DNA from: Prorocentrum cordatum
Taxonomy: Eukaryota
Assembly: GCA_963575745.1 (NCBI GenBank)
Contig: CAUYUJ010000097.1
Location: forward strand, 1-64,000
Direction: 5' to 3'
DNA: 64,000 nt
Part shown: positions 1-64,000 of the stretch, in pieces
How positions within the stretch are numbered: the first letter of the stretch is position 1
Layout of the letters: every line of letters starts with the position of its first letter
Notes under the pieces: generated by a model
What the model was told of the DNA's origin: nothing
The model's input: only the letters and a program-made list of their open reading frames with translations
The model's database searches: none
Position numbers and translations under genes: made by a program

Positions 1-180
1 GGAGGAGGAGGAGGAGGCGGAGGAGGAGGAGGAGCAGGAGGAGTGAAACGAGAATCAGGAGGAGGAGGAGGAGAAGGAGGAGGAGGAGGAGGAAGCGGAC
101 AAGGGAGGAAACGGGAGGAGAAGGAGGAAACGGGAGGAGAAGGAGGAGTTGAGGCGGCCAACAAGGAGGAGGCACGAGGA
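1..180. repeat. (GGA)n purine-rich low-complexity tract. Similar GGA/TCC tracts recur throughout, e.g. 9930-10090, 19100-19620, 20770-21210, 23715-23880, 25280-25530, 35950-36500, 57795-57950
   Basis: Direct reading. These tracts generate the spurious poly-E/G/R/P/S/L ORFs in the track. Confidence 0.95.
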
Positions 181-1369
181 TTGAGCGGGATTGAGCGGGC
201 TATGACGGTTCACGGCCGCATCGGGCCATCCCCGAGCCGAGTCAAAATTCCAGGAAGCCCTTATAGGGGCTGGTTGGTGGTGGGGTGTAACCTTTCCCAC
301 AGCCGACTCAGCCTACCCCCGATCACCTTCTGGGCCCCAGGTTGACATGGGGATAATAGTCCCGCGCTGGCGCAAGCGTTCCGCGCGGAACTCCGAAAGT
401 TCATATTTGGGCCGCTTGACGGGTTCATACTCTGAGCGTGCTCCGTCCCCCTGCCCCGCGCCCGCCCTGCTCCCCCTCCCATTGTGCCCAACCGTGCCCC
501 GTAGTGTCCTTCGGCTGTCTTCGACCGCGGCGTGGATCCGTGCCGCTGCAGCCAACAGCTTGTGTTCCGTCAACCGGGGCGGGTTCGAAAACAGTCGCGC
601 TTCGCACGCGGCGGCCTGGGCCCGCGGGGCGGCGGCGGGAGGACTCCACGACGACAGCGCACCGTGGGGCGCGGCCCGCGAGGGCAGGCGGGTTCCGAGG
701 GCTGGATCTCGCGGCCGCCAATGCACTCAGAGGAAACAGACAAGGGTACCGATTTTGCTGCCGTTCCTTCGTTTTCGCCCTGGGCGCCTCGCCCTCTTCG
801 GGGGCTCGCCCGGGGCGCCACGGCTGGACTGGCCTCGAAGTGCTGGTCAGATGGCACCCTGGGGAAGGTCCGGGGCGCAGCGGCTTCGGTCAGAGCGAAG
901 GGGACGAACGCTGAACGGTCATGCGTTGTCCTTGGGTGAGTGGTTGTAGCGGGTTTCCGCGGTGCGGATTGGATATTTTTCCCCATGTGTTTCGTGTTTT
1001 TTTTTTTTTTGCCCTGCCGCGTCGCACCCAGGTCTCCCGCACACCCCTCCCTCCTCCCTCTTCCCGACACATGAACGCCACGAACATGAGACGCGCATCT
1101 ACATTCAACCGCACGCATGCACCTGCTCGCGCACACACACACGCCATACAAAAGCCAGTGCACGCCTGACGTGTTCACTGTACCATACATTCGCGACGTA
1201 TGCGTTACATACTGGGCACCCACATGAGACACGTCACCGTACGGCCGCACACGCATCATACACATGACACGCACACCACGCAACACATGCGCTCAACATT
1301 CGCAGGGCGTGGCAGGCGACGCAGGCGAGCAGGGTGTGCTCAGCTCACAGGGTGGGGGTGGGGTTGCTA

Positions 1370-2290
1370 CACGTGCCAGGTCCCAGTGCGTGGCGCGTGT
1401 GGCACATTCTCCACACCGCAGGGGGTGCGCACGGGTTTCGGGTCGCTATGGGTGCCAGGGCCCCTGGTGCGTGGCAGGCGTGGCGCACTTTCTATACCGA
1501 AGGGGGTGCGCAGGGGGTGAGGTTGCTATACGCGCCAGGGCCCCAGGGCGTGGCAGGCGTGGCACATCCTCCACACCGCAAAAATTGTGCAGTGGGTGGG
1601 GTCGTTATGCGCGCCAGGGCCCCATGGCGTAGCAGGCGTGGTACATCCTCCACACCGCCGGGGGTGCGCACGGGTCGGGGTCGTTATGCGCGCCACGGTC
1701 CCAGTGCGTGGCATGCGTGACACATTTTCCACACCGCAGGGGTGCGCAAAGGGATGGGGTCGCTATGCGCGCCAGGGTCCCCGTGCGTGGCATGCGTGGT
1801 ACATTCACCACACCGCTGGGGGTGCGCACGGAGTGGGGTCGTTATGCGTGCCAGGGTCCCAGTGCGTGGCAGGCGTGGCACATTCTCCACACCGCAGAAG
1901 GTGCGCAGGGGGTGGGTTCGCTATGCGCGCCAGGACCCCAGTGCGTGGCAGGCGTGGCACATTCTCCACACCGCAGGGGGTGTGAAGGGGGAGGGGTCCC
2001 TATGCGCGTCATGGCCCCAGTGCGTGGCAGGCGTGGCACATTCCCCACACCGCAGGAGGTGCGCAGGGGTTGGGGTCGCTATGCGCGCCAGGGTCCCAGT
2101 GCGTGGCATGCGTTGTATATTTTCCACACCGCAGGGGGTGCGCAGGGAGTGGTGCCGCTATGCGTGCCAGGACCCCAGTGCGTGGCAGGCGTGGCACATT
2201 CTCCATACCGGGAGGGTGCGCACAGGGTGGGGTTGCTACGCGCGCCAGGGTCCCAGGGCGTTGCAGGCGTGGCACATTATCCACACCGCC
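1370..2290. repeat. Minisatellite, ~79-bp unit, ~12 copies
   Basis: Unit CCAGTGCGTGGCAGGCGTGGCACATTCTCCACACCGCAGGGGGTGCGC... The CCACACCG core recurs every ~79 bp from ~1411 to ~2281. Confidence 0.95.
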
Positions 2291-2322
2291 CGCGCTGTGT
2301 GCCTGCCGGATTTTGGATGCAG

Positions 2323-2730
2323 GTACACAAGTTCGAGAAGCAAAACCTGGACGTGGTGGGAGCCCTCGTCAATTCTGTGGGTATCCAGGAAGAGATGGCG
2401 AACGGCCTTTTCTGCTTCCGCTAATGGAGGCGCACTTCAAGGGGCAAAGCGCCAACAGTGTGCGCCTTGTCAGAAGGTTTGGGTACGCGCTCACGCACGG
2501 GCGCTTCCTGATGTCCACCACGTCACAGGGCCAGACGATCCGCACCGGGATGACCATCGACTGCTCGCAGAACGCGAGGCAAGCTGGAGGAAAAAGCGGA
2601 TAACTGGTGGCGGCACCTGTACGCGATGCGGACGATATGATTTAGCTTCTGCCGCCTCCAAGGGAGGTCTCGCTGAAGGGCCCGCTTCCGTCTGTGCTTA
2701 AAGCCCTCCAGAAGCTCGATGAGCCCATGG
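2323..2730 (+). pseudogene. Degraded C-terminal fragment of a PIF1-type SF1 helicase, probably a Helitron RepHel remnant
   Basis: Reads RRFGYALTHGRFLMSTTSQGQTIRTGMTIDC (motif V-like SQGxT), then after a frameshift DNWWRHLYAM (motif VI-like LYV..SR, truncated), then DMI*LLPPPREVSLKGP. Contains stops and frameshifts. Confidence 0.6.
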
Positions 2731-3514
2731 CCACGGAAACGCGGCCGCGCCCTGGAACGCCAATGGATCTTGCCAGCGGCGCGAGGTCGCTGGGGCGCAC
2801 GGGCGCCGGAGTTTTCCCGACAGAGGCAGCGCTGTCCAGCCGCGTCTAATTCGCGTGGCCCGCGCCGCTCCTGAACGATTTCGGAGCGCCCGCCCAGCTT
2901 GCGTCGTCGTGGCAACCGCAGCCCAGGTATTTTCGATCGAAAGGCGCCTGCAGATTTCATGCAGCTGGGTTATGTTTGCCACGCAAGTCCTTCGCGCGCG
3001 CAGCTCAGGGAACTCTCTGTCGAAGAGACGCGGGGACAGACTCGGGAATTGCGCAGGAAAAGCCACGACGCGCAAGCCGACCTAGGTGAGAAATGGAGGC
3101 AGGGGCGCGGGAGAGCGCGGCATGAGGAGGGGTGGGGGGTGGGGCGTTCGAGGGGCCCCCTAAAGCGACGGCAACAGCGGCTCCCGCCTGATGCTTCCCA
3201 AATCGCGCTCTCGCGCGGGATTTCCTCGCAATTCACGTGCGCATCGCGCTCTCGCGCGGGGCCGCGTTGCGATTTATTCAGGCGATGCGTCTTCGGCGCT
3301 CAGGAATCACACTCTCGCCGTGGCCTTTTCCAGCGATTTACTAGGGGATCGCGCTATCGCTCGAGATTTCGCCACGATTCACGCAGGACCCGCGCTTCGG
3401 CAACCCGCCTGCTCGACCACGTCGCCTGGGCCCGCCCTCCCGGCCTGCCCGATATGAGTTTGCCCACCCGACTTACAGGTTTGATTCTACCATTTGTTTT
3501 CTGCGTTTCGCCCC

Positions 3515-3523
3515 TCCCCCCCC

Positions 3524-3597
<74 letters not shown>

Positions 3598-3625
3598 TCC
3601 CCCCCCCCTTCCTGGCCCCCCCCTT
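3515..3625. repeat. Poly-C homopolymer tract (~70 uninterrupted C)
   Basis: Direct reading. Length may be unreliable in the assembly. Confidence 0.9.
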
Positions 3626-3867
3626 GTTAACTTCTCTCGCGCTCCATTTCCCCCCCTTCCACCCGTCCTTTCTTCCCCTGTTTCAGGGGCTGCATTAAAC
3701 GCGCGTGGCAGGCAAGGAATACGTAACACCCCGCAGTTGCGGATAAGAGTGAGGGGGCGGCGGGGATGTCTGCAGTCTGCGAGGCTCTAACAATCCCGCC
3801 GCAGGCGCAAACATTTCAAGCTATACAACAAGCCCGCCTCAGGCGCCGGTTTCTTGTTCAAACAATG

Positions 3868-4165
3868 TGGGTGGGTCGCGGGTTGGGTCGCAGGTGGGTC
3901 GCGGGTGGGTCGCGGGTGGGTCGCGGGTGGGTCGCGGGTGGGTCGCGGGTGGGTCGCGGGTGGATCGCGAGCGGGTCGCGGGGTGGGTCGCGGGTGGGTC
4001 GCGGGCCGGGTCGCGGGCCGGGTCGCGGGAGGGACGGCGACAACAATCAACAACAGCAGCAATAGCAACAACAACAAACATCATGTTCATCACGGATCCG
4101 CTTTTAAGCCGCGCACCCAGGGGCAATTAATGACCGTCCGGCCCCCTCACTCTGATAGTTATTCC

Positions 4166-4203
<38 letters not shown>

Positions 4204-4219
4204 CACATATACACACATT

Positions 4220-4255
<36 letters not shown>

Positions 4256-4358
4256 GATCCCCAAGAGGTACGATCGAAGACGACGACGGCGGGCACCCCA
4301 GGCTTGGAATCTACGTGTTGCGTGGCGCGCGAGCAGATAGGAGCGAACGGTGTTAAAA

Positions 4359-4455
<97 letters not shown>

Positions 4456-4750
4456 ATGTTTGTTGGTGCTGGTATTGTTGTTGTGCATGCTGCTGTTGTT
4501 GTTGCTATTGTTTTTGATGATGTTGAGATTGTTGTTGTCGTGGCTGCAGCTGTCGTTGTTTTGTTGTAAGGTAGTTGTTGTTTGTTGTCGTCGTCCCGCC
4601 CGCGACCCGGCCCGCGACCCACCCGCGACCCACCCCGCGACCCGCTCGCGACCCACCCGCGACCCACCCGCGACCCACCCGCAACCCATCCGCGACCCAC
4701 CCCGCGACCCACCCGCGACCCACCGCGCGACCCACCCGCGACCCACCTTG
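3868..4750. mobile_element. Foldback-like element with inverted arms built from a GGGTGGGTCGC-type unit, enclosing (TA)n and (TTG)n microsatellites
   Basis: 3868-4075 is the reverse complement of ~4560-4750, including the CAACAA/TTGTTG inner flank. (TA)n at 4165-4252, (TTG)n at 4358-4455. Confidence 0.7.
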
Positions 4751-5482
4751 GCCCGCCCCCTCGTTTTTATTCGCAATTTTGGTATCTTTAGGTTTCCCCA
4801 TGTGGACCATGGGCGGCGGACCTGTGGCAGTGGTTTGCTGGGCGAGGCTGGCGACAGCGCGCGGCAGGCTGTACCGCAGTTCAGCCGCCTTTGGTCGTAG
4901 AGTGGCGGCAGTGGGTGGTGAGAGGTAGACTCACCGGGCCCGCAAGAGGGAGAGAGGGAGAGCCGTTGCACGATATTCGACTAGGAGGTCGATTACATAA
5001 TTGATTTACCCCGAAAAGTGCGTATACTGTTCGTAGAAGGTTTGTAGACTGTTCACAGATTCTCGTCGAATCTATTAGAACAGTGCGTATGAGGTTCGTC
5101 GATCTACGAACATTATGTATAATGTTTTCCATCTGGCGAAAATTCCAAGTTTGGGGCAAATCAATTTTGTAGTCGACCTCCTTTTCGAGATATCCGACCC
5201 CAGACTAAACCTCCGGGTCAGTTTTGGAAGGCGCCACGGCGATCGCGGCGGCCACATATCGGAGCAAGGTCTTTGTCAAAGGGTACCATGCCTCTTCCTG
5301 GGCCCCTTGCTCTTCGATGCAGACGCGGGGCCCGTAGTCAACAACATAGCGGAAACACATTGTCAGCGTATGTCCAACATGGGCGGGGTCGATGATCACG
5401 CAACCATAGGAGCAGGAGGAGGAGGGAGGAGGGAGGAGGAGGAGGAGGAGGGAGGAGGAGGAGGAGGAGGAAAGAGGGAGAG

Positions 5483-5600
5483 GTCTCCATGATCCTGAAC
5501 CACTGCGCGCACGCCAGGATCGTGGACGCCGGGATCTGGCGCTCCTTCGCCGACGCGCTGCCGGACGTCTTCGTCGACCCGGACGCCCAGTCCCGAGGGG
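5483..5600 (+). CDS. HPR-like helical repeat protein, exon A (3' boundary uncertain)
   Basis: AG acceptor at 5481-5482. Encodes VSMILNHCAHARIVDAGIWRSFADALPDVFVDPDAQ, the same repeat pattern as the downstream exons, with strong GC3 codon bias. The donor is not securely identified. Confidence 0.6.
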
Positions 5601-7196
5601 GGCAGCCTCTGCCCGCGGAGGAGAGCCGATCAGTGCGGCAGGTTCGCGCCGCGGTGACGCGACGGCGACCTCTGCGCGGGCGCTCAGGTTGGAACGCCGC
5701 CAGCGGCCCGGAGTCGGCCGAAATCGAACGATCATCGCTATCGGAAAGTCTCGATCGCAAAGTGTTAGACAGTCGACCGTGAGTCATAGGCCAACGCTGG
5801 CGTCGCAGCAGCGTGGTCCCGCAGCAGGAGGGAGGATGTCCTGGGTCTTTTGGATATGCTTAGGTCTTCTCCTCTTGGGCCTCCGAAGACACCGGTTTTA
5901 ACTTCAAAGAGCACTGAAAACTCGGAAATTCTTCGAGGCCCTCTTGAACCCATCTTGAGCCGAAACGCTTGTAAGCCAAAACTCGTTGAACAAGTCAATG
6001 CGTGTTCATCATCAAGCTTGACCGTATGGAGTCCTCTTGGGACCCTGTGGGGTTGTCTTGGGCCGCCGTGGAGGCGTGCTTGGGCCCTCTGTTGGGACAT
6101 CTCCGTGCCCTCTTGAGACATCTGTGGCGCTCTTGTGACATCCTGGGGCAGTCTTGGAGTCGTCTTGGGGCCTTCAACGGCCGTCTTGAGGCCTTCTGCG
6201 GCCGTCTTGAGGCCAGGAACGAGAGTGGCGCGAAAGTTCGGTCGAGGGGAAAACAGGCCGACATACGTTGCGTTACCCGCCAGGCAGGTCAACGGGGGCA
6301 GTTACCATTAGCGCAAATCCTTAGCCGACCTCTGGCATCCTCCTCCGTCGCAGTCCGCCGTGGATGCACATCGCTTCGCGAGGGATGCGGCCAGACGAGA
6401 CCTCCGTCGGTCGAACACAATTTCAGACGCATTGGATGCGAGACTGGAGCCTGCAATTCGTGTTGGTCCTCCTCCGCCTCGCCAACCGGCTCTTCCTGCT
6501 CCTCATCTTCCTCCTCTTCCTCCTCCTCCTCCTCCTGGTCCCTCTCGTCCTTGTTTTCCTTGTCCGCATCCTTGTCCCGCTCGTCCTCACCCTTGTCTTG
6601 AGATTGGCCTTTCATGGCGGGGTTTGACTTGCTCCCTGTCATGATCCCTCCCGCTGCTTACCCTCCTCCGACGACTCCGACAAGCACGACGGCGGCGCCT
6701 AGCGACGACTAAACGAAGCACGAATGACGTAGACGACGAAGGACGTCGACGAACGACGTCTACGACGACCGACGACGATCAACGACGACGATGGGCGACG
6801 GCGAGCGACGAACGACGAAGGACCGACGACGAGCGGCGACCGACGGCCACGAAGGGCCTGGAGGTCAGCAGGGAGCTTGCCCGCAGAGAGCCGGGCCAAC
6901 GCACGCCTGCCGTGCGCGGACAAGCCAGGGATGCATTGCCGTCCGACCTTACGGAGCCAGGGCTGGACCTAAACGTTGCTTTGCTGGACTTCAGCTGTGT
7001 TGTGTTTTTTTTTGGCAGGGAGGCACAGGAAAACAGGTGGAGCCAAGCGAGAGACAAAAAACGAGCACGAGACGAACAGCAGCGATTGGGTCCAGCCCCT
7101 GCCTGCAGGGGACCCGCCCACCACCGCAGACTCGGCACCAGACGGCCCTCGAGCGGCGACGGACGAAGGCCGTCGCCCCGCGGCGGCGGCGGGCAG

Positions 7197-7298
7197 GTCC
7201 GTCGGCATCGCGGCGAACGCCCTCGGGCGCGCCTCCTGCCGGCACGCGGGGGCCCTGGAGGCGCTGGGCAGCTGGGCGCTGGCCATGGCGTCGACCGG
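7197..7298 (+). CDS. HPR-like protein, exon B
   Basis: CAG|G...ACCGG|GT. Encodes SVGIAANALGRASCRHAGALEALGSWALAMAST(G). Joins exon C in phase 2. Confidence 0.7.
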
Positions 7299-7989
7299 GT
7301 GCCGCCCGGGGGGGCGGGGAGTCGGCCGCCGTGACTCGGTCGGTGGGTCGTCCGTCGCCGCGCGCTGGCGTCGTCGGCTTCGAAGGATTCGCGTCGGGGA
7401 TCGACTGCAGCATGGATCTGCCCCCAAATAGATTTTCCCGGTCGAATCCGCAAAGTTTTTTCGTGGATGCGGCCGGAGGAATCCATTTTGGGGCACATCG
7501 ATTCTGCAGTCGATCCCTTACTCGAAGAATCAGTCGGCTGTTCAGAGTTGGGGCGGCCTTGACGGATGGGGTCATGAGGATGGGAATGGGCCAAAGGGTG
7601 AATTTACATTGTCTGAGGCACCTCGTCCTTAGGCCTCCATCCTTCACGACCCAATCTTTGAACCGCCGAACATAGGGAGGAGCACCCACTTGGACCCTGG
7701 AGGTGAGTGGCATTTACTGCGCGGCCCTGGTCGCTTACTAAACAGCCCAGCCCTCTTCGATTCCTTCCTCGGGCGCGTTTACTAAAAGCAACGGTTTCGC
7801 TTGTCGGGGTTCTTATTCTGAGGGTGGGTTGCCTGCCTTCGCAAGAAAAGACTGGGCATCGCGCGAACGTGTGCAGTTTTCCCTGGCGAGGCCAGCGCCA
7901 GAAACTCTGCACCATTTTGGAGCATCTTGAGAACAACGACGCGCACGAGACCCAACAATGCATGGGGAATGGACGCCCGAGCGATGGCA

Positions 7990-8185
7990 AGAAGAAAAAG
8001 AAGAAGAAATCGGCGCTCCGCGCGGATGTCTTGGGTCTGCGCTGGAGCGGCCAGGGCGGCGCCTCCAGCGCCGCCCCTGGAGTGCTCCGCGCGCCAGAGG
8101 GGGGGGGGCGGACGTCAGCGAAGGTTCAACGAACCCGCTCGGATTGTCGAAAGTCTATGTTTATGTAGTTTTTTCTTCCTCTTCA
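7990..8185. mobile_element. MITE of the same family as the 144-bp SPFH intron
   Basis: Shares TCGGCGCTCCGCGCGGAT and GAAAGxxTATGTTTATGT with 44130-44273. Confidence 0.6.
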
Positions 8186-11100
8186 CTTGTCGTCGTGGTG
8201 GTGGTCGTCGTGGTCGCTGCCGTCGTCATCGTCGTCGTCACTGGCGTCGTTCGTCGCCGTCGCCGTCGCCGTCGAAGAGAAGGCTAGAACGTGAGAACTG
8301 TCCAGAGGTTGAGGGCTATGGGCTATGCCCGTGTACGGGTTCGCGTCGTGTCGACTGGCGGCGACCCCGCCGGCGGCGTCCAACGTTGAACGCCGCCGGC
8401 GACCCAGAATCGGTCCAGTTAGATCGATCTGACGTTTCGGAAACGGCCACTTCAAGGTCGAACGATCCCCCCGGTGTCAGAAACCAGCGCTAAAGTCGGC
8501 ACGACACGAACTTTCCGCATGTACGTCCCGTCACTCTCCGACACGCGCGAGGCCGAGTCGATCCGACCCGATCATCCTCGTCGTCGTCGCCGTCGCGTCT
8601 TTCGTCGCGGATTTCTTGGATCGGCGCAGGACCCCCCTGGTGGTGCTTCCAGCGCCGATCCAAGAAATCTGCGCGGACCCCCGAAAATTGATGCTTAATG
8701 TCTGCGTTCTGTTTCTAGGGGGAGGCGGAGGAAGCAGCAGGCGGCGGCGGCGGCGGCTGCGGCGGCAGACTGGCGAGCCCCACAGCGGCGGGGGGAGGAG
8801 GCGGGTCGGTACAGTATGCGATCTCACTTGGGAAGACCCGGCGCAACAACCAAGCTTTGTAGCATGGTTGGAATCTGTCCCGTGATGGGGCTGCCGTGAC
8901 TGAAACAGTTGGCTTGCGGCTGCCCATCTCGGTTACCAATTATCGCGATGCAACTCCTGACAGGTTAAATTCAGCATCGGCGCTGGTATATCCGTTGCCG
9001 AAATCAGGCTTCTGGCATTCTCACACTTGATCACGTTTGCTTGACCCTCTTTATGTGGATCCATATTGGGCGTGTTATGGCTTATTCCAGAATGCAGGCC
9101 TTTTATTCTGGCTTAGATGCCTCAGAACAATCATTGTTGCCGTTTGAGCCACCTGAGTGACGTGGGACAAGATGGCGACGGAACGGATTGTCGCGTGTAA
9201 GAGAGGGCGACGGAACGGATTGTCGCGCGTAAGTTGCTTGCCCAGGGTCGCGAGTCTGCGTCCTCTCTTCCACGTCGTGTGTCCCGCGCAAGCGGCCCGC
9301 GTGCAAGCCATCTGCGTGGGGTCGCCGGGTCCGTGTGTGCAGTGCGGCCCTCTTTCGTTCGCTGCTTTGTTATCGCCTTCGTCTTGTCTCGAAACAGCAT
9401 AACCCTGCGGTCAGAGAGGTTTTTCAAATTACGGTTAAATGGAACTTGGTGCGGTTTAGTGGCCGCTAGTGCTTGAGAGTTGGACCCGCGCGCTTGGCTC
9501 AGACGCCGTTTCTGCGACTTGCCTGCGCGGCCTTGGGCAGCGGTTCGGCAGGCGATCTCTTGCACCCCCCCCCCTTCACTGCCACTTCCACTTCCGTTGT
9601 CTCTTACCCGTTGTTTCCGCGCGATGGGCGCGCAGCGTTATCCCATCGGTGCGCGCCCTTCCCTGCGGCGGGTGCTAGCCTTGCCTCCCCTGTGCGTGTC
9701 TCTCTCTCTCTCTCTCTCTCTTTTTTGTTTTCTCTCTCTCTCTCTCTCTCCCTCTCTCTTTCTCTATATCTCCTTTCTGTTGTCCTCGTGGCAACGCGTA
9801 TGGGAGCGAGCGCGCATGGCGTCGGAGCGGCGCCCGCGCTCGCACGGGGAAAAAAGATCTCCCCTCATCTCCCCCCATACTGGGAATCAGAGAGGGAGAG
9901 AGAGATGTGATAATGACGGCGAGGGGGATGAGAAGGAGAAGGAGGAGGAGGAGGAGGAGGAGCAGGAGGAGGAGCAGGAGGCGAAGGGGGGGAGAGGAGG
10001 AGGAGGAGGAGGAGGAGGAGGAGGACGAGGAGGAGGAGGAGGACGAGGACGAGGAGGAGGAGGAGGAGGAGGAGGAGGAGGAGGAGGATAGGGGGTCGAG
10101 CTCGCGTGCTTCCTTTTTCTCTCCTCGCTCACTGTGGCCCCGGAGTCCGCGGCGCCCCCCCGCATCCTCGATCGCGTCGCCCTTTCGATGCTCAGAAGAG
10201 GAACAGGCGCCGTCGCCCGCTATCCCCTTTTTCAGTCTCCTGCGAGGCCCTGCATGGCCCCCACCGCTGGATTCGCCTCGAAATCCTGGTCAGAACGCTC
10301 CCCCGGGACAGGTCCGGGGAGCAGCGGCATCGGTGCTTTTCGGTTTCCCCAGTTGCGCTTGCGCAGAGCGTCAGAAGTGCACGGCGCGAGTGCAGAGCGC
10401 GTCGCGCGCGCAGAGCATCGGCGATCCGCGCGCCCTGGCGGGGCCTTCGGAGATCCGAAGCCGGCCCTGATCAGCCCAAAATTCTGGCCAATTTGTTTCT
10501 CCATATTTCGGATATTCTTTTTTCGACCTCCGACGGCTGGTATTTTCGAGTATCGGTTCTCCTGCGGGCCAGGTTTCCGTCTCGAGCAAGCCCTGTTTCG
10601 ATGGTCCTGGGGCCCGAAAACGGCCTCCAGTGCCAGAAACAAAATGTCAATTTTAGAGCCGTTATTCTCAAACCCTTGGGATTTGGGGAAAGGGGCCCCG
10701 CGCCGACGGCAAGTGCCGTTTTATTTTTCTGCTCGTCAACGCGGGGAGAGAATAGGAGGACGGGGATGGTGGAGGATGAACACGCGTCCGAAACAGCATG
10801 TGGGACGTCACCCACACGGGGCCCCGCGCCTGCCTGTTGGGGAGGGAGGGGTGGGGAAAAAGGGGAGGGGAAGGGGAGGGGCGACTCGTGAGCCTTCGGT
10901 CGGTCGGCGAGCCGAGGGGCTCGGGTGGCAACCTGCCGCGGTCTCGCGCGGGGCGCTCCGCCCGGGCTCGCAGCGCGCTTGCCGCAGCTACGCGGGCGCA
11001 CGGCCATGTCGAGCAGCTGGACGCCGATGTTCGCGAGAGAGTGCTGGCCCCCTTCCTCGTCTCTCGACCTTTCGTCGCCCTCCGCCAGGGATGGCGGAGA

Positions 11101-14100
11101 TCGCCCGCTCGCGCTGCCGGCGCGCAGTCGTCTCGCTCTGGCCCTGCGGCCCGAGGTCGACACGGCCATGGCGGGCCGCTCTCGCGCCCGCCCCCCGCTG
11201 ACGCAGAGGTCGTGTGGCCGAGTGGCCAAGAGTGCAGCGCCAGATCCGCCAGCGCGCGAAAGACCGCCGGCGTTTCCAGGCGATGGAGATTCGGGGGCTG
11301 CTGCGGGGGCGCAGAGGGCGGGGGTATCGAGCGCAACCTTCCATCGGCGCGCCGTGCGCTGAGCCTTCCATGCCATGGGCCATCGACGACGTCGCGGCCC
11401 GCCATTCCGCGCCGTTGGCGCGGCGGCGGGCCATGCCAAGATTCCGACTTCCCCGCGGTTGGGGGGTGGGCCCTGCTTTCCAGGACGGGCAGGGGCGCCC
11501 TGGTCGCATCGAAAGCGGAGCGCAACAACTCGCCCGGGATACCCTTGCATCTTTGTTGGCCGTGTGTCCCTTTTCGGTGACCCGACCAGGGCCCCGTATT
11601 TGTTCTGCGCGTCCTCCATGCCGCGCGAAACTCCTCAGAGGAGGCGTTCGGCGGCGCCCTTCGACCCTTCGGAGCCCGCGCAGAAGTTGCTCGCCCTGCG
11701 GGCCCGGCTGCGGCGGGCCGCCGAACGCGGCCAGCGCCTCGGAGCGCCCGTCCGGGCGGAATGGCACGCTTTGGAAGCGCGCAGACTCGCCCGAAACATC
11801 GCCGAGGAGGGCCTCGCGCAGGCCGCGCGGGATTTCGTCGGCGACTGGTCGCCTGCAAGGGCGGCGCTCGTTGCAGCGCCCTCTGGCCTTCGCTGCCAGC
11901 GCTGCCGGCGCCCCCCCCCCCTCCCGACTACGCATTTCATTCCATCCAATTCCATTTCACTCCATGGATCTCCTTAATTCTTATCCAATCTCACTAACTC
12001 TCATTGGATCTCACTAAATCCCACTAAATCGTATTAAATCTCATTAGATCTCATTACATCCCATTAATCTCCGTAAATCTCAGTAGATCTCACTAAATGT
12101 CATTATCATTCAATCCAGTTAAATTTCATTACATCTCATTGAATCTGACCAAATCCCATTGAATCGCATTCAAGTTCCCTAAATATCATTAACATCTAGC
12201 AACTAACAACATAAAACAACACTACATCTTATTACATCTCTGCAAATCGCATTACATCTCCCTGAATTTCACTCAAGATCACTATCACTAAATCCCCTGA
12301 ACTTGGATTAGATATCATTAGAGCTCACTAGATCTCACTGGGGCTCATGAAATCTTCGTAAATCCAATTGAATCCCACTGGATCCCAATAGGCCCCGCCA
12401 GGACGGCGGTAGAAGGAGTGGAAGCAGGAAGGGCCCAGTCTGGGTATGATAACTACTGGGGTCCGGTGGGATTCACTAGGATTTACTGAGATCTATTGAA
12501 ATCTATTGAAATCTAGAAAGATTTAGTGAGATGCAATGAGATCTACTGGGGGTTAAGGAGACATCTTGAGATTCAGTGAGATTAGGTGAGATGTCGTGAG
12601 CGTCGTGAATCTTAATACGGTCGTTTGATCTGTACTGGGTCGTTGTGATGGGGCGCAAGGGGGATCTCGCGGGAATGTAATGGACCGAAATAGAGTGTCG
12701 TCAGGGGAGGGGGGAAGGGGGGAGCGCTGGCAGCGCTCGCAGCGAGGGCCGAAGGGCGCTGCGACGAACGCCGCCGTCGCGAGGGAACAGCCGCGGGCCG
12801 CCAGTCGCCGACGGACTCCCGCGCGGCCCGCGCGAGGCCCTCCTCGGTCTCGGGCGAGCCTGCGCACGCAGTGCGTGCCGTTCCGCCCGGGCGGGCGCCC
12901 CGAGGTGCAAGTCGCGTTCGGTGGCCCGAGGAGGAGGAGGAGGAGGAGGAGGAGGAGGAGGAGGAGGAGGAGGAGGACACAACGTTCAGGCCCGCAGGGC
13001 GAGAAACGTCTGCGCGGGCCCCGGAGGGTCGCGGGCGCCGCGGGACACTTTTTTGGTAAACAGTTTCACGCGACAGGAGGGGCCGACAGAAAATGATGCA
13101 AGGCCCTGATCGGGTCACCAAATGTGGGGCATGTGGCAGATGATGGGCGAAGCCAGAAAACAAGGGATACACGGGCACCTCGGGCGAGTCGCTGCGCTTC
13201 GCTGTCGATGCAGCCGGAACGCCTGGGCACGCAGCGTTTTGAAGCCCCCTTGCCCGCCCTGGAAGGCGGTGCCTCTCTCCGACCGCGGGAGGCGCGAACT
13301 CTTGGCATTGCCCGCCGCCGCGCCAGCGGCGCAGCATGGCGGGCCGCGACGTCGTCGATGGCCCATGACATGGGCGGGCCAGCGCGCGGCGCACCGATGA
13401 ACGGAGCGCAACCTGCGCGGCGCCCCCGCCCTCTGCGCCCCCACATCGGCCCACGAATCTTCGTCGCCTGGGAGCGCTTGCGGTCTCTCCTGCGCTGGCG
13501 GATCCCGCGCCGCGCACTCGTCGGCCAAGTTGCCATCTGGCCGCGCGCCCTCTGCGCCGGCGGGGGGCGCGAGAGCGGCCCGCCATGGCCGTGTGGAGCT
13601 CGGGCGGCAGGGCCAGGGCGAGATGGCTACGCGCCGGCAGCGCGAGCGGGCGATCTCCGCCATCCCTGGCGGAGGGCGACGAAGAAAACGAGGGGGGAGG
13701 GGCAGGGGGGGAGGGGGGGGGCCGACTTATCCTCGCGAGCATCGGCGCCCAGCTGCTCGACATGTTTGCGCGCGCGCGCTGCGGCGACAAACGCGGCGCA
13801 AGACCACGGCAGGTTGCCACTCGCAAGACCACGGCAGGTGGCCACTCGAGCCCCTCGGCTCGCCGACCGACCGAAGGCCCGCGAGTCGCCCCTCCCCTTC
13901 CCTCGCCTTCCCTCTTCTTCCCCGCCCCTCCCTCCCGAACAGGGGGACGCAGGGCCCCGTTTAGGTGGCGTCCCATCGCTGCCCCCCTCTCTTCCGCCCC
14001 CCGTGTAGGCGAGCAAATACGCAGGGCGGAACTTGCCGTCGGCAGCATAGATAACGCCGAACGCCGTCAGACGTTTTGATCCCTTTCCCTTCCCCTCGCC

Positions 14101-15008
14101 GCCCTCCCCGCCCCCCCGCCCCCCCCCCTCCCCGAGTGAAGGGCGATGGAGCCCCCGGCGAATGCCGACATGGATCGCGGAACCCTTTTTCCCAAAAACC
14201 CGGGGACGTGAACACATCTGCTCCAAAATTAGCATGCGTTCTGGGCCGTTGGAGGCAGTTTTCGGGCCCAGGGACCGTCGAAACAGGGCTCGCTCGCTCG
14301 AAGAGGGGACCTGGCCCGCAGGAAAGCCGACGGTCGAACATATCGAGCCGTCGGAGGTCGAAAAGAGAAGATCCGAAATACAAACATACCAGTTGGCAAG
14401 AACTTTGGGCTGATCGGGGCCAGCGTCGGATCTTCGGGCCCCGCCAGGGTGCGCGGATCGCCGATGCTCTGCACGCGCGATGCGCTCTGCGCTCGCGCCG
14501 TGCACTTTTGACGTTCCGCGCGAACGCAATCAGGGATACCAAAAAGTACCAACGCCGCTGCTCCCCGGACCTCTCCCGGGGCGCGTTTTGACGACGAGGG
14601 CCCCGCATGAGACCGGGAAAGGGGATAACGGGCGAGAGGCAGCGGCATGGGTGCCTCTTTTTCCTCTGAGCATCGAAAGAGCGACGCGAGGATGCCAGGG
14701 GGCGCCGCGGACACCATAATCCAAATGAGCGAGGGAAAAAATGAAGCCCGCGAGCTCGACCCCCCCTCCTCCTCGTCCTCCTCCTTCTCTTCCTTCTCCT
14801 CCTCCTCCTCCTCTTCCTGCTCCTCCTCATCCGTTTCCCCCCCTCCTCCTTCTCATCCCCCTCGCCGTGATGATCAGATATCTCTGATTTCCAGAGGGGG
14901 GAGACGAGGGGGGGATTTATGTCCAAGCCATTTGCGGGCGCAACTCCGATGCAGTGCGCGCGCACTGACGCGCTGCCACGAGGACAACGGAAAAAGGAGA
15001 GAGAGAAC

Positions 15009-15042
<34 letters not shown>

Positions 15043-15226
15043 GAGAGGGAGAGAGAGAGAGAGACAGGGAGAGGAGGACAGGGCTGGCACCCGCCGCAGA
15101 GAGAGGCGCGCACCGATGAGATAACGCTGCGCGCCCATCGCGCCGAAACAACCAGTGAGAGACAGTGGTAATGGAAGGGGTAGTGAGGGGATGTGCAAGA
15201 AGCGGACCGCATGCCAGACCTATGCC

Positions 15227-17568
15227 TTGAGCGCGCCCGTTGTGTTACAAGAGGGGGGATCGGGTTTGGAGTTACCGATAATTCCCTGTTTGAGCTTCCC
15301 TATAATTTCCCTATATTTCCCTAGTTCCAATAATTCCTTTTTAATTTCCTTATAATTCCTTATCGATTCCCTATAATTCCCGCCTGCCCCAACTAATGAT
15401 TATGGGCGTCAGTCATATTCGGTCTTACATGGTTAGCCGACATTCCTATATTACACGTAGAAGGGGGTGGGCTACAGGGAAACCACACCCGTAGACCTCA
15501 AAGGCCTACAGGAGCCCTGGGGAGCCACGGGAGGAGGCACGGGAGGAGGCACGGGAGGAGGCACGGGCTCGGCATTCGAAGCTCTCGCTTGCTCCAGCTG
15601 CTGAGGAGGGCCCTCACCAGGGGGCCTCGTCGGGCCCTCGGGGTCTCGAGGGTCCCGAGGAGAGGGCCCGGAAGAGGTGGAGGAAGAGGAGGAGGAGGAG
15701 GAGGAGGAGGAGGAGGAGGAGGAGGAGGTCCCGAGTGAACGGGAATTACCGTCCAGGCATTACAGGGAAAAGTTTCCCGGGAGGTGGGGCCCCGGGAGGT
15801 GGGGGCCTTCCCGGTAATTCGTTGTGATTGTTCCCTACCTAGGCTCTGCCTAGAAGGGTTCTTACCGTGTTGGCTTAACTGGGCAGTGTTCCACGCCCAG
15901 GGCGGTTCCCCCAGGATCCGCCCCGCGGTTCCCCCAGTGACGTTCCCTTAGCTTAGCGTTGCTTATCTCATCTTAGCTTAGCTTATTTCACCTTAGCTTA
16001 GCGTAACTTCATCTTAGCTCAGGTTTATTCCCTACCTAGGCTCTGCCTAACTTTGTTTGCTTAAAGGGGCCGGGCAGTGTAAAACGCCCCGGGCGGTTCC
16101 CCCAGTCCCCGCCCCGCGGTTCCCCCAGTTGCGCCCCTTGGGTTCCCCTAGCTTAGCTTAGCTTAGCTTACCTTAGTTTAGCTTAGCTCAGCTTAGCTTA
16201 GCGTATCTCATTTTAGCTTAGCTTAGCTTAGCTTAGCTTTGCCTCGCCTAGCTTAGCTTAGTTTAGCTTAGCTTTGCTTATCGCATATTAGCTTAGCTTA
16301 GCTTTTCTTAGCTTGGCTTAGCTTAGCCTAGCTTAGCCTAGCCTAGCCTAGCTTAGCTTAGCTCAGCTTAGCATAGCTTAGCTCACCTTAGCTTAGCTAA
16401 GCGCAGCGCAGCATAGCGCAGCGCAGCATTAGCACATCATATCATAGCATAGCCAAACATAGCATACCATCGCATAGCATAGCTCAGCATAACATAGCGC
16501 AGCATAGCACAGCAGAACATTGCATAGCGCAGCATAGCATAGCATTGCTTAGCATAGCACAGCGCATCATATCATAGCATGGCACAGCATAGCATAGCAT
16601 AGCATAGCATAGCATAGCGCAGCATAGCGCAGCAAATCATATCATAGCATAGCATAGCACAGCATAGCATAGCGCAGCATATCATAGCATATCATAGCAT
16701 ATCATATCATATCATATCATAGCATAGCGCAGCATAACATAGAATAACATAGCATAGCATAGCGCAGCATAGCATAGCATAGCATAGCATGGTATAGCCT
16801 AGCATCACACAGCATATGTACATGTAGTTGTCGGTGTAGATGTAGATGTTGCTTTCCTAAATGCTCCAACTGCTAGGTAGGGTCGCACTGGGATAATTTG
16901 AATCAGTGTAACTATCGGGAAAGTATCGGGAAGAGTTCCCGGGAGGTGGGGCCCCAGGAGGTCCCCGGGAGGTCCGTTAACTTTGGACGGTAATCCCCGA
17001 ACCCTAGGACGGCACTCCCCAGCAGTGCTAGTCATGTGGGGCGAGGGGACGGGGGAGCTCGGGTTGCTCTCCTGCAGTTGCGCCTCGCCGAGAGCCTTCC
17101 AGAGGCGCCGCAGTCGGCCCGGACGGCCGCCTGAGGCCCGAGGAGGATCCAGGCCCCGCCCCCCTCGGGCGCCAGGCTGACGAGTCCCTCGAGACCGAGC
17201 TTGACAGGTTTATCGACGATATCTCTCCTCCTCCTCCTCCTCCTCCTCCTCCTCCTCCTCCTCCTCCTCCTCCTCCTCCGTCTCCTCCTGTATGCGAACG
17301 CACCCACTGGGGACTTGGAGTCGAAAAGTAATACATAAGGGGATACAAGAGAATTAACGGGAATACAAGACAATTAACGGGATTACGTGACAAGACAATT
17401 AACGGGAAGACAAGACAATGAACGGGAAGACAAGACAATTCAAGGGAATACGAGACAATGCACGGGAATAATTAACGGGAAGGGAAGAATTACGGGGAAG
17501 GGAATTAAAGGGAAATGAAATCAGCTCAAAACCCGATCACCCCCTAGTAACACAACGGGCGCGCTCAA
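15227..17568. mobile_element. Non-autonomous TIR element with 8-bp TSD (hAT-like), nested in the foldback arm
   Basis: TIR TTGAGCGCGCCCGTTGTGTTAC... / ...GTAACACAACGGGCGCGCTCAA. TSD CCTATGCC at 15219-15226 and 17569-17576. Confidence 0.9.
15945..16805. repeat. Pentanucleotide satellite, (GCTTA)n switching to (GCATA)n at ~16400
   Basis: Direct reading. Confidence 0.95.
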
Positions 17569-17910
17569 CCTATGCCCAAGGTCGCGCTGGCGCTTCTCAG
17601 GAGTACGAGCCAAGCACGCGGGTCCAACTTTCAAGCGCTGACGGCCACTAAACCGCACTAAAACTAACATTTGGAGTTAAAATGAAGCTCCCATGCCTGG
17701 CCACCTGACTACGGCGCTCCGTGCGAATTTCTCGGATCGGCGCCCGGCCCCCCCCCCGGCAGCGCTTCTGGCGCGACTCTGGCGCGCTCCGCGCGCCCAG
17801 GATGGGGTCTAGCGCCGATCCAAGAGATCCGTGCTGACCTCCAGAAGTTTATGTTTCTGTTGCTTCGCTTCCTCGATTGTCACGAGCATGCGTTGAAAGA
17901 GGGACCGGAG

Positions 17911-17989
17911 GGAGCTTGATGGCCGGAACATGGCGATGCTGGTGAACGGCTTCTCCAAGGTGCGCGAGAACAACGCGCCGCTCATGGAG
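17911..17989 (+). CDS. HPR-like protein, exon C
   Basis: GAG|G...ATGGAG|GC. Encodes ELDGRNMAMLVNGFSKVRENNAPLME. Joins exon D in phase 0. Confidence 0.8.
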
Positions 17990-18289
17990 GCCGCACATCC
18001 GTGCCGTGAGCTGTCGGGGTACTTGGAGGAAGCAGGGTGAGGGGGCGGGGACACCCGCCTCCGTTTTTCAGCACCCGCGCTGCCAATCCGCAGGGAGTTG
18101 GCCGCCAGGTGAGCTCGCAGAAGCACGGTCTCGATGGCGCGGGCACCGGCGCGAAGGCTTCCGCGCGAGGTCCCGCCGGCGCCCTCTTCTCCACGCGGTG
18201 CGCCACGCGGGCGGCCCGCGTGAGCCGCCGCGTGAGGTCGCGATTGTCTCGCGTGAGACCAGTTCTTTTTTCCTCGCTCAGGTGTAGCG

Positions 18290-18452
18290 TTAAGTTGGGC
18301 ATGACCCTCTACAGGAGGAATATTCAAGAATAGTCAAAAGAACTAGCCCGGGGACCACTTTTGCACCATTTTGGACAATCTGGGGGAGTAGTTTTTGACT
18401 ATTTCTCATTTTTCGTCCACACTTCGCCTGTAGGGGCACATGCCCGACCTCA
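18290..18452. mobile_element. MITE, TTAAGTCGGGC-TIR family, 8-bp TSD
   Basis: TIRs TTAAGTTGGGCATGACCCTCTACAGG / CCTGTAGGGGCACATGCCCGACCTCA. TSD GTGTAGCG at 18282-18289 and 18453-18460. Confidence 0.9.
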
Positions 18453-21400
18453 GTGTAGCGTGAGACCAGCTCTCTTTCCCTCGCTCGGGTGTAGCGGCTG
18501 AGGGAGTGCTGATTCAGATTAAGGGAGCCTCGTGTAAGTCTGTCCCGCGGGTGCATGAACGTGCGCTAGCCTCTGGTCGTCGACGGGAAGGCGCCGATTC
18601 AGCGGCGATTTAGCGTCGATGTAGCGTCGGTGTAGCGTCCATCAGCGTCGACGAGCGTCGATTAGCATCGGTTAGCGTCGGCAAGCGTGGATTCGCAAGA
18701 GCCAGCAAGATGGCATGGGAGACTTCCAGGAGGTGCCCCCGAAGCACGGTCCTGGTGCTAGCCTGGTGTTCGTGAGTCTGCCCACGCATCAGAGTTTTTG
18801 AGGTCGCGGCCTCAACGCCTTGCCCCAAGACGAACAAGGAGAGACTGTACAAGCATAGATTGTTGGAGCTCTTCGAACTCCAACAGCTTATGCTTGTGCA
18901 TCGGCGATGCAGCGCGATCTTCCATCCCCAGCTACTCGAGCCCCATGCGAGAGGCCTCTAGTCGCGTTGAGTGGACGCCCCACGTGCCCCCCCCCTGCCT
19001 CCAACCTGCAGGGCAGTGCCGGCACGCTGGCGCGCCCGCCCTCCTCTCCGCCCCAGCTCCCCCCTCGCGCCTTCTTCGCCGGGCGCCAGCCAACGCTCGG
19101 GTCGGAGGAGGAGGAGGAGGAGGAGGAGGAGGAGGAGGAGGAGGAGGAGGAGGAGGAGGGGGGGAGGGAGGGAGGAGGAGGGAGGGAGGTGGAGGAGGAG
19201 GAGGAGGAGGAGGAGGAGGAGGGAGGAGGAGGAGGAGGAGGAGGAGGAGGAGGAGGAGGGCGAGGAGGAGGGAGGGCGAGGGGGGGGGCCCAGGCAGGAG
19301 GGCGGCGCGAGCGGCCGCACGGGCGGAGCGCTCGCCGCCGCAGCCGGGGGCACCTCGGGGGCAGGGGGGGGGGGGGGGGGGCACCCTCCAGCGGCCGCCC
19401 AGGCTGGGGCCGCCCAGGGGGCGCAGGAGGGATCGGGGAGGAGGAGCCGAGGAATCGAGTGGGAGGAGGTGGAGGAGGAGGTGGAGGTGGTGGTGGTGGA
19501 GGAGGTGGAGGAGGAGGAGGTGGAGGTGGTGGTGGTGGTGGTGGGGGGGGGGGAGGTGGTGGAGGTGGTGGTGGAGGTGGAGGTGGAGGTGGTGGTGGTG
19601 GTGGGGGCCGCCCGGGGGGCGCGGGAGGGATCGGGGAGGAGGAGTCGCGGAATCGAGTGGGAATGGGAATGACGTCGAGCAAGAGTCCAAGCACGGACCC
19701 CTGCTGCGCTGAGGAGAGAAGGGGACCCAGCCAACCACTGGCTTAGCAGTCGGCCTGAGCCCCTGAGGCCCTCACCCTCTCTTGGGGTACAGCCCACGAG
19801 GAATCGAGTGGGAGGAGGTGGAGGTGGAGGTGGAGGTGGTGGCGGTGGAGGAGGAAGAGGGAGGAAGGGCTGCGCTCCAGCAGCCGCGCCTCGCCGGGAG
19901 CGCACCGGATCGCCCCCCGGAGCGGCCGCGGGAGGCCGGGGAGGCGTGGCCCGGAGAGCGCCAAGGGCGCCGCCGGTGCGGGGGGCTCCCAGAAGCGTGC
20001 GGTGGCCACACCGTGCGGCGAGTCATGGGAGGGGTTCGGGGTGGCCGCACGCGGTGCTGCGGCTCGGGTCGTGCTCCGGGGACGTCTCGGTCGATGGGGG
20101 CCTCCAGGGCCCCCCAGGGCGTGCGGAGGCGGGCCGGGCGGTGAGGTCGTGGGAGAGTGCGAGGTCGCCGCACGGTTTCCGGGCCCCCAGATAGGCTCGA
20201 GCGGCATCGGCAGAGACGTCTCGGCAAGAGGCTCAGCGCACAGGAGTGTTCGAGAGTGTGGAGGCGGGTTCCCCTGCTTGGCTCATCCTTCGACGGGTAT
20301 GAATCCGAAGACGCTCCTTTGGTTGCAGCTAGCTTAATGGATTGCGTAAAACTTCAGGAGCATCGGAAATGCCTGGAAAGTGCATCCGACAAGTGAGATC
20401 GAGTGTTGTTGAGATGCACTGAGATGTTAGTTAGGCGATAGTAAGTGCTGCTTTCTGTTGATGGCGATTCCCTCGATGAGGACGTCGCGGCGTGAGCAGA
20501 AGAGAGCAGTCATTTCGACGAGGACCAAGAGCAGCAGGAAGAGTGTGAGCAGGTGCAATATGAGTAGGAGAGGATCCGAAAGGACAAATCGACACAGACA
20601 CAAATAAACGGTTATTTCAATGAAAAGGTTTGATAATATTGGAAATGGAGGGGAAGACGGAAATCCAGAAAATATGCAAACATGGGGATTCCTGAATTTT
20701 GTCGGAATTTGTGGTTTATTGAAGAGGCCTGACGGCAGTTGCCGCCGACCCTGATCGAAAGGGCTAGGAGTGGGGGGAGGAAGCGGAGGAGGAGGAGGAG
20801 GAGGCGGAGGAGGAGGAGGAGGAGGCGGGGGAGGAGAAGCGGGAGGAGCAGCAGGAGGAGGAGGAGGAGGAGGAGGAGAAGAAGGAGGGGGAGGAGGAGA
20901 GGAGGAGGAGGAGGAGGAGGAAGTGCATCCTTTGTGTGCCCGCTCGAAGAAAGTGCGCCCCGGGAGTGTGATATTCTGACTTGGGACGTGCTCCCGGAAG
21001 AGGAAGAAGTGCATCTCGGGCGTGCCCGCTCGAGGAAAATGCGCCCTAGGGGGGTGGTATTTTGACTCGGGGCCCGCTCCCGGGACGCCTCTGCGGGAGG
21101 AGGAGGAGGAGGAGGAGGAGGAGGAGGAGAAGGAGGAGAGGAGCAGGAGGAGGAGGAGGAGGAGGAGGAGGAGGAGGAGGAGGAGGAGGAGGAAGGAGGA
21201 GGAGGAGCATCCCGTGCGTGCCCGCTCGAGGAAAGTGCGCCCCGGCGGGCGTCGTATCTGCCCTGGGCCCCCTCCCCCCCCCCCCCTGCGGGGAAGGGAT
21301 CAAAGGGAAGGGGCTTCCCTTCGACTCCACTACGACGTCGTTTAATTTCGCTTTGGATAGCGCGCTTGAGGAGGAGAGCCCTGGGAGGGGGAGAACAGAC

Positions 21401-21539
21401 GACGAAGACGACGAGTCGAACGGAGAAGCCCCTCACACACGCCGACAGGGTCGGCGGATTATATCCAAGAGGCTCACGTCTTTCTGCCGACCCCCATCAC
21501 AGTGATTTCGTCAAGCGGTTTGCCACCATGCCTGGCTTG

Positions 21540-22318
21540 TGGGTCAAGAGCCCTGGGGGTGCATGTGAGGGTCTCCTGGAATGCCTCTCAGGTCCATTTT
21601 GGAGGGCTCATGGGAGCATCTGGTTGGCTTTGGGGGGCCTGTCGGGGCCTCTTGGGTACATCTGGGGTGCCTCGTGGAGGCCTCTTGGGGGCGCTCCGGG
21701 GGTCACTAGTGGGCTCTTGGGGCGATCACGGCGGGAAAGACTCGAGGTGTCAGTTTGTATTGCTCTTCTTGGGCCCCTCTTGGGGCCCTGCTGGGCCGTC
21801 TTAGGGGCCCCCGGGGCCCCCTTGGGGCCCTATTGGGGTCCTCTTGGGCCGTCTTGGGACGATCTTGGGGGCCCCTTGGGCCGTCTCGGACGCCGTCAAG
21901 ATGAACAAAGTACGAGCATGCTAGGACTACGCATTTTCCCAAGGGGGATGGGACGATGTTTGCCTCTTGGGGCTCTCTCGGCGGTCCTCTGGGAGCACCT
22001 GTGGGCTGTCGTGGGGGGGCACGAGGGCCGTCTCGGAGCCATTTGCGACCGTCGTGGGGCTATCTTCAGCTATCGCGACGCTTATGTGGACTGTCGTGAC
22101 CCATTCTTGGGCCGTCGTGGCGCTCTGGAGGCTGCTGAAGGCGCAGGGGATACGTTCAGGAGCTCGAACTCACCCCGCCCCACCTCGGGCCAGCCTCCCG
22201 GCCCCCCCCCCCTCTCATTGGATTTCAGACACCAGGGGAGGGGAAGCGGGGGAGGGGGATCGCCAATCATCTCACACGCCTTTGCACCCCCGACGGGCGG
22301 GTGTCGGTGGATTTGTGT
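21540..22318. repeat. Degenerate GGGCCGTCTTG/GGCCTCTTGG satellite-filled dispersed repeat
   Basis: The same motif fills 44370-45890, 48230-48500 (inverted), 50430-52780 and 56790-57080. This block ends in CACACGCC...GGGTGTCGGTGGAT. Confidence 0.75.
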
Positions 22319-22424
22319 GTCCATGGGCGCCGTTAGAAGAGCAGCAGCAGCAGCAGCAGCAGCATCAGCACCAGCATCAGCAGCAAGCGGATCAGGGACA
22401 TGCGCAGCAGGAGGCGGCCGGCAG

Positions 22425-22487
22425 GCGCTGGAGACGGGCCTGATCGACCGCATCGGCGAACTCAACGAGATCGACATCGCGACTGTG
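22425..22487 (+). CDS. HPR-like protein, exon D
   Basis: CAG|GCG...ACTGTG|GC, 63 bp. Encodes ALETGLIDRIGELNEIDIATV. Confidence 0.8.
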
Positions 22488-23264
22488 GCCCATCTTGGGG
22501 GGGCGAAAGAGGGGTGAGGACTACGAGGCAGGCGAAGAGAGGAAGGATCGGGATGACGCCGCCCGTGCAAGGGGATGAGGACGACGACGAGGAGCGGGAG
22601 GAGGCCGACGACTGCAGGGCCGACAAGGCGCGTGGCTCAGAGCGACGGGCCCCGCTGCCCCACGGAGCCTCGGCGCGCGCTCCGCCGTCGAGGCCAGAGG
22701 TCTCGTGCTTCGGGACCGATGCCGTGAGCCCGGCGCCGGCGCGTCGGACCCGTGGACCTCTGGCCCGTGGCAGGAGCGCGCGCCCGACGCCTTCTCAGCG
22801 CTGGCACGCGCGACTGTTTTTTTTGTGAGGGCCATCGGGCCTGCCCGCCCCGCCCCCCCCCCCGGATGCCCTGGCCGCGTCGCTTGGGCAGGTCCGACGG
22901 GGGCACAAGTACTGGTGCGTGCGGGCATGCGTGGGGCTGCCCTGCTGAGAGCACGGGTCGGGCCACCGGCCGTCCCCTCCCCCAATCCCGGATAGCCCCA
23001 GCCATAGCCGAAGAGCGAAAAGCGATCTCTAGGACGGGGCCACGACGAGGATGCCTCCGTTCCAGAGCGTGCTGAAACTCTCCTCAGAGCGTTCCGGGAC
23101 GCTCCGAGGAGGCCGCGGCGCCCGAGACATCCTCCGGAGCCGCTAGATCTCGTCGAGTCTCGAATCATCCTCACCCTATTTGACTTCGCCTTGGTGCGCG
23201 GTCGGCGTCGGAGGCGGTTCAATCCGCCCCCACCGCCACAGGAGGCCGGGGGGCCGCGGGGCAG

Positions 23265-23347
23265 GCGAACGGCTACGCGCGGCTATCGCTGGAGGCGCAC
23301 CGCCTGTTCGACGCGCTGCGGACGCCCATGCTCGACGCCGTGGGCAG
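23265..23347 (+). CDS. HPR-like protein, exon E
   Basis: CAG|GCG...GGCAG|GC. Encodes ANGYARLSLEAHRLFDALRTPMLDAVG(R). Ends in phase 2. Confidence 0.8.
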
Positions 23348-23431
23348 GCGGCTCGCCGTGGGCCCTGACAACAAGAGTAGGATGTGGGCGAAGAACTTGT
23401 CGTGGGCCATGGCCATGGGAAAGCAGCACAT

Positions 23432-23585
23432 TAGGGGGCCTCATGCGAACCCTACCCCTACCCCCCACGATTTCTGAGGGGGAGGGTGGGGTTCACTGCG
23501 TGCGGGAGCTCCCGAGCGGAGTGAACCCCACCCTCCCCCTCAGAACTCGTGGGGGGTAGGGGTGGGGTTCGCATTTGGCCCCCTG
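23432..23585. mobile_element. Near-perfect hairpin MITE, 5-bp TSD
   Basis: The whole element is palindromic (GGGGCC..TGCGAACCC..TTCTGAGGGGGAGGGTGGGGTTCACT and its reverse complement). CACAT on both flanks. Confidence 0.8.
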
Positions 23586-25588
23586 CACATCCGCATCCGC
23601 GGCCTCGCGGGCTGAGCTCCTGGCCCGCGGCGCCCTCGGGCACGGGGCGCTGTTTCGCGGGTGCCCCGCGCGGAGCGCATCCGTGCGACCGCGTATTCAC
23701 GGGATCGCGCCCCAGGAGGAGGAGGAGGAGGAGGAGGAGGAGGAGGAGGAGGAGGAGGAGGAGGACGAGGAGGAGGAAGAGGAGGAGGAGGAGGAGGAGG
23801 AGGAGGAGGAGGAGGAGGAGGAGGAGGAAGAGAAGGAGGAAGAGGAGGAGGAGGAGGACGAGGAGGAGGAGGAGGAGGAAGGCATCGCACACGGCCAGGA
23901 TGCGGAAGCAAGGGCGACCTCAGGCCCCATTCGGGCCCCTGGGTCTTCGGGCCTGTTCGCGGCCGAGGCTCGCCGCAGATAGCAAAGCCCCGTTGTTATG
24001 GTCGTGAGCGCGACAGCTCCAGTGAGAGCAGGCTCCACGACGACGCCCCCAGCGGCGACGCCCGCGGCCGCGCCATCGACCTCCGTGGCCAGTGTCGCTG
24101 GGCCGCTGTCGCCAGCCTCGCCGGCCGTGGTGTCGGCCGCGGTGGTCGTGGGCACGGCAGCCAATTCCACAGCGTTGGCAGGGACGCCCACGGCAGCTGC
24201 AGCCACAGCGACAGCGTTCACGGCCGTAGCCAGCAAAGCGATCCAGCGTGGCGCGACGACTGCAGGCATGCGCTGCCGGAGCTCTGCGCGGACTCCCCAG
24301 ATCGGCGCTGGGACCCCTCCGGCGCGCAGCGGCTCTGGCGCCGCCCCTGACGCCGCCTCCGCGCCAGGGGCGGCGCCGGAGGCGCCGCCACGGGGAGCCT
24401 GGCGCGGAGTCGAGAGATCCATGCGGAGCTCCCAGGTCTACGCTTCCGCATGCAGCGGCTCCCCTCACAGCCTGTCTGGAACTGTATCTGTGACAGCCCG
24501 TCTTGTGATGCCCCTGCGGCTTCTCTACGAGACTGGTGGGTCGACCGCCGGGATGCGGAGTCGCTCGGGCGACGTGGCCTCCGTGGCCTCCCACTGCCGT
24601 TCGTGGACTCCCGGATCCAGAGTCGGTCTGGCGACGTGGCCTCCCGCTGCCGTCTCTATCCCTATGCCCTACGCCTTTGCCTCAGTCCCTAGCCCTTCAT
24701 CCCAATCCTATATCCATATCCCTATATCCCTTAGCCCTACAGCCCTATCCAAACCTTCTGACCTACACCTGTCCCTCTCTCCTTATCCTTACACTTCTTG
24801 CCCCTGTCCCTATCCCGATCCCTTCATCGTGCCCCCCAATCCTCGCCTCCCATCGTCACCCCACGTCAAGGCTTCATCGTAATTGTGTAAAGCTGTTCAG
24901 GGTCTTCTGCCGCAAGGGGTTATTCTACTATTTGTGTTTCATTATCCTTCTTCATAATTTGTTTATTATTCGCATAACGTGTCTTATCATCATTATTCTT
25001 AATCATTCTCGTCTTATTCGTATCATTGCGATTGTTCTTTTCTTGACAAAGAGGAGCATGAGGGGACCAACGCCTAATTAGGCGAGCAGAACGAGGAGCG
25101 GCATCCTCTCCTCACTGCTTGTTTCCCCATATGCCCTTCCCCTCCCCTTGCCTCCCTCGCTCTCCTCTCTTGGGCCGGGCTTTCTCGGGTGGCTCGGCCG
25201 TCGAAGGGGCGCTCCCGAGCCAGACCTGGGATTCGGATGGGGCTCTCCTTTCTCCCTCTCCTCCCCTCCGACGGGGGGCGGAGAGGAGGAGGGGGAGGGG
25301 GTAAAGGAGGAGGAGGAGGAGGAGGAGGGGGAGGAGGAGGAGGAGGAGGTGGAGGAGGAGGAGGAGTGTGAGGAGGAGGAGGAGGAGGAGGAGGAGGAGG
25401 AGGAGGAGGAGGAGGCGGATGAGGGGGGGGGAGGGGGAGGACGAGGGGAGGACGGGGGGAGGACGGGGAGGAGGTGGAGGAGGAGGAGGAGGAGGAGGAG
25501 GAGGAGGAGGAGGAGGAGGAGGAGGAGGAGCGCGCGCCGGAGCGGGCGGGGGAGGGCCCCCCCCCCGGCCACCTCGTGGGCCTCCCAG

Positions 25589-25652
25589 GTGGAACAGCCG
25601 GCACATCGCGATGGTCGTGAACGCCTGCGCGCGCGTGAGGCGGCGCGACGAG
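25589..25652 (+). CDS. HPR-like protein, exon F
   Basis: CAG|G...GACGAG|GA (GA donor). Encodes WNSRHIAMVVNACARVRRRDE. Confidence 0.8.
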
Positions 25653-28600
25653 GAGCCGGCGGTGGGAAGCCAAGGGCGCCCTCGAGGGCGCGGAGTTCGC
25701 CGCGCTCCGCGCTTCGCGCTTCGGCTCCGAGCCCTCCTCATCCCTCCCCAGACATGATGGCGTCGTAAAAAAATCAGGACGGGAGGTTTTTCGCTATTTT
25801 CGGCCCCTGGGGGCCCTCGCCGGGCCTCGGGACCGCCAAAAAACGACTCAGGACGAAAAACCGGCCTCAGGGAAAGGGTCTAGATTTCCAGGGGCGCCGT
25901 CCTGAAAAAATCAGGACGTCGCATGTCTGTGTCTCTTCTCCCCTGGCTAGCGGCGCGAGAGCGCGAAGTGCTTCGCGCAGCGCGGAGCGCGGAGTCCAGA
26001 ACGCTCTCGGAGCGTTCCCGACCGCTCTGAGATGGCCGCGGTGCCCAAGATATCCTCCAGAGCCGCCCGAACTCAGAGACTCTCTATTTAGCCTCTCCCG
26101 ACTTCATCCTCGTGCTGGCTCCGTCTGAGAGCGGGAGGTGAGAAGTTGGATGGGTATTTTTAGAGGAGCAGAAGCACAACGCAGGAAGTAGCTTTACTGC
26201 GCGGCAAGTCGCCACGGGCAGCTCTGCGTTGACTCGAGATGGTTCAAATCGGCTGGTGGCCTGTGGCAGAGGCAAGACGTGCACATCATCAATATTATGT
26301 TCAGCCCGCCGTCATCAGCATTCACAAACACTGCAATAATGATGTGAGATTCAAGCAGTGGTACCTTTGTAATTGCTGGCCGTAAAGCGGGGCCCGCGCA
26401 TGATCGGATTCGTCAGGCATTCGTTCAAAATGAAAGCATACGTAAACCGCGTGGCACACAGAACGACAGCTGAACGCGAGGTGTCTCGCAGATAACAGGA
26501 ATGAGGAGGCAGCAGGAGAGCCGGGGAGGAAAGGAGGAAGCTCACCGTAGCCGCGCGCCCGCGGCGCAGGTCGAGGCGCGCGGGCGGGTGACCTCAGAGG
26601 TCTCCGCGGTGGTCCCCAGTGGTCTCCACCGTGGCGCCCTGGAGGCCTTCCCCCGAGATGGCCCGCAAGCGTGCGCAGGGCGCTGCGCGCCTGTCGCACC
26701 CAGACCTCCGACGCCGTGCTTTGATCTCAACACGAGTCTTACGTCTCCCCGATCACAGCGTGGCCCTCCCCCAAAGAGCTCTCGACCTTCTTCCTCGGGG
26801 CCGGCGCCCCATCCCGAGTCGCTTCTTTGGCGGTCCTTGGGCCTGGTGGGGGCCCCCGCGAGGTCGACAAGTCCACAAGTGTCAGAACGTTCCCTCGAGT
26901 TTTCGTTTTCACTGCGCGAGGTAGCATCCTCCACATGAGCGACGCAACAAAGACTTGGTCTTCTCCACCGACACTGGCGCGCAAGCTGCCCGCGTAAGCT
27001 CGCGCGTAAGCGCCCTCGTCTCCAGCGTAGCGTGCCGCGCTGGCGGCCCGCGTAAGCCACCCCGTAAGGTCGTCACGTCATCTCGCGAGAGGCCCGTTTT
27101 CGATCGTCGCTCAACTGTCAGAACCTTCCGTCGAGTTGTCGTTTCACTGCGCGAGTTATCATCCCCCAAACTTTTTTTGTTTCATAGGTCTACGATGGTA
27201 TGCATGGCAGCGGGTGCCGTCTCGCTGTCGACGGGCCCATCATCATGGGCCAAGGATCGGTGCAGATGCGCTCCTGGCCAAGATGCACATGCCCTCATGG
27301 CCAGGCCCTGGGTGCGCACACACTGGGCCTGGATCCAGGACTGGCCAGGATGATCGTGTCCCAGAGATCCGACGTTGGAAAAAAGGCGACGTCGAGAAAA
27401 ATCACGACTGGAGTCCCAGATTGCATCTTTCTGTGGCATTTTTCCAGACAGGTCGATCTGTGATGGCCGCGGGGCGCGACACTCTGCGAGAACGCCCAGC
27501 GCGCAGGACTTGCAGCTCCCGCATCTCAGGGGTGGGTGTATTGCTGAAGGGGTGTGAGAGGACACGAGACCCTTCCAAGGGCCACGTCGCCATAGGAGTG
27601 CAAGAAGGCACGCGTCGCGAGGCACGGGACACAAGGGTACCCTTGAGCTGGCAGGGTCGACCTACTGAGCCGGGCCGACGGCAGGGTGTGGCTTGCGATT
27701 GGCGCCGTCGGGGTTTCGGGGCCACCGCGTTGCGCCAACGGTTTGCTGAGCCTCCGGCAGGGCGCGGCAGAGACCTCTGCCGAGGTCCTCGCCCGCCCTC
27801 CTGCTGAGCCTGCCGGCAGGGCGCGGCAGAGTCCTCTGCCGAGGTGAGCTGCAAACCACCCCCGCTGCAGGTCACTCAGGAGGGGGGGAAAACACACAGA
27901 CACAATCCATCGTCGATTCCCAGGAAAATGCGTGAAAAGATGGGCATGCAGCTCACGGGGGGGATGCCTCGAGCGCCAATCGCCACTTGATCGCCAGTGG
28001 GGGTCTGATAGGCCCCACCCCGCGCAGGACCGTTCGGACTCGCTATCGGGGGCCGATCGCCGATCTATCGGCGATGAAATGATCGCCGATTCCAGATCGA
28101 GGTTTCCCCCCCCCCCCCCCCAAATGCCAATCCCGCCCGAAATCGTCAGAAATCGTCAGAAATCGCAGAAATGCCCAATGCAAAATTGCAAATCGTCAGA
28201 AATCACGACTGGAGCCCTAGATGCAATCTTTCTGCTGAATCTTTCGAGCCAGATCGATCTGTGATGGCCCCAGGAGAACACACCCGGTGTGCAGGACTGG
28301 CACCGCCCGGATCTCGGCTACACACAAGAGTGACCCTTCGCCGGAGTGACCTTTGGGTGCGTGCCCAACGGGTCCCCCGATCGCCGAACGCGGTGCGGCA
28401 ATACTTCGCGCCTTGGGCGCCTGCGTTTGGACCCCTGCGGCCACCCAGCAGCCGCGCACCAGAGGTCACCGCGGCGCTCCCTTTTCCACTGGCTCCTAGG
28501 CAGACTTGGGCCCTCTTGGCCCGTCTTGAGGGCCGCTTGGCTCCGAACAAGTCAAGCGACAATCGCCGTTGTGCCAGAGGTCCCTCCTGCCCAGGGGTCA

Positions 28601-28694
28601 CCCTGGCGTGCAGTCGAGGGTCTCAGGGTTGGGTCTGCAGTCGGCGCCCTCTGGCTCTGGGCAGGGCGCAGGCAGGGCGCATCGTGGGCTGGCC

Positions 28695-28896
28695 TGAAGT
28701 CGGGCCTGTTCCCTCACAGGGGGATTTTCGACGAACAATGAAAAATACCCCAAACATACCCCAAAAAGGTCAAAACATACTAAAGAAATAGTCCCCTGAC
28801 TATTTGTGGACTATGTGTTGATTAGTTTGGGGTATTTTGGGGATATGTTTTATTTTCCGTTCAAAATCCACCTGCAGGGGGACACGCCCGACTTAA
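28695..28896. mobile_element. MITE, TTAAGTCGGGC-TIR family, 8-bp TSD
   Basis: TGAAGTCGGGC... / ...GCCCGACTTAA. TSD GGCTGGCC at 28687-28694 and 28897-28904. Confidence 0.9.
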
Positions 28897-29334
28897 GGCT
28901 GGCCCCCGGGGCCGAGACCCCGTGCGTACGCGCGGAACGTATCCTGGCGACCGCGTATCCACTGGATCGCGCCGCGAAATCCAGACTGCGAGGGCGCGGA
29001 CATGGACATGTTTGCCGCTCGTGGCATGAGGAGACGAGAAGCGAGGAAGAAGAAAGCATCCCGCACGGTCACGACGCTGAAACAATGGCCACCTCAGGTC
29101 CCAGAGGGGCCCCTGGGCCTTCGGGCCTATTCGCGGCCGAGGGCGCGGGCATCCCCCCTCCGCCTCCCCCTCCTCCGCCGCCTCCTCCTCCTCCTCCTCC
29201 TCCTTCGCCTCCTCCTCTTCCTCCGTCGCCGCCGCCGCCTCGTCCTCCTCCTCCTCATCGCCGCCCGGCGAGCGCAGGGCGCGGGGTCACCCGGCAAGCC
29301 CGCGCGCGCCCGCGCGCGGCCGCGCCCCTCGGAG

Positions 29335-29397
29335 GAGCTGCTGGGCCGCGCGGCGGAGGAGCTGCTGCGCCACTGCGGCAGCGGGCCCGTCTCCGAG
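29335..29397 (+). CDS. HPR-like protein, exon G
   Basis: GAG|GAG...TCCGAG|GA (GA donor), 63 bp. Encodes ELLGRAAEELLRHCGSGPVSE. Confidence 0.75.
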
Positions 29398-29779
29398 GAC
29401 GGGGCGCGGGACGGCCCGCCAGACGCGCGCCGCCGGGGCGGGGCCCACTTCCCAGAATTCTTCCTCCTCCTCCTGCTCCTCCTCCTCCACCTCCTCCTCC
29501 TCCTCCTCCTCGTCCTCCTCGTCCTCCTCGTTTTCCTCCGCCTCCTCCTCCTCTTCTTCCTCCTCCCCGATGCCAGACCCCTCCCTCGCGCTGTCAAAGA
29601 ATCACGACGGGAGGTGTTCCGTGGGCCCTTCCTGGGCCTCTGGACCGTCAAAAAACAGTTCGGGATGAAGGGCCGGTCCCCAGGAAGAGGTTAAAACCTC
29701 GTGGGGGTCACGTCATGAAATTACCCCGGCGACGTACCCAGCCCCTTCGCAATTCGGGGCAAGAGTAGCTTGGGAGATT

Positions 29780-31530
29780 TGACGAAATGGCGGCGACGTG
29801 AGATGGACGCATATACTTCTGCGAGCGGCATTCGGAAGGTTCGCAGGAGAGGGACTTTTCTACTTTCGTTACGGACCAGGGCATCGAGCGTTCCATCACC
29901 CTCATCTCCCCCCAGCTCATGAAACGCCACCTGAATCAGGCTGTTCTTCGGGTTCTGGAATAGGATGCTGGTAGCAAATGGGGTGTTCAGCATCGTCTGT
30001 GCTTCGAGACTATTGAGAAAGCGATTCGCAGTCGTCGCTTCTCTCGGGCCGGGCGAAAGGGGGGGATTGGGAAAGGGGGGGTTACGAAATTTGCTGCATG
30101 CAGCTGGTTTCGGCCTCACCGAGGGGCCCATTCCTCGATACATAGCCGCCTCCGGCGCCGGGAGGCGCCGGGAAAATCAGCTACGTGAGCTGATTCTCAA
30201 ACCCCCCCTTTGCTATCCCCCCCTTTCGCCCGACCCGATTCTCGGCCCTGGACCAAGGATGCATCAGAGCCCCAGCTACTAACGCTATCTGGACACGTCA
30301 TCGAGCCAAGGAAAAGGGCTACTCCCTAGATTCCGCCTGCCCTAAGTGTGGTCCTGCCCCTGACACGATCCACCATCGCCTTTGTGTTTGCCAGTGTCCC
30401 GAGGTTGCCGAGCTTCGTTTGAGTTTAACTGGTCAGGAAACTATCAATCGGGGTTTAGCCGAACCCGACCAGGTCCTTTCTCGTTTTGGAGTTTTTGCGC
30501 ACCCTGGGGACTACCCAAAGCCTGCGGCTGAGGCGACAGCCACTTGTCGGGCTCGGGGCGATCTCCCCCAGGATTTCAATCAGTTTATGTTCTGCCGTGG
30601 CATCTTCACGGATGGCAGCGCATCCACGCATGTTTTTCGTGAGTTCAGCAGAGCAGGTTGGTGTTTCACCTGTGTTGAAGGGTGAGTTTCAGGCTAATTA
30701 CAATGTGTGGCCCTGTCCCTCCGTAGTACCCTCAGACAGCTCCTGCAGGAGAGTTTGCTGCCTTCTGTCAGGCTGTTCTCTTCGCTAGCGAACCCTCGGA
30801 TGTTTACGCGGATGCCCAGCTGGTTAAGGACCATATTTCTCTTTCTAGGGTCGAGCAGCTCTCGCTCAATCGTTGCTCTTCGGGATTTGCTCTCTCGATG
30901 CTGCATGCCAAACATCAGGTCAGGCAACTGTGTAAGGTCAAAGCCCACCTTTCTTTAGACGAATGGGACGACCAGCATGATATGATGTGCCGCTTCGGAA
31001 ACCATTTTGTATATTTAAGAGCTAAGAGGGGGTCCGCTGGCGAGGGCTTCCTTGGGCACCCAACCCCCTTTCCTGAAGTATGCACGCACCTGAGTTTTGA
31101 TAACAAACTCGCATGCGCAGTCGCTCTTCTGGGAGCTAAGCTTATTCTTGTGTGGCCGTTCCCAGATTTGGAAGGAGCTGCGTTCGTGAAGCCACCTCGC
31201 GAGAGGCAGGGGAGCCGCCTTAGATGTCAGCGGCAGGCTATCCAGCTTTCCTCGCTTGGTTCGGTACCAGGTTTTTGGACGGGCTCGCAGTGTGGAAAGG
31301 TTAAACTGTTTCTCCGCGCATGACATCCCACCTGCAGCTCCTGCCTGCAGTCCGTCTGCCTCTCTTTCACGTGTCGCTTTGGCAGGAAAAGGGCACCGTT
31401 GCATCGCGTTACAGTGCTCTGACAATGCCGAGCTTGTTGTCTGCCTTGTGTGCTGTTGCCATTCCTCTCTCATGGGGCCACTCGCTACGGCAATTGGAGC
31501 CCGATCTGCAAAGGGCGCCATCCTGTCATG
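29780..31530 (+). pseudogene. Decayed non-LTR (LINE-like) retrotransposon ORF2 3' half: post-RT region, CCHC zinc knuckle, RNase H
   Basis: TFVTDQGIERSITLISPQLM; AIWTRHRAKEKGYSLDSACPKCGPAPDTIHHRLCVC (CCHC); IFTDGSAS...RAGW; KVKAH...GNHF..LRAKRG (RNase H motifs). Contains stops and frameshifts. Confidence 0.8.
30044..30238. mobile_element. MITE with 5-bp TSD inserted in the LINE remnant
   Basis: TIR TCGGGCCGGGCGAAAGGGGGG / CCCCCCTTTCGCCCGACCCGA, TSD TTCTC. Removing it restores the frame IRSRRFSALDQGCIRA. Confidence 0.9.
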
Positions 31531-32639
31531 ATGTAGAGCAAGGGCCATGGCCGGTGTTGTCTACAGCGCCAGCGCCTAGTATGGAGGTTCGGGGGCCTGA
31601 GGTCGTCGTGGAGTCTGCCGTTGGTGGTGGGACGTTTTCGATCGATTCTGGCAGTGGCGATTTTGTCTCTGAGCCTCCTGTTGCCAGCCTTCAGCCGCCC
31701 GCTGTCTCTGCTTCTCTCGACGAAGAGCTCGAGGAAGAAGAGGCAGCTGCTAATTTTTTGTTCGGCAGCCCTGTGCACCGAGGTGATGGTGGGAGGAATG
31801 TCGTCGTTGAGAAGTCTGTCGTCGGTGGGGGGAGTCTTCGAGGGCCAGTGGCAGGGGTGATTTTGCCTGTGAGTTTCCTGCCGCCAGCCTTCAGCCACCC
31901 CCTGCTGCTGCTCCGCCCGAGGGAGAGCTCGCGGGTGTAGATGCAGCGTTTATGTTTTGCTCGACGGCCCTTCCGCTCCAAGTTCAGGGTAGAGGGTCTG
32001 TCGTTGTTGAATCGGGTGTTGGGGGGTCTGGCGGTGGAGGTGGCGCTCCATCTGTTCGCGCTCCCTCTGGGAACGCACCTGGCTCACTTCCTGGTGCGCC
32101 AGTGCGCGTGGCAGCGGCCGCCTCCCCCCTCGACGTGGAGTTCGAAGGTGAGGAGGTGACCACGTTGGCCCCTGTCTCTGATGACCCTTCGGGCCACCTT
32201 TCAGGCGCATTCTGTGCGCGAGTTGGCTCGTCCTCTCGTGAGGCGGGCTTTTCTGGGGCGGCCGCCTCAGCCCCCAACGTGGCTGGTGCATCCTGTGCAC
32301 GTCAGGCCCCTGGCCCCGCTGCCCCATTGTTCCTCCTCCGCCTCTGTGAGCGCGCCTGCGATTCAGGCGTCTGGGACCGGCGGAGGCTGTTTGTTTTGCG
32401 GAGGAGGAGATCGGATCCGACGGTTTTTTTTTGTCGGGATCCGATTAAGTGGCGTCCACTATCATGTTGATGCCAAACATCGGAAGGTCCGCAGGTCCCC
32501 AATCAAGGAGAAACAAACAGAGTAATTGAGTGAACCCCTGAGTCACTAAGGAAAACGCAAGTTCCAAAAGGAAACGGTGGGCAAGGGGCTGGAAACGTCG
32601 GCGGAGCAGCAACAACATGGCATGGCCCCTAGGGGCGGC

Positions 32640-33595
32640 GAGTTCGCGTTCAGGTCTGCGCGGTGCCTCACTCCGCAGGACCCACCAGCAGCCTTCGAAA
32701 GCGGCGACAGTTTCGCAGATCGGAGCCCCCCAGGGACGGAGGTCTCGCTCAGGTCCGCGCGGTGCCTCGCTCCGCTGGACCCGCCCGCAGCCCTCGAAAG
32801 CGGCGACCGTTTTGCAGATCGCAGCCTCCCCGGGACGGGGGGGGTCTCGAAACTCGCGACAGTTTCGCAGATCGCAGCCCCTCACGGGCGGGGGGAGGTC
32901 TCGCTCAGGTCCGCGGGGTGCCTCACTCCGCTAGCCCACCAGGAGCCCTCGAAAGTGGCGACAGTCTCGCAAACCGCAGTCCCCCAGGGACGGGGAGGTC
33001 TCGCTCAGGGCCGCGCGGTGCTTCACTCCGCTGGACCCACCAGCAGCCTTCGAAGGCGGCGAAAATTTCGCAGATCGCAGCCTCCCAGGCACGGGGAGGT
33101 TTCGCTCAGGTCCGCGCGGTGCTTCACTCCGCTGGACCCACCAGCAGCCCTCGAAAGCGGTGGCAGTTTCGCAAATCGCAGCCTCCCAGGCATGGGGAGG
33201 TCTCGATCAGGTCCGCGCGGTGCCTCACCCGCTGGACCCACCGTCAGCCCTCGAAAGTGGCAGCGGCAGTCTCGCAGATCGCAGCCTCCCAGGGACGGAG
33301 AGGTCTTGCTCAGGTCCGCGCGGTGCTTCATTCCGCTGGACCCACCACCGGCCCGCGAAAATGGTGACAATTTCGCAGATCGCAGTCCCCCAGGGACGGG
33401 GAGGTCTGGCTCAGGTCTGCGCGGTGCCTCACCCCGCTGGACCCACCACCGGCCCTTAAAGTGGCGGCAGTTTCGCAGATTGCAGTCCCCCAAGGATTGG
33501 GAGGTCTCGCTCAGGTCCGCGCGGTGCCTACTCCGCTGGACCCACCAGGAGCCCTCGAAAGTGGCGACAGTCTCGCAGATCGCAGCCTCCCAGGC
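32640..33595. repeat. Minisatellite, ~100-bp unit, ~9 copies
   Basis: Unit TCGCTCAGGTCCGCGCGGTGCCTCACTCCGCTGGACCCACC...CGAAAGCGGCGACAGTTTCGCAGATCGCAGCCTCCC. Confidence 0.95.
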
Positions 33596-34119
33596 AAGGC
33601 AAGAGGAGACGAGAAGGGGGGTGCGGGAGGCGGAAGGCAGGAGGCGGGAGGCGTGAGGCGGGAGGAGGAGAAGGAAGCGACCGCAGTGCTCTATTCAAAA
33701 CGTATACCCAACCAAGGAGGGTTGGGAAAAATCATGACGTCCGGGGTCTGGGTTCCTGCCGTGGGGGAGTCGATTAGAGACGTAAGCGTGATCTCTCGCT
33801 GGAGTGACCTCTGGTGCGTGCCCACTGGGGTCCCCCGCTCGCCGAACGCGATGCGGTAGTAGCGTCTTGCGTGTGTGTTGGTCTCCCCGTGGCCCCCCCA
33901 AAGCTGCGCAACAAAGGTCACAAAAGCGAAAGAAGGACCTACACGTACATGAATCCGCGTTGGTTAGTACGCGTTGCACGAACAATCGTGTCACGCGGCT
34001 GGTCCCGCGCATTATGGGACCGTGCTCATGCACGTGGGTCCTGAGAGGTTTTGCGCCGTTGCCGGGCTCTCGGGGCCCTCCACGGGCCCCGGGAGTGTCA
34101 GACAACGGCTCGGGATGGA

Positions 34120-35185
34120 GGTCCCTTCTTGGGAGAAGGCCCCCGGGTTCCAGAACCCGCTTTCCTTTCTTTCTCGAGGCCCAGGCACAGTTTCCTCACA
34201 GCCTCGACTGCTTCAGCTAGAGCAGTCGATTCCGCCGTTCGAAGCGACCCTCAGGACCAGTTCCCGTGCGACGCGGCCCGCCCGCGCGCGCCGCCGTGGG
34301 CGGGGCCCACCTCGATCCGATCGATCCAGTTCGACGGCGACGTCGGCCGCCTCGGTTCGATGCCGATCGGTCCCTTCTTGGGAGAAGGCCCCCGGGTTCC
34401 AGAACCCGCTTCCTTTTCTTTCTCGAGGCCTGGGTCACATGTTGGACGGCCGGCCGCCTATCTCAAGCGTAAGTTTCCTCACAGCCTCGACTGCTTCATC
34501 TAGAGCAGTCGATTCCGCCGTTCGAAGCGACCCTCGAAGGATTGCAAAAAAAAGAAGGATTGCAACGAAGGATTGCAAAAAACGAAGGATTGCAAAAAAC
34601 CTTCGAAGGGTTTTTGTTTGCAATCCTTCGAAGGGTTTTTTTGCAATCCTTCGACCAGTTCCCATGCGACGCGGCCCGCCCGCGCGCGCCGACGGGGGCG
34701 GGGCCCGCTTCGATCCGATCTGATCCAGCTCGACGGCGGCGTCGGCCGCCTCGGTTCGATGCCGATCGGTCCCTTCTTGGGAGAAGGCCCCCGGGTTCCA
34801 GAACCCGCTTCCCTTTCTTTCTCGAGGCCTGGGTCACATGTTGGACGGCCGGCCGCCTATTTCAGGCGCAAGTTTCCTCACAGCCTGGACTGCTTCATTT
34901 AGAGCAGTCGATTCCGCCGTTCGAAGCGACCCTCTCTTGAACGAAGGATTGCAAAAAAAACCTGGATTGCAAAAAAACCTGGATTGCAAAAAAACCATGG
35001 GATTGCAAAAAAAACATGTTTTTTGCAATCCCTGGGTTTTTTTACAATCCAGGGTTTTTTTTGCAAGACCAGTTCCCGCGCGACGCGGCCCGCCCGCGCG
35101 CGCCGCCGTGGGCGGGGCCCGCTTCGATCCGATCTGATCCAGCTCGACGGCGACGTCGGCCGCCTCGCTTCGATGCCGATCGGTC
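34120..35185. repeat. Tandem 250-400 bp repeat, 3 copies; two carry internal inverted GGATTGCAAAAAA clusters
   Basis: GTCCCTTCTTGGGAGAAGGCCCCCGGGTTCCAGAACCCGC at 34121, 34370 and 34769. Confidence 0.85.
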
Positions 35186-36548
35186 CGATTCGATTCCGAT
35201 GGGCGACCGGTCCGATGCCAGATCGATCCGATCGATTTCAGCCGTTCCGATTCGGTCTCGGCCTTTCGATTCCCGATCGATCCGATTCGATTTCGATGCT
35301 CTTCATGAGCTGACAACTAGCATCCATACCTGTACGATCCCAGCATTCGTCGGGGTGGACTTCAGGAATGGCTATGGTGGGTGCGTGTTGTCGGGAGGGG
35401 GCCCCCGCTCGAACGGGGCCCCCCCCGGTTCCCGACGACCCGCACCCATGCCTGTGGCGTCGCCGTGCCAGTGCAGCCCGATCCGACGCTCGTTCCGATC
35501 TGGTCCGATGTACCGACTCGGTGCTGGCTCCTCCTGACAGGGGCGCCCTCGTTGGCGCGGGGGCTCTTCTGGGGCCTCTCCGGCTGCACGCGAGACAGAC
35601 CGGCCAGGGCGGTCTCCACGAATCAGAGGAGGGCGGGCGAGCCGAGACGACGGCAGTCGGCTTTCGAGGGGGTGCTCGCTTCCACGGCTTGACGCAGCTC
35701 GGAGAATTGGTGCGTTTGGACCCCAGGAGGGGGCGGGGGACCGATTTGAGCTGCAGTTGTGTCCTAACTCGCCCTGCTCCGGATGGAGCAAGCGGGTCCT
35801 GAGAGAGAGAGAGAGAGACGAGTCCTGAGGTTTCTCTCCGTTCTCGGCCTCTCAGAGCTCCCCCGAGGCCTCTCCGCTGCACGGCACTCAAGGTCGGGTT
35901 GGACGAAACGGGAGGATGGGGAGGAGAGTTTATACGAAATCTGCTGCGGGAGGAGGAGGAGGAGGAGGAGGAGGGGGAGGAGGAGGAGGAGGAGGAGGAG
36001 GAGGAGGAGGAGGAGGAGGAGGAGGAGGAGGAGGAGGAGGAGAGGAGGGAGGAGGGAGGAGGAGGAGGAGGAGGAGGAGGAGGAGGAGGAGAAGGATTGA
36101 GGATCGAAGGATCGAGGGATCGAGGGATCGAGGGATCCTGATGCAGCATAGGTCTAAACGATCCGCGACTGGGCGTGCTTACGCAGTTCGATATACCTCG
36201 GCGCCTCCAGGGTTATCGTGTCTTTGCCGCGTCGCTTCGCATTGCTGTGCTGCCTGCGGCCTGCCGATCTCGGTCGGTGCGGTTTCGCTGCCAGTTCTCG
36301 GTTTTTTGCGGACGCCGTGCACGGCCTCGGCTTGCGTCTGCACCGGCAAGAGTGAGAAGGAGGAGGAGGAGAAGAAGGAGGAGGAGGAGGAGGAGTAGCT
36401 GGAGAAGGAGGAGGAGGAGGAGGAGGAGGAGGAGGAGGAGGGGGGAGGAAGAGGAGGAGGAGGAGGAGGAGGAGGAGGAGGAGGAGGAGGAGGAGGAGGA
36501 GGGGGAGTCTCTGGAGTCTCTGCCTGATCGCGTAGCGATGTGGTGAAT

Positions 36549-37480
36549 TTAAATACCCGCCACCCTCTTTAGGGTATTGTTGACTCTGGTGGTCGTCTCA
36601 GCTCGACAGAGGACCTTCGGCCAGAGTCCTTCGGAAATCCGCCTAAGGCATTCCTTCCCCGTGCTGGTGGGTTGCTCGCAGAGGTCCCCGAGTTTCCCGA
36701 GGAGCTTCTGGGCGTATGCTCCGCAGTGGGAACATAACCACAGTTGCAGCCCAGCATGGAACCTCAGAGTGTGACTCGAATGAACGAACCCCCCCGCGAT
36801 GTGAACCTGCATACCCATGGGGGCCTCCTTGTAAGTGCCATTGACATTGATGAGTTCGAAACAGCTAGTCTGTAATCAGGAGGTCCGAGAGGCCTTGCTG
36901 GAGCTGCTGAAACACCTACAACACTTGGAGCCTGTCGGGTCAACGCTGTGTTGGGACCCGAAAAACGCACAAAGCTTCGGGGCGGAGGGCTTGGAGGCAG
37001 CCATCCCCTTTTGCCGTCTAGGTCTCGGCACCCCGGAACACTGAAACTCAGCTTTCTCGGCTTCAAGGGCTTCTAGAGCAGTCCTCAACAATCGCATTCG
37101 GACTACATACGCTTTGTGCTCTGCCAGCGCAAGCCGCTGGCGGTCACTGGTGCTGACCCGTGCCTCGTCGGCGGCGATGCCTGCGAGGACGTCTGCGGTG
37201 CAGTTGCCGTAGGCGAGGGGTGAAGATAGTCAGCCCTGCACAATGTCGGCTGCTTCCATGTGCGATGGTATCCACAACACTGTGACATGTCCTGGTCGTC
37301 GTTTCAGGGCGCGCTGAAGTCGGAGCCATAAATCGCCGTCATCCCCGTGGGGTTCAGTGGAATGTCCGTTGTAGAAGTTGAGGTAGCAGCCTTGGTTGTC
37401 GGTAAAATACACAATGTCCTTTTCTGTGGACTCGATTGTTGTGACCATGGCAAGCAATTCTCAAGCAATTCTCCGCGTGC
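36549..37480 (-). pseudogene. Decayed LINE-like retrotransposon 3' end: RNase H and C-terminal zinc finger
   Basis: YFTDNQGC...DGDLWLRL...VLWIPSH...GNCTADVLA (RNase H, with an internal stop), and HSSHTL...WLCSHCGAY...LGDLC. Confidence 0.8.
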
Positions 37481-37666
37481 AACAGTCTGTCGCCGCCCAG
37501 GGAGTGGCCTGACGGCACTCTCGCGCGCACCGAGCCCCACCCTCGATCGAGCAGCTCGAAGTGCAGAGAACGCTCGGCACGGACCGTCTCGGGGTGGGGA
37601 GGGGGAGGTACAGAGAGAGAGAGAGAGAGAGGGAGAGCGAGATAGAGAAAGAGGGGCAAGAGGGGC

Positions 37667-37698
<32 letters not shown>

Positions 37699-38389
37699 CG
37701 GAGAGATATGGAGAGAGGTGGAGAGACACACACAAGCAGCAGCAACTAGAGAACGGCGAGCACGAGTGGTATGTTTGTCTTCTGTGGTCTGCGAGTCGAT
37801 CTTCGAGACGCATCCTCAATCTGCAAAACGATGACACATCGACGATCTCCTTCTGGTGCTCCTCTGGGATCAAAGATCGAATGTTGAAGGATTGGGATCG
37901 AGGAAGCCGTGCGAGATGTGCCTCATCGATTTCGGCCTCCGAGTCCCGCTTCGGGCCCCAGGATCTTGAAACATCGATCGGGTGGGAAAATTGGCCTGGA
38001 TGGATCCTGGGAGAGGTCGGGGGGTCGCTGTTGTAGGGGGGTGGAGAGAAGGAGGAGGATGAGGAGGAGAAGGATGCTTTGAGACCGGACGGCCAGCAGC
38101 GAGCTTCGGGATGCTGCTGCTTAGGGCGTGAAACGCCCAACTGGGGTCAACAGTTCGCGACGTACCGGCCAGGGGGGTAACGTATCGTGAAGTACCGAAT
38201 TGCGGGGTACGGATCGTGACGTACCCGATTTGGGTTGCATAGCGCGACGCATCTTGCCGAGTGGTGCGGGGGGGGCCGCACGCGACTGGGAGGGACGGAT
38301 TGTGGTGTACTTGGCGGGGTAAGCATCGCGCTTGGTCCGCCGAGACGCAGACGCGGCCACCACAGCGTGGGAAGCAAGCAGCGAGATGC

Positions 38390-38581
38390 TTATGTCGGGC
38401 GTGTCCCCCTACAGGGTTTTTTTCGACGAAAAAAGAAAAAACACCCCAAAAATACTCCAAAAAGGTCAACAAATATTCACAAACTAGTCCCCAGACTATT
38501 TTCAGAGTATTTTTGGACTATTTTTGGGATATTTCTTTTTTCCGTCGAAAATCCCCCTGTAGGGGGACAGGCCCGACATAA
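38390..38581. mobile_element. MITE, TTAAGTCGGGC-TIR family
   Basis: TTATGTCGGGCGTGTCCCCCTACAGGG / CCCTGTAGGGGGACAGGCCCGACATAA. No clean 8-bp TSD. Confidence 0.8.
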
Positions 38582-39459
38582 TGCTAAGCTGGACGAAGGT
38601 TACTAGGAGAGGCCAGGAGAGGCCCAGAGGGGCAAGCGGAGAAAGCACGGGGGTCAGAGATCGGCCCAGCGAGAGAAAGTCGGCCGAGACTGATGCCTCT
38701 CGATGCTTGTGCTGCAGAGCTCGCGTGCTGTTCGGGAAGCCTCTGCCCTACCAGGTGTGATGACGTGTTGTGCACTGCAACCGCTTTAACTCTAGTTTTA
38801 GTTATGCCTCCAGGGAAACCACTAGGAGAGGCGGAGGAGGAGGCGGAGGAGGAGGAAGCTCCTCGATCCTCGATGCACCCGAAGCTCGCTCGCCACCTCG
38901 CCGAGCCTCGTGGCCGACGAGGGCGCTCCGCCTGCGCTCTGCGGCCGCCAGAAGCTCCCCACTGTGGTTGTGCCGACCCCCCCGAGGTGTGCCACGCGCG
39001 ATGTGCCGCGCTGCCTTGGCGTCGCTCGGACGTGGGCCTTGTCTTCCTCGGCGAGGACCATCGAGGGGCATCCAGTCATCGGTGAACAAAAATCACCGCA
39101 CGAAGCCGACCAACGTAGGGGAATAGACGTCGGAGAGATGGCGAGGCTACGCTTTGACTCACGCACCGCGCAGCACGGCACCGCACGGGCCCCAAAACCA
39201 CTGCTTCCGGAGGCCTCTCCAGGAACATGGTAGACTTGGCATCGCTGGCACGTGTGTATTCGTTCTCCGCGGGGGCCATCGAGAAGCATCCTGGATCAGC
39301 TTGCGAAAAATACACCCACGAAACAGAACAATGCATGGAGAATGGACGTCCGAGCGATGGGAAGCCACGCCATGTTGTGACTTACGCACCGCGCAACACG
39401 GCACCGCACAGGCCCCCAAACCAAGGCTCCCGGAGGCCTTTCCAGGAAGATGAGATGGT

Positions 39460-39658
39460 TCGGCGGCGAGCACGGGAGGGAAATGAGAATGGGCGGGCCT
39501 TTTCAGAAGACTCGGAAGTCCCCCCGGCCTTCTGAGAAGTTTTCTAAGCCTTGCCAAAAACACAGAGAATGTATCAGAAGGCGTGAGGGCTTTGAGAAGT
39601 CCCGCCGCCTTCTGAGAAGGCCTTCTCCGTTTCACTTCCCCTCGTTCGCCGCCGCCGC
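39460..39658. mobile_element. MITE related to the Introner at 54898-55033
   Basis: Ends TCGGCGGCGAGC / TTCGCCGCCG with internal (T)GAGAAG/CAGAAG motifs. ATGGT on both flanks. A further degenerate relative lies at ~47080-47210. Confidence 0.7.
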
Positions 39659-39940
39659 ATGGTAGAAGGGCGGGAAGGCGAGCACCATGCCCAGACCCTT
39701 GCCGCAGAATTGGATCGGCAACGCGGGCAATCATCGCATTGGCCACGTTGGTCGTCTTCCTGGATTCGGTGGCTTCTTCAGGCCGAGAGTGTCGCTGACC
39801 ACGAGCTTGTCCTCCATGCTGGCGCCGGTGCCGTTGCTGGCCTCGGACTCGACTGAATTCTCGATGCGATTTGGGTTCGCGATGCTCTCGAGTATCGGGT
39901 TATCGGGTGCCTCCTCATCTAGTTATGGGGTCGCCTGAAA

Positions 39941-42900
39941 GCCATACTGATACTATTCATCTTCCTGCGGTAAGCCTTGCCAACGCGACGGCAGCAGCAG
40001 CAGCGCATCAGGAAGGGGCTTTCGGGGGGCCGCTGGGGCTTGCGGACCGTTAAACTGGCTTCATGAGGGCCGTCGGGGGTATCGGGGTATTCTTGGGCGC
40101 TATTGTTGTGCTGAGCTCTTCTGCAGAGGCTCGATTAACACATATTGAGGGCGAGTGGGCGGGTCTCGGTGCCGTCTTGAAATCGTGGTGCAGTGCAAGC
40201 GCGGTGACGGATTTGGGAGCCTCTTGGAGTTATCCTGCAAGTCATCTTGGGCCACGTTGGGCCAACTCGGGCGATCTTCTGTTGGAGGACTTTCGTGTCG
40301 TGGCATTTCTGGCGTGCCAGACTGATACTATTCATCTTCCTTTGGTAATCCTTGCCAACGCGACGGCAGCAGCAGCAGCGCATCAGGAAGGGGCTTTCGG
40401 GGGTCCGCTGGGGCTTGGGGACCGTTAAATTGGCTTTATGAGGGCCGTCGGGGGTATCGGGGTATTCTTGGGCGCTATTGTTGTGCTGAGCTCTTCTGCA
40501 GAGGCTCGATTAGCACATATTGAGGGCGAGTGGGCGGGTCTCGGTGCCGTCTTGAATTGCGGTGCAGTGCAAACGCGGTGACGGATTTGGGAGCCTCTTG
40601 GAGTCATCCTGCAAGTCATCTTGGGCCACGTTGGGCCAACTCGGGCGATCTTCTGTTGGAGGACTTTCGTGTCGTGGCATTTCTGGCGTGCCAGACTGAT
40701 ACTATTCATCTTCCTGCGGTAAGCCTTGCCAACGCGACGGCAGCAGCAGCAGCGCATCAGGAAGGGGCTTTCGAGGGGCCGCTGGGGCTTGGGGACCGTT
40801 AAATTGGCTTTATGAGGGCCGTCGGGGGTATCGGGGTATTCGTGGGCGCTATTGTTGTGCTGAGCTCTTCTGCAGAGGCTCGATTAACACATATTGAGGG
40901 CGAGTGGGCGGGTCTCGGTGCCGTCTTGAAATCGCGGTGCAGTGCAAGCGCGGTGACGGATTTGGGAGCCTCTTGGAGTCATCTTGCAAGTCATCTTGGG
41001 CCACGTTGGGCCAACAGGGGCGATCTTCTGTTGGAGGACTTTCGTGTCGTGGCATTTCTGGCGTGCCAGAGTGATACTATTCATCTTCCTACGGTAAGCC
41101 TTGCCAACGCGACGGCAGCAGCAGCAGCGCATCAGGAAGGGGCTTTCGGGGGGCCGCTGGGGCTTGGGGACCGTTAAATTGGCTTCATGAGGGCCGTCGG
41201 GGTATCGGGGTATTCGTGGGCGCTATTGTTGTGCTGAGCTCTTCTGCAGAGGCTCGATTAACACATATTGAGCGCGAGTGGGCGGGTCTCGTTGCCGTCT
41301 TGAAATCGCGGTGCAGTGCAAGCGCGGTGACGGATTTAGGAGCCTCTTGGAGTCATCTTGCAAGTCATCTTGGGCCACGTTGGGCCAACTCGGGCGATCT
41401 TCTTTCTGTTGGAGGACTTTCGTGTCGTGGCATTTCTGGCGTGCCAGACTGGTACTATTCATCTTCCTGCGTTACGCCTTGCCAACGCGACGGCAGCAGC
41501 AGCAGCGCATCAGGAAAGGGCTTTCGGGGGGCCGCTGGGGCTTGGGGACCGTTAAATTGGCTTCATGAGGGCCGTCGGGGGTATCGGGGTATTCGTGGGC
41601 GCTATTGTTGTGCTGAGCTCTTCTGCAGAGGCTCGATTAACACATATTGAGGGCGAGTGGGCGGGTCTCGGCGCCGTCTTGAAATCGCGGTGCAGTGCAA
41701 GCGCGGTGACGGATTTGGGAGCCTCTTGGAGTCATCTTGCAAGTCATCTTGGGCCACGTTGGGCCAACTCGGGCGATCTTCTGTTGGAGGACTTTCGTGT
41801 CGTGGCATTCCTGGCGTGCCAGACTGATACTATTCATCTTCCTGCGGTAAGCCTTGCCAACGCGACGGCAGCAGCAGCAGCGCATCAGGAAGGGGCTTTC
41901 GGGGGGCCGCTGGGGCTTGGGGACCATTACATTGGCTTCATGAGGGCCGTCGGGGGTATCGGGGTATTCTTGGGCGCTATTGTTGTGCTGAGCTCTTCTG
42001 CAGAGGCTCGATTAACACATATTGAGGGCGAGTGGGCGGGTCTCGGTGCCGTCTTGAAATCGCGGTGCAGTGCAAGCGCGGTGACGGATTTGAGAGCCTC
42101 TTGGAGTCATCCTGCAAGTCATCTTGGGCCACGTTGGGCCAATTCGGGCGATCTTCTGTTGGAGGAGTTTCGTGTCGTGGCATTTCTGGCGTGCCAGACT
42201 GATACTATTCATCTTCCTGCGGTAAGCTTTGCCAACGCGACGGCAGGAGCAGCAGCGCATCAGGAAGGGGCTTTCGGGGGGCCGCTGGGGCTTGGGGACC
42301 GTTAAATTGGCTTCATGAGGGCCGTCGGGGGTATCGGGGTATTCGTGGGCGCTATTGTTGTGCTGAGCTCTTCTGCAGAGGCTCGATTAACACATATTGA
42401 GGGCGAGTGGGCGGGTCTCGGTGCCGTCTTGAAATCGCGGTGCAGTGCAAGCGCGGTGACGGATTTGGGAGCCTCTTGGAGTCATCCTGCAAGTCATCTT
42501 GGGCCACATTGGGCCAACTCGGGCGATCTTCTGTTGGAGGACTGTCGTGTCGTGGCATTTCTGGCGTGCCAGACTGATACTATTCATCTTCCTGCGGTAA
42601 GCCTTGCCAACGCGACGGCAGCAGCAGCAGCAGCGCATCAGGAAGGGGCTTTCGGGGGGCCGCTGGGGCTTGCGGACCGTTAAACTGGCTTCATGAGGGC
42701 CGTCGGGGGTATCGGGGTATTCTTGGGCGCTATTGTTGTGCTGAGCTCTTCTGCAGAGGCTCGACTAACACATATTGAGGGCGAGTGGGCGGGTCTCGGT
42801 GCCGTCTTGAAACCGCGGTGCAGTGCAAGCGCGGTGACGGATTTGAGAGCCTCTTGGAGTCATCCTGCAAGTCATCTTGGGCCACGTTGGGCCAACTCGG

Positions 42901-43597
42901 GCGATCTTCTGTTGGAGGACTTTCGTGTCGTGGCATTTCTGGCGTGCCAGACTGATACTATTCATCTTCCTGCGGTAAGCCTTGCCAACGCGACGGCAGC
43001 AGCAGCAGCGCATCAGGAAGGGGCTTTCGGGGGGCCGCTGGGGCTTGGGGACCGTTAAATTGGCTTCATGAGGGCCGTCGGGGGTATCGGGGTATTCGTG
43101 GGCGCTATTGTTGTGCTGAGCTCTTCTGCAGAGGCTCGATTAACACATATTGAGGGCGAGTGGGCGGGTCTCGGTGCCGTCTTGAAATCGCGGTGCAGTG
43201 CAAGCGCGGTGACGGATTTGAGAGCCTCTTGGAGTCATCTTGCAAGTCATCTTGGGCCACGTTGGGCCAACTCGGGCGATCTTCTGTTGGAGGACTTTCG
43301 TGTCGTGGCATTTTTGGCGTGCCAGACTGATACTATTCATCTTCCTGCGGTAAGCTTGCCAACGCGACGGCAGCAGCAGCAGCGCATCAGGAAGGGGCTT
43401 TCGGGGGGCCGCTGGGGCTTGGGGACCGTTAAATTGGCTTCATGAGGGCCGTCGGGGGTATCGGGGAATTCTTGGGCGCTATTGTTGTGCTGAGCTCTTC
43501 TGCAGAGGCTCGACTAACACATATTGAGGGCGAGTGGGCGGGTCTCGGTGCCGTCTTGAAACCGCGGTGCAGTGCAAGCGCGGTGACGGATTTGGGG
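39941..43597. repeat. Highly homogeneous tandem array, ~375-bp unit, ~10 copies
   Basis: The TTAAAYTGGCT junction (TTACATTGGCT in one copy) recurs at ~40050, 40425, 40800, 41174, 41552, 41927, 42302, 42680, 43055 and 43429. Confidence 0.97.
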
Positions 43598-43905
43598 GAG
43601 TTGATGACCAGGCACTTGCCCATTGCGCCAAGCTTGTGGACAAAGTTCTCTTAAAGCTTCCTGCGTGCATCTTGGGGCCTCTGGGGGGCGTCCTGGAGCC
43701 TCGTGGGAGCATCTCGTGGCCATTCTGGGGCCTCGTTGGGCCATCTTCGGAAGCCGTGTTGGTGGTATCTTGGGAGCATCCGGGATCCGCATAAGGGACG
43801 GGGACGTTGGGGCATTTGGGAGTCGTCTTGAACCTACCTTGCCTCCCTCCCTCCCTTCGCTCCCGCTTTACCCACCCCCTCGTAGCACAATCCAGGCGCT
43901 TCGAG

Positions 43906-43927
43906 AACGCAGGCTTTTTGGCACAAA
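43906..43927 (+). other. Possible degenerate spliced-leader relic upstream of the SPFH gene
   Basis: AACGCAGGCTTTTTGGCACAAA matches DCCGTAGCCATTTTGGCTCAAG at 16/22 positions, ~90 bp before the ATG. Confidence 0.4.
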
Positions 43928-44018
43928 CCGAGCAGCCAGGCCCGCCCGGCACGCTTTTATTTTTTGAGGGGGGGGTCTCAGATTTCTTCGCCCAGCCCGA
44001 GCGTCGAAGGTCGCGTTG

Positions 44019-47003
44019 ATGGCGGGACAGCAGAGGCAGGAGTTTGGGTGCATCCCCTGCTGCAACTGCTGCGTGACCGTGCCGCAGGACAAGATCTACG
44101 CCGTGGAGCTCTTCGGAAGCTTCACCAAGGCGATCTCGAAGACGAAGGGGCAGCATAAACACAAACTGTCGGCGCTCCGCGCGGATTGGCTCGGCGCCAA
44201 ACCCACCACCCTGGCGGCGTGGAGCGGAGCTCTGAAAGATTATGTTTATGTCGGTTCTCTTCCTCTGACCAAGGTAATCTTAAGTCGGGCCCGTCCCTCT
44301 ACAGGAGGAATATTCAAAAATAGTCAAAGAAATAGTATGGGGACTATTTTTTGACGCTCAATCCGCCGGCCCGCATTGTGCCCTCGCTGGCGTTTGGGCT
44401 TTTGGGGGCCTTTTGGGGTCCTCATTGGAATTGGGGGTTTCTTGGGGGGCCCTTGGGTTTCTGTTGGAGCCTCTTTGGGGTTTCTTGGAGCTCCTTTGGG
44501 AGCATTTGGGAGCATCTTGGGGCTTCTGGGAGCCGCTTGCGAGCCGCTTGGGAGCTTCTTGGGGGCCTCGTGAGGGCCTTGTGGAGGCCTCCTGGGGCTT
44601 GAAAGGGGCCCTCTTGGCGCCTCCTGGGGGCTTCTTAGGGCCGAGGGCTCGAAATGTTGTTTCGTGCTCCCCCTCTGGGGCTTCTCTTAGAGCGTTCTGA
44701 GGGCCCTCTTGGGCCGTCTTTGAGGCCTCTTAGGCCGTCTTGGAACCCCCTTGGGCCGTCTCGGGGCCCTGTCGGAGGCCTCTCGGGCTTCTTAGGGCGA
44801 TCTTGGGGGCCTCTTGGGCCGTCTTGGGGCGTCGCGATGCCGAAAAGGTGGAGACGCCAACATCTCCCCCAAACCTTCGGAAAAGCAATGAATTTTGCCT
44901 CTTGGGGCCCTCTTGGGAGTGCTCTTGAAAGCCTCGTGGGGCGTCTGGGGGCTATCTCGAGGGCCTTTTGAGGGCCGCCTGGGGCTTGAAAGGGGCCTCT
45001 TGGCGCCTCCTGGGGGCTTCTTAGGGCAGAGGGCTCGAAATGTTGTTTCGTGTTCCCCCTCTGGGGTCCCAGAGCGTTCTTGGGGTCCTCTTGGGCCGTC
45101 TTGGAAGCCTCTTGGGCCGTCTTGGAACCCTCTTGGGCCGTTTTGGGGCTTGAAAGGGGCCTCTTGGCGCCTCCTGGGGGCTTCTTAGGGCCGAGGGCTC
45201 GAAATGTTGTTTCGTGCTCCCCCTCTGGGGCTTCTCTTAGAGCGTTCTTGGGGCCGTCTTGGAACCCTCTTGGGCCGTCTTGGGGCCCTGTCGGAGGCCT
45301 CTTGGGCCTCTTAGGGCGATCTTGGGGGCCTCTTGGGCCGTCTTGGGGCGTCGCGATGCCGAAAAGGTGGAGACGCCAAAATCTCCCCCAAACCTTTAGA
45401 AAAGCAATGCATTTTGCCTCTTGGGGCCCTCTTGGGAGTGCTCTTGAAAGCCTCGTGGGGCGTCTGGGGGCTATCTCGAGGGCCTTTTGAGGGCCGCCTG
45501 GGGCTTGAAAGGGGCCTCTTGGCGCCTCCTGGGGGCTTCTTAGGGCAGAGGGCTCGAAATGTTGTTTCGTGTTCCCCCTCTGGGGTCCCAGAGCGTTCTT
45601 GGGGTCCTCTTGGGCCGTCTTGGAAGCCTCTTGGGCCGTCTTGGAACCCTCTTGGGCCGTCTTGGGGCCCTGTCGGAGGCCTCTCGGGCCTCTTAGGACG
45701 ATTTTGGAGGCCTCTTGAGCCGTCTTGGAGCGTCGCGATGCCGAAAAGGTGGAGACGCCAAGATCTCCCCCAAACCTCAGGAAAAGCAATGAATTTTGCT
45801 TCTTGGGGCCCTCTTGGGAGTCTCTTGGGGCTCCTTGGCGGCGTCTTGGGGCCGCAGGGCCTCTTGGGGGGCTCTTGGAGGCCTCTTAGGGCGGGAGGGG
45901 GGGTAGTCGATTGCGGCTCCTCCTCCCTCGGCGGCCACGATCCTCGTGAGGGGTGTCGAAAAATGACCCTCCCCTGGAGTGCTTTGGTGGCTCCTCCCGG
46001 GACCTTGCCAGGGTACTTTTTCGTCTGGGGACAACCAGGGGCCGCCCCGCGCACGCGAACTAGAAATACTGTGAACCAGTTACCGGAGATCTTCGCACGC
46101 CTCTGGCCCGTTGGGCTGGCGATTTTTTTGACCATTTTGGAGTATGTTTTGAGTATTGTTTATTTTTCGTCGAAAATCCCCCTGTAGGGGGGCACGCCCG
46201 ATTTAAAGGTAATCGGTTCTGGCCTCAACGTCGTCGGGTGTGACGTGGGGGGGTGCTGCATCAGCTTCCGGTCCATCACCAAGCGCGTCGAGCAGAACGA
46301 CGTCATCGTGGAGACCAAGACCAAGGATAACGTATTCGTGTTGGTGAAGGTTTCTGTTCAGCAGCAGGTCATCCCGGATCAAGCGGAGTCCGCCATCTAC
46401 AGACTCGCGAATGTCGGTGCGCAGATCGATTCATATGTCTCGGACGTGGTGCGCTCATGCGTACCGAAGATGACATTGGACGAAGCATTCGAGGAGAAGG
46501 ACAACATTTCCTCTGCCGTCAACGATGCCCTCACCAAGAGCATGCACGAGTATGGGTTCCAGATCATTAAGGCACTCGTGACTGAGCTGAAGCCCAGCCA
46601 GGACGTGATGAATTCCATGAACGAGATCAACAAGCAGAAGCGTCTCCGCGATGCAGCAATGATGGCTGCTGAGGCTGATAAGATCCGGGTGGTTAAGAAA
46701 GCAGAGGCGGATTCCGAATCAGCTCGTCTGCAGGGCGAGGGCATCGCGAAACAGCGCGAGGCCATCGTGGACGGCCTGAAGAGGTCCGTCACCTCTGGGA
46801 CCGATGAGCAGCTCTCCTCCGACAAGGTCTCCGAGCTGTTGCTCATCACGCAGTATTTCGAGACGCTGAAGGAAATCGGAGCGAGGTCGGGGTCCAACGC
46901 TGTCTTTATCCCGCACAGCCCCGCTGATGGCGTCCGGGATATTTCTGCTCAGATCCGCAACGGCATCATGCAGGGCGGCGCTCCTGGGCAGATGCGCATG
47001 TGA
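44019..47003 (+). CDS. HIR: SPFH/band-7 domain protein, hypersensitive-induced-reaction (HIR)-like; join(44019..44129,46209..47003), 301 aa
   Basis: Exon 1 is MAGQQRQEFGCIPCCNCCVTVPQDKIYAVELFGSFTK. Exon 2 has VIGSGLN...VETKTKDNVFV, MNEIN, AEA...GEGIAKQREAIVDGL, LLITQYFETLKEIG, AVFIPHSP...QIRNGIMQG, all hallmark HIR motifs. Phase-0 GC-AG join. Confidence 0.93.
44130..44273 (+). mobile_element. MITE-derived 144-bp GC-AG intron (Introner-like)
   Basis: Internal inverted repeat CATAAACACAAACTGTCGGCGCTCCGC / GCGGAGCTCTGAAAGATTATGTTTATG. Flanking duplication ACCAAGGcgATC / ACCAAGGtaATC. Confidence 0.75.
44280..46206. mobile_element. TTAAGTCGGGC-family MITE inserted at the SPFH splice acceptor, carrying a nested ~1.77-kb satellite-filled element (44356-46123)
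   Basis: TIR TTAAGTCGGGCCCGTCCCTCTACAGG / CCTGTAGGGGGGCACGCCCGATTTAA. TSD AGGTAATC at 44272-44279 and 46207-46214. The nested insert is flanked by TTTTTTGAC (44347-44355, 46124-46132). Confidence 0.9.
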
Positions 47004-49281
47004 GCGACGGCAGGCGGTGCAACACGCAGCAGCATCAGGATGGGATACGATGCGGCGGCGCGCCGAGGATGCAGCAAGAGGGGGCAGGCCTCCTCCGGAG
47101 GCGGCGGGGCTTCCCAGAAGCCCTCAGAAGCCCGCCGCGGCTTCGGAGAAGGCTTAGAAAGCTTCCCTGGATGCCAGAGGCCTTCTGAGCATTTGAGAAG
47201 GCCCGCACTTAGGTCTTTAGCATACGCGCGAAACCTGAAGCAGCGGAGTCAAACCCAAGTTTCGTCATAAGCGCCCGGGGAGAGCAGCCTCCCGCGAAAC
47301 TCGACCCCCACCGCGGACAGCCGCCGCGCGCCGAAGCCGCCCGAAGCCCCAGGCCCCCCAGGCGCGGTGCGCAGGCGTGGCGAGGTCGACCCGCGTCGGT
47401 CGGGGGGGCCCACCCGCGCGCTGATGAAGGAACGCACAATAAATACAAGTCAAGCGAGCATGCCCACGCATCTCGTGTGGAGCCGAAGCGTTCCCACTCG
47501 GGTTCCTGGAGCCACTGCGAGCCTGTCAGCCGTTCAGGCTGCAAACATGGCTGGAGTTTGGCAGCCTGTCTAATACGCGAGGGGAGTGAATACAGAGTTT
47601 TTGCCTTGCTCCCCGTTGAATGCAGACGTCTTCAACTCCTTCGATCATTTGGCGCGCAGGGCTAAGTCCCTCGCGCTCTCACCTCTCATCCAGCGACCGC
47701 GCTCGTGCCAAAACTTCGCCTATTGTGCCACTTTTCCTCCCCACGGCTCTCCGAGACTTCACACCGGCTCCGAAATTGTGCCAAAAAGCCCCAAGAACAC
47801 TCCGAAGATGCCCCACAGACGCTTCCAAGAGACCCAAAGAGGCACCATGGTGCCTCTGAGGAACCCCCAAGGCCCCGCGAAGCCCCTAAGAGGCTTCCCA
47901 GGGGCCACCACACGTCCCCAACACGACACTGCCAGGTCGGACAAGTCCACAAGCCGAAAAGGCCCCAAGATGCCCCCAAGAGATTCCCCGAATAAGCTTC
48001 CAAACGCAAAGAGCTGCTTGTCAGACCTAAAGACAGTTAGCTGTTTTAGCCCACGAGCAACGTTCCCTCCCCATAGCTCTCCGAGTCATCATTGCGGTTA
48101 CGCAATGGCTCCCGAGACGCCTTCAAGAGGCCAAAGCGGCTTCCAAGAGACTCGTTGGGAGGCCAAACGCATTGAATAACAATCGGGAAGCCTTAGCTTA
48201 GTGTTTTGAAGTTCTATAATTTGTTCGCTTCTGATTGGCCTCTCAGGCCTCTAAGGCGCCCAAACGGCCCCAGAGAGCCCGAAGCCCCAGAGAGCTTCAA
48301 GACGGCCCCAACATCGCCCGAGAGCCTCTCAAGAGCGCACTAAGAGGGCCCCAGGACGGCCCAGAAAGTCCCCCAAGATGGCCGCCCAGGGCGTCGGACG
48401 GACCCCGAGCGCCCCAGGAGAGCCCAAGAGGCCCCTGAGGCTCCAGAAAGCTCCCGGGATGCCCCCAAAGACGGCCCCACGAGGCCCCCATAGGGCCCCC
48501 TCCGGGGAGGCCCCGGGCGCGGCAGCTGATGGCACCCAGCGTGCTCTGGAAGCTGCCCGCAGGAGCACGCTGGAGCCCGACGTCAGCCCCGGGCCTCCCG
48601 GAGGCCACCGCGGGCCGCCCCATATGCCCGCCGTCGGGGGCCCGGCGCGGCTGCTCGAGGGCATTCCTCGGAGGGGCCAGCCGACCCAATCCGATCCGCT
48701 TCGCCGCGAAGCCTCACGTTGCACAGCAGGGGTGGGACCCAAACGGTGTTTTGGCGATTTCGTGGGCCGCTTTCGTTTCGATGTCGTCTTGCGTGAAGGG
48801 CGGATTGAAGACAGAACGAGGGAAAACGAACACACAACGAAACGAAAAACACCGTTTAGGTTCAGCCCTGTTTCACAGCACGTTCTGGAACACGCTTGCC
48901 GCAGCACGCTGCAGCTCAGAAGGGGAGCCGCAGGGACGAGGAGAACGGTCAGGAGGACCCCTTCGCCAGTATGGACTAGCGGACCTGGGCTCGCATCCCT
49001 CCCCCCCGCAGCCTTTCGACCCGCGCATCAGACCCTCTAGCCGATGCTGCCCCAGCCCCAGGCGAGGGTGGCCTCCACTCGTGCCGAGGCCTTCGTTCTC
49101 GCCAGGTTCCGGACGCGCTCCGCCGCCTCGCCCCGCCCGCCCGGCCCACGCGCTGCGCTTCTCGCTCGGGCATGGCGCAACGGGTGGGGCGAGAGGGGCC
49201 CTGAAAGGGCCCCCCCTGGGGCCCAACATGTGCACGAAAGATGCACTTTTCCGCCCCCCATTCATCGAACCTCCCAGCTGG

Positions 49282-49444
49282 GGTCCGAGCAGATGGGGTC
49301 GAGGGATCGCGCCGCATCGCCGATGCATCGGCGATGGGGCTCCATGTGGAGCCCGACTTTCTCCACCTGCGTCGCCGATGCAGCGCTGGCGTCGCCGATG
49401 CATCGGCGATGCGGCGCGATCCCTCGACCCCATCTGCTCCGACC
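49282..49444. mobile_element. Palindromic MITE-like hairpin
   Basis: ~50-bp near-perfect inverted arms GAGCAGATGGGGTCGAGGGATCGCGCCGCATCGCCGATGCATCGGCGA. No TSD seen. Confidence 0.65.
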
Positions 49445-50429
49445 GCGTTTAGGAGGCGCCTCGGTGAACGAACGCCCGGCCTGGTCCGCCCGCTGCGCTT
49501 CTCGTGCCGCCCCCGGGGCGAGCCGAGCCGAGCGGGCGCTCCCGTGCACGGAGCGGCCCTGGAGGGGTGCCGGTCCCTCCGGGGGGGGAGCCGAGCGCCT
49601 TCAGGACTCGCAGAGTGCCTGCTCGCAGATGCCAGAGGAACACATGTCTGCATCGATGCAGCGTGTGGTGAATCCCCCGTGGCGGAAGCCCTTCGCGAGC
49701 AGTGGAACGTGCTCGCCTATTCCCATCGCGCTGATTTTCGCTATCCACCAATAGGTGTCACTGCGGAGGTGGAGGGGGGGGGAGGAGGAGGGGGCGGGAG
49801 GCCATCTAGGGTTCTTGTAGCCGTAGGGGGAGTCTCTTCCGCATGGGTCCCCCCAGAGGCCGTATTGGGCCAGCCCAATGACCTCCAGGGGGGCGTCCGT
49901 GCTTGTACAGTCGGCCCTTTTGGGTCATCTTGGGGCCGCCTTGGGCCCTCTCTTGGGTCGTTCTGAGGCCATCCTGGAGGCCAATTTCGCGGTCTTGGTG
50001 GCCTACCTGGCAAGTTTTGGAAGCAATGTTGAGCATCCTTGACGCCTTGCGAGGCGCCAGGTGGGCATCTGGCAGCCCAGGGAGCCTCGGGAGAGGGGAC
50101 GGTGCATGCAGATATCTGCGTGCGTCCAGGGGGCGGGGGTCCTTCATCAGAAGGCACAAACCCTGCCAGATAGCACTTTGCATTCTACCACGCCTCAATG
50201 CACCATGAGGCAGAATGGAGGATGCACACTTATCTAAGATTGAAGACGCCTGCGGCGAATCACCGCCGCCGCCTGCCTTTTGGAATCGCCCATGTGGCCG
50301 ATCGTTGCCAAGCTATTGGGCCATGTGTTCCCCCAGCCGTTGTAGAAATCCTTCCGGGAACACCTGCGGGAGGATGGCGGGGAAGATCAGGAGGAGGAGG
50401 AGGAGGAGGAGAAGGAGGAGGAGGAGGGG

Positions 50430-52780
50430 GCATATTGGGAGCCTCTAGGGGCACTCTTGGGGCCTCCTTAGAGCTTCCTAGGAGCCTTTTGGAAGCATCT
50501 TGGGGCCTCCTCGGGCCTCTTGGGGGCCTTTGGGGGCGTCTCGGGGGCTCTATTGGCCGTCTTTGGGCATTCCTGGCCCGCCTGACGCCGTCGGAAGCCG
50601 TCTTGGGGGCCTCTCTGGGCCGATTTCGGGCCCTCTTGGGGTGCTCCAGGGCCGTCCTGGAGACCATCTTGTCATTTTCGATGCCTCTTGGGTCGTCTTG
50701 GGGACCTCTTGGGGCAGTCTGCGGGGCCTCTTGGGCCGTTCTGGGCCTTCTTGGAAGGCCTCGTGGGCGATCTTGGGGCGACCTTTGGGGCTCTTGGGCC
50801 GTCTCGGGCCGTCGGAAGATCGAAAAGAAGTAAAAGCCAAACTCCTTCAAACACCTACCGAAACTCTGTGATTTGGGTTTCTTCGGGGCCTTCCTGGAGG
50901 CCCTCTTGGGGGTCTCTGGGGCTGTTTTGGGGGCCTCTTGGGGGCCTCTTGGGCCTCCTTGGGCCATCCTCGGGCCATCTTGGGCCGTCTTGATGGTCTT
51001 CTGGCCAGTCTGGCGCCGTCGGAAGCCGTCTTGAGGGCCTCTCTGGGCCGACTTGGGGCCCTCTTGGGGTGCTCCAGGGCCGTCTTGGAGGCCACCTTGG
51101 GCGTCTTGGTGGCCTCGTGGGCCGTCTTGGGGCCCTCTTTGAACCGTCTGAACAGAGGCAAATGCTTAACTCCTTCAAAAACCGACGGAAAGTCTATGAT
51201 TTTGGTAGCCTCTTTGAGCCTTCCTGGACGACCTCTTGGAGGCTTCTTGGGCCGACCAGGAGATTTCTTGCGGGCCTCTTCTCTTGGACCATCTTGAACT
51301 ATTTTGGGCCGTCTTGGTAGCTTCCTGGCCCGTCTGACACCCTGGGAAGCCGTCTTGAGGGCCTCTCTGGGCCGACTTGGGGCCCTCTTGGGGTCCATCT
51401 TTGGCGTTTTGGGGGCCTCGTGGGCCGTCGTGAGATCCTCTTGGGGCAGTCTTGGGGCCCATTGGAACAGTCTTGAGGCGAACTTTGGGGGCTCTTGGGC
51501 CGTTTCGGGCCGTCGGAGGACCGAAGAGAAGCAAACGCAAAGAGTCTTCCTGGAGGACCTCTTGGAGGCCTCTTGGGCCGTCTTGGAGGCTATCTGGGGT
51601 CCTCTAGGGCCGTCTTGGCCCACTTTGCTGCTATCTTAGGCCGTCTTGGAGGCATCTTGGGCCGTCTTGGAGGCATCTTGAAGCCATCTTAGCCGTCTTG
51701 GAGGCCATCTTGGAGGCCATCTTGGGCCATCTTGGCGGTCTTGAAAGCCATCTTGAGCCGCCTTGGGAACTTTTTGAGAATTGCGAGCCTCTCCGGTGAC
51801 CGGCGGGACGAACCGAAGCCCCAGGGAGAGTTCCTTGGGAAATAGAGCCAAAACCAAGAGCGATAGGATTTAGCACGCGGGGTACTCCTGTGGTAAGCCA
51901 TCAGGGGCCGGCGGATCGAAGACGCCTACGGCGAACCACCGCCGCCCCCTGCCTTTTTGGAAGCGCCTATGTGGCCGAACGTCGAGGCCAGACCTGCCAA
52001 GCCATCGGACCATGTGTTCCCCGAATCGGTTTGGAAAGCCTTCGGGGAACACGTGGGCATCTTGAAGGTCATCTTGGCCGTCTTGGAGGCCTCTTGGGCG
52101 ATCTTTCGGCGATCTTTGGGGGCTCTTGGGCCGTCTCGGGCCGTCGGAAGGCCGAAAAGAAGGAAATGTCACAATCCGTCAAAAATCTTTGGAAAATCAA
52201 TGTTTTTGGCATTTTCTGGCCCTCCTGGAGGCCCTCTTGGGGGCCTCTTGGGCCGTCTTGGGCCAGCTTCGAGCCAACTTCGGCCATCTTGGTGGGTTCC
52301 TGGCACGTCTGACGCCGTCGGGAGCCGTCTTGGGGGCCTTTCTGGGCCAACGGGGGACCCTCTTGGGGCGCTTCGGGGCCGTCTTGGAGGCCATCTTGGG
52401 CGTCTTGGAGGCCATCTTGGGCGTGTTGGAGGCCTCTTGGGCCGTCTTGGGGCCCTCTTGGGGCCATCTTGGAGGCAACTTGGGCCGTCATGGGGCCCTC
52501 TTGGGGGCCTCTTGGGCGATCTTGGGGTGGGGGCCCCTTGGGCCGTTTTGAGCCGTCGGAATGCCGAGAAGAAGCAAATTCCAAAATCCTTCAAACACCC
52601 ATGGGAAAATCTATGATTTTGGCCTCTTCGGGCCCTCCTGGAGGACCTCTTGGAGGCCTCTTGGGCCGTCTGGGAGGCCTCTGGGGGGCCTCTTGGGCCG
52701 TCTTGGGCCGTCTTGGACTTTCTTGGGCCGTCTTGGAGGCCGTCTTGGACCGACTTGGAGGCCATCTTGGGCCATCTTTG
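50430..52780. repeat. Degenerate GGGCCGTCTTG satellite-filled repeats (at least two adjacent elements)
   Basis: Dense GGCCGTCTTGG/GGCCTCTTGG motifs. Source of the PGGPLG/KTAQE pseudo-ORFs. Confidence 0.85.
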
Positions 52781-53124
52781 CGATTTGTTGAGGATGTCCC
52801 GAGCGAAACGGCCGTTTCAGGGAGGATTGTTTCCGGAGTTTGTGCACGTGGAACGGCCTCCCGGGGCTCGGCTGGACGGGCCGAAACCCGTTGGGAGAGT
52901 TCTTGTGGAAAAAGAACAAAACCAAAACCGAGACGCGCGAACACGAAACCGAAACCGATTTCCCGGTAGCGGGGCTCTCCGTTCCACTTCGATCTCACCC
53001 CTTCACCTCCGACACACACACATATATATATATATATACATACATACATACATATTATGTATGTGTATCTATACGACCACCATTCGGGTGATAAGGAGGT
53101 TCGAGAGGGGGGAAGAACCAACGT

Positions 53125-54175
53125 CTCACTCGATCGGTCTCACTATCGATCTCACTATCGATCTCACTATCGGTTTCGCTCGATCGATCTCACCCGATCG
53201 ATCTCACAATCGGTCTCACTCGATCTATTTCATTCGATCGATCTCACAATCGATCTGACTGTCGATCTCACAATCGATCTCACTATCGATCTCACGATCG
53301 ATCTCACAATCGATCTCACATTTGGTCTAACAATCGATCTGAGTATCGATATCACAACCGATCTCACAATCAACGCCATCATCATCTTCAACACCATCGT
53401 CACCAACGCCATTTACATCATCATCATCATCATCATCATCATGAGGTCATCATCATCATCAACATCGTCAACATCATGATCAAAATCAGCATCACCATCA
53501 TCATCGGGACACCATCATCGTAACTATCATCATCATCAACATCATAATCATCGGGACACCATCATCACCACCACCTCATCATCATCCTCATCATCACCAT
53601 CATATCAGCATCATCATGAACAACATCATCAACATCATCATCACCATCGGGACACCATCATCAGCAACATCAGCATCATCATCAACATCATCATCGTCGG
53701 GACACCATCATCATCGTCACTATCATCATCACCACCATCATCATCGGGACACCATCATCATCCACATCAGAAGCATCAGCATCACCATCATCGGGCCACC
53801 ATCATCATCACATCATCATCATCATCCTCGGTTTCAACATCATCATCGTCATCTGGATACCATCATCGTCATCACCATCATCAACATCATCATCATCATC
53901 GGAACACCATCATCATCACCACCATCATCATCAATTGCATCATCATCATCAACCTCATCATCATCATCGGGACACCATCATCATCATCATTATCATTATC
54001 ATCCCATCATCAACAACATCATCATCATCACCATCATCGGGACACCATCATCATCATCAGCAACATAATCATTATCAACATCACTATCACCACCATCATC
54101 ATCATCATCAACATCGTCAACATCATCATCATCATCGGGGCACCATCACATCATCATCACCATCATCATCATCAA

Positions 54176-54218
<43 letters not shown>

Positions 54219-54300
54219 GGGGCGCCATCATCATCACCACCATCATCATCATCATCAACATCATCATCCTCCTCCTCCTCCTCATCATCATCATCGGGAC
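53125..54300. repeat. (ATCGATCTCACW)n 12-mer satellite followed by degenerate (CAT)n with interspersed CGGGACACC
   Basis: Direct reading. Confidence 0.92.
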
Positions 54301-54791
54301 ACCGACGGGACACTGGCGGGACACCGGCGGGACACCGCGCGGCAACGGACGCCGGAAGGGAGTCATTTGGTCTGGACGCGCCTCAGCCTGAGGCGGGACA
54401 CCGGCGGGACACCGCGCGGCAACGGTTGCCGGAAGGGAGTAATTTGGTCCGGCCGCGCCTCAGCCGGAGGAGACTTTCTTCTCGCCCGCCCACGCAGCTT
54501 CGCCTCGCCCGCACGCGCGGCACGCACGAACGCGACACTGAAACCGATTTCCCGGTAGGGGGGCTCTCCGTTCCACTTCGATCTCACCCCCTCACCTCCG
54601 ATACATACCTGTTTGCCCACCTGCCGATTTACCTACATACATACATATATGAATGCATACATACACACATTATATCTAGACATGTGTATATATGTAGAGA
54701 GCGAGAGAGAGAGAGAGGGAGAGAAAGAGAGAGAGAGAGAAGAGCGTTTGGAGTGGTGGCGGGTGAGAGGGGCATCCATGCCGCCCGAGAG

Positions 54792-54895
54792 GACGTGCTC
54801 CCCAGCATCGTCCACGCGTATGTGACGAGGTTGTCGCTCGGCCCGCCCGCCCTGGTCCGCACCGTAGAGTTCAGCCTGCCCCGCGTCGTGGCCAG
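54792..54895 (+). CDS. HPR-like protein, exon H
   Basis: GAG|GAC...GCCAG|GC. Encodes DVLPSIVHAYVTRLSLGPPALVRTVEFSLPRVVA(R) and continues the repeat register from exon G. Confidence 0.7.
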
Positions 54896-54897
54896 GC

Positions 54898-55033
54898 TCA
54901 GCGGCGAGCCTGCAGGGGGAAGTGAGAAGGCGGAGGCCCTTTCAGAAGGCAGCGGGAATTCCCAGAAGGCCCCCCCGAGCTTTGTGAGAAGGCCCGCCCC
55001 TTCTCACTTCCCCCCCCCTGGGCTCGCCGCTGA
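54898..55033. mobile_element. Introner element forming the 141-bp GC-AG intron 54896-55036
   Basis: TIR TCAGCGGCGAGCC...GGGGGAAGTGAGAAGG / CCTTCTCACTTCCCCC...GGCTCGCCGCTGA. The TSD CAGGC (54893-54897, 55034-55038) supplies both splice sites. Confidence 0.85.
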
Positions 55034-55036
55034 CAG

Positions 55037-55076
55037 GCTTCACAAGAACGACGTGGTGCTCACCGTCCCCGCGCTG
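55037..55076 (+). CDS. HPR-like protein, exon I (the gene probably continues downstream)
   Basis: CAG|G...GCGCTG|GT. Encodes LHKNDVVLTVPAL. Confidence 0.6.
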
Positions 55077-55929
55077 GTGCCCGCAGAGGAAGCAACTGCC
55101 CAAACACACACTTTCGGAGCTGGGCGCTCTCCTCCGACGCCAGGAAGAGTCAGAGGGGGAAAGGGTACCGATACTGCGACCATGAGCTTGTTCTCGCCTG
55201 TTTGGGCTTCCTGGGAGGCCCTCATCGCCAGGACTGGATTTGCCTCGGACTTCTGGTCAGAGCGCACCCTGGGAGAGGTCCAGGGAGTGGCGGTATCACT
55301 ATTTTTTGGCTTCCGGAAAAGTGCCCGGTATCGAAGGACAGCAGTTTGCATGAACATGCACTTTCGGAGGTCCGTGAGGATTTTTTGGACAGACGATGGA
55401 CTCCCCTGGCGGCGCCCGAGCTTTCTGAGAAGGCTTGAACTGAGAGGGGACGGTCGTTTGGAGGAGTTGGAATCAGGAATTCGGAATTTTTGTTTGAGAC
55501 GGTCGGCGCAAAGTTGACGTTGTTGCAATCGGGATGCAACTCGTTTGTGGAAAACATTTCAGTTTTCAGCACAGGCACCACACCCCTTGATTGCAGTCGG
55601 ACCGAGGTACAAGATCGAGGTCGGTTCGGGGAGGGTACCCTAATGTTCTTGCTTGTTGGATGCTCTTGTGCGTCCTGGGGGAGGGTACCCTCAAATGTTC
55701 TTCAGTCTGGCCGCGCGGAGGATCTCATGTTCTTGAAGGAAATCATTATGTCCTAGGTCCAGCTGTACAGCCGACCCGCATAGTAAGGATGGGCAACCTT
55801 CCCAAGGGTACCCTTGCATCCTTGCCTCCTCGCTCCATCCTTCGCTCCTCGGTCCATCCGCGGCCACCTTCGTTGACCGCGCCCCGCGTGGAGAGCTCCG
55901 CCATGCCTTGGATTTCTCGCTTGTGTCAC

Positions 55930-56190
55930 TAAGATATCACATCTGAAGAGTTCAAGAAAAATAAAAAATAAAAAAAATAAAATGATCAAGTATTATAATC
56001 TATTATTATATATTATACTATAGTATGTTTATTATATTATAGTATGCGATATTATATAATCATATGTTTTATTTAATAATATTATGTTATATTATATGGT
56101 AATATATTCATTTATATAATGCCATAATAGATTGCAGTTTATTGTATGCTTTACATTACACTATAATATATCATAGTATATTATAGTGCG
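55930..56190. repeat. Extremely AT-rich (TATTA-like) low-complexity island
   Basis: Direct reading. Sharp contrast with the GC-rich flanks. Confidence 0.85.
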
Positions 56191-56363
56191 TGCGATCAGG
56201 TTAGAACGTTGCATCGTATTATCCTTTTCTCCTCGTCCTTCCTCTCCCTACTCGCTGGATTATGTCGCCAGCTCCGCCGCCCGTGGCCCTGGGACCGTGG
56301 GGGAACGAGTTAAAGGGGTTGAGGGTTCGGCCTCGAGTGGGGCTGCTGGGGGGGCTTGTGGGC

Positions 56364-56403
<40 letters not shown>

Positions 56404-56625
56404 GTTCACTCGAATTTCGGTTTTCGTTGTGACGTTGCGAGATTTGGCGGGTGTTGTTTGTCCAGGGGTTCCGTTGTAGGGGGGGGGGTCCTTGGTTTCC
56501 AGTAAATGGTAAATGGGAAGAACCGCCCCCCTACAACGTTGTCGCCGTCGTCGCCGCCGCCGCCGCCGTCGCCGTCGCCGTCGTCGTCGTCGTCGCCGTC
56601 GCCGTCGTCGTTGTCGTCGTCGCCG

Positions 56626-56686
<61 letters not shown>

Positions 56687-57095
56687 TCGGGGGCGGGGCG
56701 CCAGCGCCTCTGGGTGCGCGCCTCGGAGGGGGGACTCCAGGCTGCTGCCGCCCGAGTGGCGGAGCGCGGCGACAGTGCGGCAGAGGCGACGTCTTGGGAG
56801 CCGTCTTGGTGCAGCGTCTTGGGGGCCGTCTTGGCGAGCGTCTTGTGGGCCGTCTTGGTGCAGCGTCTTGGGGGGGGGCGTCTTGGTGAGCGTCTTGGCG
56901 AGCGTCTTGGGGGCCGTTTCGGTGCGCCCCGTAGCGTCTTGGGGGCCGTTTTGGTGAGCGTCTTGGGGGCCGTCTTGGTGAGCGTCTCGGAGGCGACGGT
57001 CTTGGGGGCCGTCTTGGTGGGAGTCTTGGGGGCCGTCTTGGCGAGGTGTCTCGGGGGCCGTCTTGGTGAGCGTTTGGGGGGCAGTCTCAGTGTGT

Positions 57096-57117
57096 TCCGT
57101 AGCCATTTTGGCGCATT
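57096..57117 (+). other. Relict dinoflagellate spliced leader (DinoSL)
   Basis: TCCGTAGCCATTTTGGCgCAtt: the first 17 nt are identical and 19/22 match DCCGTAGCCATTTTGGCTCAAG. Ends 56 bp before the ATG at 57174. Confidence 0.88.
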
Positions 57118-57173
57118 TTTCGCCTCGGCAGATCCCCATCCATCGGTCCATCGGCACCTGAGGGGGATGGGCG

Positions 57174-60100
57174 ATGGACGAGTCGGAGATCGACGCCGGC
57201 ATGGCCGCGCTCAACGTGGCGCTGGGGCGCCCCGCGCGCGGCCGCCCGTCGGCGGTCTTCATCGGCCAGGCCCACCGGGGGGATGGACACATGCATTGGT
57301 TGCGGGAGGTGAGGGCCCGCCGCGAGTCTGAGTGCGGGCGTGCTCGTGATCGGGACGCCCTTCGGCCCCTCGAGCAGGCTTGGAATCGAGAGCATTTGCG
57401 ATTCGGTGACCAGATTGGCGACCCCGACGAGGCAGAGGCGGGCAGCCACCCCAACAAATGGTCCCCCCACCAGGTCGTGCGGAGCGCCTTCTTGCAGGTG
57501 GGCAAGAGCAAGCTCTTGCGTGGGGGGACTGCTGGGCACACGCGCGCCCTTGGGACGCTGGCGGCGGTGTCCAGCGCGTTGGCCGAGCGACAGCGGGAGT
57601 GGACAACTTCTGGACGCTTCGCGTATCCCCACCAGCCCATCCAGTAACGATGTCCAGGCGAGTTGGGGGGGTCAGGGAAGTGCGGGAGCAAAGAGGCGGA
57701 TCGCCGAACCGTGCGAAAGAGGGAGGAGGAGATGGAGGAGGTTGGATGGATGGATGAGGGAATGGGGAGGATAAGGAAGATGAGTAGGGAGTAGGAAGAG
57801 GAGGAGGAGGAGGAGGAGGAGGAGGAGGAGGAGGATGAGGATGAGGATGAGGAGGAGGAGGAGGAGGAGGAGGAGGAGGAGAAGGAGGAGGAGGGGGCTG
57901 AGGAAGAGATGGGGTAGGAGGAGGAACGAGGAGCAGGAGGAGGAGGGCGAGCGAAGGCACCAGAGGTCTCTTGCATGCCTATCGAGGCCTCTTGGGATAT
58001 CTCTTTGGCGCTTCTTGGAGGCCTCGTGGGACGTCCTGGGGGGCCCTGGCGGTCCAGGGGGGCTCTCGGGTGTCTTCGGTGCCTCGCGGGGGCCGCTTGG
58101 GGTCCTCTTGGGGGCTAAATTGGGGCCATCTTGAACCATATCTGGGCTATCTTGAACCGTATTGGATGCCACCTGGGGCTCTCCGAGGCTTCCTTGGGGC
58201 CGCCGTGGACGCCCCGACGCCTCGTGGGGCGCCCCGTCCAAGTCCAGGGGAGGGTTTAGGGGGGAGCTCTCGACCACCTACGCCCGCGGGGCTGTTAGGA
58301 TTGCAAGCTGCGCGCCGTCCAGGATGCACGGGCGCCGCTGGTGGTGACCAAGTATTACGATACGTCGCCGTGGCGCATGGCACTCGGATCCTTGCAGCAC
58401 AGGTTGTTCCCGCATGCCAGGTACATCATCAAGATTGGCGAGGCGGAGTGGAAGACGGTTGGCCTCACGGAGCTGATGGCGCGATTCCCTCGCTGCGGGG
58501 CTCTGAGGTTCGGCATTTTGGAAGTCATGGTCAACGTCACGACGTGCCAGTACGTGAACGCGGACGGTGAGTTCGTCGGGTTCAAGCACGTAGCGAGGCC
58601 CACGATCTTGCAGCGCGCCAACGCCAGTTGCATATGCGCGGCCTTGCAGAAGGAGGTGCCCATGTTGGGCCAGGACATTGGCTCCCTGAACGTCCCGTTC
58701 GGCATCCTGCTCGAAGGTGTTGCGGGATGCGGAGCGGGCGAGGGGATCCTTCTCCTCCTCATTCCTCCTCCTCCTCCTCCTCCCCCCCTCCTCCTCCTCC
58801 CCCATCCCCCCCCCCGGAGGGGGGGGGGGCGGCGGGGACTTCGCGGAGCGGGGGGGGTCAGGAGGGCAGGGGGACGGGGAAGGTGGAGTGTCATCGTGGG
58901 TCGTCGCCGTCGTCGTCGTCACAGGTCCAGACTCCGCCTCTTCGATGAAGCGCTGCTTCGCGAAGACAGCCGCCGGGGTGCCGAGGAACTGGCTGGCCAT
59001 CGGCACTGGCCAGGGGGGCACGGGATGCGGCGCCCACCAGTGCCATAGAGTCATCGAGCACAGGCAGCGCGATGTGATCGGCAACCTGCACGCGACGCAC
59101 CTGACGTGCTCCACCATGGCCCACCAGGTCAAGATGCAGGCCGCGCTGCGGCAGCTCCTCGGGGACCTCGACTTCCAGATCGGCCAGCCCGACCCGGCAT
59201 GGACATGTCACAACAAGCGGGTGATGGCGCGGACGCTCCTCAGACGGCAAGAGTTTATTGACATTGATCCTGGTGTCGACGTGCCCTTCATGGATCGCGA
59301 GGAGTTCCGCGACGCGCCCGAGAGTGAGTTTCTGAACATGTGGAACGGGTGCTGGACGGCAGGTAGGATCCAACATTGGTGTTCGGGGCCTAGGTGTTGC
59401 GAGAACGTGGAGGAGTGCAGGAAGCAGATGTACGCGACCGCCATCAGCGTGGATCTGCTGCAGGGGTCCGACACCCGCACGCCCTCCCTCGACGATTTTG
59501 GTAGTTGCGGAGCCGCCTGCGCCAAGACTAACGCCGGCATCATGATCCACGGTGTGTTGCCAAGAGTGCTGGATATAGCTCTGCCGAACTGGGGGGCGAT
59601 GCTGCCGCCCAACGACAGGACCCGCCAGAACATGACCGAGAGGCTGCGTATTAAGATTCGCAAGAAGGCATGGCGGACGAAGTGTTTCATGAGTGACCGA
59701 CGCAAGGTGATGCAGTCATTGCTTTATTGTTGGATTGCCATTTACGTGGAGCGCCTGCAGAGCGAGCTGACGTGGAGGGACCAGCAGGGCAAGGGGCTCT
59801 GGGACGTCGTGGTGCAAGACGAGCTCAACCCATTTGTCCGGTGCAAGAAGTCTTTGGGCAATATCATCTCGCTCGGCATGGCAGGCCCCCTAGGCGCCCT
59901 CTTCGAGCACGTCGCGCCGGAGCTGCACGTCGAGCTCCACCAGCGTGCTCGCGAGTTGGTCGTCGACTTCGGGGCTCAGCTGGAGTGGCGCTTTCTCGCG
60001 TACAAGTGCTACCCCATGAGGCTCGGGTTGCTCACCCATCCAGGGATCGCCGATGCAGACCGCAAGAGGTGCGCAGCGGAAATCTTCAAGTTGCCCCCCT

Positions 60101-61968
60101 GCTGCCTCCACGCCGAGAGCACAATGAAAGTGAGGGAGATGTTCGCGGACGAGGAGGCGATGATGAATGATGCCAAGTTCATGTCTTTGCTACTCTCTTT
60201 CGCTATCGCGCACAAGCTGACGAACATGTGCTCCGAGCGTCTCTTCGCTTTGCTCCGCAACATTGTTGGCGAGAAGTCGCCGTGCGCAGAACGCATCTCT
60301 AGCGTGGGGATGGTCGGGCAGATGCTCACGGAACACCGATTGCTTGGTCGCGCAGACCCGAGGGTCACCACTAGGCAGCAGCTGATTGAGCAAGGAGTGC
60401 CGATCCGCGCAGCAGGCCCCGATATTTCGCGGGGCACACGGGCCGCGAGTTCTTTCGTCAACTGGATGGCCAAGCAGCAGGCGGAAAGAAAGGCGACAAT
60501 GCAGCTGCCCATGAAGAAGGAGGAGTACACGACGTGGCGACAACAGAAGGTGGAGGAGTTTCATCAGCTCTCAGACGCTGCCAAGCGCGTCGAGAGTGAC
60601 GAGGCTCAGCAGTCTTTGCAGCACAGGCTCAACGCAGAGGACTCCGATGGCGATGACAAGGCGGTGACCGACCTGGGCAGCATGGATACATTCGTGAAGG
60701 AGTGCGGTTCTCACAGTGAGCCTTATAGGGTGGACGAGTTCACGTCGCAGGTCAAGGCCAAGTGCGGGCTCGGCAGTGGAGATGCCACCCCGGGCTTCAC
60801 TCGTTACGAGCAGCTGTACAGGGGCCAGCAGCGCGACGAGATCTTCTGCGAGGATCGGAATGACATACCGCCGGAGGAAGTCATCAGCATCTACGTCCCC
60901 TGCGGCATGGCGCACCCCGAGCTTTGCGCGAGCAGGCGTGGCTGGTGCCTCCCTGACATCAGGGACATGGCCAAGGGGCTGCATCGCAGAATGTCTGGTT
61001 GCTCGCCTGGGTCTTTCCATTTCCTTCGTTTCGTTCGCGAGAGTGGGGCGGTCATCTGCACGTGGGCCTGCGCGGGGTACTCCCGCGGCGCCAACCCGAA
61101 GCTGCAGATGCTCCTACCGGCGACGCTGGATCAGGACGAGCGGCTCCTCAGCATCGATGGCGGGGCGTCCTCCGAGTTCGAGTACCTCGTCGACTTCACT
61201 TTCATCGGTCGCTTCGCTGCCAGCTGCGCGCGAGACAGGGTGAAGCAAGTGTTCCACTCGCCTGCGCCAGTCGACGACCCCCGGCTACCGAACCGAGTTG
61301 ACGCCGTTTACCTTGCAAACGATTGGGTTAGCATCGTTGTCGCGGAGGAGGTCTTGGTCTACCCGGAGCCTGCCAGGGTCAGGCTCGAAGAGTCGGCAGT
61401 GGAGAGGACGATGAAGGCGGGTTTGGTGAAGCCGCCGCCTGCCCCGAGAGTCGACGCCGAGGAGCGCGCCTTGCGCCGCGAGCCGAGAGTGAAACGTCGG
61501 CTGCCAGTTCTCGGCGGCGGCGGCGGTGGCAGCTCGTCGACCTCGTGCGATGGCACCGATGGTTCGGCATCAGCTTCTTCGTCCAGCTCAGGAGTGGGTG
61601 GCGACCAGGGTGGCGAGGAGGACGTTCCAGGCGTTCCCAGGCCACGCGTTGTTCGAGCAGTACCTTTTGGTCGTTTCAGCGTGAGCGGAATTTATCTTGA
61701 TGATGTGCTGGTTGGGTACGGCGGCAATTGCAATTGCCACAGGAATGCCTGCGACGGCCCAGGCGCCAAGGGGTGCACTCGCCCCTTCAGGTTCACCAAC
61801 CTGACTCCGGATGAGACGATGAGGCTCGCCAAGTCCTGGCTGTTGATGGGAGCGGGCATCCGCGCCGACGACCCGTCGGGCAGGCGGAGCCACAAGGCCA
61901 TTCCAAGGCATGCAATCCCGATTCTGAGCGACGCCGAGCTTGACGCCCAGATTGGAGCGCTCGGTTAG
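57174..61968 (+). CDS. Large DDE/CxxH transposase-like protein; exons ~57174..~57600 (donor unresolved), 58299..58716, 58925..61968; ~1290 aa
   Basis: Removing the GT-AG intron 58717-58924 gives GILLEG-PDSASSMKR. Motif order is YYDTSP (D1), PDSASSM (D2), CGAH (CxxH), long insertion, CSERLFA (E; hAT-like SERxF). The 3-kb exon is uninterrupted with strong codon bias. Confidence 0.7.
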
Positions 61969-62606
61969 CGGAGAATGCACAATGCACCCTTCCCTCGATG
62001 CATGCCCTTCATCTTGACGCATATTGCACATCTTCGCAAGCCCCTGGATGGGGATCCTGGGGGCCTCTTGGGACGTGGCGCGGCCTGTGCCACAGCTTAT
62101 CTTGGGTGCGCCTAGGGCCTAGGGCCAACTTGGGGCAATCTTGGGCCATATTCGGTCATGTTGACGCGTCTTGGGGCCGTCTTGGGGCCCCGTTGGAGCC
62201 GACGTTGAGGAGGTGGGGGAGGTGGGGGAGGTGGGGGAGGGGGGGGGGAAATAGGAGGAGGAGGAGAAGGAGGAGGAGGAGGAGGAGGAGGAGGAGGAGG
62301 GGGAGGGGGGATGGGGCTCCGTGCCAGCCCGAGAGGAGTCCAGCGGCCTGCAGATCGATAGTGAGATCGATGCTGGGAGAGGGTGTGATATCGATAGTCG
62401 ATAGTGCGACCCATAGCGAGAGCATAGGGAGAGCGCCCGATAATGCGATCGATAGTGCCATCAATTGTGATATCGACATCGCCCTTCCTTCGACAGTCCT
62501 GGGGGCCTCGGGGGACCTCCACCGCCTCCTTCCTCGTCGCTCGCGGCTCAGTGATAAACGTGGGCAGTCTCGGTCTCTCTTCGCTTGCCCAGAGGGTGCG
62601 CGGCCG

Positions 62607-63420
62607 ATGGCGGGCGCGACCGATGCGTCTGCCGCCCTCCTGCCGCTGGCGCCGCTGGCGCCGGCCGAGGGCGCCAGCGCGGCGCCGGCAGCTGTGGGGG
62701 CAGATAAGGAGGACAGACGGAATGCTTCGAAGGTAGCCAGAGATTCCTCGACGGCTGGACCCAGTCCCAACGCAGCCAGCACGCCCAGGGGTACCAGACA
62801 GCGGAAGGAGGGCGCCGACCAGAGGGACATCGCTACAGAGAAGGCTGACACAAAAAGCAAGACGGACATCGGCAAGAGCAAGAGCAAGAGCAAGAGCAAG
62901 AGCAAGAGCAAGAGCAAGACAGACAAAAAAATCAAAAAGGCAGACAACACCAAAAAGGACAAGAAGGACAAACAAAACAAAAAAGACAAAAGGGACAAGA
63001 AATGCCATAAGCGGAGGGACTCTGACGAGCGGCCAGCAGGCCAGGCGGGGAAACATGCCTGCGTGGTTGGCACGGTGGCGAAGGAGGGCAAGCCCGTCGC
63101 TGGCGGCGCGGAGTATGAGGGTAGCACGGCACATCTGCAGATCAGGCGGGCGGGCACTGACGCTGAGGCCTCCGCTCGCAAGCTCACGGACATCCCCGCG
63201 TGGGCCAGGTTGTTCCGGGGCCGCGCGCCTGTGATCCACTCGGCCCGGCGCCCGTCGGCACCGAGCGGTGGCAGCCGCCAGGTTGCGGCATCCGCCGCAG
63301 CCGCGGCCCCCGCGCCAGCGCCGTTGCCGACGGAGTCGATGGCCGTCGACAGCGGGAAGGAGGCGCCCACCGACGCCGCGGCTCTCGCGGTGCAGGCCGC
63401 GGCCCCGCGCCAGCGTTGGG
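62607..63420 (+). CDS. Lys/Ser/Asp-rich, Ala-rich hypothetical protein or exon; frame stays open to the window end
   Basis: ATG at 62607, MAGATDASAALLPLAP...KSKSKSKSK...DKKDKQNKKDKRDKK...LTDIPAWARLFRG. Absent from the ORF track because no stop is reached. The two long minus-strand ORFs here look like its antisense shadows. Confidence 0.45.
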
Positions 63421-64000
63421 AGGGGGGGCAGGGGTGCCGATGGGCCGATGGGGTGATCTCTGGTAGCGACGGGTGCGGGCGTTGCTGCTGTCGTTGTTGC
63501 TGGCGCTGTTGCTGTTGTTGTTACCGAAGGCGGTGTGGGGGGGAGGTAAACCTCCCGTGCAGGGGGTGGGGGAAGTTGGAAAAGGAAACGCGCTGGACCA
63601 CCTGCGCCCTCATGGGCCGCTGGGATGTCCGCCGAGCTCGTTCGGGCATGTCCAGGGTATCTCCAGGTATCTCCGCAGAGCTCCTCGAGGTATCTCTGCA
63701 GAGCTCCACGTCCAGATATGTCCAAGGTATCTCCAGGTGTCACCTCCGAGCTCCTCCAGGGTACATCCAGGTATCTCCGCCGAGCCTCTCCAGGGTTTCT
63801 CTATGTCCAGGGATGTCCCAGTATCTCCTCCGAGCCCCCCCAGGGTATGTTCAGGAATCTCCGCCGAGCTCCTCCCAGGTTGGTTGGCCTGGGGCACCCC
63901 GGGAGGCGGGGGGGGAGGCGGCGGGGGAGGTGGAGGAGGAGGAGGACGAGGAGGAGGAGGAGGGGGATGCGGGGGAAGGAGGGGGATCGGGGGTAGTGGA

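Follow-up and report, generated by a model that had tools for sequence, protein, structure and literature searches.

A same-strand SPFH/Band 7 gene within a 25.4-kb GA-AG intron of a RESC6/FASTK-like gene in Prorocentrum cordatum

The host gene and its 25.4-kb intron

The DNA analysed here (the window) is a stretch of 64,000 nucleotides from a contig of the dinoflagellate Prorocentrum cordatum, and its + strand carries nine short exons of a host gene with a complete guest gene inside one of the introns. The host is represented by a public NCBI model (P0005, "unnamed protein product, partial [Prorocentrum cordatum]", 372 aa, contig listed at 118,313 bp). Residues 1-234 of this protein are encoded at 100% by the nine exons, and residues 235-372 have no coding sequence in the window, the C-terminal exons lying beyond its end. 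The public models of both host and guest are pipeline predictions obtained with EvidenceModeler and PASA (PMC10666404), and P0005 is partial in that its N-terminus is missing. When the host junctions were tested one by one for splits that reproduce the P0005 protein, every junction had exactly one solution with a G[T/C/A]..AG intron followed by G.

The host exons lie at 5489..5589 (A), 7197..7298 (B), 17911..17989 (C), 22425..22487 (D), 23265..23347 (E), 25589..25652 (F), 29335..29397 (G), 54792..54895 (H) and 55037..~55078 (I, with its end inferred from a GT|GC donor). At 42-104 bp they agree with the original prediction that no host exon exceeds about 115 bp. The introns from A-B to H-I measure 1607, 10612, 4435, 777, 2241, 3682, 25394 and 141 nt. 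The annotated start in exon A is internal, with the frame open from 5483, and the orthologues reach further N-terminally than this start; a tblastn search of the window with the orthologues found no N-terminal exons upstream of 5489. The last intron in the series, H-I (54896..55036), is a GC-AG intron of 141 nt that is filled nearly completely by two nested inverted repeats, giving an introner-like hairpin.

A profile built from 13 sequences of the host family matches trypanosome RESC6 (8fn4 chain 6; E 6e-25); mL115 and mitoribosomal repeat proteins are further matches, as are RAP-domain proteins. The host protein had no Pfam family in the search made here, and it takes its name from source names and from similarity to solved structures. 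By similarity over the repeat region, the host is a RESC6/FASTK-like helical-repeat protein, with a probable role in organellar RNA binding. The host exons carry roughly one repeat each and are separated by long repeat-filled introns.

The G-H intron (29398..54791, +) is 25,394 nt long, has a GA donor and an AG|G acceptor, and contains the guest along with much repeated DNA. These are exactly the borders that had been predicted, and they were reproduced by the junction test. They read GAG|GACGGG ... CCCGAGAG|GAC and fall in phase 0 between E185, the last residue of exon G, and D186, the first of exon H. The intron thus has the form of the dinoflagellate non-canonical type, which begins with G[T/C/A], ends in AG and is followed by an exon whose first base is G. 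Among P. cordatum introns, 23.8% have GA donors and 79.7% AGG acceptors, and the mean lengths are 4,709 bp for introns and 240 bp for exons (PMC10666404). The repeat search found two tandem arrays inside the G-H intron, one with units of about 101 bp (32650..33594) and one with 375-bp units (39941..43596; 9.7 copies, 96% matches) that ends about 420 bp before the ATG of the guest. Leader-like words occur in each 375-bp unit; they were considered as SL RNA genes and rejected, being without donor context and scoring only 18.

The nested SPFH gene and a second gene in the next intron

It had been predicted that an intact gene lies on the same strand wholly within the long GA-AG intron, and this is indeed the arrangement found, with the guest at 44019-47003 (+) between exons G and H (+). 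The guest protein of 301 aa is encoded in two exons, 44019..44129 (37 codons, phase 0) and 46209..47003; the latter contains the Band_7 domain and, at 795 bp including the stop, is the long exon noted earlier. Between them lies an intron of 2,079 nt (44130..46208, GC..AG|G), which is made up of internal repeats (a duplication of about 519 bp and 11-bp units of the TCTTGGGGCCC type) with high copy numbers in the DNA runs. All 11 full-length cDNA-like contigs of relatives (L001-L011) align as two blocks, with 44130-46208 skipped. The spliced protein of a JGI contig (P0281) differs from the guest at 5 of 301 residues. In addition, the P. cordatum paralogue P0100 has, relative to P0033, an insertion of 40 aa exactly at the junction of guest exons 1 and 2, and the intron position is thus apparently common to a paralogue.

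The guest scores 75.2 bits against Pfam Band_7 (PF01145; cut-off 23.6, E 8.9e-21) and matches chains of QmcA, stomatin and prohibitin, which places it, by similarity, in a multi-copy SPFH/Band 7 (HIR/stomatin-like) family. With dN/dS values of 0.07-0.15 against eight relatives, it is, by this measure of its coding sequence, intact and under purifying selection. The idea that the gene is unannotated was rejected, because a public P. cordatum model (CAK0788619.1) has exactly the protein sequence of the guest; its contig, like that of the host model, is listed at 118,313 bp.

Band_7 was the sole Pfam family above its curated cut-off in the ORFs searched, which were 244 on the + strand (at least 60 aa, kept from 326 by a composition filter) and 150 on the - strand (out of 165 kept from 267 of at least 75 aa). 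A zf-RVT match at 30194-30682 was below threshold (E 0.0021, 19.1 bits versus a cut-off of 27.5), and Rfam gave no matches at the gathering score over the whole window.

The next host intron, I-J, holds a second same-strand gene at 57174..61965 (+). It is a predicted model, based on long open frames at 57162-57644, 58299-~58716 and 58925-61965 that are joined by likely introns, for example GT..AG|G at 58717-58924. No Pfam family matches this gene, and the best ESM Atlas score (0.89, to an unnamed cluster) is uninformative. Upstream of it lies a clear relic of the dinoflagellate spliced leader (DinoSL) at 57097..57117 (+), with CCGTAGCCATTTTGGC intact; none of 100 shuffles gave a match, and in the separate alignment scoring the relic reaches 34.

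Integrity and origin of the nesting

Exons G and H belong to one mRNA, judging indirectly from the public model, which joins both, and from the continuity of the orthologues. Twelve of the 150 listed orthologues were aligned, namely the nine best full-length matches and three short matches spanning the junction, and all 12 run across E185|D186 with length differences of at most 2 residues. They include a Polykrikos kofoidii Trinity transcript, two "merc" assemblies and a JGI sequence; four Logan contigs of 1.3-1.8 kb that are filled almost wholly by an ORF, and one of 1.2 kb with a 115-aa fragment; and NCBI models from Effrenium and Durusdinium. This bears directly on the possibility that two neighbouring helical-repeat genes, one comprising A-G and the other H onward, were wrongly fused into the host model, which would leave the guest intergenic. 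The repeats are mutually similar, dinoflagellate paralogues are often in tandem and P0005 is a prediction marked partial, all of which could favour such an error. Nonetheless, a false fusion is highly improbable: the repeat register is kept in all 12 collinear orthologues, including transcript-derived sequences from other genera, and no ortholog residues are unaccounted for between G and H.

An equally slim chance is given to an assembly artefact, in which the unique 5-kb segment with the guest was misplaced, with the 375-bp array to its left and, to its right, the high-copy repeats of 48.9-53.6 kb. The assembly is a short-read/PacBio hybrid, and repeats do flank the guest on both sides: the summed depth of contigs from four DNA runs over 43600-63599 is in the thousands at 44.3-46.3 and 48.9-53.6 kb, versus about 4 in unique parts. 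The contig joints from these runs fall in repeats, and no contig was useful for bridging. Against this, the window contains no N characters, so the G-H interval is not a scaffolding gap, and a misplaced segment would require two independent wrong joins, exons G and H being correctly ordered and oriented. Moreover, the next intron also holds a same-strand gene, and nesting is reported as common in other dinoflagellate assemblies, including one made from nanopore reads only. The number of units in the 375-bp array could be wrong, which would alter the length of the intron and not the nesting.

The history of the guest can be approached through the spliced leader traces of its family. Eight of the 11 full-length cDNA-like contigs of relatives open with the 3'-terminal part of the dinoflagellate spliced leader, so mRNAs of the SPFH family are trans-spliced. 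In six of these eight the leader is directly followed by a relic leader, and the relatives show one or two relics. Such relics in the 5' UTRs of relatives would be expected if ancestors of the family, and with them those of the guest, passed through mRNA-mediated retroposition. Dinoflagellate retrogenes with DNA-encoded relics of DinoSL have been described (PMC12014239, PMC5585692, PMC6050394), and one of these reports expressly accepts that a retrogene may contain introns (PMC12014239).

As to the possible leader relic that had been noted at the guest itself, its upstream region has only a decayed leader-like element (43913..43932, +). It is preceded immediately by an AG at 43911-43912 and, further upstream, by TCGTAG at 43880-43885; no spliced-leader match with three or fewer mismatches was found near the guest. 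A gapped local alignment gives a score of 22 at 43913-43926, versus 34 for the clear relic at 57097. This is the second best score on the + strand and one of three hits of at least 22 over both strands of the 64 kb; a rough post hoc estimate puts the chance of such a hit at about 0.002 for any given 150-nt interval. The sequence around the element can be aligned to the 5' UTRs of L001 and L004. Given this homology to the UTRs of relatives, the element should be older than the divergence from genes whose coding DNA is only 85-86% identical.

The suggestion that the guest is a retroposed mRNA therefore fares better for the gene family, with its leaders and relic leaders, than for the guest itself, which keeps its 2,079-nt intron and is without a poly(A) trace. 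One might suppose that a spliced, leader-bearing SPFH mRNA was recently reverse-transcribed and inserted straight into the existing host intron. The repeated retroposition of the family, the relic leaders in six of eight leader-bearing contigs, the score-22 element with its alignment to relatives' UTRs and the unmistakable relic at the gene in the next host intron are all consistent with this, as is an exon of 795 bp, long for a genome with a mean exon of 240 bp (PMC10666404). A recent retrocopy is still unlikely. The intron loss typical of a retrogene is not seen in the guest, whose GC-AG intron occupies a position seemingly common to a paralogue (P0100 versus P0033). The region behind the guest stop (47004-50000, 3 kb) has no run of at least 6 A and no 15-nt window with at least 11 A; the leader-like element is decayed and older than the split from the 85-86% identical genes; and no target-site duplication came to notice. 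Because of the intron, its apparently paralogue-shared position and the lack of an A-rich tract, the retroposition looks old, and it need not be the event that placed the guest in the host intron.

Expression of the nested genes and comparison with other systems

The reading favoured here, with a probability of roughly 0.75, is that of a real same-strand nested pair, ordinary for dinoflagellates, with a RESC6/FASTK-like host, a guest from a retroposed family and, most likely, a route of transcript processing as follows. RNA polymerase would read through the entire unidirectional region. The 5' end of the guest mRNA would arise by trans-splicing of the 22-nt leader to a putative acceptor AG about 100-135 nt before the ATG (43884-43912), and its 3' end by cleavage and polyadenylation behind 47003. 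Host mRNA would form only where splicing joins the GA donor at 29398 to the AG at 54791 and bypasses the sites of the guest, so that host and guest outcomes would compete on any one pre-mRNA. Release of the guest from the host pre-mRNA by SL trans-splicing, as originally suggested, is plausible.

The guest might instead have its own transcription start within the host intron and owe nothing to transcription of the host, with the nesting being purely positional. Nested genes of Amphidinium carterae are expressed at 0.07 to 14 times the level of their hosts, which its authors relate to differential transcription of adjacent regions (PMC12584245); the average is 2.07 times host expression, and a mean with so wide a spread is no indication that guest and host transcription are tightly coupled. 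In P. cordatum, however, no promoter was recognisable with the tools at hand, and dinoflagellate genes in unidirectional runs are thought to be co-transcribed and resolved by trans-splicing, a view that is itself unproven (PMC10666404). Independent transcription is thus a serious alternative, if one that we would not bet on. A broader version of the processing route, that one host primary transcript yields up to three mRNAs, is more tentative. Cis-splicing over distances of 25 kb and of more than 9 kb would give the host mRNA, while the mRNAs of the SPFH gene and of the second nested gene would be derived from the same pre-mRNA or its excised introns by SL trans-splicing and polyadenylation. 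If this were true, the output of host and guests would depend on how cis- and trans-splicing compete. In-frame host-guest chimeras would be possible as well, since the end of host exon G, the start of H, the end of guest exon 1 and the start of guest exon 2 are all in phase 0.

The nested SPFH gene is real but ordinary, since the arrangement is common in dinoflagellates and both models are already public. This case adds little to the genome-wide documentation of nested genes in long dinoflagellate introns. The locus could, however, serve as a compact test system, in which two neighbouring introns of one host each hold a same-strand guest; the first guest comes from a family with visibly trans-spliced mRNAs, and the second has a clear genomic leader relic. 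The general question it would address is whether dinoflagellate intronic genes are matured from the host transcript by trans-splicing or have their own transcription.

The closest parallels are the nested genes of other dinoflagellates. They make up 8.4% and 6.5% of the genes in two isolates of Polarella glacialis, where they were checked with full-length transcripts (PMC7245778), and 25.2% of the genes in A. carterae (PMC12584245). There, too, a complete gene lies in a long intron of a multi-exon host with short exons, and some hosts have guests in several introns. Those cases differ in being from other species than P. cordatum, and the accessible text of the reports leaves the strand of the guests unstated. 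The accessible dinoflagellate nested-gene literature held no description of this particular pair, though both models are publicly annotated. The relic-DinoSL retrogenes, of which Slamovits and Keeling reportedly gave the original description, are resembled by the relatives' mRNAs, with a leader and one or two relics, and by the second nested gene, whose genomic relic has the full 5' part. The guest differs in that its own relic is decayed and statistically modest, its intron is present and a poly(A) remnant was not found.

Trans-splicing of a leader also resolves the polycistronic transcripts of trypanosomatids and of nematode operons, and the same has been proposed for dinoflagellates (PMC10666404). 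Introner elements offer a parallel for the 141-nt host intron H-I, nearly all of which is two nested inverted repeats by its ends, as in IE+ introns (PMC10666404); the 25.4-kb G-H intron and the guest intron differ in being without such terminal inverted repeats, and no inverted pairs of at least 30 nt were found in 43600-47100. With SL-resolved polycistrons, the nested guest would share a downstream coding unit that can be matured from a longer precursor through a leader at an AG and polyadenylation at the 3' end. The P. cordatum guest, likened to them from its sequence, differs in sitting within a cis-spliced intron, and trans-splicing would therefore compete with the removal of that intron.

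The host gene and its 25-kb intron

The public protein model of the host gene (P0005, 372 amino acids, entered at NCBI as 'unnamed protein product, partial [Prorocentrum cordatum]' and located on a 118,313-bp contig) is the sole match to the translated surroundings of exon H in a collection of 5.8 billion proteins. Its residues 1-234 are coded exactly and collinearly on the + strand of the window, which has a G+C content of 61% and an N count of 0. This exact match makes the window P. cordatum DNA, or DNA that cannot be told apart from it, and the dinoflagellate spliced-leader relic at 57097-57117 agrees with such an origin. Every split point that reproduces the protein was sought at the eight host junctions, one junction at a time, and exactly one split per junction combines an intron start of GT, GC or GA with an AG end and a following G (8/8). 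These solutions place exons A to I, all on the + strand, at 5489-5589, 7197-7298, 17911-17989, 22425-22487, 23265-23347, 25589-25652, 29335-29397, 54792-54895 and 55037 to about 55078, separated by introns of 1607, 10612, 4435, 777, 2241, 3682, 25394 and 141 nt. Intron G-H (29398-54791, +; 25,394 nt, GA..AG|G) falls exactly where the original prediction had placed a GA-AG intron. According to the available portions of the P. cordatum genome paper (PMC10666404), introns of this species have GA donors in 23.8% of cases, AGG acceptors in 79.7% and a mean length of 4,709 bp, so that the splice type of intron G-H is ordinary and its length about five times the mean.

Because the public model is only a prediction, support for the joining of exons G and H was sought among orthologues. 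A search of 1.84 billion representatives yielded 268 relatives at E <=0.001 and 12 at E <=1e-30. Twelve of the 150 listed relatives were aligned, namely the nine best full-length sequences together with three short sequences spanning the G-H junction; P0135, a relative that only just extends to the junction, and multi-stretch repeat paralogues lower in the list were excluded. All 12 orthologues are continuous across the junction (E185|D186), with length differences of at most 2 residues and the repeat register kept, and the Durusdinium protein is also continuous there in a pairwise alignment with the host. The sources include a Trinity transcript from Polykrikos kofoidii, five Logan contigs (four measuring 1.3-1.8 kb and each nearly filled by the ORF, and one of 1.2 kb with a 115-aa fragment), two 'merc' assemblies, one JGI contig, and NCBI models from Effrenium voratum and Durusdinium trenchii. 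When seven orthologues were placed on the window by tblastn, they recovered the same host exons in the same order, with 0 residues unplaced between G and H. The alignment and the tblastn placement together make it unlikely that the model falsely fuses two genes, or that an exon within the 25-kb intron has been missed.

Residues 235-372 of P0005 have no coding in the window, and the next host exon therefore lies beyond 64000; intron I-J thus extends on the + strand from about 55079 to beyond the window. At the other end, the orthologues have 47-116 extra N-terminal residues relative to P0005, and the annotated start Met is therefore internal. The open frame continues ahead of 5489 (window 5483-5489); no N-terminal exon ahead of exon A was found in 1-5488. 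The host family profile matches trypanosome RESC6 (E 6e-25) as well as RAP-domain and mitoribosomal repeat proteins; the Pfam run used here matched no family to the host. We call the host a RESC6/FASTK-like helical-repeat protein. A 9-nt exact piece of the spliced leader (CCGTAGCCA) was also seen at 24222-24290 (+), about 40 nt ahead of a frame reading HALPELCA, which resembles host residues 235-241 (HLPELCA), otherwise coded outside the window. This frame may be a chance occurrence or a decayed pseudo-exon.

The SPFH guest gene and its history

The exon maps of host and guest bear out the original prediction that an SPFH gene is nested on the same strand within intron G-H. The guest has two coding exons, 44019-44129 (+, 111 bp) and 46209-47003 (+, 795 bp), which together encode a 301-aa protein; the 795-bp open frame contains a Band_7 domain (E 8.9e-21). 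Full-length cDNA-like JGI contigs from relatives of the guest (L001-L011), each with the full coding sequence, all align to the window in two blocks that skip 44130-46208 (11/11), confirming a guest intron of 2,079 nt with GC-AG|G boundaries. Pairwise dN/dS between the guest and eight of these relatives is 0.07-0.15. The possibility that the guest is an unannotated gene is ruled out by NCBI CAK0788619.1 (P. cordatum, 301 aa, 118,313-bp contig), a member of the best-matching cluster that is identical to the two-exon model; with this entry and P0005, host and guest are both already publicly annotated. The JGI contig protein P0281 differs from the guest at 5/301 residues. Another, P0278, equals the guest over residues 1-187 and then carries the C-terminus of another paralogue (25 differences); it looks like a chimeric assembly of paralogous transcripts, and argues for caution when paralogues are counted from JGI contigs.

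The guest had also been read as a retroposed mRNA that landed in the intron; for its gene family, retroposition is supported. Eight of the 11 full-length contigs start with 6-16 nt of the 3' end of the dinoflagellate spliced leader (DinoSL), and six of these carry, in the 15 nt that follow, a relic, or DNA-encoded copy, of the leader (at most 2 mismatches in five, 5 in L005, where a second relic follows the first). The guest family has thus clearly gone through mRNA intermediates. The picture is less clear for the window copy itself: no leader match with <=3 mismatches was found near the guest. A gapped scan of both strands of the window gave three matches scoring >=22, including one of score 22 at 43913-43926, which ranks second on the + strand after a relic at 57097 (score 34). 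By a rough, post hoc estimate, a score-22 match has a chance of about 0.002 of falling within any given 150-nt interval. The stretch around the 43913-43926 element can be aligned to the 5' UTR of L001 and to that of L004, so this leader-like element upstream of the guest is old.

That the window copy is a recent retrocopy is made unlikely by three observations. The guest has an intron, and the P. cordatum paralogue P0100, compared with paralogue P0033 (both on a 256,942-bp contig), carries 40 additional residues precisely at the position of the guest's exon 1/exon 2 junction. The insertion looks like a short intron retained in the paralogue's model, suggesting that the two genes share an intron position. 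In addition, no A-rich remnant was found within 3 kb of the guest stop. We conclude that retroposition occurred in the past of the guest family, an event that need not have brought the window copy into the host intron.

Other contents of the host introns

The host intron after exon I appears to hold a second nested gene. The DinoSL relic at 57097-57117 (+; CCGTAGCCATTTTGGC) has 16 consecutive matching bases, and 0/100 shuffles matched. Behind it, on the same strand, are long open frames at 57162-57644, 58299 to about 58716, and 58925-61965, which could plausibly be joined through introns such as GT..AG|G 58717-58924. The segment 57097-61965 (+) thus looks like a same-strand gene with a leader relic and introns; neither Pfam nor Atlas named a family for 57162-61965.

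Intron G-H is rich in repeats. It contains a tandem array of ~101-bp units (32650-33594), a 375-bp tandem array (39941-43596) and many 11-bp-unit repeats. Summed contig depth reaches thousands at 44267-46267 and 48936-53604, versus about 4 in unique parts (four DNA-type runs), and the repeats in these two segments are built on 11-bp TCTTGGGGCCC-type units. The four runs with such repeats are mutually unrelated, and two are labelled metagenomes. Repeats of this family are very abundant, and widespread among the sampled runs. A weak, sub-threshold zf-RVT match at 30194-30682 (+; E 0.0021; 19.1 bits, where the cut-off is 27.5) in the same intron may be what is left of a retroelement. Intron H-I (54896-55036, 141 nt) is nearly all hairpin, with two nested inverted repeats, one of 22 nt (82%) adjoining both ends and one of 36 nt (81%) inside. 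It resembles the introner elements described in the available portions of the P. cordatum genome paper (PMC10666404).

Proposed maturation and known nested genes

The guest mRNA is predicted to mature by trans-splicing of the leader at an AG some 100-135 nt ahead of the ATG, between 43884 and 43912, together with polyadenylation. Trans-splicing is proposed because the relatives' mRNAs carry the leader and because it agrees with how dinoflagellate genes are currently held to be expressed (PMC10666404). The precursor could be either the host transcript or a separate transcript; if it also contained host exons, trans-splicing of the guest would compete with removal of the 25-kb intron. The end of host exon G (29397), the start of exon H (54792), the end of guest exon 1 (44129) and the start of guest exon 2 (46209) are all in phase 0, so that putative splicing between host and guest would keep the frame.

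Nested genes are well documented in other dinoflagellates. The available portions of the Polarella genome paper (PMC7245778) report that 8.4% and 6.5% of the genes are nested in two isolates, with confirmation by full-length transcripts and up to 24 guests per host; those of the Amphidinium carterae paper (PMC12584245) give 25.2%. In Amphidinium, nested genes have on average twice the expression of their hosts, with a wide spread, a pattern that gives no sign of tight coupling to the host. The present locus is not treated in these portions of either paper. Nesting is thus a known kind of arrangement, and the present instance is correct but ordinary.

Follow-up and report, generated by a model that had tools for sequence, protein, structure and literature searches.

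The first intron of an expressed SPFH/Band 7 gene of a Prorocentrum-like dinoflagellate is composed of two abutting units, each of which has complete intron ends, with no exon nucleotide between them. It is likely that this intron grew by transposon insertions at a single codon boundary, AAG|GTA, and that one of these insertions, in duplicating its target site, would have left behind an acceptor that is simultaneously a donor. All positions given below are those of the analysed stretch of DNA, referred to as the window, which is 64,000 nt in length.

Host gene and mature junction

The following features define the gene and its first intron:

43911-44018, + strand: transcribed leader (5'UTR) of the SPFH gene, from the X3 RNA contig
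44019-44129, + strand: coding part of exon 1, 37 codons (MAGQQ...FGSFTK), from its translation, the N-termini of relatives and the RNA contig joint
44130-46208, + strand: composite intron, 2079 nt, GC..AG, from the joint in 4/4 runs and the sequence
46209-47003, + strand: coding part of exon 2, 264 codons plus stop, with the SPFH/Band 7 domain, from Pfam, homologues and RNA contigs

Translation starts from the ATG at 44019, and the last codons of exon 1, ACC AAG, end at 44129. Membership in the SPFH/Band 7 family is indicated by a match to PF01145 (E = 8.9e-21; 75.2 bits, the cut-off being 23.6), and homologues with identities of up to 96% carry band 7 or HflC-like annotations. The proteins of relatives are collinear and gapless across the boundary between the two exons, FGSF(T/Q/S)K|V(I/V/L).., in agreement with the claim of the initial annotation that the open reading frame is intact. 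When both exons were compared with the window by tblastn in search of a tandem paralogue, only the gene itself was matched, and Rfam returned zero RNA families at E <= 0.1 for positions 43800-47400.

In 4/4 public RNA runs, each from a different study, exon 1 is joined to exon 2 with a skip of 2079 nt, and two contigs per run span the joint, one type being identical to the exons of the window and the other about 9% divergent. The position of the cut is ambiguous only within the shared AAGG, where 44129^46209 (GC..AG) is the sole standard placement. Consequently, this is the mature junction, as had been predicted from the sequence, and the composite as a whole is removed exactly in all four runs, as would be expected of an introner-like element. 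The X3 contig spans 43911-44095 with 0 other letters, and the leader, exon 1 and exon 2 are likewise matched by RNA contigs with 0 other letters. Two further joints had been proposed along with the mature one, namely 44129^44274 and 44273^46209, and neither is among the joints listed for the four runs, which consist of assembled contigs that drop rare forms and in which short-lived intermediates and lariats cannot appear. Since such contigs cannot show rare species, recursive removal of the intron is neither supported nor refuted by them.

The 144-nt unit

The upstream part of the intron is a short hairpin unit, termed I1, which is flanked by direct repeats:

44124-44130, + strand: left direct repeat ACCAAGG, the last G of which forms the GC donor together with the first C of the unit
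44130-44273, + strand: I1, a hairpin of 144 nt with GC..AG intron ends that probably predates the other unit, from sequence, inverted repeat and fold
44154-44180, + strand: left arm of the I1 inverted repeat, 27 nt, from an inverted-repeat search
44224-44250, + strand: right arm of the I1 inverted repeat, 27 nt, from the same search
44268-44274, + strand: right direct repeat ACCAAGG, which contains the acceptor AG of I1

I1 starts with GC, ends with AG and comprises 48 codons without an in-frame stop, such that its length, ends and open frame are all as initially described. The open frame itself is unremarkable, as 48% of the 144-nt stretches in the window outside the gene (29180/60755) are also free of stops. 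The flanking repeats agree in 7/7 positions (8/9 when extended), like the direct repeats of introner-like elements, and the composition-based probability that the four bases beyond AGG match by chance is about 0.005. An empirical control using AGG..AGG pairs 144 nt apart, of which 7/60 share the four preceding bases, was rejected, being inflated by the tandem repeats of the window. The inverted repeat scores 29, compared to 12.9 +/- 2.2 for shuffled sequences, and 0/500 shuffles reached this value. The predicted RNA fold (-56.1 kcal/mol, z = -2.5) is a hairpin that takes in nt 11-137. Judged by shuffles, and in the case of I1 by this z-score as well, both I1 and the MITE described below exhibit the inverted repeats or hairpins of introner-like elements. 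Ahead of the AG of I1, the pyrimidine run TTCTCTTCCTCT is intact.

A search of the window for a second copy of I1 yielded the self match and one 18-nt match only, and a degenerate motif of its arms had 0 matches in a metagenome scan, the collection being seemingly devoid of the host's non-coding DNA and hence uninformative on copy number. Because a second copy was found in neither, the transposon origin of I1 is unproven; its earlier description as MITE-derived rests upon the hairpin and the 7-bp flanking repeat. A related observation comes from the P. cordatum gene model P0094, which is identical to P0027 in 230/230 aligned residues, except that it carries 40 additional residues precisely at the step from K37 to V38. 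These residues hint at an intron of about 120 nt, missed by the model, at this codon boundary in a relative, so that the short unit may be old. It also serves as a warning about annotation, since this gene model appears to translate through an intron at the position of I1.

The MITE, its target-site duplication and the nested insertion

The remainder of the intron is a MITE, termed E2, that carries a nested insertion (N3):

44272-44279, + strand: left target-site duplication AGGTAATC, consisting of the old acceptor AG followed by the donor-like GTAATC (the internal AG|GT)
44280-44355, + strand: left arm of the MITE, from family copies and inverted repeat; RNA contigs of other copies diverge at 44279-44282
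44356-46124, no strand assigned: N3, 1769 bp, from its flanking duplication, tandem repeats and internal copies
46125-46206, + strand: right arm of the MITE, from family copies and inverted repeat; in X9, the contig of a different family copy departs from this sequence after 46206
46207-46214, + strand: right target-site duplication AGGTAATC, the AG of which is the acceptor in actual use, from sequence and RNA joint

The MITE (44280-46206) is flanked by a perfect 8-bp duplication (8/8 positions), a direct repeat of the kind that borders introner-like elements, and this octamer occurs in the window twice on the + strand, as the flanking pair, and 0 times on the - strand. The initial annotation had placed a target-site duplication over the intron acceptor at 44272 and again at 46207, and all of these coordinates hold. 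The terminal inverted repeat arms score 33, compared to 13.2 +/- 2.0 for shuffled sequences, a value reached by 0/300 shuffles. Three further short copies of the family (163-202 bp) are present in the window, where 8 matches to the terminal repeat were found versus 0.02 expected by chance, equivalent to four copies. Perfect 8-bp flanking duplications accompany 3/4 of the copies, the copy c38 being without one. The element is thus a terminal-inverted-repeat MITE with an 8-bp duplication in several copies, and judging from the duplication length, it is presumably hAT-like. The target sites of the family reveal no splice-like preference; 2/4 copies could be excised without a trace, which by our own uncomputed estimate is close to chance. 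In the predicted RNA folds, the arms of each unit, I1 and MITE alike, pair with each other. A Pfam search of 13 long ORFs, taken from the surroundings of the remaining MITE copies and from other places in the window, gave two sub-threshold matches and no recognisable gene. The terminal-repeat consensus had 0 matches in metagenome and viral contigs, and the same scans supplied no empty-site allele; these collections seem to be without the host's non-coding DNA and are therefore uninformative on the copy number of the family.

N3 is flanked by its own 8-bp duplication, TTTTTGAC, located at 44348 and 46125, and an uninterrupted copy of the MITE family at 18290-18452 has continuous sequence at the point of insertion. 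Both observations confirm that a third, nested element of 1.77 kb occupies 44356-46124, as had been reported. N3 abounds in 10-11-nt TCTTGGGGCC-type repeats, and one of its internal segments (about 520 bp) is present in copies at 88% identity. A search for terminal inverted repeats in N3 found none above chance, with a score of 14 versus 14.9 for shuffled sequences, reached by 226/300 shuffles.

Probable order of insertion

As an empty-site allele was not found, the order of events is one that we infer from the arrangement of the repeats. Firstly, the codon boundary would have been occupied by the short 144-nt hairpin intron. Its introner-like marks are the ACCAAGG repeat and a GC donor assembled from the last G of this repeat and the first C of the unit. 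Secondly, a 159-bp MITE that duplicates 8 bp would have cut at AG|GTAATC, straddling the acceptor of I1. Through this duplication, a new AG|GTAATC would have arisen on the other side of the element, rebuilding both acceptor and reading frame, while the old copy would have become acceptor and donor with zero exon between them. Lastly, a repeat-rich element of 1.77 kb would have entered the MITE.

Splicing route

The juxtaposed acceptor and donor, TTCTCTTCCTCTGACCAAG|GTAATC at 44255-44279, has the sequence organization of a ratchet point, though at 2079 nt the intron does not have the great length associated with one. Three routes of removal would lead to the same mRNA, and the route can only be inferred. 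We favour recursive removal, which we regard as a serious possibility that falls somewhat short of probable. In this case, the 144-nt unit would usually be removed first, after which the regenerated AAG|GTAATC donor would serve to remove the 1935-nt transposon part. This route is favoured because the acceptor signals of I1 are untouched and are transcribed before the distal acceptor, which lies 1.9 kb farther downstream. The duplication kept the context of the old acceptor unchanged to +6, leaving the pyrimidine tract, the AG and the next six bases as they were, and presumably also the branch site, which is unmapped. Furthermore, judged by sequence, each sub-unit is an intron in its own right, GC..AG for the first and GT..AG for the second, and each has a hairpin; the final junction predicted by this route also agrees with the RNA. 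Conversely, the intermediate is absent from the RNA contig joints of the four runs, a precedent for recursion in dinoflagellates was not found in the open-access literature searched, and the factors that bind the acceptor and the donor may clash sterically on abutting sites.

It is also conceivable, if slightly harder to credit, that the intron is removed in one step, the GC donor at 44130 pairing directly with the far AG at 46208, in which case the internal AG|GT would be a silent scar of the duplication within a transposon-bloated intron. The long junction alone is seen in 4/4 runs, and introns with known recursion are very long, whereas 2.08 kb is short even relative to the P. cordatum mean of 4.7 kb. 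In addition, the outer sites would be drawn together by the hairpins predicted for the two units. Nevertheless, the missing intermediates are uninformative in this respect, as contigs cannot show them, and the old acceptor retains its pyrimidine run, AG and six downstream bases and is transcribed first, such that the sequence gives no reason for it to be skipped. Rather unlikely, in our view, is the third route, by which the transposon part would be removed first and the 144-nt unit second. The proposition that the internal AG|GT is a working ratchet point, and that a substantial share of transcripts loses I1 first via a zero-length exon, is conceivable but less likely than not.

The transcripts could alternatively derive from an identical or nearly identical paralogue that is free of insertions, with the copy in the window being silent or mis-spliced. 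Dinoflagellate genes are often multi-copy, and mRNA of the 9%-divergent paralogue is indeed present in 4/4 runs. In addition, 187 nt of the 3'UTR in the window (47253-47439), the ends of which are non-standard, are absent from the same contigs in 4/4 runs, which would mean that the assembled copy is not the same as the transcribed one, or else that there is an odd intron at 47253-47439. We nonetheless consider this explanation improbable. The exact match of the RNA to the leader and both exons extends over 108 nt of 5'UTR sequence not shared by the divergent paralogue, and no second copy was found in the window. Moreover, X1 contains an unspliced contig of 151 nt (44138-44288, depth 2, 0 other letters), which establishes that the 144-nt unit is joined to the MITE in this sample. 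Finally, the 144 nt might be an optional coding insert yielding an isoform of +48 aa, as the initial annotation had raised on account of the in-frame, stop-free sequence, but this is highly improbable given how common such stretches are in the window, the lack of a Pfam match when the 144 nt are taken together with exon 1, the occurrence of a 48-aa insert in 0/14 aligned homologues (P0094 has an unrelated 40-aa read-through there) and the finding of 44273^46209 in zero RNA contigs, so the isoform is not supported, yet not refuted.

Discussion

If the internal site is used, it would be a recursive splice site born in one step from the target-site duplication of a transposon. It would be the first such site from any protist, extending recursive splicing to the dinoflagellates, and the first with a birth traceable to a single transposition event. 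In the open-access literature searched, recursive splicing, transposable elements and target-site duplication were not found together, nor were recursive splicing and introners linked in the passages covered here of open-access papers that use both terms. Should the site be silent, this is still a clean case of a transposon at a splice junction that is harmless because the duplication rebuilds the junction. According to the sections of a preprint covered here (10.1101/2020.10.14.339549), the acceptor AG of dinoflagellate introns is normally followed by G and then A, C or T, while GC is a common and perhaps even the optimal donor. With AG|GH present on both sides of a junction, elements that make duplications could land there repeatedly without harm. 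Introns could consequently grow by accretion at their ends into chains of abutting sub-introns, and given the AG|GH rule, insertions that rebuild the junction could contribute to the long, repeat-filled introns of dinoflagellates.

Several known systems invite comparison. In the recursive splice sites of Drosophila, an AG preceded by a pyrimidine run is followed directly by GT, and removal of the upstream part regenerates a donor. These ratchet points reside in very long introns and have conserved motifs. The present locus shares with them the AG|GT, the pyrimidine run and, in sequence, the regeneration of the donor. It differs in its intron length of 2.08 kb and in having no intermediate in the contigs. 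To our knowledge, none of the known Drosophila ratchet points has been traced to a transposon duplication.

Fungal stwintrons consist of two U2-type introns that are removed by consecutive reactions, and many have long terminal inverted repeats, as far as the portion of the source used here describes them (PMC8469720). In stwintrons, the order of removal is forced, since one of the splice motifs of the outer intron is interrupted by the inner intron, whereas here both units as well as the outer GC..AG pair have complete ends and the order is unforced. Sister stwintrons are also without flanking duplications in that account, unlike the units described here. Compared to an ordinary intronic MITE, the insertion shares the 8-bp duplication, the inverted repeats, a nested element and an unaffected mRNA. 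However, an ordinary MITE lands in neutral sequence, while here the cut straddles the intron-exon boundary and is harmless by way of the rebuilt acceptor.

The closest parallels are the introner-like elements of dinoflagellates (Roy et al., 10.1101/2020.10.14.339549), which, in the sections of that preprint covered here, are non-autonomous and possess inverted repeats and duplication-supplied splice sites, just as at this locus. Duplications of 8 nt occur among them, and exons downstream of the acceptor begin with G and then A, C or T, as exon 2 does here. The MITE resembles introner class 13/14, in which both splice sites stem from an AGGH duplication, and I1 resembles class 12 of Polarella, in which the donor is formed by the last G of NNAGG and the first C of the element. 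Introner-like elements form families with hundreds of intron copies, whereas I1 is a singleton within the window and the metagenome scan, and the four window copies of the MITE are without a splice-like target preference. In P. cordatum, inverted plus direct repeats are found in 2.4% of introns. The initial annotation had presented the locus as a route by which transposable elements could hide harmlessly. As a novelty this does not stand, since dinoflagellate introns with splice sites derived from transposon target-site duplications have already been described in the same preprint. A word search of its available text (nested, adjacent, tandem, recursive) found no description of abutting stacking. 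It is this stacking, two intron-competent units that abut with zero exon between them, that makes the locus an unusual variant of a process already known in dinoflagellates.

The host gene and its reading frame

The SPFH gene lies in GC-rich DNA (GC of the window ~0.52-0.69 per 2 kb), and the coordinates of the initial annotation all proved correct when re-checked against the sequence. Its coding parts and the first intron unit are as follows:

44019-44129, forward strand: coding part of exon 1, beginning with the ATG at 44019 (37 codons, MAGQQ...FGSFTK)
44130-44273, forward strand: 144-nt unit with GC..AG ends, stop-free
46209-47003, forward strand: coding part of exon 2, where the frame resumes (VIGSGLNVVG...; 264 codons, stop at 47001-47003)

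A Pfam search assigns exon 2 to the Band_7/SPFH profile (E = 8.9e-21). Among named homologues, band-7 proteins of Prorocentrum cordatum rank highest (83-85% identity), and identity rises to 96% in unnamed metatranscriptome proteins. Taken with the GC content, these matches indicate a Prorocentrum-like dinoflagellate as the host. With the exception of a single gene model (P0094), all of the 14 aligned homologues cross the exon boundary without a gap, ...FGSF(T/Q/S)K|V(I/V/L).., which bears out the earlier view that the ORF is intact, with codons neither gained nor lost. P0094 is identical to a second P. cordatum model, P0027, at 230/230 aligned residues, apart from an insert of 40 residues placed precisely at K37|V38, the same codon boundary as the exon join. 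Judging from these protein models, the insert probably reflects a ~120-nt intron that occupies this position in a relative and was taken for coding sequence by the gene predictor. Such a putative intron makes it likely that the 144-nt unit is the older layer and the MITE (44280-46206) the later arrival, as had been assumed.

Two other features of the neighborhood were recorded. A tandem array at 39941-43596 (9.7 copies of a 375-bp unit, 96% matches) precedes the SPFH gene, its end lying ~300 nt before the first bases transcribed, and an open frame of 1092 codons on the forward strand (58690-61965) has coding-like codon-position GC (0.61/0.49/0.78) and no Pfam match.

Exact removal of the composite intron

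Part of the stretch is present in 20 of 24 listed public RNA runs, of which four from four studies (X1, X3, X9, and X16) were examined as assembled contigs, a form of data that drops rare forms. A 2079-nt skip joining exon 1 to exon 2 occurs in all four, with two contigs in each. The reported cut at 44126/46206 can slide, the letters common to both sides being AAGG, and among the five resulting placements only 44129^46209 (GC..AG) has a splice pair used by dinoflagellates. The composite intron is removed exactly, and the mature junction that had been singled out for an RNA check is present in the contigs of every run. The first contig type has no letters other than those of the window, including its 108-nt leader (43911-44018, in contig 43911-44095). 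The second, with 25 differences in 273 positions and a different leader, makes the same exon join and is therefore a paralogue or a distant allele.

Neither intermediate of recursive splicing, 44129^44274 or 44273^46209, is among the joints listed for the contigs of the four runs; since contigs drop rare forms, this is uninformative about the splicing route. The isoform with 48 additional residues that had been suggested likewise finds no support in these contigs. A 151-nt contig from X1 (depth 2) is collinear with the genome over 44138-44288 and thus represents unspliced RNA or DNA carry-over; in either case, the sample contains sequence that runs from the 144-nt unit into the MITE.

Origin of the three layers

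The 144-nt unit is flanked by the direct repeat ACCAAGG (44124-30 and 44268-74; 8/9 if two bases are added), and base composition gives a chance of about 0.005 that the four bases outside the consensus AGG would match as well. An empirical control for this chance was dropped, being distorted by the tandem repeats of the window. The unit contains 27-nt inverted arms (44154-80 and 44224-50; score 29 vs 12.9 +/- 2.2 in shuffles, reached in 0/500), a pattern search for which gave 2 matches vs 0 expected, and its RNA is predicted to fold into a single hairpin (nt 11-137, -56.1 kcal/mol, z = -2.5 from 200 shuffles). No further copy was found in the window or when metagenomes were scanned with a motif spanning both arms. 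The proposed MITE derivation of this unit is putative and is based on the hairpin and the flanking repeat. Its open frame has little meaning because 48% of 144-nt stretches in the window are stop-free.

The second layer is the MITE. The window contains AGGTAATC only twice, at 44272-79 and 46207-14, and the element between these copies ends in inverted repeats whose score was reached by 0/300 shuffles. RNA contigs of other family copies diverge from the window at 44279-44282 and 46206, providing an independent mark of the MITE ends. Three further copies of 163-202 bp lie in the window. Three of the four copies are bounded by perfect 8-bp duplications (GTGTAGCG, GGCTGGCC, and AGGTAATC), which the fourth lacks. 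Exact excision is possible for 2/4 copies vs a rough, uncomputed chance estimate of ~0.2 per copy. No splice-like target preference was seen among the four window copies, which makes the insertion into AG|GTAATC seem a fortunate hit that selection tolerated rather than the action of a specialised introner. Whichever strand is read, the 202-bp copy at 28695-28896 (duplication GGCTGGCC) could be excised exactly as an intron with GC..AG ends; no recognisable gene lies around it. The copy at 18290-18452 (duplication GTGTAGCG) lies directly 3' of an acceptor-like pyrimidine run plus CAG, and no exact-excision frame exists for it.

Relative to that last, uninterrupted copy, the third layer is a nested insertion of 1769 bp (44356-46124), flanked by TTTTTGAC at 44348 and 46125. 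It is packed with 10-11-nt TCTTGGGGCC-type repeats and holds copies of a ~520-bp segment at 88% identity; no terminal inverted repeat above chance was found within it. The TCTTGGGGCC-type repeats span 44400-45890 here, recur at 50600-52800 and 21760-21890, and are also present in contigs of the RNA runs.

Routes to the mature mRNA

Three splicing routes lead to the same mRNA. Our tentative preference is that the 144-nt unit would leave first and the regenerated AAG|GTAATC donor would then be used, because the old acceptor, which keeps its pyrimidine run TTCTCTTCCTCT and was not altered by the duplication as far as six bases beyond it, is made 1.9 kb ahead of the distal acceptor. Single-step removal of the whole composite is a serious possibility, as two predicted hairpins would shorten the effective distance. 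Removal of the transposon part first seems somewhat less likely. If raw-read or lariat data showed use of the internal site, the locus would be clearly more interesting.

It is also conceivable, if quite improbable, that the mRNA comes from a near-identical copy whose intron is not visible here, a reading raised by one 3'UTR discrepancy. In all four runs contigs are perfect over 46950-47252 and then identical to 47440-47469, and the RNA therefore lacks 187 nt (47253-47439) of the assembled 3'UTR. The gap ends are non-standard in every register of a 3-nt CAA overlap (AC..AA, AA..CA, AA..AC, CA..CA), and the gap is either an odd, non-canonical intron or a difference of copy or strain, with an indel separating transcribed from assembled sequence; in the latter case a near-identical copy might be the source of the mRNA. 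Separately, a 67-nt skip at 46882-46950 (GA..CT; a single contig in X3 and another in X16) and several loose contig ends clustering at 46941-46978 are probably due to paralogues that differ in their C-terminus or 3'UTR.

Comparison with known systems

The earlier interpretation is partly supported, namely in its geometry, frame, and mature junction, and recursion would be a candidate route. The AG|GT layout is common to the ratchet points of Drosophila, which lie in very long introns. In fungal stwintrons, as far as available descriptions extend, the inner intron interrupts a motif belonging to the outer intron, and the order is forced, whereas the outer pair here is complete.

The closest parallels are the introner-like elements of dinoflagellates described by Roy and co-workers, for which the accessible text reports splice sites derived from target-site duplication, 8-nt duplications in some classes, donors that are often GC or GA, GC possibly being the favored one, and a conserved G + A/C/T right after the acceptor (10.1101/2020.10.14.339549). 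As described there, classes 13 and 14 take both splice sites from an AGGH duplication, which the MITE unit resembles, and class 12 forms its donor by joining the element's first C to the G that closes an NNAGG duplication, which the 144-nt unit resembles (10.1101/2020.10.14.339549). The words nested, adjacent, tandem, and recursive were absent when searched for in that preprint, and within the open-access literature searched no paper combined recursive splicing, a transposable element, and target site duplication. Available sections of the P. cordatum genome report give 59.7% GC (PMC10666404), introns averaging 4.7 kb, and signatures of combined inverted and direct repeats in 2.4% of them (PMC10666404 supplementary note); by these figures, a 2-kb, GC..AG, transposon-laden intron is ordinary for such genomes. 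The locus is a variant of the transposon-built introns already known from dinoflagellates, and its unusual feature is that two intron-competent units directly adjoin each other, no exon separating them, and that the outer pair is complete too.
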